Assembly (NCBI RefSeq): GCF_030684315.1
Contig: NC_081359.1
Coordinates: 92,846,838-92,910,837, forward strand
Length of the DNA: 64,000 bases
Direction: 5' to 3'
Origin: Stegostoma tigrinum
Taxonomy: Eukaryota
The translations under genes were made by a program, and so were the position numbers. Below, in pieces: positions 1-64,000 of the stretch. Numbering within the stretch: the first letter of the stretch is position 1; each line of letters begins with the position of its first letter. The notes under the pieces were generated by a model. The model saw nothing but the letters and a program-made list of their open reading frames with translations. It did not search any database and was not told where the DNA came from.

Positions 1-738
1 TTCCAAGTGCGGTCTAACCAAAGTTTTATAGAGCTGCAACAAGATCTCACGACTCTTAAACTCAATCCCCCTGTTAATGAAAGCCAAAACACCATATGCT
101 TTCTTAACAACCCTGTCCACTTGGGTGGCCATTTTAAGGGATCTATGTATCTGCACACCAAGATCCCTCTGTTCCTCCACGCTGCCAAGAATCCTATCCT
201 TAATCCTGTACTCAGCTTTCAAATTCGACCTTCCAAAATGCATCACCTCGCATTTATCCAGGTTGAACTCCATCTGCCACCTCTCAGCCCATCTCTGCAT
301 CCTGTCAATGTCCCGCTGCAGCCTACAACAGCCCTCTACACTGTCAACGACACCTCCGACCTTTGTGTCGTCTGCAAACTTGCTGACCCATCCTTCAATT
401 CCCTCATCCAAGTCATTAATAAAAATTACAAACAGTAGAGGCCCAAGGACAGAGCCCTGTGGAACTCCACTCACCACTGACTTCCAGGCAGAATATTTTC
501 CTTCTACTACCACTCGCTGTCTTCTGTTGGCCAGCCAATTCTGTATCCAAGCAGCTAAGTTCCCCTGTATCCCATTCCTCCTGACCTTCTGAATGAGCCT
601 ACCATGGGGAACCTTATCAAATGCCTTACTGAAGTCCATATACACCACATCCACAGCTCGACCCTCATCAACCTTTCTAGTCACATCCTCAAAAAACTCG
701 ATGGTTTGTAAGGCATGACCTACCCCTCACAAAGCTGT
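1..738 (-). mobile_element. CR1-clade LINE fragment (RT region)
   Basis: Reverse strand is homologous to the CR1 RT at 23279-24000 (KFADDTK, WQMEFN motifs); the + strand ORFs here are its antisense shadow. Confidence 0.85.
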
Positions 739-749
739 GTGGAGGGGAG

Positions 750-1170
750 GTTTCATAGGCTAGGCTTTTACTCAATGGAGTTAAGAAGAATGAGAGGTGA
801 TCTCATTGAACTACAAGATTCTTAGCAGGCTTTAAAGCGTAGACATGGAGAGGTTGTTTCCCCTTGTGGAAAAGTCTAAAAGCCCAGAGGGCATAGTCCA
901 AGAGTAAGCGGCCACCTATTTAGGACAGAGATGAGGAAGAATTTCTTCTCCAGAGAACAATGAATCTGTGGATTTCTTTACCTGTGGGGCTGTTGAGGAT
1001 GGGTCAGTAAGTATATTCAAGGCTGAAATTGAAAGATTTTTCACCATTAAAGGGAATCCAGGATCATGGGAAAAGGCAGCAAAGTTATCAGATCTGTCAT
1101 GATCTCATTGAATGGCAGAGCAGGCTCAGTGGGCTAAATGACCTACTTCTGTTTCTATATCTTGTCGTCT
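750..1170 (+). mobile_element. Decayed CR1 LINE 3' end
   Basis: agaagaatgagaggtgatctcattgaa (RRMRGDLIE) and gagatgaggaagaatttcttctc, followed by a typical CR1 3' UTR. Confidence 0.7.
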
Positions 1171-2609
1171 ATTGCTGAAAAAGGCACGTTTTGACAAAGC
1201 TGTTTTGCACCCCTCAAAAGAATATCAATGAAAGGGAAAACCAACGGTTATACTGAGTGGAGAGTAACTGATTGGTAGAGGCATTGCAATGGAGAATGCA
1301 GCAATTAATGTGAGTGACAGTTAACTGCCAGGCTTTGTTTAGATTTCAAACCAGACATGGTGGTAATTGGCCAGGGCATTACTCTGAGAAATGAACTAAA
1401 GAATGTCTCCTATTATGTTGATTGTGTACACTGCATGTTCTTTCCCCACTGGAAGCTATGTATAGTACGTGGCCATGGCACAGAAAGAGAGCATTTGGTG
1501 TGTTATGCCTGTGCCAGATCTCTGCACGAGTAATTCATTTGCATCTATCCTCCCTGCCACTGCCTTCTCCCATATTCCTGCAAAGCTGGTGTGACCCTGG
1601 CGTTTGGCTGGGTTATTTTTGCACGGGCAGTAGCAGCTATTTGGCCTAGCAAATACCAGTTAGCAGAGTGACAATAGTGTGAGCACAACTGCAGGTTTAT
1701 GCTCTGTGGAATTGCTGTCACTCCCCAGGGGGAGTGCCTTCACAATCCTAGCAATCCATTGGAGGACAAGTTGCTGAGGTATGCAAGGCCCTGTAAGCCT
1801 GCGCTGGTATCTGCGGCCACGTTGACTGTAGCCTGAACTTTCACAGTAGGAAGCTACAGTTGCATGACCTCCATTTGAGATGCTCCTGCAGTAACCAGGC
1901 ACTCGCTCAGCTTCTGTTTCTTCATGTCTGAAGACTGAAACATCAGGCATCAGACACTGTGTTACGGTTGGTTGCACAAGAGTGTTAATGGAAAGCAACT
2001 CTACCAGGCACTGCAGAAATCCTGTTGTAGCTTGGTGTCAGACACTTCCTATGTTCCTTTACTCGACTGCATGCTGTCTCACGGCTGCCAGTGATTCCGT
2101 GTCCATGGCTTTCAGCCCTGGTAGAAATTTTCCTCTGAGTCCTCTGCAGTGGAAAGCAATTTTACTCCCTCATCAGCTGGTACCTGAGATCCTCCTTTTC
2201 TGTCCCTTCTGGATTCTGCCCAGTGTCTCTATTCCTTGCCCTTTTTTTAAATGGCATTGTGGGCCTACCTACAGCACACTGTCTGCAGTGGTTCAAGGAG
2301 CAGCTCATCACCACCTTCTGAGCAGCCAGGGATGGACAATAAATGCTGGCCCGCCAGTAATGCCCATATCTCCCTGAGGTGAATTAAAAACACACACCGA
2401 TCCAATATCTAATTTAGTATCTGATGTCAGTATGTATGCTGGTGGGCCCAGTATGTCTGCGACTTTGAGGTAAAGCTATGAATGTGAATTGTTGAGCAAA
2501 TGAATGGAATGTAGTGTACTGAACAGTGTGTAAGGTCAGTGGTTTAGTTGTCAGAAAATGGCATTTGAAGGTGTAGTCCAGGTACCTTTTACCGCTTGTG
2601 TAAGACCAC

Positions 2610-2800
2610 GTTGGAAATTCATGCGTCACTCAATCCTGGTCCTTGGGTCGAGACTGTTGGCATTGACCTAGCTATCAGCCTTTGCTGTGGTATGGCTGAA
2701 TGGCGGGGGCCTCCACTCTCCGCTCTCGCTTCCTGTCCACCATCTCCACCAGAACCCCAGTGCGATGGAATCTCCGAGCCCTTGCTGCCATTCTTTTCTC
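2610..2800 (-). mobile_element. Decayed PIF/Harbinger Myb/SANT-like ORF relic
   Basis: Minus strand reads ARRF..GVLVEMVDRKR, then after frameshifts VNANSLDPRTRIE*RMNF, matching the PRF..LEVLV...VNA.S..RT..QCRKKF pattern of Harbinger Myb-like proteins. Confidence 0.4.
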
Positions 2801-3129
2801 ACCCCCTGGGGAAACTCTCTGCTTTTTGCAGTCAAAATGCACCTTCCCTTCCAGAGGTGCAACTTGCTTTAAGTAGAATGTGCTAGTGCTAGCCTCGCTC
2901 AAGCCTGCAGTCCATCCATGACCATGTAGTAGTATGTTTTGAGTGTTGCCTCCAGGCACAAAGTCTGATCCTTGTGTGCTTCCTGCGCTGGATGCAATGA
3001 ATTACAGCACCTCCTTAACAAGCACCTGATCAAATTTTGGAGTCAAGATGTTACCCAGCTGGAGTTGACGTTGGGTTGGTGGTAGGCCATGTTCTTGCGG
3101 TGAAGCTGTTCTTACCTTTGTGTGGTTTA

Positions 3130-3420
3130 TTTTGTTCGTGGGATGTGGGCATCACTGGCTAGGCCAACATTTTAATACTCACCCCCAATCATCCTGGAGT
3201 CAACCATTTCTCTGTGGGCCAGGAGTCACGTGTATGTCAGATAAACTAAGGATGGCACATTTCCTTTTAAAGGAAGTTAGTGTATCAGTGAGATTTTTGT
3301 GGCAATTGACAATGGCCCAAATTTTTATCAAATTCCAAGTCTTCAACTGGTGGGATTTGAACCCAAAACATTGACCTAGGGGTTCTGGATTGCTAGTGCA
3401 ACAACATTACCAAAACACCT
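3130..3420 (-). mobile_element. tRNA-derived SINE, family with gggcaataaatgctggcc...cccacatccc tail
   Basis: Homologous to copies at 5620, 11945, 30375, 30868, 31680 and 54605; B-box-like ggttcaaatcccacc on the minus strand. Confidence 0.55.
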
Positions 3421-5149
3421 GAGAATTCGAACAGCTGGACTGAAACTGTACAAGATAATTCTATGATATTGAGCTTCAGTGCTCTGCTTGCAATTTACAC
3501 ATTCGCTGAAGTGCATCATTGTATCGTAGACTTGTAGTTTAAAGAAATGAACCCAGAAAAGGGCAATGTAGCTGTTATGGGATCTAATCAGTTGAAATTT
3601 AGGTGATACTAGTCAGTTGCAAAAGAACCTGAGGGACACCTGAAGATGATCCAATATCAACAGTGTTTGCTTATATATCACCTAATATAGAAGAACAACC
3701 CAAGGTGCTTCCCTGAGGCAAGCAGGAAGGTAGACTTTGAGACAAAGATTTCAGTGCCACCAGATACTTGTCAAAGGAAGGAGATGGCGAAGTGGAATAG
3801 TTAGTATTCATGAATGTGGGATCTGGGGTTTTCTGAAAGCATGCTTCCAGATGTGAAGCAATATGGGGGTGTTGGAAAGCCTACCAAAGGAGAGTCTAAG
3901 GAACACCAATTATGTAGTAGATGGATTACCTGGGGTATGTTACTGAACGGGAAAGACCAATGCTTTGGAGGACACTTTTTTGATGGGAGGTGATATGGGA
4001 AGGAGAGTTCCATCAGAATGGGACCGATGGTGAGTGGGTCTTGACATACAGCCACTATTTTGGGTGATTTGACAATTTTATAGAGAATAGAGCAGGGAAT
4101 AGTCACAGTGACGAAAGTGATAGTTTTGACATTTTTTTTTCTGTGGCTTAGGTGCTGGGAATTGCAGTTGATTTGATTCCGTTTCAGGAAAAATATTACT
4201 GTGAGTTTCATGGTTCTTTTTCGTGTTCTTGACCAAATGCATCTGGTGTCATGACAATTTAGGCTTGCAAACAACAGAAATCAGTCCATTTGTAGAGGCT
4301 AAGTATCGAGTGGAGAGGCTGCCAATCACTTCTCAATGTGGTAGAGCATTACTGCACAGGAAAAAATCGAGTCTATGCTGGATCTGTGTACAAGCCCCTG
4401 TGCAGTCAGTACTGTTTTTGCCTTATCCTCAGAACCCTGCAGATTTCTTTCCCTCAAGCCCAAATTTTCCTTTGAGATCATTGATCATTTCTGCATCTGC
4501 CGTCCTCTGAGCAGAAAATTCCAGAAGGATGATATTAGTGTGGGCCATGAGAACCAAAATGACCTTGACGTAAGTGTCAACAGATGCTTCTTAAAAAGAC
4601 ACCAGGCATAGATTGGTGAAAACTGAGGGCAAATGATGGAATGTTAAGCTTTGAGCCTAAGGACACAAACACAGCCATGTTGTAACAGTCACAATTTATT
4701 TTTAGAGTCATTTTGAAGTGTTTATTAAAGACCATTTAGTTAATTTATATTTTTCATGTGCACTCGCTAAATACTCTGCAAAGTGCAATCCAGAAATTTG
4801 CCACATTATTCAATCATTAACTGTATTCGCAGTTTGAACTCAGTAATTTGTGACAAGTCACAGCTAATGCTTTACACAAACCAATTAATAGATCCAGACT
4901 ATTAACACCATCTTTCTGTAAACAGGAATAATAGTGATAACTCATTTTTTAAAAAAAATTGGTAATTACTGAGCTTGCAAACTAGAGACAAGAGGCCTTC
5001 AAAACCATGAAGGGTTTTGATAGACCAAATAAGAAACTGATCCCAGTGACAGCATAGTATTTAGGGTAATTGATATTAAAGTAGGGAGGTTTTGCTAAAA
5101 CTACATTAGGCATTAAATAGCCCATAACTGGAATACTGTGAACAACAGT

Positions 5150-5500
5150 TTTATTTTTTGTTTTTGTCCCCTTATCAATGGAAAGATATATTGGCATTGG
5201 AGGTAGTCCACTGATGCTGGGTATTGGGACCTGCCTTATCAGGAAAGGTTGGGTAGATTGAGCCTGTACCCATTAGAATGTAGAAGAATGAGAGGTGATC
5301 TCATGGAAACGTACAAGATTCCTAGGGACTTGACAGGGTAATTACTGAGAGATTGTTTCGTCTTGTTGGAGAATCTAGGACCAAAGGTCTTAATCTCAAT
5401 AAGGGGAGCAAGTCTAGTGGGGGAAAAGGCAGAAAAGTGGAATTGAGGATCTCCTTGAATAACAGAGCAAACCTCGTGGGCTGATTGCCCTACTGTACTG
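5150..5500 (+). mobile_element. Decayed CR1 3' fragment
   Basis: agaagaatgagaggtgatctcatggaaacgtacaagatt (RRMRGDLMETYKI) and CR1 3' UTR. Confidence 0.65.
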
Positions 5501-5619
5501 TTATGACTGCGGCCTAAAGCTGTTTATCATAGAATGACTGTAGTGCGGAAAGAAGCCATTTGGTCCATTGAGTCTGCACTGACCCTCCAAGAAGCATCCC
5601 GTCTATTCCTGCAACTCCA

Positions 5620-5995
5620 TAGGACTGTTAATCCAAAGATCCAGATTATGTTCTGAGGACCTGAGTTCAAATCCCACCATGCTAACAGTGATCAGAGATA
5701 ATGGGAACTACAGAGGCTGGAGAATCTGAGATAACAAAGTGTGGAGCTGGATGAACACAGCAGGCCGAGCAGCATCTTGGGAGCACAAAAGCTGACGTTT
5801 CGGGCCTAGACCCGTCATCAGAAAATTCAGTGAGGGTGGGGTTGGCGGAAATGTGGAATTAACAGTCTAATGGTGCTAAATCCATTGTTGATTGTTTGGA
5901 AAAAAAACCATCTGGTTCACGGACATCCTTTTTTAGGGATGGAAACTGCTATCCCTACTGGGCCTGGCCCATGTGACTCCAAATCCACAGCACTG
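5620..5995 (+). mobile_element. tRNA-derived SINE interrupted by a PLE terminal fragment (about 5693-5825)
   Basis: gagttcaaatcccaccatg B-box, then the PLE end, then the SINE body resumes (catctggttcac...catgtgactcc). Confidence 0.6.
5794..5821 (-). ncRNA. Minimal hammerhead ribozyme motif in PLE terminal repeat
   Basis: Reverse complement is CTGATGA-c-GGGTCTAGGCCC-GAAAC-GTC: intact core, stem II GGG/CCC, but a weak stem I. Confidence 0.55.
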
Positions 5996-7456
5996 AAGAG
6001 TCTTTATTTCAAAACGAATAGAGTTTATTCTTTAAAAAAACAGAGGTTTTGATAAAACTAGATAAGGCATTAGTCAGACGACAGTGGGAATGCTGTGACC
6101 AGTTTTGAGTTCCTTGTCTATGGAAAGATATATACTGGCATTTAAAGGTAGTCCAGAGAATGAGGCTCAAAGTATACAATTTAACTCACAGGAGGGTGTC
6201 TTTGATTAACAAATGCACACTATGGACGTAGAATGATAGTCTAGTTTGAAATTTGATATCTGTCTTTGGGATTATAATAGAAATATAATAAACAGCTAAT
6301 TAATGGCTTTGATAATGGTTGTGCTCTTAAAAGTGCTTTTATTCGAAGCTTGTATTCAAGCTCAGTTCAGTTAATACATTCCTTTTAATGAATACACTAT
6401 TAATAAGCACTTTGTCATACTCAGCTGAGCTATAAACTCAGGAAATTTAATTTACTTTCTTCTTTATCCCTTTTGTTCTCTTTTTAATGAGCCAGCAATT
6501 TTACCAGTGCACACAGAAATCAGTGTAACTGTAATTCTGTGACAGAATTTTGCTGACCCTCAAATTAGTTCTTTTGAGAGATTACAGCCAATTCTAGGGT
6601 TTGCAAAAAAAACAGCAGTTTTTCTCCATTACTACTTAACAAAATAGAATGCGAATTATTAGAGGCCTCATTGACCAGCGTTCAGGTTTGAATCTAAATG
6701 TGATCATACTGAAAGCAATGCAAGGAGATGACAGGTCGGCACAACATTGAGGGCCGAAGGGCCTGTACTGTGCTGTAATGTTCTATGAAATTTAGGAGCA
6801 GACTATTAAGCCCCTCAGGCCTGTTCCTCTATAAACTGAGATAATTGTAGACTTGAGTGTGCTAATGCAGTTAACAAACTTGTTTGTGGTATCAGCCCCC
6901 GTGAGCTAATGCATGAATACATACAATAAATAGTTGAGGACCCAACGTAGAGCCTTGTAGGACACTAATAATGACATTCTGCCAGTTAGTGTACCCTCCT
7001 ATTATCTATATTTTCTCCTGCACATCAGACAACTTATCAACCAGGTCAATAATTTTCCCTCAATCCAATAACTCTGATTTTAACTGACAGCCCTTCATGA
7101 AAGATTATCATGTGTTTTCTGAAAGTTCAAGTAAATAACAATGACCGACTTTACCTTGTCAATTTTATTCCATTGCTCAAAAAGAAACATCATCTCAGTC
7201 AGGCATAATCTAGCCTTTACAAACTGCTGCTGGCTCTCTCCCAATTAGTTACAAATTTTCAAGATCCTGAATAGCTGTTGTAGTCAACAATTTCCTGTCC
7301 GGATTTTTTGGTGAACTTGCCCCACATCCTCTCCGTACCCTCCATCGACCTTCTTAAGTAGCAAAGCAGCAGGCGCACAATTTTTTAACTTAAAGAAACG
7401 GGCCCCACATTTTGAGAACTTTGGAAGATTGTAGTTAGGAAATCTATAATGCTGTC

Positions 7457-9990
7457 TGTAATGAGTTCTCTGATTGGATCAGATTAACAGCCCCAATCGG
7501 GGAGCCCTGGCTGATAGGTAAGAAGAGGAGTGTCCCCTTTTTGGGTGCAGTGGTAGTGTGGGGGAAATTACAGGAGTCTGAGTTTCCCCTGTCTCTGGGG
7601 ACTGACACTGAGCTAGCTGGTCAGAATCCCTGTACTGTGCACAGAGAAATAAAGGGCAGTTTGGTGACAGCATGTTAAGTGTTGGATGCCCTATTCACTC
7701 CAGGAGCTGCTTTTGAGGGAACTAGATCGGTGTCAAGGACTTTCCACATGTAAATAAAGACTGACTTGGTGATGGGATATCTAGCCTCTACTGTCACCAC
7801 AAAAGTGACTCTAGAAGAGCATGCTCCTGAAGAAATTCACTCAACTGTCGTCTTTGAGTTGGGGTAGGCATTTCTGTATGCTATTATTTGAGAAGCTTGA
7901 CTCGTGCAATCTTGTTGTTGGGCCCAATATTTCAATCTTCAAAGAATGCATTACTTTCATCTGTCCCAATGGCAGATGAAAAGCAATGAGCAATTTTCCT
8001 GTCAGTTTGTGGACCCACAGCTTTTTCAGTTATGAGGAGCCAGATACTAAAACCTCTTAAAGAGTTGACAGACTTAGTTAAGGAATATTATGATACCAAG
8101 CCTACTCTTATTCTGTGATGCTATTGGTTTTTGTGGAAAATTTGAGAAGCAAAGGAGTCTGTATTGGGATTTTTGTTGAGGTTAAGATGACTGGCAGAGG
8201 CATGTGACTTTGGTCTAACCCCTTAATGAAATGTTGAGAGACTTTGGTATGTCTAATTTTTATGATTTAATTGTACAAATGTACCAACTAGCTGAAGTCC
8301 AATTGGGCTTCAAACAGGTAAATGCAGCATATGAGTTGCAGGCTATTTGGGCTCACGACTGGAGGAAGAAATCCCACTAGACCTAAATCAAGTAAGAGAA
8401 CTCATAGGCTGGTATCCAGGAGAGTGCACACCTTGGAAAGGCCACCTACAACTGGTTTGGAACAGTTTAAGTTGCTTAGCAACACCTAAATGAGAGCCAA
8501 TCAAAATAATGAGATAAGTGTGCAGAGCTGGATGAACACAGCAGGCCAAGCAGCATCTTGGGAACAAGAAAGCTGATGTTTCAGGCCTAGACCCTCCTTC
8601 AGAAATGGGGGAGGGGAAAGGCATTCTGAAATAAATGGGGAGAGGGAGAGGTGGAGAGAAGATGGATAGAGAAGATAGGTGGAGAGGAGACAGACAGGTC
8701 AAAGAGGTGGGGGTGGAGCCAGTAAAGGTGAGTGTGGGTGGGGAGTTAGGGAGGGGATAGGTCAGTCCAGGGAGGACAGACAAGTCAAAGGGGCGGGATG
8801 AGCCTAGTAGGTAGGAGATGGGGATGGGGTGGGAGGACGGGATAGGTGGGAGTCTGCGGTTCCTACTATCTCTCAGTCAAAATAAATATCTAGTTAAGTG
8901 GCCACCTGGCCCTGATGGAGGTTCATACTGGTGTGGCCGTTTCGATGATCGCAGAACTAGTCTTTAAGAGCATTCATTCTTGACTCCCAAGACCTTAGCT
9001 AGACTGAACCTATACTGGGGAACCTCTTACAGACTAAGTACAACTTTGGTCTAGTCTGTGAGGAACAGCTGGTTCAGTTACCTTTTTTTATCGTAAAAGC
9101 CTCAGGATGAAATTAGTTCAACATTCTTCGATTTAGAAAATTGCTGCCTGAGGGAAGCACTAACTAAACACTTGGAAGATTTTCAGGAAGGTTTAGGGGA
9201 CTATCAAAGGAGCTAGGGCCACCTTGAATGTTGACCAGGAAGCAATTGCACGATACCACAAGGCCCGCCCAGTGTGGTTTGCCTTGTAGGTGAAGGTAGA
9301 GGCAGAAGTCATGAGGCTGGAAAGTGGGGACAACGTCATCAGAAGAATGAGCAGCACCGGCCAAAATGACTTATGAAGCCGGACAGGTCAGTTCGCCTTT
9401 GTGGGGATTTTAAACAAATGGTAAGCTGCTTTTTTCCACAGCTGGATAAATACCAAATCCCTCACATAGGAGATCTGTTCACCGAAAGCTGGTGGGGGTA
9501 GCTATTATTCATGAAGCTGGACATGAGGTGCGCATACCTGCAGTTATGGTTAAATAAGGATTCCCTGCAGTATGGTACAACTGTAAAGGTTTGTACTAAC
9601 ATACAAGATTGCCGTTTGGGTTATCATCAGCCAATGCAATTTTTCAGCAGATGATGGAAGATCTTTTTACGCAGTCCACCCCAGGTTGCCATTTATGTAG
9701 ATGATATGCCATTAACAGGGAAGACCAATAGAGAGACCTTGGGCATAGTCCTTAGAAGTTTCTTCCAGGCAGGCATATACCTTTTTTCCCTTTTTAAAGT
9801 ATGATCCAGGTACCCCAAGTGACCTACTTATGCTACAGATTGACAGAGACTAGGTTACACCCATTGGATGATCGTGAGGCCACTCAAAGGTATCCCTGCT
9901 CCAATGTCTGTACCAGAACTTAGGTCTGTCCTTGGGCAGGTGAGCTGTTACAGAAAGTTCGTACAAAACCTGGCCTCCACCTGCTGAGAT
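7457..9990 (+). mobile_element. Decayed Ty3/Gypsy LTR retrotransposon (5' LTR, gag, partial pol)
   Basis: LTR-like 7457-7790 is homologous to solo LTRs at 14087 and 31368. pol motifs VRLCGDFK (about 9391), TRLPFGLSSANAIFQQMME (about 9603) and VAIYVDD (about 9685). Many stops and frameshifts. Confidence 0.8.
8511..8874 (-). mobile_element. PLE family A 3' terminal fragment nested in the Gypsy element, with short inverted tail
   Basis: Homologous to 55029-55400. Flanked by tcaaaataa repeats (8501-8509, 8877-8885). The right end tctgcggttcctactatctc is the element terminus in opposite orientation. Confidence 0.75.
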
Positions 9991-11553
9991 TCTAATAGTT
10001 TGTTTTGGTTTCAGATTTCCAAGGCTGACCTTTTTTTTTAAATGAGTTGATGCAAAGGTGCCAGGATGGAAGCCAGGTTTTGTATGAATGTTCCATAACA
10101 TCTATGGAGAGAAATCGGAGTGAATGTTTTGGGTCCAGTGACCCTTTGTTGGAACTGAGACTGTCTTCAGTTCCATTGGTTGGTAGTTTTTAGGTTCGTC
10201 GTTCTCAAAGTTTACTTACTGTTCTATTAGTGTCAAAGCGTCAGTTTGTTTCACCATGAAGTTTATGGACACTCCATTGATTTTACTCGTACAATACATA
10301 CCTCAGCTGAATCAGTCCACATTACACTTTTTTTTAAAAAAAGTAAAGTTTGAAAATGTAAAACCATTTCCTTTACGGTAGCTGGTCAGAATCCTAGAGT
10401 TACTTTTTATTGACCTGTGTTTGTGGGTACACACATTAAATGGGAGACTACAGCAATTTGCAGTAACTGGCCTGGTTGTGGCCTGAGATGAATATTGTAA
10501 CTCAAACCAGATATATTAGAATACTTAAGGTACAAAGCTGTGAGTTTACAGACTTGCTTGTAATATTCAGCAGAATTTACCAATAAATACACCCATCCAC
10601 CTCTGGAAATAGCTATATTTGAAAGAGGTCAGGCAGTCTAGTAACATTGTTGTAGCTCAGTACTGAGAAGGCAGTATGTACACTGGTTATGGTAAATTTA
10701 AGTTTTTTTTTTATTGTTACAAAATACAGTGAAAAATGTTGTACAGTGTCACCACTCTCTCTGGCCCACCTCAGCGATGCTGCAGGGTCTTCTACTGCCC
10801 CAAACTTGCCTCCCAGCAGCATTCGTGAATTGGCACTGGGGCCGCCTCATCAATGCAACCAAACTCTTTTTGATGCCACCCCGAGCCTGCGCCGGACATA
10901 CTTGCTGTTGCTACGAGCTCCTGAGCTTTTCAACAAGAGGCAAGTAAAACGAGAGACAAAATGAGAAGGGGGAGGGGGGTGCGGAAATCCAAGAAAAATG
11001 AAAGGAAAGCGGAGAAAAGGAACTAGGAAAGAAAGCCAATGAGCCCCGGGCTCAGAAGCCTGACGCTACTCATCTTACCGGAAGAATACTTGTAGAAGAT
11101 GAGGCAATCCAGCAGCAGAGCATGGGTTGCTCTTTTTGGACCTGGCCCCTGTCTGATCTGAGCAGACATTGTGTTGATTCTAATTCTGCTGACCAAAATA
11201 CCTGAGCTTGGTGATGGAGTCGCCCATCAGAGGGTGGGGAGAGAGAAAAGAAATGGAAGGCAGGTGTGGACCGAGTTGTGAAGGTCAACATCTATCAAGT
11301 TTTGAGTGAAATGTTTTGGGCCTTCTTGACCTTCGTGTTTCTTATATCATTCCCCTATGAATGACAATCCAAGAGTAAGCCACCTGGTCCTCCATATCAT
11401 CTGCTTTACCAATCAATAAGATCATGGTTGATGTGATTTTTAAACCACTCTATCAGGGGAGTGCAAGAGAGAGTGTAATCTTCCATGGCCTGATTTTTGA
11501 GTTAGCAATGCCTTTTCACACTGATCCACTTGGTAAAGTTAGTAGTATTTGAG

Positions 11554-11555
<2 letters not shown>

Positions 11556-11588
<33 letters not shown>
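11556..11588. repeat. (GATT)n microsatellite
   Basis: About 8 tandem gatt units. Confidence 0.9.
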
Positions 11589-11634
11589 TTAAAAAAAGTA
11601 ACAACTGCAATGAAGTGTTCTACTGATTTAAATT

Positions 11635-11938
11635 CCCTACAGTGTGGAAACAGGCCCTTTGGCCCAACAAGTCCACACCGCCCCCCGGAGCATCCCACCC
11701 AGACCCATCCCCTATAGCCCACACACCCCTGAACACTACGGGCAATTTAGCATGGTCGATCCACTTAGCCCGCACACGTTTGCACTGTGTGGGAGGAAAC
11801 CGGAGCACCCGGAGGAAACCCACACAGACATGGGGAGCTTGTGCAAACTCAGCACAGACAGCTACCCAAAGCTGGAATCGAACCCGGATCCCTGGTGCTG
11901 TGAGGCTGCAGTGCTAACCGCTGAGCCACCATGCTGCC
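11635..11938 (-). mobile_element. HE1-like V-SINE
   Basis: Reverse complement of the 41072 and 44934 copies: tRNA-like head, V-domain, CR1-like tail. Confidence 0.85.
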
Positions 11939-11944
11939 TGGTCA

Positions 11945-12315
11945 CATAATGTCACTATGCTAGTAACCCAAAGATACGGACTAATGTGCCTGTCTTTGGG
12001 TTTAAATCGAAAGAGAATAGCTAGTAGACTTTAAATGCAATGAATCAATGTGGAATTAACAGCAGCTGTATTGGTGACTATGAAACCATTATAGATTGTT
12101 AGAAAATCCTGGCTGGCTGTCTAATGCCCTTTTTTTTGGAAAGGAAGTCTGTTCTCTTTCTGGTCTGATACACAACACATATAGGCAGCAGTGTGGTCGA
12201 CTTTAACTGTCTTCTGAATAGCCTTCCTTTCAAAGTAAATGGGGATGGCTGACCAAATGGTAGGCTTGCTGGCAACATGCACAACCCATGGAAAAATAAA
12301 GGAAAAAAAAAAAAA
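11945..12315 (+). mobile_element. tRNA-derived SINE (same family as 3130/54605)
   Basis: aatgtcactatgctagtaacccaaag...ctaatgcc...ggaaggaagtctg, ending in an A-rich tail. Confidence 0.55.
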
Positions 12316-12539
12316 ATTTGAGTCACCTGAGGGATCTGTCGTTGCGCTCCCCCGCCCCACACCCTCAATCTCACCACCCAGTTTCAGTTTGAGTTGCCTG
12401 TTTAGATCCCACTCTATCCTCTCCAACACTTCTTCCAATTCCATGCCACCACCTGATACTATTGTCTTTGCCTCTGCTCATTTGCTACTACAGCCTTCAC
12501 CTATTTATATGCTGCCTTCAAGTTTGACTGTTCCAAAGT

Positions 12540-12935
12540 TCTCCAGGTAAGTCTCCAATTTTCCATCCTGCATAATCTTCAGCTAATCTAATGTCCTGCT
12601 GCCCCTAATCTAAATTAGTCTGACTATAAGCCCAATGTGTGTACATATCTGATGGCCAGGCTGCCAGTACCTCATTTTTAAGATTCTAATTCTACTGTTT
12701 AAATGTCTCCATGCCCTCACTGCTCCCTATCTAAGTCATTCTGGCCAGCCCTCTAAATCTCCAAGAACTCTATCCTTACAACTCCATTCTTTTGGGAATT
12801 CTTCCACACTCTCACCCCACCATTGCTATTCGGGCCTTCAATCCATGACTTAAGTTCCAGATGTCCCTCCCTAAGACTTTCAACTTTCTTCACCTCTCGA
12901 TTCTTCTTTCAGCATTTCCTTACAACTTTGAGCAA
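12540..12935 (+). mobile_element. Decayed L2-clade LINE 3' end
   Basis: cattttaagattctaattct...ctccctatct...aagaactct...cttccctaaga pattern, also seen reversed at 60660-61400. Confidence 0.45.
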
Positions 12936-13003
12936 GGAAGACTGGCTTGAACTACGCTGTAGTACAATGTAAAAGTTAATCGAACATTACTAATCAAACT
13001 CTT

Positions 13004-13243
13004 ATAACAAGGTGTCGAGCTGGATGAACACAGCAGGCCAAGCAGCAGAGGAGCAGGAAGGCTGACGTTTTGGATCTGGACACTTCAGAACTTTCCTGCT
13101 CCTCTGCTGCTGCTGCTGCTTAAGTGTCCAGACCCGAAACATCAGCCTTCCTGCTCCTCTGCTGCTTGGCCTGCTGTGTTCATCCAGCTTGACACCTTTG
13201 TTATCTCAGATTCTGCAGCATCGGCAATTCCCACTAGCTTCTT
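13004..13243. mobile_element. Fold-back (palindromic) PLE family A insert
   Basis: Arms about 13004-13085 and 13122-13204 are inverted. Candidate TSD atcaaact(c/a)tta at 12993-13004 and 13244-13255. Confidence 0.8.
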
Positions 13244-13439
13244 ATCAAACTATTAGATTGCCAGTCAGGCTACCGCCTTAGTGTGTTACTGCCCCTCTTT
13301 TTCAGGCAGCTTTGAATGGTCAGAAATTCATCTTGTTTTTGAAATCCCATGAATTAATGCAGCAAGATTGTGGAATAGTATTGAGAGGATTCCCTCATCC
13401 TCTGAAGGATGCCTTTAATGCCTGAACTAGTTGCTATTA

Positions 13440-13660
13440 GGGTCCCTGGTTTGATTTCTGGTTTCAGGCAACTGTCTGTGTGAAGTTCGCTCGTTCACCT
13501 TGTGTCTGCATAAGCTTCTTCCCGTAGTCCAAAGCTGTGCAGGTTTGGTGGATGGGCTGTGGGAAACGCAGGGTTACAGGATGGGTTTGGGATGCATTTT
13601 GGAGGGTTAGTGAACTCGATGGACCAACTGGCCTGCTTCCACACTGTAGGGATTCTATGA
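13440..13660 (+). mobile_element. Decayed HE1-like V-SINE
   Basis: ggcaactgtctgtgtgaag...gtccaaagctgtgcagg...cctgcttccacactgtagggattctatg. Confidence 0.7.
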
Positions 13661-14086
13661 AATTTTATTACAAGTTGGTTTAAAAGGTTTATTTTTGATT
13701 AAAGCGGTCTTCACAAAAATCATGTTGATTTCTGATTTCTTTTACCACTAACCTTGCTTTTCCTTAATGTTGCAAAACAAATGTTATACTTCCAAATAAA
13801 ACCTTTTTTGGAAACATTGTCTCTAATCTCTCGTTGTTAGCTGTCTGGAGAGATTTATCAAATTTGTTGTGCTTTGCTTTTTGTAAGTTTACACAGTGAC
13901 CTCTCCTGTGCGAACTAAATCTTAAAAACCAAAAAAGATAGATCAAAATTGGTAACAGAATAATCAGCTGACCAAGCATTTTTTGGTTTGGTTTGAATGT
14001 TCCAAGATTGTGACATTTCTGGTTTTTGTTTAACATGTGTTAATTATTTTTGCAGTGATTGACCTGGCTGACCTCTCTCTAAGATT

Positions 14087-14266
14087 GTATAATGAGTTTT
14101 CTGATTGGACCAGATTAACAGCCCCGATCAGGGAGCTCTGCCTGACAGATTATAAACAAGAGAGTCAGGGGTTCTGCTAACTCAGCTGGATCAATGTCAA
14201 GGACTCTCCTCCTAGTAAATAAAGGGTGACCTGCTGATAGGATACTGCCATCTGGGAGTTGCTTTG
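14087..14266 (+). mobile_element. Solo Gypsy LTR fragment
   Basis: aatgagttttctgattggaccagattaacagccccgatcagggag...taaataaagggtgac is homologous to 7457-7790. Confidence 0.65.
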
Positions 14267-14554
14267 TTTTTAATTGACCAGATGGGGAAAAGATTACTTT
14301 GTGTAGAATTTTTACTTGTCTTAATTGAATCCTTGAATAATAACTGTTTAATTAGTGCCCTAGTTATTTACTAATTGATTTCAGCAAATTATATTAAACT
14401 TGGGGATAATTACTTGCATTAATTGTTTATATTTGTTATGTGAAACGTGCAAAAGACTGGCATTTATTTGCACAGCCTAACCATTAAACTAGTTAAGTGA
14501 ATACCAATTGGATTGAAGCCTGCTATAATACAATATTTATAATGTTCAAATAAA

Positions 14555-14684
14555 ATCACTGCTATGGATGATGGAAATCTGGAACCGGCACAGAGAATGC
14601 TGGAGAAATTGAGCTGGTCTAACAGTATTTGTGGAAAGAGAAACGGCGTTAACCTTGAGTCTGGTGTGACTGTTGTTCAGAACT
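14555..14684 (-). mobile_element. PLE family C terminal fragment (decayed hammerhead end)
   Basis: Homologous to the arms at 57721-57960 (gctggagaaa..cag..ggtct..cag.at.tgtgga.agagaaa...gttaac...cagaact). Similar fragments at about 10100-10156 and 32598-32740. Confidence 0.55.
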
Positions 14685-14799
14685 TTAAAATGTCTCATTG
14701 GGAAAACTTTGGAATGTTTGCTTCAGAAGTAAGTAGCTACTGCAGTTGGTTTCCTATACTGAAGTAATTTTATAAAATGACCTAAGCCGTGACTCCCTT

Positions 14800-15540
14800 G
14801 CTGGTAATCTCACTCCTGATGCAGAGACTTAAAAACATGATCTACGTTGACAGCATATTGCAGTACAGAGGTAGTGCTACACTAGAGGTAATGCCATTTG
14901 GATGAAATGTTAAACTGATATCCTTCAGGTGAATGTGAGAGACTTCATAATTAGTTTTAAAGAGGAACTCTTACAAGATCATCAGGAGTGAACATAAGGC
15001 CATTTGGCCTATTTTAAGCCTACCCCACTATTCAGTGCAATCATGGCTGACCTACTTTAACTTCTCCTTCCCACAGAGCCTATTTAGATGATTCTCTTAG
15101 TATCGAAGAGTCAACTGGAATAAATTTAGCACCAACAGAATAGGCACAGTTTGAGAGAATTCCAAAGATTCATGACATGTTTTATTGAAGACAACTTCTT
15201 TTAGCGTGGTACAAAATTGGCTGAGAATTCTCATAAGGGTCAGTAGAGGTGTCTCTGATCATGCACCCTGTCAGACTCCTTTAAGAACTTCTGATGATTC
15301 AATGAGATTAATTTATTATTTCTTCAAAACTTGACAGAAGAGTCTGTTCAATCTCCCCTCAGATCTCGGAAGGAAATCCCCTTGTCCTGGGGCCCTGGCC
15401 AATGTTTAGCTCTCATCCAACATTAATAAAACTGATTCTTGGAACATTATTTTATTCTTGTGACTACACTTCAAAAGTGCTTCATCCGTTGTAAACTGCT
15501 TGGGGACAAGCGGAGGTTGTGGGGTGTGCTAGAAAAGCCT
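14800..15540 (+). mobile_element. Deu-domain SINE (SacSINE1/AmnSINE-like), split by a decayed CR1 3' fragment
   Basis: gcagtacagaggtagtgctacactagagg...ggatgaaatgttaaac; resumes near 15380 with gtcctggggccctggccaatg...actacacttcaaaag. Confidence 0.5.
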
Positions 15541-15629
15541 TTTAGCCCTCATTTTGATTTTTGTTGTGTGGACAGGAGCTGCCTCTTAAGTGGTAAGTAA
15601 ACCTGTGCTACCTTACTTGGACAATTGAA

Positions 15630-16070
15630 CGCAAGAACATAATCAGGAGCAAGAGTGGACAATTCAACCTCTCGAGCCTTCTCTGCCATTTTTAATATGA
15701 TCATGGTTGATCTCCTTTTAGCCTGAACTCAACTTCCCCACCTGCTCCCCATAACCTTTTTAAACCATTACTAATTAAAAATCTGCCTATCTCCTCCTCA
15801 GACTTATTCAGTGTGACAATATCCACGCCACTCTGGAGCAGTGATTTACAACATGAATCCACAGATTTTATGGTGCTTTTTTGACAGTAATTCATTCTCA
15901 TCTCTGTTTTAAATTTGCTGTCCATTATAATAAAACTACGACCTCTTGTTCTAGGTTGCCCCTACACGAGGAAACTTCTGTTTTTTATATGTCAACTTTG
16001 CCAATCCCCTTTTGTCTTTAGATCTCCCCTCTTCTTTCTAAATTCTAGTGAGGATGGGCCTCAGCTGCTG
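15630..16070 (-). mobile_element. CR1 3' fragment
   Basis: Reverse of a CR1 3' end; ORF 15701-15925 reads FKTEMRMNY...EIGRFLISNG. Confidence 0.65.
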
Positions 16071-16479
16071 GGGAAATGTTTCCTTTCACCAGCTTGATTT
16101 TATTCAGATACTACAGACTACCTTTTTTTTTTGAAAAACCAGCCTAGTTTGAAAGAATAAAGTAAATAATCATATTTATAGCAATAATGTAACAAAGACA
16201 ATCGGAAACCATGATGTTTATACGCTAATGAATATTTTGCTGGTTATTTATGCTAGTTACAAGCTAAGTTGTTGCAGGATCTCATCAAAACCTTTGTCAA
16301 TTTTCCACCCGGTGATCTGTTACCACTGCATTTTAATAATTAGTGTTGTAGCAATACACTGTATTTTACATGTATAATTTAATATCAATTAACAGGAAAT
16401 ACTAAAAATACACAGCAGATCAGTTAATACCCAAAAAGACAGAAGGAAAATTTAAAGTTTTCAAGCTGTGAACCCTTAA

Positions 16480-17090
16480 AATGGCCACCCAAGTGGACAG
16501 GGTTGTTAAGAAAGCATATGGTGTTTTGGCTTTCATTAACAGGGGGATTGAGTTTGAGTCGTGAGATCTTGTTGCAGCTCTATAAAACTTTGGTTAGACC
16601 GCACTTGGAATACTGCGTCCAGTTCTGGTCGCCCTATTATAGGAAACATGTGGATGCTTTGGAGAGGGTTCAGAGGAGGTTTACCAGGATGCTGCCTGGA
16701 CTGGAGGGCTTATCTTATGAAGAGAGGTTGACTGAGCTCGGACTCCTTTTTCATTGGAGAAAAGGAGGAGGAGGAGAGGGGACCTAATTGAGGTATACAA
16801 GATAATGAGAGGCATAGATAGAGTTGATAGCCAGAGACTCTTTCCCAGGGCAGACATGGCTAGCACGAGGGGTCATAGTTTTAAGCTGGTTGGAGGAAAG
16901 AATGGAGGGGATGTCAGGCGGGTTCTTTACACAGAGTTGTGAGAGCATGGAATGCGTTGCCAGCAGCAGTTGTGGAAGCAAGGTCATTGGGGTCATTTAA
17001 GAGACTGCTGGACATGCATATGGTCACAGAAATTTGAGGGTGCATACATGAGGATCAATGGTCGGCACAACATTGTGGGCTGAAGGGCCA
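16480..17090 (+). mobile_element. CR1 LINE 3' fragment (young)
   Basis: LYKTLVRPHLEYCVQFWSPYYRK...LERVQRRFTRMLPGL; 3' UTR ggtcggcacaacattgtgggctgaagggcc. Confidence 0.9.
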
Positions 17091-17394
17091 TTCTCCTCCA
17101 CTCCCAGACCCTCCACAAGGTTTCTCCAGTCCCCCCCCTCAAGGCTCACGTGTTGGGACTGAGCCAGATCATGATCACATCATCCAGCCGGCTGCCCCAC
17201 AGTCACTTTACACTTGGTGAGATGTTAACTGGCTCAGAGCAAGACTTCTGCCCCTACTTGGGTGCCCACCTTAAGAGAGTAGCCAATTCAATTCATTGAC
17301 AGGCAGCTCAGTGCCTGACAGTGCAGGTTTGAGCAGTGAAAAAAAAAAAAGTAGCTGGGGTGCTAAGGAGGAATCTGAAGGTGAGTTGATTAGG

Positions 17395-17815
17395 ATTGAG
17401 TAGATTAGGATTATTTTCATTAGAAAAATGGAGATTGAAGGGGGACCTGATTTGAGGTCTGCAAAATTATGATGGGTATAGACAGGGTGGATAGCAAAAC
17501 ACTTTTTTTCCTGGAGTGGGGACTCAATTACTAGGGGTCATGAGTTCAAAATGAGGGGAGGAAAGTTTAAGGGAGATATGCGTGGAAAGTTCTTTACACA
17601 GGGTGGTGGGTGCCTGGAATGTGTTGCCAGCGGAGGTGGTAGACGCAGACATGTTAGTGTCTTTTAAGATGTATTTGGACAGGTACATGGATGGGCGGGG
17701 AGCAAATGGACACAGACCGTTAGAAAATAGATGACAGGTTAGACAGAGGATCTTGATCAGCGCAGGCTTGGAGGGCCAACGGGCCTGTTCCTGTACTGTA
17801 GGTTTCTTTGTTCTT
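17395..17815 (+). mobile_element. CR1 LINE 3' fragment (second subfamily)
   Basis: RLKGDLI...RGHEFK...GDMRGKFFTQ; ends gggcctgttcctgtactgta..ttctttgttcttt. Confidence 0.8.
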
Positions 17816-18282
17816 TGAGTCCAAGGTATTTGCATTGCTTGCCTGGCAGCCCGTGTGAGGCATGAAGAGTTTAGAGTGTGTGCCCTTTTGAGGAGTGGTG
17901 GGAGAAAAATGTCTTCCCAAAAGGAATTTCTGCCCAATGGCAGTTTGCCCACTGGCATGCCAAAGCTAAAATAGCATTAGGTCAAAATAGGGCATTTAGA
18001 TGGCCATGTGTAAATCACTTTGATGTCTCAATAGGCCCGACAGCAAGCAGATCCTGCCATTCCCAGCTCCCACCCTGAGTACCTTGGGAAACTGGTCTGG
18101 GATGGGCAGCAAGCCAGAAGGCAGACCATGAGCTGGATTTTACAAGCCCTCTGCCAGCAGGGAGCCACACGGTTCAGGCCGAAGTCACCGATCTTCTCTC
18201 TTTCAAGAAAGAAAACAATATTGACGGAGACGGAGAGGAAAAACTGGAAATCTGAAATTGAAAAGAATTTTAAAAATTGTTT

Positions 18283-18655
18283 CAGAGATAGTAGGAATGG
18301 CAGATGCTAGAGAATCTGAGATAACAAAGTGTAGAGCTGGATGAACACAGCAGGCCAAGCAGCATCAGAGGAGGAGGAAGGCTGTCGTTTCAGGCCCAGA
18401 CCCTCCTTCAGAAATGGGGGAGGGGAAGGTGGAATCCGAAATAAATAGGGAGGGAAGGGGGGAGGCAGATAAAAGATGAATAGAGAAGATAGCTGGAGAG
18501 GAGACAGACCACTCGGAGGTGGGGATGGAGCCGGTAAAGGTGAGTGTCGGTAGGGAGGAGATAGGTCAGTCCAGGGAGGACAGACAAGTCAAGGGGGCAG
18601 GATGAAGTTGGTAGGTAGGAGTTGGGGCGTGGCCTGAGGTGGGAGGAAGGACAGG
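18283..18655 (-). mobile_element. PLE family A 3' terminal fragment
   Basis: Homologous to 55029-55400 and 8511-8850, including a decayed hammerhead at about 18385-18412. Confidence 0.75.
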
Positions 18656-20065
18656 CTCAAATTACACAGTAGGACAGCTATCAGCTGTAATAAGGAAAAG
18701 GCAGCTGCAATGTTTTGAATGGTGGGGATTTGGGAGTTATAAAGACATGCTACAATTTTTAAAGTGACTTTACAGCATTGACTATCATTTAGAGATCAAA
18801 GAGGCAGTGTCCTATTTTATTAAAATACTACAGATTTCTGATCTTTTAAGAAACTTCAAGCAAGTTTACATATAGCCCAGATAACCTATGTTCTAGCTAA
18901 ATAAGTGACTTTTTCAATTACTGATGAAAGGAAGTACAGCACAAAATTGTAATCACAGATTTCTGCAAAATTCCCACACTCTGCAGTAACTGATGGGTTA
19001 CAGCTGATTTGCAAAGCTTTGTTCTGAACTTTGAAATACTGGAAGTTCAAGGCTGGGTGAGTTGTTGTATTAGAGACAAGGTTTTACACTTTACCTTCTA
19101 CTCTTGTGAAACTCTTCAATACAGACCTGTGTTTAAAGCCAGATCTCAAAGGTTCAAGGGTCTGATTCTTGTCGATGACAGCAGCTGAATGCAGTTTGTA
19201 TTCAGTTTGGACTTCACGTGTGTAGCTTCATGCTGTGTTTCCACAACATAGCAACAGTGTGCCGTGCAGTTACTGTTTGTCTTTAATGATCTTGGCATAA
19301 GAAAAACTGTGCCAAAAACTTTTCACTGCCCTTTTCTTCTTCTGTTATTGCCGAACCCCTGTTTTATTAAAAGTTAGTTTTGATTTGTTTGTAACCCCTA
19401 GCAACCTTGGGACACCAGATATTTCATTTGTTGCTTTGCTGGGTTAGTTGCATAGGGTTGAACCTTTTTTTATAACACCCTGAATGACGTGGGTTATGGT
19501 TAGATTTGTGAAAGAACATGTGAGAAATCAGACGATTTCCACCTGCTACTTTGGGAATGACTCCCTGTATTTTTTTTCTATGCTTTTGCAAAACGGCGAG
19601 GTGGTGAATTGCTGATGAAGCGGAATCATGTCTGGTTAAATGACACAATTTGCATCATTTAATGTTCAGATTCCTGTCTAACCCAATGGACAGAACAAAT
19701 CAGATGACAAGAATTCTGAACGTGGAAGTCAAACCAGGCTCCTGACACCATCAGCTCACTGCTGGCTATGAGCAACCTCCAACTTGATCAGCACCAAACA
19801 CCGTCTCGGGACACAATTCCTGTGCACCAGCCAGACGCGCACTCCTGTGTCTGAGGACACAGACACTTTCCAACCCTCAGGATCCCATGGCACCTCTCCA
19901 ATCCACTGCCAAGACACTTAGGAAGCATAACCCTACATTGCATTGGTACCCACCTTCTACCTTTTTGAAAAGCTGCTACAAGGGCATTCTGTGCTCAGGG
20001 ACAGGCACACAGCAGATGGATTGGACCAGGCTGTATCTCAGAACTGTACATTTGCATGACCCATA

Positions 20066-20295
20066 CTGGTTAGCACTGCCTCACAGCATCGGGGGCCGGG
20101 TTCTGATTCCAGCCTCAGTACGTGTGGAGTTTGCACATTTTCCCTAGGTCTGCGTGGGTTTCCTCCAGGTGCTCTAGTTTCCTTCCATGGTCCAATGATA
20201 TGTAGACTAGATGGCTTGGCCGTGCTGCGGATAGGTTAGGTGGGTGTGTCTAGGTGGTCTTTGGAGGATTAATGCAGACTCGATGGGCCGAATGT
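20066..20295 (+). mobile_element. Decayed V-SINE
   Basis: tggttagcactgcctcacagc...gtggagtttgcacattttccc...gatgggccgaatg. Confidence 0.7.
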
Positions 20296-22289
20296 TGAAT
20301 ATCATTTCTGTTTCTTGTCTGTGATTTTTACATCATATTCAGCCTTTTATCTTTTTTACACCCTCAGTGCTGTCATAGTGACAAACCCTTTAGCACAACC
20401 CAAATCCAAAAGAACTGTAGATGCTGTAAATCGGTGTTCCATTCATAAGAGAAATCCCACCCCCAAGGCAGGCTGCTTGTTGTGTTTGTCAGTAGTGTCC
20501 TGTCCTGGGGGGGTGGGGTTTCCCTTATGTTTGGAACAGTGGGATGTCAGGCTAACACCTACAGCATGTGCCAGCTGCGTGTGGGGCTAAAACACACCAC
20601 GTTTGTTCAAACACGTGGCCGTGTTGGTACGGGGCTAATCCACAATTTTTGAGTAGTGGGGGTGGGGGTTGCTGCCTGCCAGGAGTCACAGTACCATCGG
20701 ATACACGTACAGTCTGCACACAGCCCAGGGGTTGGCCATAGTCAGTCGCTGCTTGGGCCATACATTGGCAGGAGATCTGTCTGAGTACAGGGTGAGCAGC
20801 ACGAACGGCCAGGGGAATTGCATCCCGTTGAGTCGGTGCATTTTAAAGACAAGGGGGCAGGTGTAAGGGCTGTTTGTCGAAGTCCGAGGTCTGAGCTGCA
20901 TAAAATGATTGGGGACAGGAAGTGGAAAGGGGGGGTTCTGTCCATTGATGGTTAAGAGGGGGCAATAGGGGTCTGTAATGGGAGTGGGTGAGTGTCACTG
21001 CCAAAGGTCATGGGGGAGTCAGGGTTCCAGGATTGGCCCTCCTGCAACCTTGTCCCTCACAGCATTGTGGGTGCACCAACATCGGATAGACTGCAAAATA
21101 CTTCCAGAAAGCAGCTCACCAAATACCTCTTCTTGAGGCAACTAGAGATGAACAATAAATACTGGCCCACATGCCCTGAGCCCTCTTTTTTTTTTTGAAA
21201 AAATAGTGACTGTTTTTCTGTGGGCTTCAATGAATGTTGTAACTAACGTGGAAGGAGCTGATTAGGTTACTGAAGCGTGATATTCGATTTGCTTGAATGA
21301 TCAAAAAAGCTAATATGTAAGCATTTAAATTTTTATATGTACTTTTATGTGATCATACAAGAAACAAATTGAAATGCATACATGGTTACTTGGAATTCAA
21401 ACAACTGAATTTCCTTCAGTTAATCCTTTTCAATTGATTAAGTGTAACTTCCTCAGAACATGTGTTTAAAACTTATGCTTTAAACATAGCATGACTGCTT
21501 CTTCATGCAGTGAGGCGACCGTCTTATGCAGTGCACATTTTAAGAGTAATTGTTTCGGAAACTTTAGTTATGGGGTGGGAGTAATTCTGAGTCAGTCTGT
21601 TCAAGATCAAGGTGAACCCAATCCAGGTGAGATCTGGGCTTGTCTCTGAGATAAACTTGACTCATATCCTGACTTTCAAGCCACGACTGTGTCATAAGCA
21701 CCTTCCCTGTAATTACTTTGTCTGAAGATGCATCTGGCTGGATTTCTTCTCAAATTAACTTATTTTGCATTGAACGTCATATTTCTATGTTTCATGTCTG
21801 ATTTTTTTTTTTAAAAATCACATTCAGCCTTTATCTTTTTATTCACTTTGTGGTTATCATTTTCATTATTTTTTAATGCTCAGTGGGACCAGTTACCTAG
21901 GTTAGCTGGATGGGTGACTTGCAATGCAAAGTGATGCCAACAGCAAGGGTTCAATTCCACACAAGCTGAGGTTACCACAAAGGACTGTCCTCCTCAAGCT
22001 CTCCCCTTGCCTTGGGCATGGCGACCCATTTAGGTTAAACCACTCCTAGTCATGGTGTCATCCAGCATGAAAACAGACACTTGCATCCAACTCATCGACG
22101 TCAACCAGACATTCCAATCTGACCCAGCCCCATTTGTCGGAACTTGGCGCATAACCCTCTTAAACCCTCCCTATTCATGTAGCCATCCAGTTGCCTTTTA
22201 AATGTAATTGTACCAAGCCTGTACCACTTGCTCTAGCAGCTTGTTCTGTACACATCTGTGTGTAAAAGTTACCCCTCAGGTCTTTTTTA

Positions 22290-24545
22290 AATTGTTAGAT
22301 TTGGAAGTAGGTGAGCACTTTGGTGATAGCGATCACAATTCTGTTATGTTTACTTTAGTGATGGAAAGGGACAGGTGTATACCACTGGGCAAGAGTTATA
22401 GCTGGGGGAAAGGCAATTACGATGAGATTAGGCAAGATTTAGGGAGCATAGGATGGGGAAGGAAACTGCAGGGGATGGGCACATTAGAAATGTGGAGCTT
22501 ATTCAAGGAAAAGCTCCTGTGTCCTAGATAAGTATGTACCTGTCATACAGGGAAGAAGCTGTAGAGCGCGGGAGCCATGGTTTATGAAGGAGGTGGAATC
22601 TCTCTTCAAGAGGAAGAAGGCGGCTTATGTTGGGATGAGATGTGAAGGCTCAGTTAGGGCACTTGAGGGCACTTGAGATAGCCAGGAAAGACCTAAAGAG
22701 AGAGCTCAGAAGAGCCAGGAGGAGACATGAGAAGTTGTTGGCGGATAGGATCAGGGTAAACCCTAAGGCTTTCTATAGGTATTTAAGGAATAAAAGAATG
22801 ACAAAAGTAAGATTAGGCCCAATCAAGGATAGTAGTGGTAAGTTGTGTGTGGAGTCAGAGGAGATAGGGGAAGCACTAAATGAATATTTTTCAACAGTAT
22901 TCACTCTCTAGAAAACGACAATGTTTTCGAGGAGAATACGGAGATACCGGCTACTAGACTAGGTGGGATTGAGGCTCACAAGGAAGAGGTATTAGAAATC
23001 CTACAGAGGGTGAAGATAGGTTCCCCTGGGCCGGATGGGATTTATCCTCTGGGAAGCCAGGGAGGAGATTGCCGAGCCTTTGGCATTGATCTTTAACTCG
23101 TCATTGTCTACAGGAATAGTGCCAGATGACTGGAGAATAGCAAATGTGGTTCCGCTGTTCAAGAAGGGGAGTAGAGACAACCCTGGTAATTATAGACCAG
23201 TGAGCCTTACCTCAGTTGTTGGTAAAGTGTTGGAAAAGGTTATAAGGGATAAGATTTATAATCATCTCAAAGAATAAATTGATTAGGGATAGTCAGCATG
23301 GTTTTGTGAAGGGAAGGTTGTGTCTCTCAAACCTTATTGAGTTCTTTGAGAAGGTGACCAAACGGGTAGATGAGTGTAAACCAGTTGATGTGGTGTATAT
23401 GGACTTCAGCAAAGCGTTTGATAAGGTTCCCCACAGTAGGCTATTGTACAAAATGCGGAGGAATGGGATTGTGGGAGATATAGCAGTTTGGATCGGAAAT
23501 TGGCTTTCTGAAAGAAGACAGAGGATGGTAGTTGATGGGAAATGGTCATTCTGGAGACCAGTTACTAGTGGTGTACCGCAAAGGTCGGTGTTGGGTCCAC
23601 TGCTGTTTGTCATTTTTATAAATGACCTGGATGAGGGCATAGAAGGATGGGTTGGTAAATTTACAGACGACACTAAGGTCGGTGGAGTTCTAGATAGTGA
23701 CGAAGGATGCTGTAGGTTGCAGAGAGACATAGATAAGCTGCAGAGCTGGGCTGAGAGGTGGCAAATGGAGTTTAATGCAGACAAGTGTGAGGTGATGCAC
23801 TTTGGTAGGAGTAATTGGAAGGCAAAGTACAGGGCTAATGGTAAGATTCTTAGTAGTGTAGATGAGCAGAGAGATCTCGGTGTCCATGTACACAGATCCT
23901 TGAAAGTTGCCACCCAGGTTGACAGGGCTGTTAAGAAGGCATACAGCGTTTTAGCTTTTATTAATAGAGGGATTGCGTTCCGGAACCAAGAGGTTATGGT
24001 GAAGCTGTACAAAACTCTGGTGCGGCTGCACTTGGGGTATTGTGTACAGTTCTGGTCACTGCATTATAAGAAGGATGTGGCAGCTTTGCAAAGGGTGCAG
24101 AGGAGATTTACTAGGATGTTGCCTGGTATGGAGGGAAGGTCTTACGAGGAAAGGCTGAGGGACTTGAGGCTGTTTTCATTAGAGAGAAGGAGGTTGAGAG
24201 GTGACTTAATTGAAACACATAAAATAATCAGAGGGTTAGATAGGGAGAGCCTTTTTCCTAGGATGGTGACGGCGAGCACGAGGGGGCATAGCTTTAAATT
24301 GAGGGGTGAAAGATATAGGACAGATATCAGAGGTAGTTTCTTTACTCAGAGTAGTAATGGAATGGAATGCTTTGCCTGCAACGGTAGTAGATTCGCCAAC
24401 TTTAGGTACATGTAAGTCGTCATTGGATAAGTATATGGACGTACATGGAATAGTGTCGGTTAGATGGGCTTGAGATCGGTATGACAAGTCGGCACAACAT
24501 CGAGTGCCAAAGGGCCTGTACTATGCTGTAATGTTCTATGCTCTA
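22290..24545 (+). mobile_element. 5'-truncated CR1 LINE (about 2.25 kb ORF2 with frameshifts) inserted into an older minus-strand CR1 3' end
   Basis: GDSDHNS, DWRIANVVPLFKKG..NYRPVSLTSVVGK, SQHGF, DFSKAFDKVPH, FTDDTK, and a 3' tail tgtaatgttctatg. Host CR1 fragment at about 22070-22290 resumes at about 24547-24760. Confidence 0.95.
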
Positions 24546-25831
24546 AATCTTGTCCCTCACACCTTAAGCCTATGGCTTGTAATTTTTCATCCCCCCCCCC
24601 ACAGGAAAAAGCCTTTTCACCCTATCCATGCCCCTTCTGATATTAGAAACCTCTAAGATTGCCCTTTGGCCTCAGATGCTCCAGGGGTGAGAAACCCAGC
24701 CTACTCAACCTCTCCTTATAGCTTGAACCCTTCAACCATGGCAACATCCTTTTGTACATCTTTGTCTGAATCCTCTCCAACAACATCCATCCCGTGCACC
24801 CTCGTGCTCTCGCACTCTCTATGCGACTTAAAATGTCAAAGGTTGACTCTGCCCTGTGGTAGATGTGAGGCCTACAGCACTGAGGCTCTTCAGTGCATTG
24901 TATTCATGCTAGCCAAAACAACCACCTAATTATTTTAATGCTACTGTATGTCTTGGCATAGTAAGTGCACTTCTAAATACTTGTGTCTCGACCATGCTAA
25001 CAGTGAGTTCCAGATTCCTACCACCACCTGGGTGAAAAGGCTTTTTCCTTACATCTCCTTACTTCCTGCCTCTCCGAATGGGCTTTAAAGATTTCATGGC
25101 ACACTTTGAAGGGCAAGGGCATATTTCACAATCTGCAAGGCAAGATTTCTCCCACAACTAATGCCACTAAAGCTGATTATCTGGTCGTTATCGCATTCCT
25201 GTTGGTAGGAAGTTGTACTTAACTTGGCTGCATGTTCTCTACATTGAGAGTTACTGTTGCAATGCTCCTTTTTAAAATGTACTTGCTGGTTATAGTGTGT
25301 GTTCCGTTGTCATTTATCCCAAAGCCTTTTGGGCTGCTGTGTGGCTATGCATCTGTGGCAAGAACTTTGACAACATTTCAACAATAGATGTTTGCCAGTG
25401 AAAGACAAGGTGCTATGTAAATGCAAATTCCAGTATATTCATCGTCATCATATAGTGTGACATATTTAGTGAGTATCGGAATGTGGTACATCATTATAGC
25501 AAGGGAGCCATGCGAAATAGCTGAGTTCACCAAGAGAACTAATTTTGAGTAGTGGCCATGTATGAGGGTGAGGCCATTGTATCCTGAGATTTCAGCTTTG
25601 TTTGAACATTGTTAAGGAAGAGTTGGCCACGGTATCTGGAGCAGTTGAAAACTAATCATTTCTCTTTCTAGTGAAACACTAAACATGTTCCTTTTGATCA
25701 AGTGTTTATAAGTCCAAAGATGTGCAGGTTAGATGGATTGACCATGCTAAATTGCCTATGGTTTCGAGGGATATGAATACTGATGGATTACCCATGGGAA
25801 GTGCTGGGTTACAGGAATAGGGTGGGGAGGT

Positions 25832-26998
25832 TAGAACATTACAGCACAGTACAGGCCCTTCGGCCCTCGATGTTGTGCCGACCTGTCGTACCGATCTGAA
25901 ACCCATCTAACCTATACTATTCCATGTACGTCCATATGCATGTCCAATGATGACTTAAATGTACCTAAAGTTGCTGAATCTACTACCGTTGCAGGCAAAG
26001 TGTTCCATTCCGTTACTACTCTCCTGAGTAAAGAAACTACCTCTGACATCTGTCGTATATCTTTCACCCCTCAATTTAAAGCTATGCCCCTCGTGTTCGC
26101 CGTCACCATCCTACGAAAAAGGCTCTCCCTATCCACCCTATCTAACCCTCTGATTATTTTGTGTTTCAATTAAGTCCCCTCTCAACCTTCTTCTCTCTAA
26201 CGAAAACAGCCTTAAGTCCCTCAGCCTTTCCTCGTAAGACCTTCCCTCCATACCAGGCAACATCCTAGTAAATCTCCTCTGCACCCTGTTCCAAAGCTTC
26301 CACATCCTTCGTATAACGCAGTGACCGGAATACTCCAAGTGCGGCTGCAGCATAACCTCTTGGTTCCGGAACTCGATCCCTCTATTAATAAAAGCTAAAA
26401 CACTGTATGCCTTCTTAACAGCCCTGTCAACCTGGGTGGCAACTTTCAAGGATCTGTGTACATGGACACCGAGATCTCTCTGCTCATCTACACTACTAAG
26501 AATCTTACCATTAGCCCTGTACTTTGCCTTCCAATTACTCCTACCAAAGTGCATCACCTCACGCTTGTCTGCATTAAACTCCATTTGCCACCTCTCAGCC
26601 CAGCTCTGCAGCTTATCTATGTCTCTCTGCAACCTACAGCATCCTTCGTCACTATCTAGAACTCCACCGACCTTAGTGTCGTCTGCAAATTTACTAACCC
26701 ATCCTTCTACGCCCAGGTCGTTTATAAAAATGACAAACGGCAGTGGACCCAACACCGATCCTTGTGGTCCTCCACTAGTAACTGGTCTCCAGGATGAATA
26801 TTTCCCATCAACTACCATCCTCTGTCTTCTTTCAGCAAGCCAATTTCCGTTCAAAACTGCTATATCTCCCACAATCCCATTCCTCCGCATTTTGTACAAT
26901 AGCCTACTGTGGGGAACCCTTTCGAACGCCTTGCTGAAATCCATATACACCACATCAACCGGTTTACTCTCATCTACCTGTTTGGTCACCTTCTCAAT
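25832..26998 (-). mobile_element. 5'-truncated CR1 LINE, same subfamily as 22290-24545, inserted into a V-SINE
   Basis: ORF 26138-27091 is nearly identical to 23279-24415 (FADDTK). V-SINE halves lie at about 25705-25830 and 27000-27070. Confidence 0.93.
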
Positions 26999-27456
26999 GA
27001 CCTGAATGGGATGCTCTTCAGAGGGCCAGTGTGGACTCAATTGGCCAAATGGCCTGCTTCCACACTGTTTGGGTTTTTTGATTTTGTACATGGATGAAAT
27101 AGTGATTTGGATGAGCTGATCACTGATTCTGGAGTAGTTTATACCCCCATTTAATTATTTCTGGTGAAACAGTAAATTGTTTTGTTATCAAGTGGCTAAC
27201 AAAACAACAGCGGTCGGGATGAGATTCTACGATATTTTTGAGTCTCTTTGGGAGCATCTCCCGGCACGATTGATAGCTGCCAGAAAAGGAAACGTTAACG
27301 TAGGGAAGATGCAAAAACCACCTTTTTAAAGAGGAGCATATGTGCCACATATACAGCAGTAATTCTGGTCACTTTTAAGCTGTGTGATCCTGAAACAATG
27401 TGGTTGAGAAAGATGAACAATTCTCTACTTTTCTCTTTTCCAGTGAGAGTGTTCTC

Positions 27457-27520
27457 ATGGCCACAGGTTTAACAGAGAGCAAGATGCAGGAGTCTGAAGG
27501 CCCCAGTGATGATGGCTCAG
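27457..27520 (+). CDS. CRACDL: CRACDL/KIAA1211L-like gene, putative first coding exon (MATGLTESKMQESEGPSDDGS-G)
   Basis: Pyrimidine tract plus cag acceptor (27441-27443), ATG at 27457, donor cag|gttagt at 27520/21. Its phase 1 end joins the 37067 exon to give G-KKKSKF. Length and acidic character resemble the vertebrate CRACDL N-terminus as I recall it. Confidence 0.7.
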
Positions 27521-27769
27521 GTTAGTAGATTAGAACTAATCTATTGCAGATTTTAGAGATATTAAATTTATCTGTTATTTTTAATCAAAAGATGGTTGAA
27601 GTGCTGAGATTTTTTTTTCGGTGGAAATTGAGAACATAATGTTATGATTTTTCTAGCCCTTGGAGAAGGAACAATACTAACTTGCTGCTGAATTCCTGTG
27701 GGCTTTCAAATTGTGAATAATTGTTACCAAACAGACAAATAATATTATTCAGCAAGAAACATTTCACGC

Positions 27770-28480
27770 CAAACAAATGCCAGGCAATGACCATTTCCAA
27801 GAAGAGACAATCTAACGATCTCCCCTTGACATTCAATGGTATTAACATCACTGAATCCCCTGCAGACAGCATCCTGGGGTTATCATTGGCCAGAAACTGA
27901 ACTGGACCAGCCGTGTAAACACAGTGGCTACAACAGCAGGTCAGAGGATAGAAGCGCGTATCCCACCTCCTGATTCCCTAAAGACTACCATTTACAAGGC
28001 ATATGACAGGAGCGTGATGGAATACTTCCCACTTGCCTGGATGGGTTCAGTTCCAACACAACTCAAGAAGCTTGACACCATCTAAGCCAAAGCAGCCCTG
28101 TTTAATTGGCACCGATCCAAAATGTTCCCTCCCTACATAGTACACACAGCTACTGAGTGTCGGCTACATCCAAGATGCACTGCAGAAATTCACCTAAAGC
28201 CCTTGAGGTAGCACTTTCCAAACCTATGACTATAGAAGGACAAGGGTAGTAGAATGAGTCACTCACTACCCTAACTTGGAAATATATTGCCATTCCTTCA
28301 GTGACATTGAATCAAAATCCTGGAATTTTTTTTCTCTAACAGCATTGAGTCTATCTACAGCACACAGACTGAGAGGTTCAAGAAGGAAGCTCACCACTAT
28401 CTTCAGGGCAGTGAGGGCTGGGCAACAAATGCTGTCCCAGCCAGCGATGCCCATGTTCCAAGAGTGAATTTTTAAAAAAA
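27770..28480 (+). mobile_element. Non-LTR retrotransposon 3' fragment (CR1/L2 group, distinct clade)
   Basis: IYKA..RSVMEYFPLAWMG...LKKLDTI*AKAA motif and tail gggcaacaaatgctg..ccagcgatgcccatg. Related fragments at 33795-34340, 2265-2390, 21040-21200 and 50585-50735. Confidence 0.7.
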
Positions 28481-28759
28481 CTTTTTAAAGCAGTATGGTG
28501 TTAACTGTGTAGCAGATGCTTAACCTGTGTGACCTTGCCTAACTGTGTGTAACCCTGATCCTAATGCTATCAGACACCTCTTTATCCATTCCCATTGAAA
28601 AATCCTTGCTCCACCACTGGAATCTAAACCAGGATGTGCCAGGATATTCAATACCATGTAAAATCAGGCATAAAAAGTGAAATAGGTAGAAGGAAAGAAG
28701 TAAGAAATTTAAGGAAGAAGAGGGATGCTCAAAGCAGATAAAAGGGACTTGTTAGATAC

Positions 28760-28880
28760 TTTTAATCAACCTGTTCAGAATAGTTATCACATACCTCTGC
28801 AGCAGATGGGAGTTGAACCCAGGTCTCCCGCCTCAGAGGCAGGGACACTGCACTACACTGAGTGCCCTGTAAAAGGATTT
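28760..28880 (-). mobile_element. Short tRNA-like SINE
   Basis: Homologous to 51020-51135, 57965-58070 and 59780-59895 (gtgtccct.cctctgag...gggttcaa.tccca.ctgctccagag). Confidence 0.5.
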
Positions 28881-30374
28881 CTTTTTACAAAAACAGTTTG
28901 ATTATTAACATTTGAAGCAGTCAGACCCCATAATTTGTAAACTTGAGGCCATGATTTAATGGAAGTATCAGGTGTGTCTCTGAGCTGGAGAGCTGGTGGA
29001 AGCTTCACGTTGCCTCTTTTTAGTGAATCATGTGCCATTTAGGCATTCAGCATGTCTTTCCCCAGAATCTATGATCCCAGGGGCAAAGGTCCTGCTGAGT
29101 ATCAGTGACCAGCAGCTTCTCTGTATTCAGCAGCGCTGCTGGTGACTCGATGGTTGCTGACAATACCCAACTATCTGGGCACGTAGATGGAGAGTTCCAG
29201 TACAAGTAAGCGATGGAGAGAAGTGGGAAGGTTTCAGAGTGTGGGTGATGGGAATGAAAGGTGAATGGTGCTGGCAGCAAGGCTAGGGGTTCCTCTCAGT
29301 GTCCCTGCTCTCTCGTATCGGGACCCTCCAGACAATGTCTTTGAGTCTGCCCTGTTCCTCCAAAGGTCTGCACCCAAAGGTGCCAGAATCTTTTGGATTG
29401 CTTCCCAAATGGTGAGCCCCCACCCCTGCCAATGGAATAATACCAATGGAGGTGGGTCGAGCCATCAAGTGTGCATTAATTGGCCTGTAAGGGCCTCAGC
29501 TTGGGGTCAAGGGAAAAGCATAATCAGCATGGAGATGAGAAGGCGACCAAATCCTCACCCTTGCCAGGAGAGGACACTAAATTCCAGCGTACGTTTTGAA
29601 AGCAGTGGTTTGGAACTGTTTACCACATAGTTATAAATTAATCTGTACTTGAATGGGCAATCCCAAACTTCTGCTAGTATTTATGCAGTTTAAAACCGAC
29701 TATTTCAGAGAGGTGTCAGTGTAGTGAAGTTTGTGGAGGACCAGCTGGAGGGAACAGCTTCCTGACTTCTACATTTCATTTCACGCGCAGAGGCTAGAAA
29801 TTGATTTGTGTAATACCAGTGTGTGCTCCCAGCCTTATTATTGTTGCCACAAAACCTGACCCATTAATTCAGATAGCAATCAGATCTTTTCCTGGCCACC
29901 ATTAATGGGTTAACTGTTAAAATAATAGATAAAATAACATAGCACAAATTCATTTGCGCTTCGATAACAAGAAAAATGATTTCCAGCTGACTGCACATTT
30001 TAGCTCCATGTATTGGCCTAAGATTATAGGTGTTCATTTTTTGTAGAGTCAAAAATTAAGATCTGCAAAAGATAATCAAATTTTGCAATGGGAAGATGGC
30101 AGACAGAGGAATTTTTATTGCTATAAGCAACGACATAAAGATTGTAAATGATATAAAGGCCAAAGATAAGATAAAAGAACAAATTTAGGAGCAGGTTAAT
30201 GTAATCGTGCACACAATGATAGTGGGGTCAGTGAACATGGGGTGCACTGCAGCCTGTAACCAAAACTACTATAGTAATGTTCCTCAAACTCATGAATTCT
30301 ACCACCTAGAAGAACAAAGGCAAATGGTGCAAGGGGATACTTTCCAAGCCTTAGCCCACAATCTGACTTTTTTT

Positions 30375-31165
30375 TGTAATCCTTACATTGGATGAGAAAG
30401 TCACAAGCAAAGCCAGCATTTGTAGCTCATCCCAAACTGCTCTTGACCAGAGTGTCTTGCTTGGCCCTTTCGGAAGATGGTTAAGAGTCAAGCATATCGC
30501 TGTGGGTCTGAGTGTGTAAACCAGAACAGATATAGATGGAAGATTCTCTTCTCTAAAGGATGTCGGTGAACCAGATGGGTTTTTACAACAATTGACAGTG
30601 GTTGCATGGTTGCCATTAGATTTATTTATTGAATTCAAATTTCACTGTTTGTCGTGGTAGGGTTTAATTCCATGTCTCCATAACCTTAATCGGGGCTTCT
30701 GCATACAACAAGTAAGGTGAGCAATTAATGTAGCGCTACTGAACTTCCATGAACCAAAATAGACCATTTAGGAATGGAAGCACAAGAGGATTAAACCCAT
30801 TAATGCAGCAGGAGACATCTCACTGAATTGTTTTTGTTTCCATTGCAGTGCACTGTTATCTTATGCCCATTCATTGGGATGTGTCATTGGCTGGGCCAGC
30901 ATTTATTACCTATTCCAAACTGCCCTGGAATTGAGTGACCTTGCTAAGCCATGTCAGAGGGCAGTTAAGGGTAAGCTAAGTTGCTGTGGGTTTGAAGACA
31001 TATGTAGGCCAGACCTGAGTAAAGATTGCAGATTTCCTGACCCTTAGCAAACCAGTTGGGTTTTCATAATTGCTACTTCCCAAGATGGGATTTGAACTTG
31101 TGTTCCAGAATATTGGCCTGGGTCTCTGGTGTATTAGTCCCATTAACATGACTACTACACCAGCC
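30375..31165 (-). mobile_element. Two tRNA-derived SINE copies (about 30375-30715 and 30868-31165)
   Basis: Both are reverse complements of the 11945/31680 family (ccagcattt.t...ttaagagtcaa...gaaccagatggg). Confidence 0.55.
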
Positions 31166-31367
31166 CTCTCAGCCGTCAGGTGGCATAGCACTCATGCTAT
31201 ATATGTATTCCATACTTAATTAAATTAGAATATATTTACAGATTCATAAGCCAGATTGGATGGAGATTTAAAATCACCTTGACACCTAACTGTTTGATTT
31301 TTGGAGCCTAGTGTTATATTTTTCCCTGATTCCAGTTCATCTGAATGCCAGCAACACCATTGTGGTT

Positions 31368-31596
31368 ATGAAATAACCGCACAGAGGCCAATATCCCATC
31401 ACCAAATCACACTTTGCTGATCTGCATTGGACACTGGCTCTGACCAGCCAGCTCAAAGTCAGTCCCTATCATGAGAAAAATCTCTGAATCTCTTGTTTGT
31501 TGTGTGTTAGCCAGGGCTCCCTGATTTGGCCCAGATCAACTGCCCTAATCATGGATCTCCATAGTCAGTGAAATCCTCCTGGCCCTGGATCCTACA
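31368..31596 (-). mobile_element. Solo Gypsy LTR
   Basis: Reverse complement starts tgtagg and ends tttca (TG...CA); homologous to 7457-7790 and 14087-14266. Confidence 0.6.
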
Positions 31597-31679
31597 GAAA
31601 GGAAAGTATTGTAATAGCTGTTTAAATAGGTTGCTGCCTCAGTTTATGGACGCAGTGGGCCCCCACAAGTGGAAGCAGT

Positions 31680-32005
31680 GACAGTGGTAATGTCACAGGC
31701 CCTGTAATACAGACACCCAGTCTTGAGCCTATGTTGGGATCCCAGTACAGTAACTGGTGGGAATTAAATTCAGCTCTGTTGTCTGGAGTTGGTCTTTATT
31801 GGGGATCACTGTCAAAAAACACATCTGCTTCACTAATGCCCTTTACTAAAGAGAAGCTGCTGTCTCCACCCTGATTAGTTTACATCGGACTCCAGAGTCA
31901 CAGTAATGCAGTTGACTCTGAAATGCTCCAGTTAAAAAGCAATTAGGGATGGATAAATTCTGACATTTAAGACTGACACCCGAGCCCTGTGAACATAAAA
32001 GACAA
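31680..32005 (+). mobile_element. tRNA-derived SINE
   Basis: gtggtaatgtcac...catctg.ttcactaatgcc...gcaattagggatggataaa. Confidence 0.55.
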
Positions 32006-32029
32006 TAGACGAGGAGTACCTCTAGGGGC

Positions 32030-32400
32030 CAAACAGATGGATAGATATACAAAATGATAAGGAACGCTAGTGGGGAGCAAGCCTTTATCCGAAAAGGATT
32101 AGGATCCAAAAATGAAGAGGTGATACTTCAAGTTGTACGCAGTATTGTTCAAAATTTTGGGCACTGCTTGGCCTTGGAAAGGATATGGTGCAAATTTCTA
32201 AGAATGCACAAAGACTTGCATGATAAGATGTTGTATGAGCTTGATTTGTATTCTGTACACTTCAGAAGGCTGCAGGGTGATCTAATGGAAGCATTTAATA
32301 TTGCTCAGGGATTAGACAAGGTGAGTGCAGTTAATGATTTCCTCTGGTGGGGGAGTCTAGAGCAAGAGCGTGTGGTCTTAGGGTGGAGTCTTCCAAACGC
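32030..32400 (+). mobile_element. Old decayed CR1 fragment
   Basis: ORF 32054-32404 contains LYSVHFRRLQGDLMEAFNI. Confidence 0.55.
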
Positions 32401-33264
32401 CTGAAAGACATGAGTTATGAGCAAGTCTTTCTTTTGGTAAATTATGGAGAGAATGGGGCTTTTAATTTTTTCCCCTGTTGAGGAAAAAGATGAGAGCTTG
32501 GCTACGAAGGAGCAAAATTGGGGAGTGTCTTTCCCACAAACAGCTGGAGAAGTTGTCGTAGATTTAACTTTTTAACAAATATTAAGAAAGCTTTCCAATA
32601 AAAACAAAACACTGCAGAGCTGGCAATCTGAAGCAAAAGAAGAATGTGCTGAAGAAACTCAGCAGGTCTATCAGCACCTATGGAGAGAGAAAGAGTTAAC
32701 ATTTTGAGCCCAATAACTTCCCCAATGATCTTTGGAACTCGATTCTCTGGATAAAAATGCTCGGCATAGTTTATACACTCAGTCTAGCTTTCTGGACTCA
32801 GAGCGCTAACCTTCTACAGCGTTTCCTACTTTACTACAAGGAAATTGAGCGGAAGGTGACCACTGCCCAGTGTACTTCTCTGCAGACTTTAAGATCTTTG
32901 GGTTTTGCTGGTAATGAAAAGTCCTGGCTATTCCGGAACAATTCCATTAACTACAAAGGAGCAGAACTTCATCCTGGCTCCCCAGTTTCTGTTTTTTTAA
33001 CTTGCCAGTTTCCTCCTTCATCTGTTTCAAATATTTTGGATGACCTATGAGCTGGGCCAGCAGGCACCGATAATGACAACAGGCAGGTGATGCAAATTAA
33101 AATATGTTTGGACTTTTCCCTCGGGTGATCATATTAGAGAGATTCCCTCCATTATGTAGAAAGCAGCTACTAATAACCAATCAAAAACTCTATGTAAATA
33201 AGAACAGGGAAATTTTCCACATGGGAACTCTACAGTCTTCTGGACTCTGTACTGAGCTCAACAA

Positions 33265-33715
33265 GTTTAGGCCTTGAACCACCTCTTCCCACGTCCTTAG
33301 CCCAATCCTCACACACCAGGTCTTGTTATCACAAGGTCTGCCACTACACACCACTCACCTTTAGCAACTAATAGCCCCCATTAGAAGCTATTCATTCTGC
33401 AGGCTAATTGTTATTCAGTTCTTTTGTCTGTCCCACTGTTCTTCTCTCTGTTTGGGCTCTATCTCCACCCTTTTAGTTACTCCTTACTTTCTCCCTCCCC
33501 ACCCTATCTTCTACATAAAAACCAACTGTTTCCCAGCCACCATCCATTCTGAGGAAGAGCTACTGGACCTGAAACAACTCTCCCAATACCTCAAATATAT
33601 GTAAAAATATCTTACACTGGTTAAAAAATGCCTTTGGTTTCTCTGAACTTTTCCAGCATTTTCTGTTCTTGTTTCTGATTTCCAGCACCCCCAGTTCTTT
33701 CATATTTTTGTTTTT
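33265..33715 (+). mobile_element. PLE family C 3' UTR/terminal fragment
   Basis: Homologous to 63380-63660; contains a decayed hammerhead ttctgaggaagagctactggacctgaaac (about 33547-33575). Confidence 0.6.
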
Positions 33716-33794
33716 GCTTTGATGTTTGTTTGTTTGTTTGTTTTGTATGCTGTTTGATTATGATATGTGCCTCTTCAGTCAGATGTTGCGAATT

Positions 33795-34340
33795 CCTGCT
33801 CCACTTGACACCATCCAGGACAAAGCAGCCTGCTTGATTGGCACAACATCCACAAGCATTCACTCCCTCCACCACCGATGCTCAGTATCAGCAGCGTGTA
33901 CTATCTACAAGATGCACTGCAGAAATTCACCAAAGATCCTCAAACAGCACCTTCCAAACCCATGATAACAAGGTGTAGAGCTGGATGGACACAGCAGGCT
34001 GAGCAGGAAAGCTGAAGATATGTGCCTAGACCTTCCAAACCCACAACCACTTCCATCTAGAAGGACGAGGGCAGCAGACATGTGGGAACACCACCACCTC
34101 AAGTTCCCCTCCAAGTCACTCACTGTCCTGACTTGGAAATATATCGCAGTACCTCCACTGTCACTGGGTCAAAATCCTGGAATTCCCTCCCTAATAGCAC
34201 TGTGGGTCAACCCACAGCAGGAGGAATGCAATGGTTCAAGAAGGCAGCTCACCAAAACCACCTCATGGGCAGCTAGGGATGGGCAAGAAATGCTGGCGAG
34301 CCAGTGACACCCATGTCCCACAAAAATTAATTTTTAAAAA
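33795..34340 (+). mobile_element. Non-LTR 3' fragment (27770 family) carrying a nested 67-bp PLE family A insert (33963-34029)
   Basis: LDTIQDKAACLIG. The nested insert is flanked by exact 14-bp accttccaaaccca repeats at 33949-33962 and 34030-34043. Confidence 0.75.
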
Positions 34341-34959
34341 GAAAGCATACTGAGTGAAACAGTCTGTGTTTATATCTAGTACATCACAATATGTTGGTAT
34401 CTCCAAACAATGGCTGGTCTCATGTTAAGGCTCCTAGGAATTTGTGCCACGTTGCTGTTATTCATCTGGATTTTCACAAGTAAATCCAAAGGCAAGAAGT
34501 GTATGAACATACAAACATTTTGATCAGGAGTGGGACCAGGCTTCTTTGGTGACTATATAGGCATATAAAGATATTTTTATGAATAAAGATGTTTTTTTTT
34601 TAAAATAAAAAATCCGTTTTTTCCTGAGTGTCTTTAATCTGTGGACTTTCTCTTGTCAAAGAGCTGATGAGGTGTCATCATTAAATATTTTCAAAGCAGA
34701 AGTGGGCAGTCTCCCCAGTGAAATGAGTTGAGGCTGTATCAGCCATGATCCAATCTGTTGGTGAAGCAGGATCAAGGGGTTGATTGGCCTGGCCCCACTT
34801 GTAATGAGTATTGTTTAACAGGAATTCACAATGCCTGACTGAATAGGCATGCATTGTAACCAGTCACTGAATTGTATACATCAAACAGACACTGATGTGA
34901 AGAAAAGAGGTGATTTAGCTGAAGTCCCCTCCCCCTCCCCCTCCCCCTCCCCACCCCCA

Positions 34960-36330
34960 CCCCTTGCTTCAAGAAGACCATCATCTCACTATCTAAGAAA
35001 GCACATGCAACGTGCCTTAATGACTACTGCCCGGTGGCTCTGACCTCCATAATCATGAAGTGCTCGGAGAGGCTGGTCGTGGCCCACATCAACTCCAGTC
35101 TCGCAGCCTGCCTCAATCCCCTAATGTTTGCCTACTGACATAACAGGTCCACAGTGAATGCCGTTTTCCTAGGCCTGCACTCATCCCTGTGACATCTGGA
35201 CAACGAGGACACCTATGTCAGTCTCTTGCTTATGGACTACAACTCCACCTTCAACACCGTTGTCCTCTCCAGATTGATCTCAAAACTCCAAGACCTTGGT
35301 CTCAGCTCCGCCCTCTGCAACTGGATCCTTAGCTTCCTGACCCATAGACTGCAATCAGTGAAGATAGTCAACTGTACCTCCAGGATAACACTCACCTCAG
35401 GAGCCCCCCCCCCCCCCCCCAAAGGATGCGTTCTCAGCCCCCTACAGTACACCCTGTACACACATGACTGTGTAGCTAAATTCCGAATGAATGCCATCCA
35501 CAAGTTTGCTAATGACACCCCTGTGGTAGGATTGATAGCAAACAGTGATGAATCAGAATACAGAAAGGAAATAGAGAGCTTGGTGACATGGTGCAGTGAT
35601 AAGAACCTATGTTTCGATGTAGGCAGAACTAAACAACTAATTATTGACATCAGAAAGAAAGGAGGAGAACATGCTCCCATCTACATAAACGGAGCACAGA
35701 TTGAGAGTGTTGAGAGCATCAGGTTCCTAGGAGTGACAATAACCGATGACCTGTCCTGGATTTCCGATGTTAATACTACAGTCAAGAAGGAACAACACTT
35801 CTTTGTAGGCAACACAGGACGTTTAGCATGTCCATAAGGTCCATCACCGATGTTTACAGAAGCACTACTAAAAGCATACTGTCCGTGTGTATAATGGCCT
35901 GGTACAGCAACTGCTCTGCCCAGGATTGTAAGAAACTAAGGTGGTGTGCACAGCCCAGACCATCATGAAAGCGAAACTCCTTTTACACTTTTCTCATTGC
36001 TATGAAGAGGCTGCCAACATCATCAAAGACCCATTGCAGCCTGGTAATGCTCTTCAACCTCTTCTGTCAGGCAGAGGATACAGAAGCTTGAACACATACA
36101 CCAGCAGGTTCAAGAACTGCTTTTTCCCTGCCATTATTAGACTGATGAATGGACTTTCTAACTTGAAGTAATGCTGATCTTGTTACTATTGATCTCGCCT
36201 AGTGCACATCCTGTGCAGTGTAACCTGTATGCCTTACTCTGTTGAAGTCTTTTTTTTCCATTCTATGATCTGTATGTCCTTGTTTACTATGATCTGTCTG
36301 TACTACTTGTAAACAATGCTGTTCACTGTA
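34960..36330 (+). mobile_element. Rex1/Babar-clade LINE fragment (RT)
   Basis: CLNDYCPVALTSIIMKC, DYNSTFNTV, GCVLSPLQYTLYTHDC, KFANDT, FLGVTITDDLSW and RFKNCFFPAIIRLMN are Rex1/Babar signatures. Confidence 0.85.
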
Positions 36331-37066
36331 CTTTGATTGGATTTATTGTCAGATGTACCAATCAATCAATCATTAGCCAAGGCTAAGGGCATGTTTTGCT
36401 TACAGCATAAGCCTGTCCGCTGAGATTATTCCCCTACCTTGGTCCTTCTCTAACTGATACAGTGTGGAACAAAAAAGTGCCTGTAGCTTTGTACCTGGAT
36501 ATTAGAATCTCATTTATTACTAGAGTTACACAAACACTATGCAATCCATTATAACAGTATTGTCCTGGGGAATAGGAACTGGGTATTGTCCTATTTATAT
36601 ACCACTTGGGCTCTGAGGAAAATTACAAATGAACAAATGTGAAAATAGCTACCTGGTTGTGCTGCTAAATAATTAACACTCAGTTTCTACCCGTTCAAGT
36701 TTTACCATTTTCTATCAGTGTCACCTTTTAAGTTTGTACCAGTGAGCAGTAGACTACTTGCTCACTTAAATGTTTTTATCATTTAATCAAGATAAATACA
36801 GCTTAAAACATTGAGGTAATTTTTTTGGGCATAGTTAAATATATTTAGACAAAGAGACACAGAAGAAGGGCATTCATTTTCCTGCGTCATGTTTTCTATG
36901 TTTATTGACTTAACAAGAATCAGGACCTGGGCCTACTCATAAAGCCAAACCCAAAATGTTAGTCTGTCTTTCTCTTTCACGTACTGACAGCTGTGGATCT
37001 GTTTTTGATGTTTCTGTAGTCTTTTTGTCGATTCATCGCTAATGATATTGCTTTGGAAATTTACAG

Positions 37067-37232
37067 GAAAGAAGAAGTCAAAATTCAAATCCTTCAAGAA
37101 GCTATTCGTTAAGAAGAAAAAAAAGGAGTTTATTGTCAACACAGAGAGGAACAGTATGAAGATGAGCCAGTCAGCAGGTGATGTTACAATTCCAGAGTCC
37201 GTCATCCCAGAGCTTGGGGAGAACGACCAAGG
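37067..37232 (+). CDS. CRACDL: CRACDL-like coding exon 2 (GKKKSKFKSFKKLFVKKKKKE...ENDQG)
   Basis: ttacag|GA acceptor, GG|gtaggg donor, phase 1 to 2. KKKSKFKxFKKxFxKKK is the characteristic N-terminal motif of the CRACD/CRACDL family. Confidence 0.88.
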
Positions 37233-38384
37233 GTAGGGCATTTAAAAGTAATGATTTGTAGCAAATCTTAATTACTGGAGCTTATCAATTTTACCCAACA
37301 GTAAGACATTTTCATATCTTATGCTGTTGAATCATATGTGTTGACAATATGTTTTAATCATTTATTTAAAAGGAAGTGAAAATGACATTCTAAAGCCTTT
37401 ATTACAGTGCCAGTGGAATACTCACACGGTAGGCTTTACATGAAATCTGAGACATGCTGTTTATTGTATTATCTATCTACAAGCGCTCCAGTTAGTGGTA
37501 GTTATCATTGCTGGTTCATAAAACAGCCATCCTAATTATTTTGGAATATGAAAATGAAATCCCATGTTTTGATGTAAAGTGTGATCTTTTTCCGAAAGGT
37601 TCAGCAGGGTTGGTTATTTAGCAGTCGATTGCTGCACCTTCTGTTGTATAATTGCCTGTTAATCAATGCAATTTCTCTAACATCTGCCTCAAATGACAGT
37701 GTTTGATAAATAGCTCACCATTCTCATACATAAATTGCATGAAGAAGCGCCCAGTTAATGATCATGCCTTGACTTGTACGTTATAGATGATGTGACAGCG
37801 AGGACTGCCCTTGCGAATTGATGGGATTGCTTTCTTTAGTCAGTGAACATGACCAGTTAAAAAAACAGTGAAATTTAGCTGAGTCTCAGGAATCTTGTTC
37901 ACATTTAATACGAAATGAAGTATTGTGGGTAAAATGTTAATTAATTTCAAGTCATTATTGTATTAATTTCTGTTGTGATATGTCAGTTTTGTTCTTTCAG
38001 TTTAAAAGGATCTGCTTAAGGCTAACAATAGAGCTGCATTAAGGAATGTAGATTAAACCCCACCAAGCATCTAAAGAAAAATGACTGAGAGTCAAGTCTC
38101 TCACAAAGGGCTGATGCTGAGAGTTAAGAACACTGGCAACAACTTAGGTTATTTTTTAGTGCTTATCTCACTTTTCAGTCTGCTTCCTTTAGTTCAAAAT
38201 TATTCTTTGTGACCTGAAAAAATGGGATTTTGATCATTTTAATTAAGTAATGCAAATAACAGAACAAGATTAGAATTTAGTGCTGAAATAATTGAGGTGA
38301 TCATTTACATGCAGTGATTGTAAATATCGACCTGGACTTCCTCATCCTCTTTGAAGTAGTATTAGTTCTTGTCTGTGTCAGAAA

Positions 38385-38660
38385 TTTCTAAAGTTTGCGA
38401 ACTAAACTCCAGTCCGATGTGCCCTGTGTAGTACTGAGGGGCTACTGTACTGCCTGAGGTGAGGCTTTTTGGCTGAGACATTAAATGAGGACTAATCTGC
38501 CTATCGAATGGATGCAAATAATCTGTTGGCACTATTTTGAAGACATACAGGGGACTCATCCCTGCTATCCAGACCAATTCTTACACTTCAAAAGTACACC
38601 ATTGCTTTAAGAGCACATTGTACTGCCGGATAGTCAGAAAAGGTGCTACATAAAGGCAAA
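38385..38660 (+). mobile_element. Deu-domain SINE
   Basis: gtagtactgagggggctactgtactgcctgagg...gagacattaaatgagg...ggcactattttgaaga. Confidence 0.55.
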
Positions 38661-39717
38661 CCTTACACTTTTAAGCATTTTCATTAGCTGTAAAGTGCAT
38701 AGTGACACAAAGACCCTATATAATTGAAAACCTTCAATTCTTTGCACATTTTAATGTAGAACAGAGTGCACCGTGGCGTTAAAATTGTATTTTGTTGGTC
38801 TTTCTTTCTTTTTCAAATAAAGGACAGAAGAAAGTAAATATTCCTTGCGTGGGATTTTTGACAAGAGCTAGTTCCTGTTGGAAATCTTGTAACAATCAAT
38901 GGCGGTATCTTGCTAAGGGCTGATCTGGAAGCACTCCAGAATTGTAAAGGAAGAAATAAAATTGATTTCAGGTGTCAAAAGCCAACTTGTGTACTGCTTG
39001 TATGAAGGAAGAGCAGCAGATTTATTTCTCACCCAGTCACTGACCGAAATGAAAAGCCCAGTTTACCCAGAAGTGTCTGCCTCCGTTCTGGGCAAAACAG
39101 CTATTGCACCTTATCTCATGTTGCATAAGGAATAGTGATGACCGGATGGCCAAGGCCCCACAAATGGCATATGTAGGACGCAGCAGTTCAGATTACACCC
39201 TCATCCCGAGAGACTTGGCTATTTGGACTGTACAACAGTAAGTGCAGGGCACTTAGTGGGGAGTCGGAAGTAGAGATTGAATACCAAACTTACACTCATG
39301 TGGCTGAATATTTGATTGAGTGAGTGATTTTTGGCTGTCAGTTTGGAGGTGTGAATTTGACACGACCACACTCGCTAAAGGTTTGCAGAGGCTTCTCATC
39401 TGCGGCCTTAATTCTTTGAAGGGAAGAGAAGGAGTTAGCTGGGCTTCTGCTAGGTGATGTCAAACCTGTAGGACATTTAACTCATTGAGCTTGAGAAAAA
39501 GGAAAATCGAGCACTTTCTCGAAGTAAATTTACTTCCCTGCGCCCCCGTCTCTGTATTTAGAAACTTGACTTGAATTTTAAATTTTACTGTCCAATTAAT
39601 ATTTTCAGTATAGTGCCTTGCATTTCCTTCATTGCTTAAAATAAATAAAAAAAATTTCATGGAAACACTTTTTAAAAACTTTACACCATGGCACCTGTCT
39701 TGAGCTGTTATTGTTGA

Positions 39718-40850
39718 ACCATTGAATTAAAAGTTCAGAAGAGGCTGTTTGACCCATCAAATCTGCACCAACACAGCTACTCTAAATCTACAGATGTTAT
39801 AGCATTTCAGTTGCTTTTCCAAGTTGTGAGCTTTTCCACCTCAACTACCCACCCAGGCAGTGACTTCCAGACTGCCGCCACCCTCTGGATGAAAATTTTA
39901 TCCTTCACTCCCCTCTGAACTTTCCATCTTTAAAATTATGCCTCCTTGTTGTTGACTCTCCAACTGAGGGGAATAGTTGCTTTCTGTCCGATCTATCCAG
40001 GTCCTTCACAATCTTACAAACCTCAATCAGCTCCTCTGTCAGCCTTCTATACCTGATTGAAAACAGCCTCTCTTCATAACCAATCTTGCTCCATCCCAGG
40101 CAATCTGGTGAGGAACCTCATCTGCAGCCCCTCAGTGCAATCACATCCTCCTTATAGTGTGGTGACCAGAGCTTCACACTGTATTCCAGTCATTGCCTTA
40201 ACAAAGTTTTCTACAGGCCCAACATAATCTCCCTGCTATTATACTTTATGCCATGACTGATAAAGTCAGACCTGTTTTCTGTAGAATTTAGAAGGTAAAG
40301 GGGTGATGTGGCCAAAGTCTTCAAGATAGTGTCAGGAAAAGACTGGGTAGATAAAGTTAAACTGTTTCCACTGGTTGGATGTTCTAGAACTAAGGGGCAT
40401 AGTCTGAGAATTAGGGCCAGACTGCCCAGGAGAGATGTTGGGAAGCACCGCTATATCCCTCTTTTGAGTACTACCATGTCTTGTTGCTTCTTTCAAAGCG
40501 CATTACCTCTCATTGATCAGGTTAAAGTTCATCTGCCATTGACCTGCCTATCTGACCAATCTGTTTTATATCCTGTAACCTAAGGCATTCTTTCTCACTG
40601 TCAACTGCTTGGCCAATTTTCATGCCCACAAACTAACTGCAATGAGTTTTCTTCTATATCATTTATCCATATCAGGAGCAAATAAGGGATTCAACGCTGA
40701 TCCCTGTGGTACACCACTGATCACCAGCCTGCAGTCTCATACAAACAGCCTTCTACCACCACCCTCTGCCTCCTACCACTCAGCCAATTTTGAATCCAAC
40801 TTGCCTGGCTCCCATGTGCTTTTGTCTTCTTTATCAGCCTTTATCATGAA
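39718..40850 (-). mobile_element. Decayed CR1 fragments (mostly minus; inner plus piece at about 40267-40450)
   Basis: Reverse CR1 3' UTR at 39720-39900; gatccctgtggtacaccactg (SGVPQGS) near 40700. Confidence 0.6.
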
Positions 40851-41071
40851 TAGCAGGACTGGGCTGTGTACAAAATAGTGAATTTTTGCATACAGCAGCC
40901 TGTCTTTCCTTTTGCATCCAATTGGAATTAGGTTTGCATTTATGTTTTTACAATTATGTTACTTACCAATAACTATACCCAACTATTCCTGCTTTAATCT
41001 GCTTAGACTGCTTACTTCAATTGCATAAGAGTCTGTGCTGTTCTTTATTTAACAATATGTTCCAGAACAAA

Positions 41072-41380
41072 GGGGCGGCATGGTGGCTCAGTGGTTAGCA
41101 CTGCAGCCTGATAGCACCAGGGACCCAGGTTCATTTCCAGCCTCGGGCTGTCAGTGTGGAGTTTGCACATTCTCCCTGTGTCCATGTGGGTTTCCTCTGA
41201 GTGCTCCGGTTTCCTCCCACAGTCCAAAGATGTGCAGGCTAGGTGGATTGGCCATGCTAAATTGCCCGTAGTGTTCAGGGGTGTGTGCGTTATGGGGGGA
41301 TGGGTCTGGGTGGGATGCTCCAAGGGTTGGTGTGGACTTGTTGGGCCAAAGGGCCTGTTTCCACACTGTAGGGATTCTAC
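41072..41380 (+). mobile_element. HE1-like V-SINE, full length
   Basis: gggcggcatggtggctcagtggttagcactg (A-box), V-domain gtggagtttgcacattctccc...gtccaaagatgtgcagg, tail ccacactgtagggattct. Confidence 0.9.
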
Positions 41381-42472
41381 GAATTCCCTTTTCTCATCAA
41401 AGTGCAAGTAATACATTTCGCATTTCTACTTACCCCTTCAAATGGAATTCATCATCTTTTTGATGAAAATTTTCCCTGTTTCCGTTCGGTTTCATTCAAC
41501 CGCATCATTGGTTATGCAAAAGGATAGTTGATGGTTACTTAATTAGCACATACTGAAATTTAGATACTTGGGCAATTGGTAATTTGATTTAATTTTTCTA
41601 ATGTGGTTGAAGTTTATATTTAGATAAATGAATTTAATTTTCGCAGAATAAGACTGCTTATAAAATATGGAATTCTGCCACAATACTAACAAAGTAATTG
41701 CAATGAATGTGGAGGAGCTGAGAATGCAAAGTCTCTGGCTCTCTTTCTGAGAATAGTTCATATATATTGTGAAAGAGCTGTTAATACCGGATACAGCAGT
41801 GGTTCTGTGACCTGCTTTTGTCTTGCACTTCCCTCCCCCTTCCCCAGAAACCACCTTGGTGCTGTGTTGGGTGGAAAACCTGCTCTTTGTAACGTGCCGT
41901 CTTTCGGTCTCCCCGAGTTGCAAAGCTTCCTCCTGAGAATGGTTAAAACATCTGGAATGTACCCTGTGATACATCAGGGCAGTGCTTTGGAGGGTTTGGT
42001 CTCCGGAATCATCACATCGCTTTTGGACTTTGTCAGAGACTGAAAAGATTGCCGCGGGAATAATCAAGAACAAGCAGCATCCTCTTTATCTTGATGTTGG
42101 TGTATTCATCATTTTTGGATATTGCGTTTTTGTCCACCCTGATATGGCCTGTGTGGGTTTTGTGTGTTTCTTACAGCATTTTGATTTCTACTGCATAAAA
42201 TAGCATAATGTCAGAGTTTAAAGCACCTAGCCTTTAAACGTGTTCAAAATACTAACGGTAAAGGGATTTAACAGTGAATTTTGCTCAGCTATGAATGTTT
42301 AGTGGCCGACAGCATTGTCAAATATTCTAATGTTGAACTCCCATGATACAACACAGCTTCTGCTGACCATTAACTATGTTGTAAATGGAACAAATTATCT
42401 CAACACAATGTTGTTGACTTTTTGTGTAGCTACAGCATATGGTACAGTAGTCTTGTTTGTTTCCTCTTGTAG

Positions 42473-42611
42473 TGCTTACAAAATTATCATGGGAACTAGA
42501 GCCCTGTCACACGACAGTATCTTCATCCCAGACACATCTGTGCAGCAACCTGTTAAGCCTGTACGAGTGTTTTCCCAGGAGAGTGTCTCTGGACCTATCA
42601 AAGCTTTACAG
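42473..42611 (+). CDS. CRACDL: CRACDL-like coding exon 3 (AYKIIMGTRALSHDSIFIPD...PVRVFSQESVSGPIKALQ)
   Basis: ttgtag| acceptor, cag|gtaatg donor, phase 2 to 0. RALSHDSIFIP and PVRVFSQE..IKALQ are CRACDL motifs. Confidence 0.92.
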
Positions 42612-44049
42612 GTAATGATCAAGTAATATCTATGAACATATGCTTTAACATCATAAACATAATTTAATTTATTTTTGTGTGCAAGTTTGCCTGGGTGACC
42701 GTACCAAGGATTATAACCATAGTGAGTCGCCCTTAATGCAGTCAAAACCAGGTTGCGTATTAACTTGTGAATCCTTCCAACCGTACACAATGGCAGGCAG
42801 TGGGAGTGGGAAAGATTCCTGGTCAGCCACGCGTTGGAAAGAAATTGGAGAATTTTCTTCTAATTAACCTGTTCAGGTATGGACCCTGTACCATCACTGC
42901 CCATAGCTCCAGTCGACAGTCTGTGTATAAAAGTGCTTGCCATGTCAACAGGCTAGACACATTGGCAGGGGCTTGAGGTGTTCAGTTTGCTGTATGCCAG
43001 TGTGCATCGGATGGTGCTAACAGTGGATTATGGTGGCTCAGTGGTCAATTTCTTGCCCCACCCATGGTGGAGACCGTGGTACTGTGGGTCAGACCCCTCC
43101 TTTAGCTGAGACCTGAAAAAGAAATAGCCTGACTCCATTGTGAGGCCAGTCAGAAAATAGTCTTCTTTAGTCCATGGAACATTTCCAAAGAGCTCATTTC
43201 TAACCTTGCTTCACATTCTCATGAGTGTCCTTTCCATCAAGGGTCACTGAATAGTGATTAGGAGCAGGTATGAGTTTATATTCTAATTTCCAGGAAAGCC
43301 ATGCAGCAACAGTAGCTTTTTAGTTCAATTCAAACAATACTATCACTGCCTAAAAGATGGTTATAAAATCACCACTGTGGAGGTATGACCTAACACTGAA
43401 CACTTTTTGATAACCCTACCGTTATTTCCCCCATTTGTCACAATCAGTATTTCTGAACGCCCAGTGATCTGTAACTTGAGCTGAGGACAAGTAGGTATCC
43501 AACAATGGAGATTGACTCTGGCCCGTAGGCAGTTTACTCACATTAGTTATGCCGTGCCATGATTACTATGTCAATGTTAATCCTTATGGCAGATCTACTT
43601 CCCAGTAATGTCATCCCTTTTTTTTTTACTGCATTATGTTGAGCTACTAATCAAATAAACTGTACAAGCCTCGCCAATATTCAAGCTTGAAAAATAAAAA
43701 AAATCTCTGACCCTATTTGACAAAAATATGGGCATTACCTCAAATGCATTATTTATATGGCCCTTATTGACAGTTTTCTTTTGACGTAATTTCCCAATAT
43801 GTTTACTTATGAACTGCTTGCCTCCTGATGATTCTCCTGGGATAATGCTTATTGACAAAGGTAGGCGCTCACCCCGCCACACTCCTGCAGAGAAAATAGC
43901 TGAGAGGGCTGACGTAAGATTATTTGAAATTCATGTTAAAAGATTACTTGAGGTACAAAGGGACTTGCAGCGAAAGAAGTCTGATTCTTTGACAAGAAAC
44001 ATATTAATTCATGTGTTTATAAAACACTGCAGGTGAATTAGCTTTCAAC

Positions 44050-44900
44050 AATCACACATGTAACACGATGCAGAGCTGGATGAACACAGCAGGCCGGGCA
44101 CCATCAGTGGAGCAGGAATGCTGACGTTTCGGGTCAGGACCCTTCTTCGGATCCTGATCCGAAACGTCAACTTTTCTGCTCCTCTGATGCTGCCTGGCCT
44201 GCTGTGTTCATCCAGCTCGGCATTGTGTTATACCACCTTTATAGTCCAACAGGTTTATTTGAAAATACAAGATTTCAAAACCTCACAGATAGTAAGAACT
44301 GCTGATGCTGGAGTCGGAGATAATACAGTGTGGAACCTCAGTCCTTCTTCAGGTGTTAGTGAGAGAGATCGTATCAGGCACAGAATTTATAACTAAAAAA
44401 TCAAAGGTTCACACCATTGAGGATGTACTAAACAAACCCAAGATGCTGTTAAATCTTTAATCAGTTAGAAGGTTTTAATTGATTAATTTGTATATGTAAA
44501 TCCCTGAATTTCTTTCGAGTCATGGTCCTGAGAGAACTAAAGGTTTCATCAGTGTAAAGAAGGTCTCACACCTAACATACATTGTCTGACTTAAAATGTT
44601 ACCTCCTCTTTACACTGATGAAACCTTTGATTCTCTCAGGACAGTGACTCGAAAGGAATTCGGGAATTTACATATACATATTAATTAATTAGATTAGATC
44701 ATCTAACTGATTAAAGATTTAACAGCATCTTAGCTTTGTTTCGTACATCCTCATCAATAGTATGAACCTTTTGATCTTTCAGTTATAAATTCTGTGTCCG
44801 ATACTTCCTCTCTCACTAACACCTGAAGGAGGCCTGAGGCTCTGAAAGCTTGTGTTTTCAAATAAACCTGTTGGACTATAACCTGGTGTCATGTAATTTC
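44050..44900. mobile_element. Fold-back PLE family B insert with two nested family A fragments
   Basis: Arms about 44230-44563 and 44601-44885 are inverted. Terminus caaataaacctgttggactataacctggtg. Nested family A hairpin at 44061-44230 and fragment at 44286-44333. Confidence 0.8.
44818..44856 (+). ncRNA. Minimal hammerhead motif (family B), one core substitution
   Basis: aacac-CTGAAGG-aggcctgaggctct-GAAAGCTT-gtgtt with a 5-bp stem I (aacac/gtgtt). The opposite arm keeps CTGAAGA. Confidence 0.5.
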
Positions 44901-44933
44901 TAATAGTTTGAGAGCAAACCTTGACCAGGTTTA

Positions 44934-45250
44934 GGGCGGCACGGTGGCTCAGTGGTTAGCACTGCAGCCTCACCGGTCCAGGGACCCGGTTCGATTCCAG
45001 CCTCCGGCAACTGTCTGTGTGGAGTTTGCTCATTCTCCCCGTGTCTGCGTGGGTTTCCTCCAAGTGCTCCGGTTTCCTCCCACAGTCCAAAGATGTGCAG
45101 GCTAGGTGGATTGGCCATGCTAAATTGCCCATAGTGTTCAGGGGTGTGTGGGTTATAGGTGGATGGGTCTGGGTGGGATGCTCCCAAGAGGTGGTGTGGA
45201 CTTGTTGGGCCGAAGGGCCTGTTTCCACACTGTAGAGAATCTTATCTAAT
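44934..45250 (+). mobile_element. HE1-like V-SINE, full length
   Basis: gggcggcacggtggctcagtggttagc, ggttcgattcc B-box, V-domain, tail atctaatct. Confidence 0.9.
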
Positions 45251-46289
45251 CTTTATACAGCCACATCTAGAATACAGTACTATTAGACTCGTTATGTCAC
45301 ATTGCTATATAAGATCTTTATTAATATCAATATCAATGCGAAACCAAACAGCCTGCATCAGTGTTTTCGTGACTGAATTATCACTAAATCATTAGTGCTC
45401 CTAAATTCTCCTGGTGGTCGTTCCATCCAATAGCAAACCTGCAGCTACTCAAAGTGCAGTAGAATATGCAACCACATCATTTGGAATTTGTCCTCCACTG
45501 GTTGACTTAACCCAGTGTCCTGTAAAAGTTCATCCAGTGAGGACAAGATATTTAATAAAAGTTAAAGTGAACTTCCATGTTGACTGAGCACCCATGTGTT
45601 ACAGTCGGTAAACATCTGTCAGGATTAGATGTGTGGGAAGCTGTGGTGAGATCAGAAACTGGTAGATCCTTGTGTAGGGTAACATTCAGAATTTCACTTT
45701 ACTGACATAAGTCCTTTTTAGAGGTGACGTTATCCTTCCCTGTTTATTCTCCCAATCTGGGATATTGGGAGTTCCCTTACTACTCTGCAGACTATAGTAG
45801 GATCATCGATTTTAAAAGCATTTTTAAATCTCCAACAAATTAAAAACCTGTCAATTTTAGACTGGAAAATTTCAGCTGACCGGTAGTTCAGATGTTACTA
45901 TGCAGCATATACTCTGTTAGAACTGCAATCTTTCTGATCTGTTCTGCTCCTCCTGCTCTTCCACCTGCTCCCAACCATCCCTTTAATTGGCCAAGTCAGT
46001 ATTGCGTTGAGTTTTTGAGAGTTTTCGCAGTGAGGCTCGTGAGATTTCTCACAATATATTATGAAAAGTGCCTCATTGTTTCTCTACAACACCCCTAAGC
46101 TGTGTCTCGCATCCAATTTTATGCCCCGCCTGACCATGCCCTGGTCCCAGAACAACTTGCGATTCAGCAGGTATCGGCCAAAATGTGACATTCCTTGTGC
46201 TTGTGCCATCTTTGAAAGCCTGCTGTGCATCTTGATGGGCACTGTCAGCCCGGAGCCACCCAGCACTGTTGCTGACATTTGCCATGGAC

Positions 46290-46530
46290 GTGGCAGACAG
46301 GGGGAAATCACTTTGTTTCACAGACTTGGAGATTATACTGGACAGGATGTTGCCAATGTGGGACCTCTCCTTCTTCAGAACCAGCAGTGAAGGCCATAGC
46401 ACTGGGCCATGCCAGCCTGGCCAGAGGTTGCCACCCAGGTTGGAGCAGTGTCAAGTGGGACTCTTGGAGGAATGCCCAGCACTGTAGGAAGACTGTCACT
46501 GTCCTTTTCCCCTTCCCCAGAGTAAGTGTC
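46290..46530 (+). mobile_element. Decayed PIF/Harbinger Myb/SANT-like ORF relic
   Basis: Across frameshifts: CFTDLEIILD...PAWPEVATQVGAVS..WRNAQHCRKTV, followed by a gtaagt donor-like site. Confidence 0.5.
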
Positions 46531-46946
46531 ACCATCTTATCTCTGATACCTTGCACTTTATCTCTGTTATTGTACCCATCTCCCCTGCTCTACCACTCTT
46601 GCTGTTCCCTGTAACACCTTCCTTCGCTGACTTTCACCCACCCTAAACCCCTGACCAGACGTACCCTGTGTCCTCACTCACTGTGCCACCCACCCTTATC
46701 TCCTGCAAAATCTGCTCCCCTCCCCCATCTCACTCCATGAGGAAAATAACTCACAGCAGAACAGAAAGAGCCAGGACAGCCTCTGGTAGCAGAGGCTACT
46801 GTTGACTTACTGGGCTGAGATCCTGAGTGAAGAATATCTCCCTTGGCTGGCTTGTTGACTGTCATGACAAGTTTCTTGGGTCTTTTTCTGCACTACAGGG
46901 TAAGGCTGTAGTAATATGGGCCTCTAGTTCAGGGGAAAAGCACTAA

Positions 46947-48229
46947 AAGGAAAAGTGCTGAGATGGATCAGTTAAAAGACTGACCTTTGTCCCCATGCAT
47001 TGTGATATTTTGGGCCCTCTAGCCCTCACACCCTACCTCTACCAACTCCCCATGCAGCCTCAATACCAATTTATACCCTTGTGGTCCCTTGACCTCATGC
47101 CAGTCTATTGCCAAATTAGGGCCTTTCCATGCCCATTCACTGTGTACTTTGTGAAGAACTGATCAGCTACACAGTAATGATTGCATGTGCAGAACTGCTC
47201 ACAAATGCTATTTACAAATCTTCTTTTGAAAAAACTAATGTTCTTAGAAACCCTACTGGCGTGTCAATGAGACGGTCAATTACAGTATCAATAGCAGTGG
47301 TTTCAAGCATGTCACAACTCTTAATCTTGTACAAATAAACATTAAACATTTGAGACCTTGATAAAATATATCACAGGAATCAGACATCAACCAAGCAAAG
47401 ACAACAATTCTCTCCAGCAGTCAAAACAGAACACCTTTTGAGATAATACTTTTTATGACTCTGGGCTCTCAGGAAAGTCTCATTTTGTACTTTTTCGAGT
47501 AGCTCCACACATGCCATCATTATGTTAAGGCCTATTGTGTCTGTATGTAATTTAACAGTAAAATAAAGTGATCACAGTCTTGTCAGACCATAGGGCTGCT
47601 GATTCATTAGAGAAAAGTAGTGAGTTTAACCTGAGAGCCGTCATGCCTCTGGGAGGGGAGAGGTAGTGAAGGCAGGTGATCTGCCTGAAATAAAGCATAG
47701 CAGCAGGATATAACAAAACTGTACCAAAACCTCTTTCACCATCACTCTGAAGGCCATGAGCAGCAAGTCATGGAGGGGTTGACAAAACCTGACAAAAATT
47801 GTCAGGGATAATGGGAACTGCAGATGCTGGAGATTCCAAGATAATAAAATGTGAGGCTGGATGAACACAGCAGGCCAAGCAGCATCTCAGGAGCACAAGG
47901 AAAAGTGCTGAGATGGATCAGTTAAAAGACTGACCTTTGCCCCATGCATTGTGATATTTTGGGCCCTCTAGCCCTCACACCCTACCTCTACCAACTCCCC
48001 ATGCAGCCTCAATACCAATTTATACCCTTGTGGTCCCTTGACCTCATGCCAGTCTATTGCCAAATTAGGGCCTTTCCATGCCCATTCACTGTGTACTTTG
48101 TGAAGAACTGATCAGCTACACAGTAATGATTGCATGTGCAGAACTGCTCACAAATGCTATTTACAAATCTTCTTTTGAAAAAACTAATGTTCTTAGAAAC
48201 CCTACTGGCGTGTCAATGAGACGGTCAAT
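46947..48229 (+). repeat. Near-perfect direct duplication, 46947-47280 / 47897-48229
   Basis: Line-by-line comparison shows identity except one missing T (tttgtcccc vs tttgcccc). Confidence 0.95.
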
Positions 48230-48296
48230 GTGCTCCTGAGATGCTGCTTGGCCTGCTGTGTTCATCCAGCCTCACATTTTAAAAATTGTCAGGGAT
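47794..48296. mobile_element. Fold-back PLE family A insert whose centre is a copy of 46947-47280
   Basis: 16-bp TSD aaaaattgtcagggat (47794-47809, 48281-48296), perfect 53-bp inverted arms, 333-bp internal duplicate. Confidence 0.85.
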
Positions 48297-49215
48297 TGCT
48301 TAGAGACACCTATCCCTGTGATGACCAGGTCAGCTGGCTATATGCACCTTCTCCCATGCCAACAAAGGTTGGTAGTACTGGCAGTGAGGGGGGGGACCTG
48401 GAATTGGGTTCTGCCCACTTTTTAACGACTCTGAAGTTGTGACACTGAAAATGCAGGCGGGAGACCCTTTTGTGGTGACGGTTAAATGCAGGGCTGTCTC
48501 TTAAACATCTAGAAAGAATTACTGTGTGTCACTGTTTTGATTTTAACCAACTTTGATTTTTTTAATCTTAATTGCTGTCCAGCTATAATAATTATATGCA
48601 CTTTGAATTAAATCCACTGAAGGCTACATGTTGGCTGATCGGCTTAGAACAGGAGTCATTACAGTCCATCTCTGCATGCTGCTACAAATAATGCGAAATG
48701 GGTTGTGTGTTTTGGTTCTGAATTCAAGGCACCAAAGCAAGCTTATCAAAAGGAATGTAAACTTCAGGATCTCAAAAAGGGTCAAAGGTTTTTTCTCATT
48801 AATCTTCATGACTGCTGTGCAGTCATGTGTATAATGTTTAACACATGATCAAATCCATCCCACTTGTTCAAGATGTGTAAGATAGCTAGTGGGAACAACC
48901 AAACTAAGACATCAAAGGCCTTTAATAAAGTCTGAACTTTCTTTTATACAGAATCTACCTCCCTTATTCTTGATCCACCATCACTGAACATAACAATGGC
49001 GGAGTGTTCATGGCCACTATTCACTTTGAACAGTTTTACTTAAGAGTGGGTCTGTGATTGATCAGCTTTCATGTACAACTGACTGTAACTGATTAAAAGA
49101 TGTTTGTGAGGGCAGTGAAACATATAACAATAGGCCAGTCAGGGCTCTTGCTGATAATCCAACATTTAATTCTTAAAACAAAATCAAAATAAATTTCTTT
49201 TTATATGTGTTGCAG

Positions 49216-49377
49216 TTAAAGGTACAGCAAAACGTTAAAGTGGGACCACCCCCAACATTGATTCCAGCACCAAAGATGGATGATGCTGGTGCTAGTTCTG
49301 AAGACGATGGATTACCTCAGAGTCCTCCACAAAGCTCCCCTCTTCATGAAATCTCAACACCGAGCTACTTAACCAAG
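49216..49377 (+). CDS. CRACDL: CRACDL-like coding exon 4 (LKVQQNVKVGPPP...AGASSEDDGLPQSPP...YLTK)
   Basis: ttgcag| acceptor, aag|gtacaa donor, 162 nt, phase 0/0. SSEDDGLPxSPP motif (DUF4592 region) favours CRACDL over CRACD. Confidence 0.9.
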
Positions 49378-51120
49378 GTACAAAGCTCTCAATGTCTGAT
49401 TATTCAAATAATTTTAAATGCAATAACAAGACGACTAAGCAATGGCTATGTGATCCAGCACTCCCAGTGGGAAATAATGCTTTCAGGGAGTGCATCCTAG
49501 AAGACCAGGATGTGTGCATTACTCCTAATTGGGAGGATCTGTTCCTGAAGTCATTTTTTCTATTACATTGTGTAATCACAAGAGATTGAGTGGCTTATCA
49601 ATGAAACAGTGCCACTACTGGGAATCAAGGTGGGGGTCATTTTCAAGGTAGTGTGAAATGGGAAAATTCTGATCAGCCGCAATTTTACAACCCGACTTCC
49701 ATCTCTGAAAATAAGGAGAGGCATATAATGGACAGCTGATCCATTGTCACTCATTTTGCTGTCAAAACTATTCCAGTGCTTTCACTGAGAAAGTAAGTGT
49801 GTTTGCCTTTAAAATGATGCAAAGATTTGTCTTGGACAGTTAACCGACACAGAGAGAAAATGGTACAACCTGGGGACGGTGTCACGTGAAGCCTTACACC
49901 TCCCCACTGTAAATTCCAAATTTAAAGCAGACCAAAGGCAAATTACAAACTGTCCATTTTCAAAAAGAAATGACAAATTTGAATCGAAACCTTTAATGAG
50001 AACAGAAGGTCTCGACTCGCATCATTAAGTTGTCTTTTCACTTGTCAGGTATTGGCAGCTGCTTTGCATTTCTGGCATCATTTTCTTTCAGTAAGAATAT
50101 GATTAACATGTTGAATGAACAATATAAAGAGGAAGAGCTACTTAATTACATTATGCGTTGCTAAATAATTTCTTGCTACAACATAGTAGAACTCATCAGT
50201 TGGCTCCAGTCTGCATCTCTCCAGGAGGTTGCATGTGTCCTAGTCCATTTTTTTAAAAGTTGAATTTAATTGAATTTTCAATAAACATATTTGTGCCTTT
50301 TAATGCATCTTACATTATTTAATTCCCAGTTTTTTATTTGTTCCCCAGTTTCTGTTAAGTACAGACAGATGCTCCTAGCTACTAGCTTTTGTTACAATGT
50401 ACCTCCATTGTCACTCAAACTAGGTACTGGGCCTTTGCCAGAACAGGGGAGATCCTGTGTTAGAGTCAGCACCAGAGGCATCCGTTCCTGTGGGAGGTTA
50501 TTTCATTTTTTTATGCCTCTCACAACCAGTTTTGAGCAACAAAATAAATTTTTATACTGAAGGGTCCAATAAGTACTATCAGAATTCCAGCCCCCTCCCC
50601 CCAGGGCATTGTGGGTCTACCCAGCAGTGGACTGCATCAGTTCACAAGATGGCAGCTTAGCATTACCTCTAGGGACACACCATAAATGCTGGCTCAGTCA
50701 GCCCGCACCCATCCTGTGAGTGAATTAAAATGAAACTATTCCGGGATGAAAAGCACTTCACCTAAATAAATGGGAGTGCAGACTGGGCATGTGCATACCA
50801 TGTCCTCATGCCCTAAACAGTGGCTTTACATGGGCCAAAACCAGGAACTGGAATTATACCACGGCCAGTTTCCTCTTGGGTTGCTACAAGGAGAGGAGTG
50901 CCAAATTATGGAAGTACATTCTTTATTGATTGATTAATTTGGATCCCCAAGAGGCTGGAATGTATAAAGGCACATGTGTGGTACAAATGAGGAGCCTTGG
51001 TATCTATGGCAAGAAAGGGTACTGTTGTGGTGAAGTGGCAGTGTCCCTATCTCTGTACCGGGCAGCCCGTATTCAAGTTCTACCTGCTCCAGAGGTATGC
51101 CATAACGGGACTAAACAGGT

Positions 51121-51348
51121 CGATTAAAATAATTGTATCAGAGATAATGGGAACTGCAGATGCTGGAGAATCCAAGATAATAAAGTGTGAAGCTGGATGA
51201 ACACAGCAGGCCAAGCAGCATCTCAGGAGCACAAAAGCTGACGTTTCGGGTCTGATGAAGGGCCTAGGCCCGAAACGTCAGCTTTTGTGCTTCTGAGATG
51301 CTGCTGGGCCTGCTGTGTTCATCCAGCCCCACACGATTAAAATAATTG
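51121..51348. mobile_element. Fold-back PLE family A insert at the end of a short SINE
   Basis: 15-bp TSD cgattaaaataattg (51121-51135, 51334-51348); about 66-bp inverted arms around a hammerhead. Confidence 0.85.
51252..51279 (+). ncRNA. Minimal hammerhead ribozyme motif
   Basis: CTGATGA-a-GGGCCTAGGCCC-GAAAC-GTC. Confidence 0.6.
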
Positions 51349-51789
51349 CATAGCAGGAAATCAAGGGTGTACTTAATCACTAGATATTCTGGGCTTGATT
51401 TGACACAAGATGGGGAGGCTCATTAAATCAAGTGGACAGCACGTCTGCTGCCCTTCTGCCCATCCTTGCCCTGACCATAACTGGATCTTAGCAGCAGTAG
51501 TGTCGGGTGGTCTGCCCACTAGTAGTCCTTTAAGAGAGTATTTATTGACCATTTGCTTTTCCCTGTGCAGTCTACTGGCAGCCATTGGAGGATCTTTCGT
51601 GTACAGGCCTACTGAGCTCATTGGAGAGCTCCACGGTTTTACCCCACTGCAGAAAGTCCTCCTACCACCTTTCGCCACTCCCCTCCCCTGTCTCCGTGGC
51701 CTCTGAACCGTGAGTTCCCTTAAAGGGGTCTGTCAGCTTGGTGCCTGGCGAGACTCCCAAACATAACTTAATGAGCTGGACGCATTAAG

Positions 51790-51920
51790 GACTGCACATG
51801 CTGGAAGCTAGAGTCAAGTAATATGGGACTGGGAAGCACAGCAGGTCAGACAGCATCCAAGGAGCAGGGAAGTCAATGTTTTGAGCCAAAACCCTTCATC
51901 AGGACTTTCCAGCTCCACAT
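51790..51920 (-). mobile_element. PLE terminal fragment (family A variant) with decayed hammerhead at 51871-51906
   Basis: Reverse complement agtc-CTGATGA-agggttttggctc-AAAAC-ATT-gact: 4-bp stem I, GAAA mutated to AAAA. Confidence 0.55.
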
Positions 51921-52603
51921 ACCGTAGTGAGCCAGGCTGCATGTCTGAAGAACTGGGCAAGTGCCAAACTCTGATTGGCTAGGGTTCTATTAATAGCTTT
52001 TTTAGTTGGGATGGGGAGTTCAGTTCTTCATGTAACTCATCTCTATGTTTTCAGAATAAGTAACATAAAATGAGGTTTCAGAAGCTGCAAACAAAATCCA
52101 AGTCACTTATCAGTTTGCTTTTCATGTTAGAATGTAAAGTTACTGTATGCATTTTAGGTGGAATACATACCAGAATATAATTATTTTAATCAGTATTTGT
52201 GTGAAGTGCATTTAATATCCGAAGTGCAGTCATAGTAAAGCCTTGCTTCCTTGTCACTTTCACCATTTCTCATTGATGGAAACGCTATTGTAAGACCTCA
52301 CCCAAAGTATGCTCCAAGGAGTACTTCAGATTAACATCAGAGGGGCCTAAATTGATTGTTCCAACCTCCCCGTCAGCTCTGTGTTCTTAATCCAGCAAGG
52401 CATTTTGCTGCAAAATGGAGCATGGCCTTTGTATTGAACAAAGGGAAATACTGGAATGAATATTCCTGGCCCATTGGTGACAGTGTGACATGCTGGCAAT
52501 CTGTTTCAGTTAAGTGAATCCAATTGGCGGAGGTAACAAGATAATAAAATGTGAGGCTGGATGAACATAGCAGGCCAAGCAGCATCTCAGGAGCACAAAA
52601 GCT

Positions 52604-52631
52604 GACGTTTCGGGCCTAGACCCTTCATCAG
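52604..52631 (-). ncRNA. Minimal hammerhead ribozyme motif (left arm)
   Basis: Reverse complement is CTGATGA-a-GGGTCTAGGCCC-GAAAC-GTC. Confidence 0.6.
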
Positions 52632-52907
52632 AGAGGGGGATGGGGAGAAGGAACTGGAATAAATAGGGAGAGAGGGGGAGGCGGACCGAAGATGGAGAGT
52701 CAATGGGAGAGAGATTCCCCGAGGTTGGTCCGGAGGGAGGAGGGTATCTCTGATACTATTTTAACCTCACTGCGAAGCCCACCTGAAGAAGTTACCCTCC
52801 TCCCTCCGGACCAACCTCAGGGAATCTCTCTCCCATTGACTCTCCATCTTCGGTCCGCCTCCCCCTCTCTCCCTATTTATTCCAGTTCCTTCTCCCCATC
52901 CCCCTCT

Positions 52908-52935
52908 CTGATGAAGGGTCTAGGCCCGAAACGTC
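52908..52935 (+). ncRNA. Minimal hammerhead ribozyme motif (right arm)
   Basis: CTGATGA-a-GGGTCTAGGCCC-GAAAC-GTC; only about 2 bp of local stem I. Confidence 0.6.
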
Positions 52936-54078
52936 AGCTTTTGTGCTCCTGAGATGCTGCTTGGCCTGCTGTGTTCATCCAGCCTCACATTTTATTATCT
53001 TGGAATTCTCCAGCATCTGCAGTTCCCATTATCTCTGATACTATTTTAACGAGGTAACAATGTGGGTTTTAAGATCAATCCTTTGTACAGCATATTCTAG
53101 AGTCAGCCAAAGGTAAGGGGTATCATAGGAATACCTGTCCCTAGATGATGCTGATCATAATGTGATTAACTTCAGCTAGAGGGAAAGAAAAGTGTTTTAA
53201 ACTTAAATATGAGTCATTAGATGGTATGAAGACAGAAATAGCCAAACTGAACTGGGAAATTAGGTTAACCGATAAGTTGGTCAAGATCCAGTGGCAAACA
53301 TTTAATGAGATATTTCATTTAGCAAATATAGATTTCAATGAGAGAGATTTTTGGAAAAAAAATGCACTGTTCATGGCAGGGCAAAGAAGGTAAGGAGAAT
53401 TTCAAGTTGGAAGAAAAAGTGTTCTAGCCAACTCCAGAACCACCTCGGATCTTACACTACAAAGGTCATGGATCTTATAAATAGAGTTGAAAATGAAAAG
53501 AAAAGTTGTTTAAATATGAGATTACAAAAGACCAGTGATATTGAACTGTATGTATTTTTAAAAGGTGATATCTAACCCAGCCAGAGACTTATCCAACCCT
53601 AGCTTGAAGGAATTCAGTCAATCCTTGTCATTGTATGAGCTGACAGACTGTCCCACAGTTTCACTATTTTCTGGGAGCAGAAGAACATGTAATGTCTAAC
53701 CTAGTTCTGATATGCCCTGGCTTGAACTTGTGATTCCTTGTCATTCTAATCTATTTTGTTGAAACAAGATCTCGCACTATTCAATCTAATTGCTTCTTCA
53801 TCTTGTATAGTTCAGTCAAATTACCTGTAGGTCTCTGCTTCTGTAAAGTGTGGAACCTCAGCACTTTGAGCCTATCTTGGTAAACCACCATAACCACATT
53901 ATGTTGTACGTTTTTGCTATTTTCAGAAATTTACTTTCTAAGCAATTTCTTTTTGTACGTTCTCTCAAAGCTATGTCCGATTGAAAAAACGAGCAATTTT
54001 TTCAGTTTTTTATTCTGTCATTTTGTCCATTTTCATTTCCTATCTTTGACTGAACCTTTTCCTAATTCCATCCCACAG

Positions 54079-54147
54079 TACTCTGACCCTTACAAGAATC
54101 ATAGCTCCTTGACTTTAGGTGGGACAGGCAGCGAAGAAGAAGAGCAG
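54079..54147 (+). CDS. CRACDL: CRACDL-like coding exon 5, 69-nt symmetric exon (YSDPYKNHSSLTLGGTGSEEEEQ)
   Basis: Long pyrimidine tract plus cacag| acceptor, cag|gtaata donor, phase 0/0, in frame between exons 4 and 6. Resembles the SLxLxGxGSEEEE segment of the family. Confidence 0.78.
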
Positions 54148-54438
54148 GTAATAATTCAAAACTCCCAATTTTGGGAGGACCCTCAAAAGCCTACATAGGA
54201 AATAATTAGCTGCGAGCATACCTCTCAACTGTCCCAGTTTAATCAGGAGACCCCTGTATGTTGCTTCAGAAAGCTGCATGTGAGACTGCAAGCAGGCTTG
54301 TTGAATAGTGCTAGAATATTGCTCGCCCATACCAAACAAAGAACCAAATTCCGCCTTTTCAATACCTTTTGAAACTGCTGATTGAGAGGTGTGGTTGGGA
54401 GAGTTCACTCAGTGGACGGTGCGAGTTAAGTCGCAGCG

Positions 54439-54551
54439 TCAGTAACAGAGATGAAGGGCCCGGGCCCGAAACGTCAGCTTTTGTGCTCCTGAGATGCTGC
54501 TTGGCCTGCTGTGTTCATCCAGCCCCACACTTTGTTATCAGTAACAGAGAT
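54439..54551 (+). mobile_element. 85-bp PLE family A micro-insert starting inside the hammerhead
   Basis: 14-bp TSD tcagtaacagagat (54439-54452, 54538-54551) around gaagggcccgggcccgaaacgtcagc...cacactttgtta. Confidence 0.8.
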
Positions 54552-54604
54552 TTTGTGAGGTTAGTTTGTAAATAACACGAAGTTGTCAGAGAGTAGAAGG
54601 TTGT

Positions 54605-54950
54605 TTTTTAATTCATTCTTGGGATGTGGGCATCACTGGCCAGGTCAGCGTTTATTGCCCGTCGCTAAAAGCGGAAAGGACAGTTAAGTGTCAACCATAT
54701 TGCTGTGTGTCTGGAGCCATGTGTCAGACAAGTTAAGGGCAACAGTTTCCTTCCCTATTGGGCATTAGGGAACCAAATGGGTTCTCCTGACAATTGACAA
54801 CAGTTTCGTGGTCGTCCTTCGACTCTTAATTCCAGATTTTTATTTCATTCAAATTCCATAATCAGCCATAGTGGGATTTGAACCTAGGTCCCCAGAACAT
54901 TACCAGGGTCTCAGGGTAAATATACTAGTGATTATATCAGTAGGTTGTCA
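54605..54950 (-). mobile_element. tRNA-derived SINE
   Basis: Reverse complement of the 11945/31680 family; gtgggatttgaacc B-box. Confidence 0.65.
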
Positions 54951-55027
54951 TCTCCACTTCACTGTAGAGGTTTGCCCTGCATGTACATAATGGCACTGAA
55001 AGGATATGAAAAGTAAGGATGTGTCGC

Positions 55028-56702
55028 GATAACAAGATGTCGAGCTAGATGAACACAGCAGGCCAAGCAGCATCAGAGGAGCAGGAAGCTGACGTTTCGG
55101 GCCTAGACGCTGCTTCAGAAATGGGGGAGGGGAAGGGGGTTCTGAAATAAATGGGGAGGGGGGGAGGTGGATAGTTGGTGGATAAAGGAGAAGATAGGTG
55201 GAGAGGAGATAGACAGGTCAAGGAGGCGGGGTTGGAGCCAGTAAAGTTGAGTGTAGGTGGGGAATTAGGGAGGGGATAGGTCAGTCCAAGGAGGATGGAC
55301 AGGTCAAGGAGGTGGGATTGGGCTAGTAGGTAGGAGATAGGGGTGGGACTTTAGGTGGGAGAACAAGTTAGGGAGGCGGGTACGAGCTGGGCTGGTTTTG
55401 GCACGTGGTTGGGGGAGGGGGATTTTGAAGTTTGTGAAGTCCACATTGATACCATTAGGCTGCAGGGTTCCCAAGCAAAATATGAGATGCTGTTTCTGCA
55501 AACTTTGGGTGGCATCGTTGTGGCACTGCAGGAGGCTCAGGATAGACATGTCGTCCAAGGAGGGTGAGTTGAAATGGTTTCCAACTGGAAGGTGCAGTTG
55601 TCTGTTCCAAACCGAGCGCAGGTGCTCCACAAAGTGATCCCCAAGCTACTGCTTGGTTTCCCCAATGTAGAAGAGGCCACATTGGGAACAGCAGATACAG
55701 TTTACCACATTAGCAGATGTGGATCTGTTCGATGTGGAAGGTCTTTTTAGGGCCGGGGATGGGGGTGAGGGGGGAGGTATAGGGGCGGGTGTAGTACTTG
55801 CTCCGGTTGCAGGGGAAAGTGTCGGGTGTGGTGGGGGTGGAGTGGACAAGGGAGTCATGGAGAGAGTGGTCCCTCTGGAAAGCAGATAAGGATGGGGAGG
55901 GAAAGATGTCTTTGGTAGTGGGGTCAGATTGCAGATGGCGGAAGTGTCGGAGGATGATGCGTTGGATCCGGAAGTTGGTGGGGTGTACATGAAGATGAGA
56001 GGGATTCTGTTTTGGGTTTTATTGTGGGGAGCGGGTGTGAGGGATGAGTTGCTGGAAATGCGGGAGACACGGTCGAGGGCGTTTTTGACCATGTGGAGGG
56101 GAAGTTGCAGTCCTCGGAAAAACGAGGACATCTGGGTTGTCCGGGAGCGGAATGCCTCATCTTGGGAGCAGATGTGGCAGAGGCGAAGGAATTGGAAATA
56201 GGGGATGGAATTTTTGCAGGAAGGCAGGTGAGAGGAAGTGTAATCCAGGTAGCTGTGGGAGTTGGTGGGCTTGAAATGGATATCACTTTCTAGGTGGTTG
56301 CCAGAGATGGAAACAGAGAGGTCCAGGAAGGAGAGTGAGGTATCAGAGATAGTCCAGGTGAACTTAAGGTTGGGTTGGAAGGTGTTGGTGAAGTGGTTGA
56401 ACTGTTCAAGCTCCTCATGGAAGCGTGAGGCGGCGCCGATACAGTCATCAATGTAACGGAGGAAGAGGTGGGGTTTGGGGCCAGTGTAGGTACAGAAGAC
56501 GGATTGTTCCAGGTATCCTCCAAAGAGGCAGGTATAGCTTGGGCCCAAACGGGTACCCATGGCCACCCCCTTTGTCTATAGGACATTAGAGGAATTGAAG
56601 GAGAAGTTGTTAAGGGTGAGGAGGAGTTCAGCTAAGTGGATGAGGGGGTCAGTGGAGGGAGACTGTTTGGGCCTGCGGGACAGGAAGAAGTGGAGGGCCT
56701 TT
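55028..56702 (-). mobile_element. 5'-truncated Penelope-like element (RT + GIY-YIG endonuclease, frameshifted) with family A terminus
   Basis: GVAMGTRLGPSY, FLRYIDDCIG, LSFLDL, FKPTNSHSYLDYTSSH, CSQCGLFYIGETK and EHLRSV..PVGNHFNS. Candidate TSD aggatg(t/g)gtcg at 55016-55026 and 56703-56713. Confidence 0.92.
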
Positions 56703-57275
56703 AGGATGGGTCGATATGTGTTTCCTTTTTAATCACAATCTTGTCTTCTCCTAGGTGTATCTTACTTTTACTTTTTTAGTTTATTTTGTACATGGATTGT
56801 CGACAGTGCTGGCTCGGCTAGCTTTTATTGTCCACTCAAGTTGCCCTTGAGAAGGTGATGGTGGATCGTGTGGTGTTAGGATGCCCTACAGGTTCCCACA
56901 GGAGGGAGTTCTGGGTTTTTGGCTCAGAAACAGTGAGGAAATGTTAATATGGCTCCCTGTCAGGGTGGTGTGTGGCTTGGAGGGGAGCTTGCGGTTGGTG
57001 ATGTTCTGTTCATGCTTAGCTTTAAGTTCTAATATTTTCCCTGCCACTGAGAATAAACTAAGTGTCCTGTGTAAATGTTTAACAGCTCTGTAATACACTG
57101 TAAAGTGCTGCAGTTTATAGACCTGCTCCTCTGGGAAGGAAAGTCTAGGCCTCCCTAGGACTGGAAGTAACCATTTCTTTATGAGATACTTCCTATTCTA
57201 CATCTACCAGGATGTCAACAGGTCGCACTGAGGCGCATGGTTCAGACATAAAAATCACACTGCTCTCTATTGTGT

Positions 57276-57377
57276 AGGGATAGTAGGAACTGCAGATGCT
57301 GGAGAATCTGAGATAACAAGGTGTAGAGCTGGATGAACACAGCAGGCCAAGCAGCATCAGAGGAGCAGGAGGAGGGT
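57276..57377 (-). mobile_element. PLE family A terminal fragment
   Basis: gggatagtaggaactgcagatgctggagaatctgagataacaagg...; degenerate 16-bp flanking repeats at 57260-57275 and 57378-57393. Confidence 0.7.
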
Positions 57378-57720
57378 CTGCTTTCTGTTGTATGTTCTGC
57401 AGAATCAATTCCTAATAGATTGGGGTAGATGGCTGACATCAATCCTCCTACCCTTCTGAAGAGATAAACAATTAATGGTTTAGATGGTCCCTAAGTGAGG
57501 CACTGTTACAAAAAGTCAAGAGGTCAGTGGAAACTTAAAAGGAAACTGATCAAATCAAATCAAAATATCATTCCCAGGGCTAATGTTCCTTTTCACTCTT
57601 TTAAATAAAACCTTAAACAAGTTAGACCATCTCTGATGGGACATTGTAACAAATCAAACAATTAATGGGAACTTACCGAATAAATAAGTTAAATTATTGT
57701 TACCAAATCTCCTTTCTAAT

Positions 57721-57960
57721 CAAAAGCAGGAATTACTGGAAAATCTCAACAGGTCTGGCAGCATTTGTGGAGAGAAAACACAGTTAAAGCTTCAGGTCCA
57801 GCCACTCTTCTTTGAATTGAGTGTTCTGAAGAAGGGACCACTGGACCTGAAACGCTAACTGTGGTTTCTCTCCACAAATGCTGCCAGACCTGCTGAGATT
57901 TTTCAGAAAAGTTTGTTTTTGTTTCAGGTTTCCAGCATCGACAGTTCTTTGTTCTTTTTT
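57721..57960. mobile_element. Fold-back PLE family C insert with decayed hammerhead (57823-57859)
   Basis: caggtctggcagcatttgtggagagaaaacacagtta is inverted versus taactgtggtttctctccacaaatgctgccagacctg; gtt-CTGAAGA-...-GAAAC-GCT-aac. Confidence 0.75.
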
Positions 57961-60659
57961 CTCCTTTCCAATCAACTTGTTCGGACATGTTGCGAAACAT
58001 CGCTGGAGCAAGAGGGAACTGAACCCGAGTCTCCTGGGTCAGAGTTAGGGACATTATCAGTGCACCGTAGATAACTTTCCTCCTTTCTATTTGGGTCTAA
58101 GATTCTATTTGGTGGTTAGAGTGGTAAAGTATGAATCACTCGTGAGTCTTAATGAAAAAAGGCACGTCTGTTAAAAACAAGATTAAGTTTGCTGCACGGC
58201 AGCTTTGGATACAGTGACATCAGGTAATTAGATGTGATAACTAATTTTATCAGGAGATAATTATGATTTCATTGTTTCCATTGGGAACTTGAGCTGGATT
58301 CCTCATTTCCCTAAGACTGTACGACATCGTCAGATTGGGTGGAATTTAATGTAGTCTTGGACATTAATCTTTTCGGGACCATTATATCATACAAAGGCTT
58401 CCTCTTCTGTATGCGGTAAACTAATTGACTCCTACAGTTTCCCACTAGGAATTAGCATTGATCCCTCTGAACCGTGTCCTTCATTTAAAACAGATTTAAT
58501 CATTGCAAGGTTCTTTTTAACAACATTGTACTTTTCTCCATGGTCTACTGTGCTCAAGCTTAGCTGTCACTCTTGTATTATTTTGTCCCTTTCTCTTAGA
58601 TGTACTTTAAAATGCATCATGCTGTGACCACTGCTATGAGTTCAATTCCATGACTAAAATTGCCTGGAACAGACACATTTTTAGTCCTGCTCATCTTTCT
58701 AATCTGTGTACAGAATGCCTCTTCCATTTCTTTCCCATAACTTAAAAGCCTAAAATAAGCTGCCATGAATATAGCAAGCTTTTTGTTCGAACTCCAGCAA
58801 TAATAACTGTCTGTACCTCTTCCTTGTCTACCACCTACTTTATCTTGCCTAATCTTCCTCTGTATAAAATGTTAACATTTATCTTGCTTCCAAAGAATAG
58901 ATGAGGCACTACTTAATTGTGTATAGTAATTACTGGCAGACACACAACGCAAGAGCTTTCTTGAGATTGTAAAAAGTCTTTGTTAGTTAGTGATAATCTG
59001 AAAATGAAATGTTATGAATGAATTCATTTAGTTTTTCTCTACCTCAATGGGTTACATTACAAGTTTGAACAATGCTTGATTTTTGCCATAAATTCTGTCA
59101 ATGAGATCATTTTACTCTCTTTCCTTTGTGCATATTCATTCAGAGTTCCCACCATAACTCCAATGATACAATCAATCTGTGGCCTCGAAACTGGATCAGT
59201 TTGTAAACTGAGAGTCAGTGTGTTCCCTGATTGGAAGCTTGACATGTTAAGCAGTGATGGAATCTCCAAATGGATGATAGTTCCCACTCTCTTTGGTTAT
59301 CTGAGAGTCTTTCAATGTGAATTATTAACTGAAACCAAAAATTGTGGACAGTAGAAGGGCCTGTGATCAATGCAGTATGTCCTATGTAATCTGCCCTTAC
59401 TGTCACAGTATGTAGACTTCCCACTTTTTCCAGAAGCCAGGTACTGTCCTGGAAGAGGGAAGCAAAACAGATGAACCCTCGGGTCAGTTAGAGGAAGAAA
59501 AATGTTGTTGGCAGAAGCAAAGAAAGAGGATAGACAATCACAATTATATGGCAGGAAATGACCTGAAACCAGTGGCTGAAGAATCAACTCCATCTGGGCC
59601 ATGTCTAGTTTTGCTGCAAGCTTCAAATTGAGCTCCATTGAATAGGAAGGAATTCTGTAACTGTGTTCACTTAAAATTTCAAAATAATCTTTGCTTAAGA
59701 TGAGCTTGCGCAAGCATGCAGGGGGACCACCATTTAAACCCAGACTTGGCACCAAGTTACACTGATCATGGTAGTGGTGCTTGTGGAACAGTGGCAGTGC
59801 CCCTACCTCTGAGCTATAAGGCCTGGTTCAAGTTCCACCTGTACCAGAGGTGTGCCATGCCACATCTGGGCAGCTTATTTAAAACCTATGTACACCAGTA
59901 ATGGTTACCAACTCAGAATTGGAACTAACCCTGGATTTAGAGTTTCACTTTGTATATCAACAAACTAGTCCTTTTAATACACCCCTAAGACGATTTTAGA
60001 GACTTGTGAACCACGTGTGCTACCTGATATGATTGGTCAGTTTTCATTGTGTTTCAAATGAGTTCCTGTTCATAAACACATCTTTTTTAAACGTACCGTA
60101 ACCCATTAGCAATCAAGTTAGTTTTATAAGTTAAAATCCATGAACCAGTGTTATACCACCTTAATAAATCTGTTAGCTTTGGTACATTGCTGTTATAATC
60201 AATTGAAGTCACTGCTGGGAATTAATCAGTGCATCAAAATGTCTGTTCATGTGAGGCCATTGATATAATTATATCAAACAAACTGATTTAAGTAGCCATT
60301 GGAATGATCAATTATTCAGTTGAAACATATTTGAATATTTACTTTAATAAAATAAATCCCCCATAATATGAATATATAAAATTTATGATAAAATGTAACC
60401 CAAGAAAGAAGTGGTGTGTTTTATTTGCATATGACAGTTTGATTGTCGATGCCTACAGTATGTGTTTTGCACACAGCAGAAACCTGTAAACAATAATTTA
60501 GTGATGAGCTAATTAATCAATTTATCAGTTTACATGAGGAACATTAATTTGGAGAACTTAATGATCTTTGATTTGTACAAGAAATGTGTGCAATGCGAGC
60601 CTGAGAGATTGAATGATAGAAAGGTCCTTCATTTACCATTCCATTACATTTTCAATACT

Positions 60660-61400
60660 GCTTTTATAACAACAGCCTGTGTTTATATAGCATGTAACAG
60701 AACATCCCAAGCTCCTCTTCACTGATATCAAGCCACATGAGATATTAAGACAGATGACTAAAGGATTGATCACAGAAATGTCTCAAAAGGTGGAAAAGAA
60801 TGACACAATTTTATAATGGGCTTCTGTTTGCACAGAGTTAAGTTGATACTTTGCTCTTGGAGGGAGAGAGATTGAGGGAAGGGGTTTCTAGAGTTCCAAA
60901 CATTAACCTGGAAGCATGGCTCCCAGTGGTAACAATTAAATTCAGGAAGGCTGAAGAGGCCAGAATTAGAGGATTATAGATGGCTTGGAGGATTGTGGTG
61001 TTGGAGGAGATTACAGCAACGGGAAGGTGTGAGACCATGGAAGAATTTGAAAGTTTGAGTGAGGCCTTTAAAATGGAGGCATTTATTAATTCGAGCCAAG
61101 ACAGGGTAATGTATGGCTTGATGCAAGGTAACACGTGGGCAGCAGCATTTTTTTTGATGATCCCAAGTTATAAGGCTGGACGATGGGAGGTCAGCTTCCT
61201 GATGTGTCAGAACAGTCAAGGCAAGAAGGAGCAAGGGCTTCCGTGAGGTTTTCAGCAGCGAATGAGCTGAGGCAGGGACAGAATTGGGCAATACTATGGA
61301 AATGGAAGTCGGTGGGTCTTAATGTTATTGCTGAAATGTGGCTTGAAACACATCTCCGGTTCAAAGAAGACACTAAGATTGCCAGCAGTTTCCAAGGAGT
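60660..61400 (-). mobile_element. Decayed L2-clade LINE 3' region
   Basis: Minus strand resembles the L2 C-terminus (SHI..IT..DFHFHSIAQ.CP.LS, ..HYPVL..HFK..L.FK.FHGL.P..NLLQ). Confidence 0.6.
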
Positions 61401-61782
61401 GGGCTGGATTTGCTGGTAAGGATTGGAATCTTTATTGATATAATATTGACTTCACTTTAAGTGGACATCTTTGGCTATAAAGCACCTTAGGATATCCAGG
61501 AGTTTTGACATGTCAGTATGTGAGTACAATTTCATTATTTCCTTTCTAAAGGCTGTGAACACTATGGTACTTCTGCTGTATTCACTGGAGTGTCGGAATG
61601 CATTATTTGCCTGTGTTAGAATTGTGGTTTCTTTTCTGCATTGTTAAAATCGAAATCTGCAATCCACCATCAATACAGCTCAGAAGTGCTAATGGTTGTT
61701 GCATTGACTGGAAGCCTTTGTTCTGAAATCTTACATGCTGTTGTTTATATTCTGTGTAAAGTCTAGCCTTACTGTTCTACAG

Positions 61783-62037
61783 ATTTCATCAAGATCTTCC
61801 TCCAGGCCCAACAGTCCCCTCTGCACCTACCTTCCAACAAGGTCAAGCTCAAGATCTCGGAGTCCCACATCACCACCAGTTTCGATCTCTTCTTCTGACA
61901 GCTTTGTTGTGCCTGCCATTGATTTTAACTCTCCACCTATGTTCTCCACTTGTCTTGATAATTCTGCAGCGAGACACAAACTCTCAGTGAAGCCACGCAA
62001 TCAACGATCTTCCTCTAAACAAAGAAGGTCTTCTTCA
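61783..62037 (+). CDS. CRACDL: CRACDL-like coding exon 6 (ISSRSSSRP...IDFNSPPMFSTCLDNSAARHKLSVKPRNQRSSSKQRRSSS); gene continues beyond window
   Basis: ctacag| acceptor, tca|gtaagt donor, 255 nt, phase 0/0. CLDNSAAxHKLxVKPRNQR is the conserved DUF4592 core. Confidence 0.92.
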
Positions 62038-62834
62038 GTAAGTGTTGAATATCTTCTATGTGAAATGCACTATTTTCACCCATTTCGTTCACCTGTCCTG
62101 AAGGTTTCCAATGACTGTTAACTGCATAAGGTATTTTCTGTCCTGTAGGAGGAGGTGGCTAAGTTGGATTTGATTCTCATCCTGATTCCACCTTGGACCA
62201 CTTCCTGCTGATCTGGAAAGCTGCCTTTTCCTTAATTTTCTTAACCCAGGGCCTTGCGGACGGTTGTATCCTGTGACCTCATGGTTCATGTTTTTCAAGA
62301 CCTCAGAATTATGAAACAGTCATCTAAGCATTTTATTTATCTTCCAATCTACAGGGTTCTAAAAATGCAACTAAATGTCTACTGTCACTGGGTGATTTCC
62401 TTCAGACTCGCTTTGTCTTAAGATGGCATTCCTGAAAAAGCAGCGCTATTGGGCTTGTGTGGGTGCTATCTCCTTATCTGGAGCAGTTAACTGGAATCTT
62501 ATTTTCCTTGACCTGTCCCCTAACTTTACTAGAACATGTTAAATTCCTTCTCAAATTACGTGTTAGCGCATAGCTCAATAGCTACTTCTGACTATATTTC
62601 ATGCTTAATTAATTCTGTGGGTGGGAAATTATGGTTCTGAGTGTTCCAGGCAATCGTACAGTGACACTCTTGATTCTGTGCCCTTTCAAAAAATGCAGAA
62701 GCTCCTAACAATCTTCAGTGTTGTCCATTCCAGTGAAATGCTTCAGTCTTTCAAAGCTTTCTGCATAACTAACCCATCATTTTAGTTTTAGTTCCAGTGA
62801 GACTTCACTGTAGTCTTTTTTGTGAGCAGAACGT

Positions 62835-63660
62835 AGATGATGATCGTTAGATGCCATTTCTGCCACCTCCAGCAAGATGCCGCCACCACCAGACACACAT
62901 TCCCCTTTCCTCCCTTGTCCACCTTCCACAGGGACCGTTCCCTCCATTTCCTTCACCCCCAATACCTCCCCACAGCCCTGTGGACCTTCCCCTGTAACTG
63001 GCAAAGGTGCAAAACCTGTTCATTTACCTCCTCCCTCCTCAGTATCCAAGGGTCCAAACATACCTTCCAGTTGATGCAACACTTCACCTGCCCTTGCCAG
63101 AATCAGGTCAACTGCATTTGTTGCTCACAAAGTGGTCTCCTCTACACTGGGGAAACGAAGTGTAGACTTGGTGACCACTTTGTAGAACATCTACATTCTA
63201 CCCGCAGAAAAGACCCTGAACTACCTGTTGCCTGCCACTTCGATGCACCCCCCTGCTCCCTGGCCAACATCTCTATCTCTGGCTTGCTACAGTGTTCCAG
63301 TGAAGCCCAGCGCAAGCTGGAGGAACAACACCTCATTTTCCGTTTGGGGACCCTACAGCCCTCAGGACTGAACATTTGAGTTCAATAATTTTAGGGCTTA
63401 AACTCTCCCATGTCCCAGCAACCCCCCCCCCCCCCCCCCACACCTCACACACCTTGTTACCACATAGCCTGCCATTACACCCCTTGTTGTTAGTCACTAA
63501 CAGTCCCCATTAACAACTGTTCACCCTCCCAGCCTGATTGTTAGCAACTCCTTTGTCTGCCCAACTGTCTTTCCGTCTCTTCGGACTCTATCCTATCGTT
63601 TACTCCCTACTCCACTCACCTCCCTCTTTTTCTGCATATAAACTGATGTTTTCCCTGACA
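62835..63660 (+). mobile_element. Penelope-like element fragment (GIY-YIG endonuclease and 3' UTR, family C)
   Basis: ORF 62837-63379: FPCNWQRCKTC, CSQSGLLYTGETKCRLGDHFVEHL, PVACHF, RKLEEQHLIFRLGTLQPSGLNI. Confidence 0.88.
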
Positions 63661-63679
63661 CTTTTTTTTTCTTTTTATA

Positions 63680-63960
63680 ACCTACAGTGTGGAAACAGGC
63701 CCTTCGGCCTAACAAGCCCACACCACCACTTGAAGCTTCCCACCCAGACCAATTCCCCTATAACCCAAATACCCCTGAATGCTACGGGCAATTTGGCATG
63801 GCCAATCCACTTAGCCTGCACATTTTTGGACTGTGGGAGGAAACCGGCGCAAACCCACGCAGACACAGGGAGAATGTGCAAACTCCACACAGACAGTCAC
63901 CCGAGGCTGGAATCGAACCCGGGTCCCTGGCGCTGCGAGGCTGCAGTGCTAACCAGCGAG
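63680..63960 (-). mobile_element. HE1-like V-SINE
   Basis: Reverse complement of the 44934 copy. Confidence 0.88.
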
Positions 63961-64000
63961 CTCTTTTACCCTTCTCCTTTTGCTTATTCTCAAAAAGAAA

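Follow-up and report, generated by a model that had tools for sequence, protein, structure and literature searches.

How do short inserts bearing hammerhead ribozymes come to lie head to head with copies of themselves? The window analysed here, a 64,000-nucleotide stretch of the Stegostoma tigrinum genome, contains several such palindromes, and the formation of inverted, tailed insertions of Penelope-like elements (PLEs) is described as undefined in the available text of PMC8557442. The elements themselves and their anatomy are already published and are not new; the question concerns the way in which they insert.

Inserts in the window

BLAST of the window with natural copies as query located about 21 loci, 14 of family-A type, six pieces of family C and one of family B (Table 1), in agreement with the original prediction of more than 15 short inserts from three families. 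By eye, the hammerhead core is preserved, at least partly, in about 14-15 of the 21, as had been said of most of them. All seven inverted structures that had been named (at least seven were claimed) were found, with arms that are 81-100% complementary. The turn lies at the core's 5' edge or within stem II in four of the seven (13004, 44061, 51131 and 57718), 5-6 nt beyond the cleavage site on both sides of a templated filler of 330 nt (47899-48228) in one (47794), and far from the ribozyme in two (44239 and 52529). Since reversed-pattern controls gave 0-1 matches, the palindrome pattern is not due to chance. An Rfam search of the window returned no hammerhead family and showed miRNA-like hairpins below threshold only, ARAGORN found no tRNA, and a PDB sequence search gave no significant match.

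The palindrome at 44061 is an exception to the one-tail rule described below and appears to be located within the outer end of the left arm of the family B palindrome. A CTGATGA...GAAA at 44615, adjoining the family B turn, was taken as a chance occurrence, as it has no plausible stems.

Palindromes may also arise as artefacts of assembly or of fold-back in long reads, and the centre of the one tested for this, at 51131, is spanned by none of the listed public contig pieces (one sample, region 51000-51500). Both flank-arm junctions of the same insert are nevertheless present in public contigs (one sample) and, with TSDs, asymmetric outer ends and an arm divergence of 1-19% speaking against it as well, the probability of this explanation is close to negligible.

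Table 1. Positions of inserts and related features in the window.
Position	Strand	Feature
5691..5824	-	Single stub of family A that extends from immediately before the hammerhead core to the tail (site 2)
8525..8852	-	Older family A (A2) copy, 5'-truncated, with 3' UTR and core
9979..10021	+	Family C fragment without core
10099..10150	-	Family C fragment, core degraded
13004..13239	.	A2 head-to-head palindrome, short left arm, tailed right arm; turn at 5' core edge; element-derived filler
14562..14639	-	Family C fragment
18273..18650	-	A2 copy, 5'-truncated, with 3' UTR, core and tail
32597..32720	-	Family C fragment, partial core and tail
33643..33709	+	Family C tail fragment
33960..34006	-	A2 stub, short
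44061..44231	.	A2 palindrome that turns at core/stem II; site 1 is the end of both arms, TSD not visible
44239..44890	.	Family B palindrome; turn 44560/44607, >200 nt upstream of its own core (44823)
44283..44332	-	Family A tail stub, 50 nt, in stem II of the family B left arm; TSD 7 bp
46949..47279	+	Local donor of the 47794 filler (identity 99.7%), on the same strand and 950 bp upstream
47794..48281	.	Family A palindrome, tailed left arm, short right arm; direct TSD 16 bp
51131..51333	.	Family A palindrome, tailed left arm, short right arm from core edge; direct TSD 14 bp
51791..51910	-	Diverged A-related stub, start at core edge
52529..53050	.	Young family A palindrome of the rare 300-bp tandem unit, short left arm, tailed right arm; direct TSD 10 bp
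52904..52935	+	Putative RNA start C 52904 (TCT-type initiator), core CTGATGA 52908-52914, stem II, GAAACGTC; predicted hammerhead cut between 52935 and 52936
53000..53033	+	Tail, interval from inferred RT start site 1 (end 52999) to site 2 (end 53033)
54450..54539	+	Single stub of family A between core edge and site 1; TSD 13 bp
55028..56705	-	A2 PLE, 5'-truncated, with RT-endonuclease ORF of ~1.36 kb, 3' UTR and core
57276..57370	-	A2 stub, tail present, core absent
57718..57960	.	Family C palindrome, short left arm, tailed right arm; turn at 5' core edge; direct TSD 16 bp, one mismatch

Penelope-like elements as the origin of the inserts

The inserts of the window are pseudo-LTR pieces of PLEs, and the assignment made from the sequence was borne out by the connection of family A, which has 81,811 exact end matches, to an ORF with RT and GIY-YIG. 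The frames of one family A locus, L031, carry RT and YIGET motifs, are interrupted by frameshifts and are 49% identical to P0004, which has RVT_1 and a weak GIY-YIG match; a Pfam search on three of the L031 frames matched no family. Family A thus has the organization of endonuclease-positive PLEs, with RT and, at the C terminus, GIY-YIG in a single ORF (broken in L031), as well as their termini, that is, pseudo-LTRs in direct or inverted orientation, an optional tail and a TSD. A CxxxxCxxC motif precedes its GIY-YIG motif, and such a cysteine-rich linker between RT and endonuclease characterizes the Neptune clade (PMC3846280, as far as available). Family C resembles family A in sequence; families B and C are known here by their terminal anatomy.

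All components of a minimal type I hammerhead (CUGAnGA, stem II, GAAA, a palindromic remnant of stem III and UH) are present, as predicted. Stem I amounts to 2 bp in family A and, by inspection, to 3-5 bp in B and C, compared to the 4-5 bp expected of this class; 2 bp have also been described for the D. virilis hammerhead (PMC4209133, in part). Single-strand folding gave no significant z-scores and predicted no hammerhead for the family A monomer. When two copies were folded together, an extended duplex reached -38 kcal/mol versus -10.5 for a constrained partial hammerhead dimer without stem I, values that are silent on protein-assisted folding.

The expectation that a non-coding, retrozyme-like form dominates does not hold in family A, because the 300-bp unit is rare (51 tandem-unit junctions versus 80,458 copies that run upstream through the core) and because 14 of 38 unselected palindromes extend into the ORF. 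The definition of non-LTR retrozymes, with tandem non-coding hammerhead units as the main form, fits this rare unit only.

One short and one tailed arm

In family A, each of 94 TSD-flanked palindromes has one arm that ends at site 1 and another that ends about 35 nt further out and so includes the tail. The same combination was found in all 38 palindromes of an unselected sample and in 98 of 106 tight pairs for which no TSD was required; the other eight were scored short/short or long/long, at least two of them being scoring artefacts. No long/long pair occurred among 15 pairs of family B. By eye, all nine intact pairs of family C have one short and one tailed end. The automatic end-caller, which is noisy in this family, returned six short/long and four long/long calls for 15 pairs, the rest being broken; inspected by eye, three of the four long/long calls are short/long and one has a broken arm. 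Head-to-head palindromes are hence present in all three families, as claimed, and the TSD is 14-16 bp long for most.

These ends bear on the possibility that the stubs form a self-propagating non-autonomous family, SINE-like or retrozyme-like, whose recurrent junctions were inherited from a few masters. Certain junctions do recur, the 300/301-bp tandem unit moved recently (its copies are 98-100% identical), leader-only stubs dominate one family C subfamily (81/100 among the matches listed), and animal retrozymes are described as descendants of PLE pseudo-LTRs in the accessible part of a preprint (bioRxiv 10.64898/2026.07.22.740005). However, exact copies of the unit junction number 51, compared with ~80,000, junction sequences are very diverse and, as single inserts end at either site, the copying of whole palindromes predicts that about half of the pairs are short/short, whereas such pairs are rare. 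We therefore consider this explanation highly improbable.

The original prediction suggested that the palindromes arise by self-primed fold-back, in which one cDNA turns back at the ribozyme or stem II and serves as its own template, the second arm being a copy of the first. A version with an antisense RNA instead of the cDNA is a published hypothesis for head-to-head PLE palindromes (Arkhipova et al. 2013, PMC3846280, available in part). Under fold-back, the arm with the longer 5' reach should in every case be the tailed one. Among the 38 unselected palindromes, the tail-less arm extends further 5' in 13 and the tailed arm in 10, with 15 ties (sign test, p=0.68); in addition, the two arms of L031 differ in content (1.6 tandem units versus ORF), zero-loop junctions and foreign fillers exist, and 0 of 76 unselected arms end at positions 140-159. 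The prediction is thus not supported, and fold-back as the main route is already contradicted. Its remaining probability is low, and draws on the 15 of 38 pairs with inner ends no more than 5 nt apart, on the equal ends and inverted flanks of one locus (L198:2498-2676) and on the subfamily alleles common to both arms (40/443 discordant versus 36% in shuffles, the lowest of 1000 shuffles giving 29%). Discordance at diagnostic sites (9%) exceeds the background of 2.3%; together with locus L149, where one arm stops at the cut site while its partner stops far upstream of it, this indicates that not every pair derives from one RNA end.

The best explanation, to which we assign a probability of roughly 0.7, is twin priming: both nicked strands would be primed at two internal sites, and the cDNAs would run off the capped or ribozyme-cut end of the RNA and then be joined head to head. 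The low allele discordance between arms speaks for this reading too.

Inner ends at the ribozyme

As predicted, turn points are clustered at the ribozyme rather than random, with 7,061 tight palindromes of family A turning 4 nt before CUGAnGA and 5 further upstream. By anchor, the counts are 5 (83-98), 7,061 (122-137), 210 (146-161, a count that omits joins where both anchors overlap) and 1,703 (161-176), and there are 595 exact 161/161 joins at the cut site. The main turn lies ~32 nt before the cut site, and a second spike, a single base wide, coincides with the predicted cleavage site: starts at 160, 161 and 163 number 710, 4,121 and 3,188 raw and ~530, 3,900 and 510 after subtraction of point variants, which were counted by eye among the first 100 rows. 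The proposal that the ribozyme defines the RNA ends consequently applies to a minority class in family A, and not to the main turn upstream of the core. Likewise, the turn is at or near the ribozyme, as proposed, but none of the 76 unselected arms ends in stem II or the remaining 3' half of the core (interval 140-159). AGCT-overlap joins, which are favoured by microhomology, represent ~54 of 100 listed 161 starts; ~40 are not AGCT joins.

An untemplated G is found at position 129 of family A in 28 of 38 rows listed that have T at -2 (p=2e-7 against a background of 0.33) and in family C in 16 of 26 (p=1e-4), and shows no enrichment at the cut site (2/11). An A, for which a cap by itself does not account, frequently stands before this G. 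Position 129 conforms to the initiator YC+1TYTYY and the family C end to TCA+1GTY (motifs from PMC5580651), and capped full-length L1 insertions carry an extra G (PMC11702581, in part). In families B and C the ends accumulate 4-7 nt before the core, at initiator-like motifs and without a C run. The cut-site signal of family C is weak (~46 versus 10 junctions, many of them ambiguous; <1% of core-edge starts). Family B yielded 36 tight palindromes, a number not comparable with that of family A since the anchor was limited to a subfamily. Splicing, weighed because the D. virilis intron end corresponds to helix I (PMC4209133, in part), was rejected as the origin of the 129 end, as CCCC rather than AG precedes 129 and no recurrent upstream exon was seen among the listed rows.

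Even if twin priming is true, the inner ends might be polymerase stalls or repair artefacts rather than RNA ends: RT would stall at the C-rich tract 125-129 and add C, and the 161 spike would come from the AGCT palindrome or from a CUGA/UCAG helix. Position 129 is indeed the first base of the C run, AGCT joins account for half of the 161 starts, the helix is predicted by folding and family C has little cut-site signal. On the other hand, the B and C ends cluster at initiator-like motifs where no C run exists, the extra G accompanies core-edge starts and is not enriched at 161, ~40 of 100 listed starts at 161 are not AGCT joins, and a stall at the base of the helix would place the end at 163, where the count is low after correction. 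We regard stalling as unlikely.

A twin-priming model

In the twin-priming model, the target DNA would receive a staggered double cut and reverse transcription would be primed on both target strands, with a protein dimer as the probable agent and, in most cases, one RNA as template. Synthesis would start at two internal RNA sites, site 1 giving the tail-less arm and site 2 the tailed arm, and would run off at the capped transcription start, in which case the extra G would be a copy of the cap, or alternatively at the ribozyme-cut 5' end. The cDNAs would finally be joined via microhomology or templated repair; the 330-nt filler of 47794, copied from 950 bp upstream, points to joining of the repair type at the palindrome centre. 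Priming in the 5' pseudo-LTR would yield leader stubs of 95-135 nt, and priming in the 3' pseudo-LTR long arms that include the ORF. Such leader stubs would resemble retroviral strong-stop DNA.

Several observations count against this reading, among them the inverted flanks of L198:2498-2676, which fit fold-back, the short/short palindrome at 44061, the derivation of the RNA start and cut from genomic ends, the 2-bp stem I of family A and the weak cut-site signal of family C.

A stronger version, to which we give slightly less than even odds, is that two-ended priming is obligatory and carried out by an asymmetric RT-endonuclease dimer that uses site 1 for one target strand and site 2 for its counterpart, the genome being a base-resolution fossil of the capped RNA start and of the hammerhead cut made in vivo 32 nt later. 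If so, the ribozyme would be a decapping and aborting switch on the element's own leader and not a retrozyme monomer cutter.

Twin priming for PLE palindromes is proposed in no paper that we found; Penelope reviews and a promoter study of 2005-2008, or supplements, may hold it. It would answer the open question of the PLE insertion mode from the ends of young copies, present in tens of thousands, which discriminate between models, contradict published self-priming and connect the two-site, two-strand activity known in vitro with real insertions, down to named bases (putative RNA start at 52904, predicted cut after 52935). Short palindromes in such numbers, in the thousands, may in addition supply hairpin RNA and give rise to false miRNA annotations.

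Comparison with known systems

As in L1 twin priming, priming by both target strands would lead to an inverted junction with a TSD. For L1, annealing of the second primer takes place at a random internal site, and there is no overlap between the arms. Both PLE arms, by contrast, begin at fixed sites 35 nt apart, and for this reason overlap and form a palindrome.

According to the available part of the study of Poseidon PAc from the lizard Anolis carolinensis (PMC11167929), this PLE likewise has two internal sites of RT initiation, with the tail lying between them, a protein that cuts and extends both strands in vitro and is predicted to dimerize, and a hammerhead in its pLTR. In the same part, cleavage was dispensable in vitro, RNA-seq gave no reads at the cut site, the two sites are not tied to inverted insertions and ends that coincide with the cut site in vivo are not reported. 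Unlike PAc, family A has a Neptune-type cysteine-rich linker and an ORF start ~140 nt after the cut site.

The ribozymes resemble the minimal hammerheads of metazoan PLEs, with CUGAnGA, stem II, GAAA, a palindromic ACGU/AGCU and no stem III, as described in the accessible sections of PMC4209133, which also report opposite-strand pairs 100-700 bp apart in Schistosoma. There, in vivo evidence for minimal PLE hammerheads is stated to be absent, whereas family A, with a stem I of only 2 bp, has a genomic spike at the predicted cut site. The 300/301-bp tandem unit, with one hammerhead each and derived from a PLE pLTR, is comparable to the non-LTR retrozymes presented in the consulted part of bioRxiv 10.64898/2026.07.22.740005; unlike these, there are ~51 unit junctions genome-wide and most inserts are not tandem units.

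Finally, Pen2a_Av of Adineta likewise has head-to-head inverted pLTRs with a one-sided tail of 30-40 nt and a TSD (PMC3846280; scheme in PMC8557442), palindromic junctions and an initiator-like motif within the pLTR (PMC3846280). In the available portions of these two papers, the tail is optional and inversion is attributed to antisense self-priming or endonuclease resolution. Compared to Pen2a_Av as reported there, the shark inserts comprise thousands of copies in which the one-tail rule is nearly strict, arm length shows no polarity and inner ends are precise to the base, and their TSDs measure 14-16 bp rather than 8-10 bp.

Insert families of the window

BLAST searches with natural copies as queries recovered about 21 insert pieces in the window, placed on contig C6 of the 3.2-Gb genome, whose repeats resemble those of a cartilaginous fish: 14 of family A type, six of family C and one of family B, all read as pieces of Penelope-like elements (PLEs). 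By eye, about 14-15 of the 21 keep the hammerhead core in part; an Rfam search detected none of the minimal hammerheads of the window. The population of short inserts from several families announced by the original prediction was thus recovered, as were all seven inverted structures that it named, four of which are surrounded by clear TSDs of 10-16 bp. Four of the seven have their turn point, where the arms meet, in stem II or at the core's 5' edge, one has it just beyond the cut site and two have it far away. Two family A inserts appear to be nested within one family B arm, one of them in stem II of the family B hammerhead; PLE-into-PLE nesting also occurs at L115, L156, L217, L227 and L248 and may reflect target preference.

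The family A 3'-end 34-mer has 81,811 exact matches in the genome (control, 0). At locus L031, TSDs enclose an insertion made up of an inverted pseudo-LTR array, an ORF broken by frameshifts (RT, cysteine-rich linker, GIY-YIG motif) and a 3' pseudo-LTR; its relatives gave RVT_1 plus weak GIY-YIG matches, and the copy at window 55028 has 1.36 kb of L031-type ORF attached. These sequences identify family A as the terminal repeat of a PLE that is autonomous and, by its cysteine-rich linker, of Neptune type. A diverged PLE ORF fragment of the window, 66% identical to L031, holds a cysteine-rich linker and a GIY-YIG-like motif. A 300/301-bp tandem unit, in which the ORF start is fused to the 3' UTR, looks retrozyme-like and makes up the palindrome at 52529. 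Only 51 exact matches to the junction of this unit were counted, against 80,458 copies reading upstream through the core, which contradicts, for family A, the proposed dominance of a non-coding retrozyme-like form.

Outer ends of the palindromes

At their outer ends, facing the flank, short (tail-less) arms stop at site 1 and long arms, which carry the tail, at site 2, two putative RT start sites about 35 nt apart. An unselected sample was drawn from all 93 exact 34-mer matches recovered over the initial 2.9 Mb of contig C1; 38 distinct palindromes were kept (TSD of at least 8, centre gap of at most 150 nt), the remainder being single inserts, cut off at the locus edge or without a clear TSD. 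In all 38, one arm ends near site 1 and the other near site 2. Across the loci examined together with the window, every one of the 94 pairs flanked by TSDs joined one short and one tailed arm, with a TSD of 14-16 bp in 58. When the TSD requirement was dropped, 98 of 106 pairs followed this rule (six scored short/short, two long/long), and no tail-to-tail pair occurred among 124 adjacent pairs; many scored loci were picked by junction patterns, which favours neither end class. Families B and C obey the same rule: long/long pairs were absent among 15 of family B, and nine of nine intact family C pairs conformed by eye, the automatic caller scoring only six clearly.

The fold-back origin first proposed would copy the second arm from the first, and such a copy cannot gain a tail that its template lacks; the tailed arm must therefore always reach furthest 5', as the antisense self-priming model also predicts (PMC3846280, in excerpt). 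However, the tail-less arm reached furthest in 13 of the 38 palindromes, the tailed arm in 10, and 15 were ties. The two arms of L031 moreover differ in sequence content, and the centre of the 47794 palindrome is filled by a 330-nt copy of DNA from 950 bp upstream. One locus in 106 (L198), a palindrome whose outer ends are equal and whose flanking DNA is inverted, has the signature expected of true fold-back or of an inverted duplication; as the general origin, fold-back is contradicted by the 13 pairs and by L031. We infer instead that the palindromes arise by twin priming. In vitro, a lizard PLE protein cleaves the two strands and extends each of them, starting at two internal sites that bound the tail (excerpt of PMC11167929), which would supply the chemistry. 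Subfamily alleles are mostly common to both arms (40 of 443 discordant versus 36% when shuffled), which fits a common template but also gene conversion; the discordance exceeds the 2.3% background, suggesting two templates for some pairs. In L171 and L075, both arms break off far upstream and only 2-4 nt apart (-483/-485 and -372/-376), as though the two cDNAs had run off the same broken RNA end.

Inner ends at the core edge

Genome-wide counts of tight family A palindromes with equal-width patterns, un-normalised, with anchors that differ in conservation and with positions numbered on the natural copy L010, gave 7,061 turning at 122-137 versus five at 83-98, 210 at 146-161 and 1,703 at 161-176, bearing out a clustering of turn points at the ribozyme. 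The inner ends of 76 unselected arms fell at 120-139 in 25, 160-163 in seven, 164-200 in 12 and further upstream in 32, with none at 140-159. With the pattern used, 11,203 copies begin at 129, about 12 of 100 matches listed being point variants. Scored by eye in the matches listed, 71 of 100 rows with G or T at -2 have G as the base preceding 129, as do 28 of the 38 with T at -2 (p=2e-7); an A is frequently found before this extra G. Position 129 matches the TCT initiator YC+1TYTYY. In family C, 680 tight palindromes turn at the core edge, which is also where 81 of 100 matches listed start; its long copies show TCAGTT, agreeing with TCA+1GTY, and G precedes the initiator A in 16 of 26 rows. 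In family B, 17 of 30 unselected loci have an arm that ends no more than about 8 nt from where the core starts (by eye). In L1, capped full-length insertions are marked by an extra G (PMC11702581), and the initiator consensus is that of PMC5580651, both in excerpt; the core-edge inner end is read as a putative capped transcription start.

Possible footprint of ribozyme cleavage

Raw matches for family A starts numbered 710 at 160, 4,121 at 161 and 3,188 at 163, or about 530, 3,900 and 510 once point variants were removed at the rate of the first 100 matches listed. About 54 of 100 listed 161 starts are joins via self-complementary AGCT (595 exact); the other 40 still imply about 1,650 copies. 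No G excess was seen at 161 (two of 11 rows), as expected for an uncapped end. The 2-bp stem I of family A counts against cleavage, folding predicted no monomer hammerhead for this family, and the family C cut-site signal is small (about 46 versus 10 junctions). On balance, we lean towards in vivo ribozyme cleavage. The cleavage-site base of family C is substituted about 8 times more often genome-wide than the preceding base (about 198 versus 25), an excess not seen in family A, which may be subfamily variation. In short head-to-tail repeats on G000:C1 (e.g. L194), the tail end runs directly into a unit whose first base is at the cut site or adjacent to it, as would be expected if cut RNA had been circularised or re-primed.

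Other repeats

Two 1.2-kb RT-ORF pieces, 90% identical, lie inverted 1.3 kb apart; we take them to be CR1-like. Full copies of a 300-bp dispersed repeat, presumably a SINE by resemblance, are 83-90% identical to one another, and ARAGORN found no tRNA in it. The same genome contains at least two more hammerhead families in which stem II is longer and the cores are followed by TGAAAAC or TGCGGAAC.

Coordinates of family A landmarks and of other features
Feature	Reference	Position
Family A core	L010	133-139
Family A stem II	L010	140-152
Family A predicted cut	L010	160|161
Family A site 1 end	L010	224
Family A site 2 end	L010	257
Family A ATG	L010	299
Nested family A inserts	window	44061-44332
PLE ORF fragment	window	62837-63376
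RT-ORF pieces	window	23303-27081
300-bp dispersed repeat	window	11632-11938, 41073-41383, 44934-45242, 63681-63961, 20066-20226
Equal outer ends	L198	2498-2676
Further hammerhead families	L045	1033, minus 8976
Further hammerhead families	L052, L073, L078, L032, L046, L160	

Proposed mechanism and comparison with known elements

The likely transcription start lies 4-7 nt upstream of the core. The protein would cut both target strands about 14-16 bp apart, with priming at site 1 for one strand and at site 2 for its partner; each cDNA would extend to the cap, a ribozyme-cut end or a random stop, and the ends would be joined through microhomology, cap-derived bases or templated filler. Failure of one arm would leave a single insert. 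This model does not account for the A that often precedes the extra G, nor for the short/short exceptions.

In a literature search covering few subscription papers, which also included PMC6155905 in part, no paper was found that states, for PLEs, either twin priming or footprints of cleavage in a genome. Among the excerpts compared, PMC3846280 and PMC8557442 describe pseudo-LTRs in inverted orientation with a TSD and a tail on one side, PMC4209133 describes minimal hammerheads, and bioRxiv 10.64898/2026.07.22.740005 describes retrozymes that derive from PLEs. Families A-C share the inverted pseudo-LTR, one-sided tail and TSD anatomy of published PLE insertions; their value is mechanistic.

Follow-up and report, generated by a model that had tools for sequence, protein, structure and literature searches.

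How a Penelope-like element (PLE) insertion is completed after reverse transcription is an open question in the available text of the papers that address it (PMC11167929, PMC8557442). Within the window (the whole stretch of DNA analysed, 64,000 nucleotides), positions 47794-48296 hold two inverted PLE arms that are flanked by a target-site duplication (TSD) and enclose a copy of host DNA lying a short distance upstream. Throughout, 'focal insertion' denotes this PLE-made structure. It raises the question of how neighbouring DNA came to lie between the arms, and its chief interest lies in what it records about the completion of PLE insertions. The features are as follows.

46936-46948, + strand: left flank of the donor, resembling a PLE cDNA end (AGCAC-T-AAAAG versus AGCAC-AAAAG), probable annealing site; from the junction score
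46947-47280, + strand: donor, host DNA that predates the insertion and lies 513-847 nt upstream from the TSD; from alignment and from single-copy depth in a related organism (organism A)
47794-47809, + strand: left TSD copy; from a 16/16 repeat match and the empty site in organism A
47810-47844, - strand: PLE tail of 35 nt, between the two reverse transcriptase (RT) start sites, on the left side only; from repeat comparison
47845-47898, - strand: arm 1, presumably a cDNA primed from the top strand; from comparison with the repeat and the sampled loci
47897-48229, + strand: templated fill, a direct copy of the donor with one T missing, 333 nt; from alignment
48229-48281, + strand: arm 2, inverted, beginning near the second RT start site, presumably a cDNA primed from the bottom strand; from the inverted-repeat match
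48281-48296, + strand: right TSD copy; from the direct repeat and the empty site in organism A

Architecture of the focal insertion

The TSD, AAAAATTGTCAGGGAT, is a 16-bp direct repeat identical at 16/16 positions between 47794-47809 and 48281-48296, and its last 8 nt, TCAGGGAT, are similar to the PLE family terminus, TCAGAGAT. The arms (47845-47897 and 48229-48281) are 53 nt each and 100% complementary (53/53), and the fill matches the donor at 333/334 positions, a single T being deleted. These values confirm the TSD, inverted arms and copy of 46947-47280 that a first-pass annotation of the sequence had described. That annotation also had both arms stopping at the same base, which is nearly so, but the left arm follows the family one base longer (…CACAA) than the right arm (…CACA). 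Its placement of the arm ends just ahead of the putative hammerhead ribozyme holds: both lie 5-6 nt before the inferred ribozyme cut, which follows GAAACGTC, and the hammerhead motif is missing from the focal copy, which is truncated before that point. The termini had further been likened to terminal inverted repeats (TIRs). The arms are indeed inverted, but they are not symmetric, as the extra 35-nt tail, a concept for PLE ends taken from PMC11167929 as far as its available text describes it, is found on the left only.

Exact overlap between arm and fill amounts to 2 nt (AA) at the left junction and 1 nt (T) at the right. Beyond this overlap, the left flank of the donor had been reported to mimic the PLE sequence at the breakpoint; the likeness is real, with a score this high at only 0.2% of 14,324 local positions, but it was not used base for base, and the right junction has no comparable extended likeness. 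Folding of the focal element returned the arm pairing again and no further structural information.

Short reads and the empty site

Four short-read runs were compared as contigs: X9 and X10, both from the window's organism and from one study, and X3 and X8, from two studies of organism A, a relative that is about 93% identical. In each of X9 and X10, the stretch 46947-47280 is matched from end to end by a single contig of 334 nt, at a depth of 38.8 with flanks at 19.7-21.7 in the former and 21.8 with flanks at 7.7-9.5 in the latter. A depth about twice that of the flanks is what a collapsed two-copy repeat would give. In organism A, one contig in each of X3 and X8 joins 47793 directly to 48281 with a single TSD copy, and the donor is at flank depth. 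The empty site and the single-copy donor together mean that the TSD is true, that the donor is ancestral and that the whole 487 bp was gained in the window lineage. Inspection of the orthologous site, which the first-pass annotation had proposed, thus returned one empty TSD in organism A, and the copying direction it had assumed, from donor to insert, is borne out. In the 3.2-Gb genome the fill sequence has two matches, donor and copy, 950 nt apart, in a search that passes over very common words. To judge from the young-subfamily arm and a fill nearly identical to its donor, both insertion and fill are recent.

It is highly improbable that the structure is an assembly or gap-filling artefact. 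In the De Bruijn contigs of two samples, breaks fall precisely at 46947 and 47280 and the depth is doubled, copy and donor differ by one base, and comparable structures exist at other loci; these observations outweigh the difficulty that assemblers have with palindromes and local repeats, the possibility that the study behind X9 and X10 is the assembly's own source, and the lack, among the contigs listed, of one bridging an arm/fill junction plus unique flank. Contig joints that skip the fill were also considered, but these derive from the repeat family at large and are not assignable to the focal locus.

The repeat family

The arms belong to an abundant family: a 33-mer reading through the breakpoint has 132,431 exact genome matches. 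In one long, broken copy (L036), an RT-like frame is followed in order by a GIY-YIG-like frame. Its Pfam matches (RVT_1, E 0.1; GIY-YIG, E 0.073) were both under the cut-off, with none at 0.001; its Atlas features lie at 0.94-0.97 to HTH_animal/RVT_1 clusters. Sister copies carry CTGATGA-stem-GAAAC-GTC, by inspection a putative minimal hammerhead core; an Rfam search of window positions 40000-56000 gave no hammerhead and only hairpin-driven sub-threshold matches. The inferred ribozyme cut falls 25 nt after an ATG whose frame ends after 14 codons. The family also presents Penelope-like traits, namely a one-sided 30-40-nt tail, an inverted 5'-truncated terminal copy and a TSD on insertion. At the sequence level it fits a Penelope-like element as portrayed in the available text of PMC8557442, PMC3846280 and PMC4209133.

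We considered CACA/CACAA as a hotspot for arm ends. There are 1,415 arms at CACA, compared with 469 at AAAAG, 2,687 at AAAAGCT (a count in which perfect palindromes appear twice) and 132,431 that continue past the breakpoint, so CACA does not stand out as the dominant stop. The frequent AAAAGCT ends and joins may reflect ribozyme-cut templates or merely the self-complementary AGCT.

Two further copies lie in the window. That at 51121-51351 is a plain palindromic sister copy with tail, central hammerhead core and a TSD of ~17 nt, and provides an unfilled comparator. The other, at 52529-53066, is a tandem-plus-inverted insertion; its arms are long, its TSD is short, and its centre holds a second pLTR junction. 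At 53/53 positions its arm agrees with the focal one. Elsewhere, L266:1775-2135 (G000:C4:123606400+) is a TSD-bounded insertion that holds three further tandem arm units. Each of these stops at …CACAAAAGCT, precisely where the ribozyme cut is inferred, and restarts at the second RT start site. This looks like repeated RT jumps off ribozyme-cut RNA ends; for PAc, a PLE studied in vitro, PMC11167929 reports that no RNA reads ended at the cut site.

Inverted arms as the usual insertion product

The census of the family is a pattern-search sample of ~1 Mb, with loci taken first in contig order. Its first part comprised 20 regions (8 of them hand-picked as close pairs) and 30 loci of 2,346 matches; the second took 30 of 1,415, 30 of 2,687, 30 of 469, 30 of 132,431, 30 of 192, 70 of 165 and 30 of 729 matches. 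Applied to these loci together with the window, a filter for convergent arms with a TSD of at least 9 nt and both arms starting within the first 62 reference positions left 133 TSD-flanked palindromes, of which three (L128, L059 and one pair at L043) are probable chance TSD pairings. In 129/133 the start of one arm lies at the tail (reference position 1-4), and in 128/133 that of the other at positions 25-44, the second RT start site. TSD length is 13-16 nt in 92/133. The stretch 47810-47897 of the focal copy has 33 identical other copies among the sampled loci.

The simplest reading of two fixed arm starts is twin priming, which would yield two cDNAs of identical sequence. According to the available text of PMC11167929, the PAc protein, a predicted dimer, nicks both strands and extends them, using two RT start sites at either end of the tail. 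For the most part the arms are joined directly, often at self-complementary sequences: AGCT-type joins make up 16/30 and 20/30 loci in two pattern classes, the second being the class of 729 matches with its GGAGC/AAAAGCT joins.

That the focal structure was made by a PLE, as first proposed, is supported, and its arms are the family's usual insertion product. Since inverted arms with a TSD are the normal family footprint, the 'TIR+TSD' appearance was not created by the capture.

Recurrence of local fills

A non-PLE centre of at least 10 nt is present in 10/133 palindromes, and a local donor of more than 100 nt in 3/133: the focal locus, L033 and L281. L033 has a 15-nt TSD, arms that match at 61/61 positions and an inverted 243-nt fill whose donor lies 248-490 nt downstream and differs by a 10-nt indel; it was first hand-picked as a pair but was recovered again unprompted as L206. 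L281 is a probable and older case. Its inverted 128-nt fill (94.5%) has its only other match among the sampled loci 379-505 nt upstream and is embedded in PLE sequence. A fourth case, L228, stands outside the 133, its second arm being an 8-nt stub. Here a 225-nt direct copy (99.6%) of an adjacent donor begins in host DNA upstream, crosses the TSD and takes in ~40 nt of the new arm. As the copy includes both TSD and new arm, the template must already have held TSD and cDNA, which points to DNA. The sample thereby supplies what the first-pass annotation had wished to see elsewhere in the genome, further inverted arms enclosing local DNA, at L033, L228 and probably L281.

The donors of all four cases lie within 0.9 kb, a locality that is partly built in by sampled flanks of 1.5-2 kb. 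Extended junction likeness is strong at the focal locus (0.2%), weak at L033 (5.9%) and absent at L228 (52%). Among the 35 palindromes free of truncation-pattern selection the focal locus is the only one with a local fill (0/34 others). Of 116 arms that adjoin non-PLE DNA, 49 had no TSD and no donor found. In a crude test, a local duplicate starts at the arm end in 5/116 arms and at 6/427 random positions, which is not significant alone, so only TSD-enclosed cases count. Overall, the fill rate is probably ~1% or lower, which by extrapolation would give tens to hundreds of fills genome-wide.

Several candidates were rejected. L037 resolves into two independent insertions, of which that on the right has a TSD to itself. 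L202 was likewise read as two insertions: its 451-nt spacer is single-copy except for an 89-nt repeat, and no TSD was seen. At L183 the inverted partner is part of a separate downstream insertion. The match at L190 (G000:C2:40400329+) is an inverted copy of the empty target site 1.3 kb off, 94% identical over 85 nt, which indicates that the PLE entered one arm of an older inverted duplication.

Host gene context

The polarity of the surrounding gene bears on which templates were available, and is set by one exon downstream of the insertion:

49216-49377, + strand: host exon with DUF4592; from Pfam (PF15262, E 3.8e-12), with AG/GT borders read

We take the host gene to be CRACD/KIAA1211-like; an Atlas search with the exon gave no match. 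The focal insertion is probably within an intron of this DUF4592 gene, where its effect on the host is a 334-nt duplication without sign of function. Two coding-looking stretches on the + strand, 37060-37233 and 43830-44000, may be upstream exons of the gene, although a Pfam search with them returned no match. Two other repeats in the window may be mentioned: nested long inverted repeats at 44239-44881, which are MITE-like and outside the PLE family (arms of 47-85 nt, 83-91% complementary), and two inverted 1.2-kb repeat copies (23336-24538 and 25832-27007) that are 90% identical and 1.3 kb apart.

Probable bridging of the two cDNAs

On balance, the focal structure is probably a one-off by-product of insertion, in which a bridge copied from DNA linked two cDNAs while insertion was under way. 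The PLE protein would make a staggered cut, giving the 16-nt TSD, and RT would be primed from both strands, once at the tail start and once at the second start site. Being alike in sequence, the resulting two cDNAs could pair only via short self-complementary words, and a direct join there would be the usual outcome. At the focal locus both cDNAs would have stopped short of the ribozyme site; the 3' end of one may then have been extended by 334 nt on nearby host DNA before it came free and paired with the end of the other cDNA. In the simplest polarity, the short-arm cDNA, paired over 1 nt with the top strand, would prime at 47280, copy away from the break and anneal through the AGCAC/AAAAG likeness at 46947, although the order may have been the reverse. 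The fill could have been made by the PLE RT or by a host repair polymerase, the latter through theta-type end joining or SDSA-like synthesis.

The other loci can be accommodated in the same way. At L228, the simplest reading is that the opposite cDNA would have read the top strand of the left end, away from the break; this reading would also fit L033, as a snap-back on its own strand. The focal locus and L033 each allow the reverse reading, so neither tests the polarity scheme. Polymerase theta-mediated end joining would be expected to leave short microhomology at the junctions, where the overlaps are 2/1 nt at the focal locus, 5/2 nt at L033 and 2/0 nt at L228. Among the observations that count against a by-product of insertion, there are only 3 other cases in the pattern-selected ~1-Mb sample, the extended junction likeness is weak or absent at L033 and L228, the focal fill is longer and farther off than is typical for L1, and arms that end within 1 nt of each other, as at the focal locus and L033, are equally predicted by hairpin cleavage of a finished palindrome.

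Such cleavage, already raised in the first-pass annotation, is the basis of a two-step alternative, which we consider rather unlikely: an AGCT-centred perfect palindrome was inserted, its hairpin or cruciform tip was later cut with loss of 5-6 nt per arm, and the gap was repaired from nearby DNA. Perfect palindromes of this kind are common substrates (16/30 loci in one pattern class), but many of them remain unbroken, and the filled focal copy belongs to a very young subfamily in which little time has been available. The matching arm ends at the focal locus and L033 suit the two-step model, yet symmetric ends are common without any fill (within 1 nt in 8/35 palindromes free of truncation-pattern selection), and the ends at L281 and L228 are asymmetric. 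L228 is also readable as post-insertion repair. No intermediate allele appeared in the short-read contigs, which were not suited to reveal one.

The template could also have been RNA. Here the PLE RT, on the short-arm (bottom-strand) cDNA, would have jumped to nascent host pre-mRNA and copied 334 nt of intron before joining. The first-pass annotation had combined priming through the left microhomology with a sense pre-mRNA template, but the two are incompatible: with the host exon on the + strand, a sense transcript templates the bottom-strand, short-arm cDNA only. That polarity is what a bottom-strand primer needs, and in the available text of PMC11167929 the PAc RT starts internally without homology, which fits the 1-nt overlap; co-insertion of a local pre-mRNA is reported once for L1 in the available text of PMC10191854. 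The copy at L228, however, holds a TSD and a new arm, which are absent from any prior transcript, and the donors found lie within 0.9 kb although a transcript offers the whole gene. We therefore regard a pre-mRNA template at the focal locus as quite improbable, and a DNA template as the likelier source of the bridge.

A broader possibility, which we hold to be doubtful, is that priming of both strands, at two fixed sites of the RNA, is routine for a dimeric PLE protein, and that its RT itself jumps to neighbouring DNA whenever the cDNAs cannot pair. If so, the family, with >130,000 exact arm matches, would keep generating inherited local duplications, hundreds in all, each set between inverted arms and a TSD; a few of these could carry exons and a few could re-mobilise via retained RT start sites.

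Comparison with known systems

Pack-MULEs and other Pack-type DNA transposons have inverted ends, a TSD and a host fragment inside. The focal structure shares this outward form, and the first-pass annotation had likened it to a 'Pack' element. It is not one: its arms form the end of a repeat in which RT/GIY-YIG-like coding sequence follows, not the end of a cut-and-paste transposon, and the captured piece shows no dispersal beyond its two genome matches. It also lacks transposase-type TIRs, its tail is asymmetric and its donor is adjacent. Related to this is the idea of a non-autonomous, Pack-like unit in which arms and captured DNA move as one element, for which a precedent exists in rotifer Penelope pLTRs that mobilised an intron-containing gene in trans (PMC3846280, available text). 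We judge it most unlikely for the focal locus, where the arms are ordinary PLE cDNA ends and the search described above gave no genome match to the fill besides donor and copy; in 4/4 cases the donor lies beside its own insertion.

Instead, the focal event is real, recent and recurrent at low frequency, and in its working it parallels the templated insertions of L1, here at a presumed junction of twin priming. The comparisons below follow the available text of the cited papers. In L1 templated insertions, near-target non-element DNA is likewise copied into a new retrotransposon insertion, and an SDSA-like jump of the cDNA has been proposed, with 22 cases given and ~3,598 insertions named in a figure legend (bioRxiv 10.1101/2024.08.27.596794). 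This hallmark, nearby DNA copied inside a TSD-bounded insertion, is present in the focal insertion, L033, L228 and L281. The L1 templates of that preprint are typically <250 bp, within 15 bp and somatic, a typical range rather than a strict criterion, whereas the focal fill is 334 nt, 513-847 nt away and inherited; moreover, the focal fill lies between two overlapping inverted PLE arms, unlike those of L1. Three L1 insertions templated from nearby DNA are described in PMC11702581, and flank foldback as well as the local pre-mRNA co-insertion in PMC10191854. As these papers describe them, non-canonical L1 insertions resemble those of the PLE in that twin priming retains the TSD and the cDNAs are end-joined. 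The twin-primed pieces of L1 are adjacent and mostly non-overlapping parts of the RNA, however, whereas the PLE arms are the same sequence twice, from two fixed starts.

Among PLEs, Penelope of Adineta vaga is similar to the focal insertion in its inverted 5'-truncated pLTR, 30-40-bp tail, TSD and proof by an empty site, and in the capture of unrelated sequence between solo pLTRs with TSDs (PMC3846280, PMC8557442). In contrast to the focal case, no adjoining donor is identified in the available text of these papers, which reads the capture as mobilisation in trans and the palindromes as self-priming on an antisense template. The young copies studied here would record an intermediate with two cDNAs from two fixed starts that are joined at the centre and rarely bridged by local DNA. 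They favour a two-primer origin of the inverted pLTR and tail over self-priming, which is a prediction for the existing in vitro system. In that system, PAc (Poseidon, green anole), both strands are cut and extended from two RT start sites bounding the tail, as appears to be the case here, and the ribozyme cut follows the ATG by 26 bp compared with 25 nt here; unlike here, the available text mentions neither a step that joins the cDNAs nor a templated fill (PMC11167929).

The route had initially been thought undescribed for PLEs. In the literature searched, whose coverage leaves most subscription papers outside, a local donor between twin-primed PLE arms was indeed not found described, but local templates and pre-mRNA in L1 and pLTR capture in rotifers have been published.

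One further locus was considered as a fill and left uncounted. This locus, L198, has a complex structure, and the 22 nt at its centre are like nearby DNA. At L198:1522-2040 (G000:C2:93784107+), a palindromic PLE is accompanied by ~105 nt of flank duplicated in inverted orientation, which resembles the L1 foldback events.

Follow-up and report, generated by a model that had tools for sequence, protein, structure and literature searches.

A young, internally deleted copy of an abundant shark PLE family in inverted arrangement

Architecture of the insert

The window, that is, the whole stretch of 64,000 nucleotides of Stegostoma tigrinum DNA that was analysed and to which all positions refer, contains a compact insert at 52530-53060. 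The insert proper occupies 52540-53050 (511 bp) and is flanked by a 10-bp direct repeat, the TSD, at 52530-52539 and 53051-53060. The chance of ten bases agreeing at fixed ends is about 2 in a million. Along the insert, the left TSD is followed by an inverted arm, a sense copy, a tail and the right TSD. The inverted arm (52537-52746, minus strand) is the reverse complement of 52793-53002 with identity at 208 of 210 positions, the mismatches being 52568/52971 and 52720/52819, and a spacer of 46 bp (52747-52792) lies between the two arms of the palindrome. Recomputation of the coordinates confirmed arms, spacer and TSD as they had been claimed in an earlier, sequence-only reading of this DNA. 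The final three bases of the left TSD overlap the inverted arm and double as its start, a 3-nt microhomology, and the 3' end of this arm is located at the inner of two end sites of the family (site 2, 52999-53003). At the head-to-head joint (52745-52746), inverted arm and sense copy have the two bases TA in common, a 2-nt microhomology.

The sense copy (plus strand) starts with the final 21 nt of an upstream pLTR or unit (52745-52765), which mark the point of 5' truncation and are identical to 53030-53050 at a spacing of 285. This is the terminal redundancy noticed in the sequence-only reading, which had the period of 285 nt right and gave the repeat itself as a 20-mer instead of 21 nt. A leader (52766-52780) links the pLTR end to a 5' segment of the parent PLE (52781-52838), which probably comprises the first codons of the ORF and has retained no ATG. 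At the deletion junction J1 (52838/52839) this 5' segment is fused to the 3' UTR with loss of the RT and GIY-YIG coding region. Both arms bear the fusion, the copy in the inverted arm being situated at 52700/52701. J1 is followed by the polypyrimidine 3' UTR (52839-52906), by a minimal type I hammerhead (52906-52937; motif as defined in PMC4209133) and, in the sense copy only, by a tail of 48 nt (53003-53050) between the two family end sites. The earlier count of one hammerhead is correct per strand; with the mirrored core on the minus strand at 52631 the insert holds two.

Four of 23 public runs were aligned to the locus, namely the contigs of X3, X4 and X5 and the raw reads of X22, and everything reported below on differences, joints, loose ends and contigs in these runs concerns the best-supported ones. 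X3 and X4 are two samples from one study. In both, a single contig of 1463 nt, taken as single copy at its depth of 9.72 and 21.6, spans 53026-53610 with 0 differences and thereby crosses the right TSD. The presence of this identical contig in two of the three contig sets shows the 3' insertion junction to be real; this flank is uncovered in X5, a small run, and in X22, a thin sample of raw reads. Among the public-run records listed, none spans the palindrome centre or the left junction, and long near-perfect palindromes can be artefactual. Nevertheless, an assembly or library fold-back artefact is a most improbable explanation of the structure, given that the arms differ at two positions, that a 10-bp TSD brackets the insert, that the outer end of the arm falls on a family-specific site, that four older pairs of the same build are present in the window and that the right junction was found in two samples.

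The PLE family in the window

The unit of the insert matches 14 loci within the 64-kb window (E < 0.001), and five of these are head-to-head pairs (13004, 44061, 47794, 51124 and the focal insert). Four of the five pairs have one arm stopping at the outer end site (53034-53050), while its partner stops at or close to the inner one (52989-53003); the focal arms stop at these two habitual 3' sites of the family. A TSD of 8-16 bp was found at six of the ten loci tested, while two have 6-bp repeats at chance level and two have none. Solo copies terminate at the inner site as well (54539, with a 14-bp TSD, and 55028), so that the inner site is regarded as a primary start site. In the public runs, loose read ends accumulate behind 53000 and 53039.

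Outside the insert, at 55028-56704 on the minus strand, lies a 5'-truncated and frameshifted coding copy of a related subfamily, comprising the C-half of the RT, GIY-YIG and the 3' UTR and ending at site 2. Its closest named proteins, among 179 matches, are those of Rhincodon (83%), Stegostoma (79%) and Chiloscyllium (66-72%), encoded by ORFs with RT and GIY-YIG. Compared with P0003, a protein with RVT_1 and GIY-YIG matches, the value is 77% over 240 aa. A Pfam search with three frameshifted pieces of the coding copy gave no match. The insert had been described as diverging from this coding copy upstream of the purine/pyrimidine tract. Similarity indeed ends there, at 52854, because the copy represents another subfamily; the true break within the element is at 52838/52839. 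A parent with RT and GIY-YIG, the pLTR arrangement, a tail on one side and a minimal hammerhead in the pLTR were all found, as is characteristic of EN+ PLEs.

The published scheme for PLEs features an inverted 5'-adjacent copy, a tail at one end and a short TSD (PMC8557442, PMC3846280), and one described PLE copy combines inverted pLTRs, a 10-bp TSD and an internal deletion (PMC3846280). The insert is almost certainly a deleted PLE in this standard inverted arrangement. Its mirror-image arm is the family's ordinary inverted pLTR and the repeated end likewise belongs to the normal insertion pattern. We conclude that the insert is a young copy of a very common shark PLE family that has lost nearly all of its coding middle, and that it illustrates, in well-preserved form, a known insertion pattern of an abundant shark repeat. 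From the sequence-only reading, the young, internally deleted, non-coding shark PLE derivative with a hammerhead is retained, and the signature of rolling reverse transcription is given up for reasons detailed below.

The insert resembles Pen2/Pen2a from Adineta vaga (PMC3846280) in the combination of an inverted 5'-adjacent copy with a direct copy, in the tail at one end and in a TSD of 9-10 bp. Unlike Pen2/Pen2a, it is devoid of almost the whole ORF, and its inverted arm crosses the deletion junction. The tail has 48 nt in the shark insert compared to 30-40 in Pen2/Pen2a (PMC3846280). Two 3' end sites that bound the tail and a hammerhead in the pLTR are also found in PAc, the Poseidon element of Anolis carolinensis (PMC11167929). 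In PAc the ORF begins inside the hammerhead and the start sites are within the ORF, whereas the ORF of the shark element likely starts downstream of both sites. Non-autonomous PLEs of Chlamys, e.g. MRC1 (PMC8557442), are comparable in being PLE-derived, non-coding, pLTR-forming and mobilised in trans. However, the MRC1-type elements are established active families with head-to-tail multimers (PMC8557442), whereas J1 of the shark is known from one locus. No description of shark PLE minis was found in the literature searched, which was mostly without subscription papers, Repbase and preprint supplements.

Further PLE remains were noticed in the window. A second, more distant coding fragment at 62843-63376 (plus strand) covers the linker and GIY-YIG region with 54% to P0003. 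An older inverted repeat at 57718-57924, with arms of 84 nt at 85% and a degenerate hammerhead core at 57826, probably belongs to another PLE family. The small head-to-head pair at 51121-51348 has a 15-bp TSD and arms that differ at several positions, and one of these differences was found again in the copy at 54450. An opposite-strand joint 52909/52925, as in this pair, is present in 281 raw reads of X22. Among the joints listed for X3/X4 are those of 52983-53003 with 53033-53041 (8-37 contigs each), in which the inner site of one copy meets the outer site of a second; the two copies have opposite orientation and apparently touch with their tails. The inner and outer end sites have a similar near-palindromic motif. 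Possible host exons are located on either side of the insert on the plus strand, at 51569-51703 and 54079-54147; no protein or Pfam search gave a match for these candidate exons.

Deletion junction and terminal repeat in the public runs

The junction that had been proposed as a probe for a genome-wide search proved to be the true deletion junction: the 3' UTR begins at 52839 and the 5' segment is a separate part of the parent. From 52839 onward the unit is normal 3' UTR, matching the read-through tail of the Stegostoma protein P0004 at 34/37 aa. Raw reads diverging from the reference just before 52839-52843 run into the usual upstream UTR and are numerous (4682, 5994 and 3024). For 52781-52838 the coverage amounts to 346-392 raw reads vs about 16,300 for the 3' UTR, as expected of 5' sequence where family members are heavily truncated.

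Judged by its position and by what is known of shark PLE proteins, 52781-52838 is probably the start of the ORF. The sequence-only reading had found no recognisable PLE protein coding in the mini-element. This is correct for RT and GIY-YIG, which are absent, and doubtful for 52783-52836, where 18 codons, close behind the pLTR end, are open and probably represent the ORF start of the parent PLE. A protein search with the 5' frame of the unit, read through its stop, yielded 12 candidates, none at E <= 10, and the peptide of the 5' segment scored 1.0 bit against an HMM built from the N-termini of 20 full-length relatives. The best local match of the peptide was P0124 with a score of 36, equalled by 0 of 1000 shuffles. 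This match was found after looking and is positioned at residues 41-58, off the protein start, and we therefore do not count it as proof. The motif of the 5' segment had 0 matches in metagenome contigs.

The abundance of J1 was bounded from reads and contigs. At 52838, X22 has a depth of 61-70, with 26 reads showing the normal UTR base and 12 without the base. At most 35-47 X22 reads are able to span J1, and point variants of UTR reads could explain all of them; J1 does not exceed 0.3% of the 3' UTR depth. With an assumed genome of 3-5 Gb, X22 gives an upper bound of about 110-240 J1 copies, with no lower bound beyond the focal locus, and under the same assumption about 1,100-1,800 copies of the 5' segment and 50,000-84,000 of the UTR. 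The upper bound from contigs at 52838 is 129-155 copy-equivalents, all of which could be accounted for by point variants of parent copies. In X5 the depth at 52838 is zero, and no contig among those listed for the public runs spans J1 exactly. Within the window J1 has two matches, both inside the focal insert. We infer that the J1 donor is a rare lineage, with between one and at most about 150-200 junction copies, among tens of thousands of family stumps.

Related deletions are present in the same runs. Summed contig depth was taken as copy number only where one or a few contigs carry the joint. A sister fusion, 52822>52858 with four added letters, is carried by one contig in X3/X4 at a depth of 187.5 and 356, corresponding to 19 and 16.5 copy-equivalents. 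The fusion 52810>52936, defined by its end points, reaches about 9 copy-equivalents, and one X4 contig (about 2 copies) traverses the region with 8 gaps. A sister deletion at about 17-19 copy-equivalents indicates that small non-coding lineages exist, and as a candidate for an amplifying mini, junction 52822>52858 ranks above focal J1. The clustering of the junctions is no evidence of selection, since only junctions inside the reference are visible.

The terminal redundancy had been interpreted as what rolling reverse transcription would leave. However, the pLTR end also runs on into the 5' segment in other copies (joint 53050>52781), with 133 raw reads in X22, and one 21-letter variant of this joint has a depth of 325 and 587, i.e. 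33 and 27 copy-equivalents. The leader of the insert (52766-52780) is 6 nt shorter than the 21-nt variant of the public runs, and the exact short leader is rare (3 reads at 52780 vs 346 at 52788). As other genomic copies join the pLTR end to the 5' segment, 52745-52765 represents the last part of an upstream pLTR, where copying came to a halt. Any partial-tandem PLE truncated at that point would look alike. A linear partial tandem yields the terminal repeat as easily as a circle does, and rolling reverse transcription is therefore not evidenced by it. The donor may still have been tandem or circular, given J1 in both arms and the multi-copy sister deletion.

Possible origins of the insert

With middling confidence, we propose that both ends of one break primed the copying of a pre-existing, rare, deleted PLE template, at the two start sites of the family. 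In such a process the GIY-YIG enzyme of an intact relative would cut both strands 10 bp apart, and the RNA template would already have been without its coding middle before insertion. The first DNA end would prime at the outer site (53050), copy 305 nt and halt 21 nt into the upstream pLTR. The second DNA end would prime at the inner site (53002), aided by the 3-nt target microhomology, and copy 210 nt, after which the cDNA ends would be joined via two common bases. The template may have consisted of two RNAs, both from one deleted donor and bound by a dimeric enzyme, or of a single linear partial-tandem RNA with two units. Because the two cDNAs overlap in copied sequence, J1 is needed twice in the template pool. 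Both arms come from one lineage, since they have J1 in common as well as a T at 52890, a position occupied by C in 92-99% of the public-run sequence. In vitro, the anole PLE cuts and extends both strands and has two start sites that bound the tail; it is a predicted dimer and also requires about 55-60 nt downstream of the start sites (PMC11167929). A similar need may exist in the shark element. The start sites of PAc are non-homologous to the cut DNA (PMC11167929), in contrast to the 3-nt microhomology invoked here.

Another pair in the window bears on this proposal. The arms of the pair at 47794-48281 are separated by 330 bp of flank whose source, 99.7% identical, lies about 0.5-0.85 kb upstream at 46949-47279; such a copied flank fits separately primed cDNAs and thus supports two-ended priming. 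The arms of this pair end at 52941 and 52942, 5-6 nt off the predicted ribozyme cut. With its 16-bp TSD the pair extends over 47794-48296, the arms measure 105 and 53 nt, and both joints have 1-2 nt of microhomology. Several points speak against two-ended priming. No J1 copy was seen beyond the locus in the window and in the contigs listed, a non-coding donor would a priori hardly be expected to provide two RNAs in trans unless it was well expressed, and fold-back of the first cDNA explains the common junction equally well. None of the PLE papers searched uses the term 'twin priming', and in these papers two-ended priming is not demonstrated for PLE inversions.

Fold-back would be part of a one-off event, in which the RT, on a full-length or partial-tandem PLE RNA, left the 3' UTR for the 5' segment in a template jump and made J1 during insertion, with no deleted donor involved. 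The cDNA would then have halted in the upstream pLTR, folded back on two bases with a loop of 46 nt and copied itself, and the hairpin would have been resolved at the inner site. We regard this course as possible, though less probable than two-ended priming. A single template accounts for J1 and T52890 in both arms, and self-priming has been proposed, and a fold-back model favoured, for PLE palindromes (PMC3846280). Both J1 (at most 35-47 raw reads) and the short leader (3 reads) are rare, and 6 of 28 sampled words, not itemised, are absent even from insertion-bearing runs (share 0.79), as if private words had been dropped from contigs. However, the copied arm must halt exactly at the inner start site, one that is used by solo insertions, and the fold-back rests on just two bases. 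Multi-copy sister deletions (about 17-19 and about 9 copy-equivalents) furthermore indicate that deleted templates do get copied, in line with two-ended priming on a deleted template. As the rare junction marks both arms, counting J1 in the genome separates fold-back from two-ended priming, a point left undecided in the PLE papers cited.

The core of the hammerhead in the sense copy is formed by CUGAUGA (52908-52914) and GAAACGUC (52928-52935). An extra A precedes helix II, which has 4-5 bp, a palindromic ACGU replaces helix III, and cleavage is predicted after 52935 with a helix I of just 2 bp. In the folding predictions the active-like fold (-3.1) is outcompeted by 8 kcal/mol by an inactive pairing (-11.0) in which the core is buried. 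Self-pairing of the unit is below that of shuffles (linear z +1.07; circular z +1.25, 92/100 shuffles being as good), and 48% of the bases are paired in the circular fold. For the minimal PLE hammerhead, monomers are reported to lack activity and dimers to have little (PMC4209133), and ribozyme mutants of the anole element had no effect on insertion in vitro (PMC11167929). The hammerhead of the insert appears to be the parent's pLTR motif, passively carried along. With one hammerhead per strand, the focal copy, judged by its sequence, is probably unable to release RNA of unit length and probably represents a dead end. A search of Rfam over the window gave 0 matches reaching the gathering score; 34 matches by E-value in 50500-58500, all below gathering and mostly to miRNA and snoRNA models drawn by hairpins, were rejected.

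A further interpretation, which we consider unlikely, is that of an amplifying non-LTR retrozyme, with 285-nt tandem arrays, cleavage to monomers by dimeric hammerheads and circles copied for more than one round by the PLE enzyme. The unit of 285 nt is inside the range of 170-400 nt reported for animals (PMC7229834), and non-LTR retrozymes with a mean of 363 bp occur in one chondrichthyan (bioRxiv 10.64898/2026.07.22.740005). The catalytic core is intact, and two J1 in one insert fit a tandem template, the sense cDNA ending 28 nt before the would-be start of the second cDNA on the upstream unit. In addition, the unit retains 73 nt downstream of the outer start site, where the anole element needs about 55-60 nt, and the sister fusion is present at 17-19 copy-equivalents. 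On the other hand, an active non-LTR retrozyme has, by its working definition, at least two consecutive hammerhead units (bioRxiv 10.64898/2026.07.22.740005), and the locus has 1.07. A search for tandem arrays of 285-nt period, as had been suggested, found none in the 64-kb window. The minimal PLE hammerhead with its 2-bp helix I is predicted to favour the inactive fold by 8 kcal/mol, the unit is less self-paired than shuffles, unlike the highly self-paired retrozyme circles (PMC7229834), and J1 stays at or below 0.3% of the 3' UTR depth. Moreover, if the template were a true 285-nt circle, the stretch copied into the second cDNA would already be covered by the first.

The shark unit shares with animal non-LTR retrozymes (PMC7229834; bioRxiv 10.64898/2026.07.22.740005) its non-coding nature, a length of about 285 nt, the type I hammerhead, the origin from PLE pLTRs and a TSD above 4 bp. 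It differs from them in its minimal rather than canonical hammerhead, its poor self-pairing and its 1.07 units, and is known here from DNA alone. It also includes a fused 5' piece of the parent, and the main text of the preprint has 0 mentions of 'deletion' or 'ORF' (bioRxiv 10.64898/2026.07.22.740005). Were J1 or the multi-copy sister found to be tandem and expressed, this would show an origin of non-LTR retrozymes from PLEs.

A broader and rather doubtful hypothesis combines these elements: shark PLEs may repeatedly yield minis of 250-290 nt in which the 3' UTR is fused to the segment just beyond the start sites, some of them amplifying as tandem units, and the focal insert may stem from a two-unit RNA primed at both ends of one break. 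If this were true, the minis would hold every cis signal in one short unit and represent a retrozyme lineage caught at birth, and priming from opposite ends at two start sites would explain the inverted pLTR and the one-sided tail of PLEs.

Two observations on the ends of family copies are added here. The target sites 52530-52539, 47794-47809 and 51121-51135 are similar to the element's reverse complement around the end sites, which in these few cases suggests microhomology-guided priming. The stumps have a cluster of 5' ends at 52907-52910, where the hammerhead core begins, and not at the cut site. Stumps ending at the core edge are located in the window at 5822, 13116, 44151, 51251, 51902 and 54450, and in X3/X4 about 700 contigs per run have loose ends before 52907.
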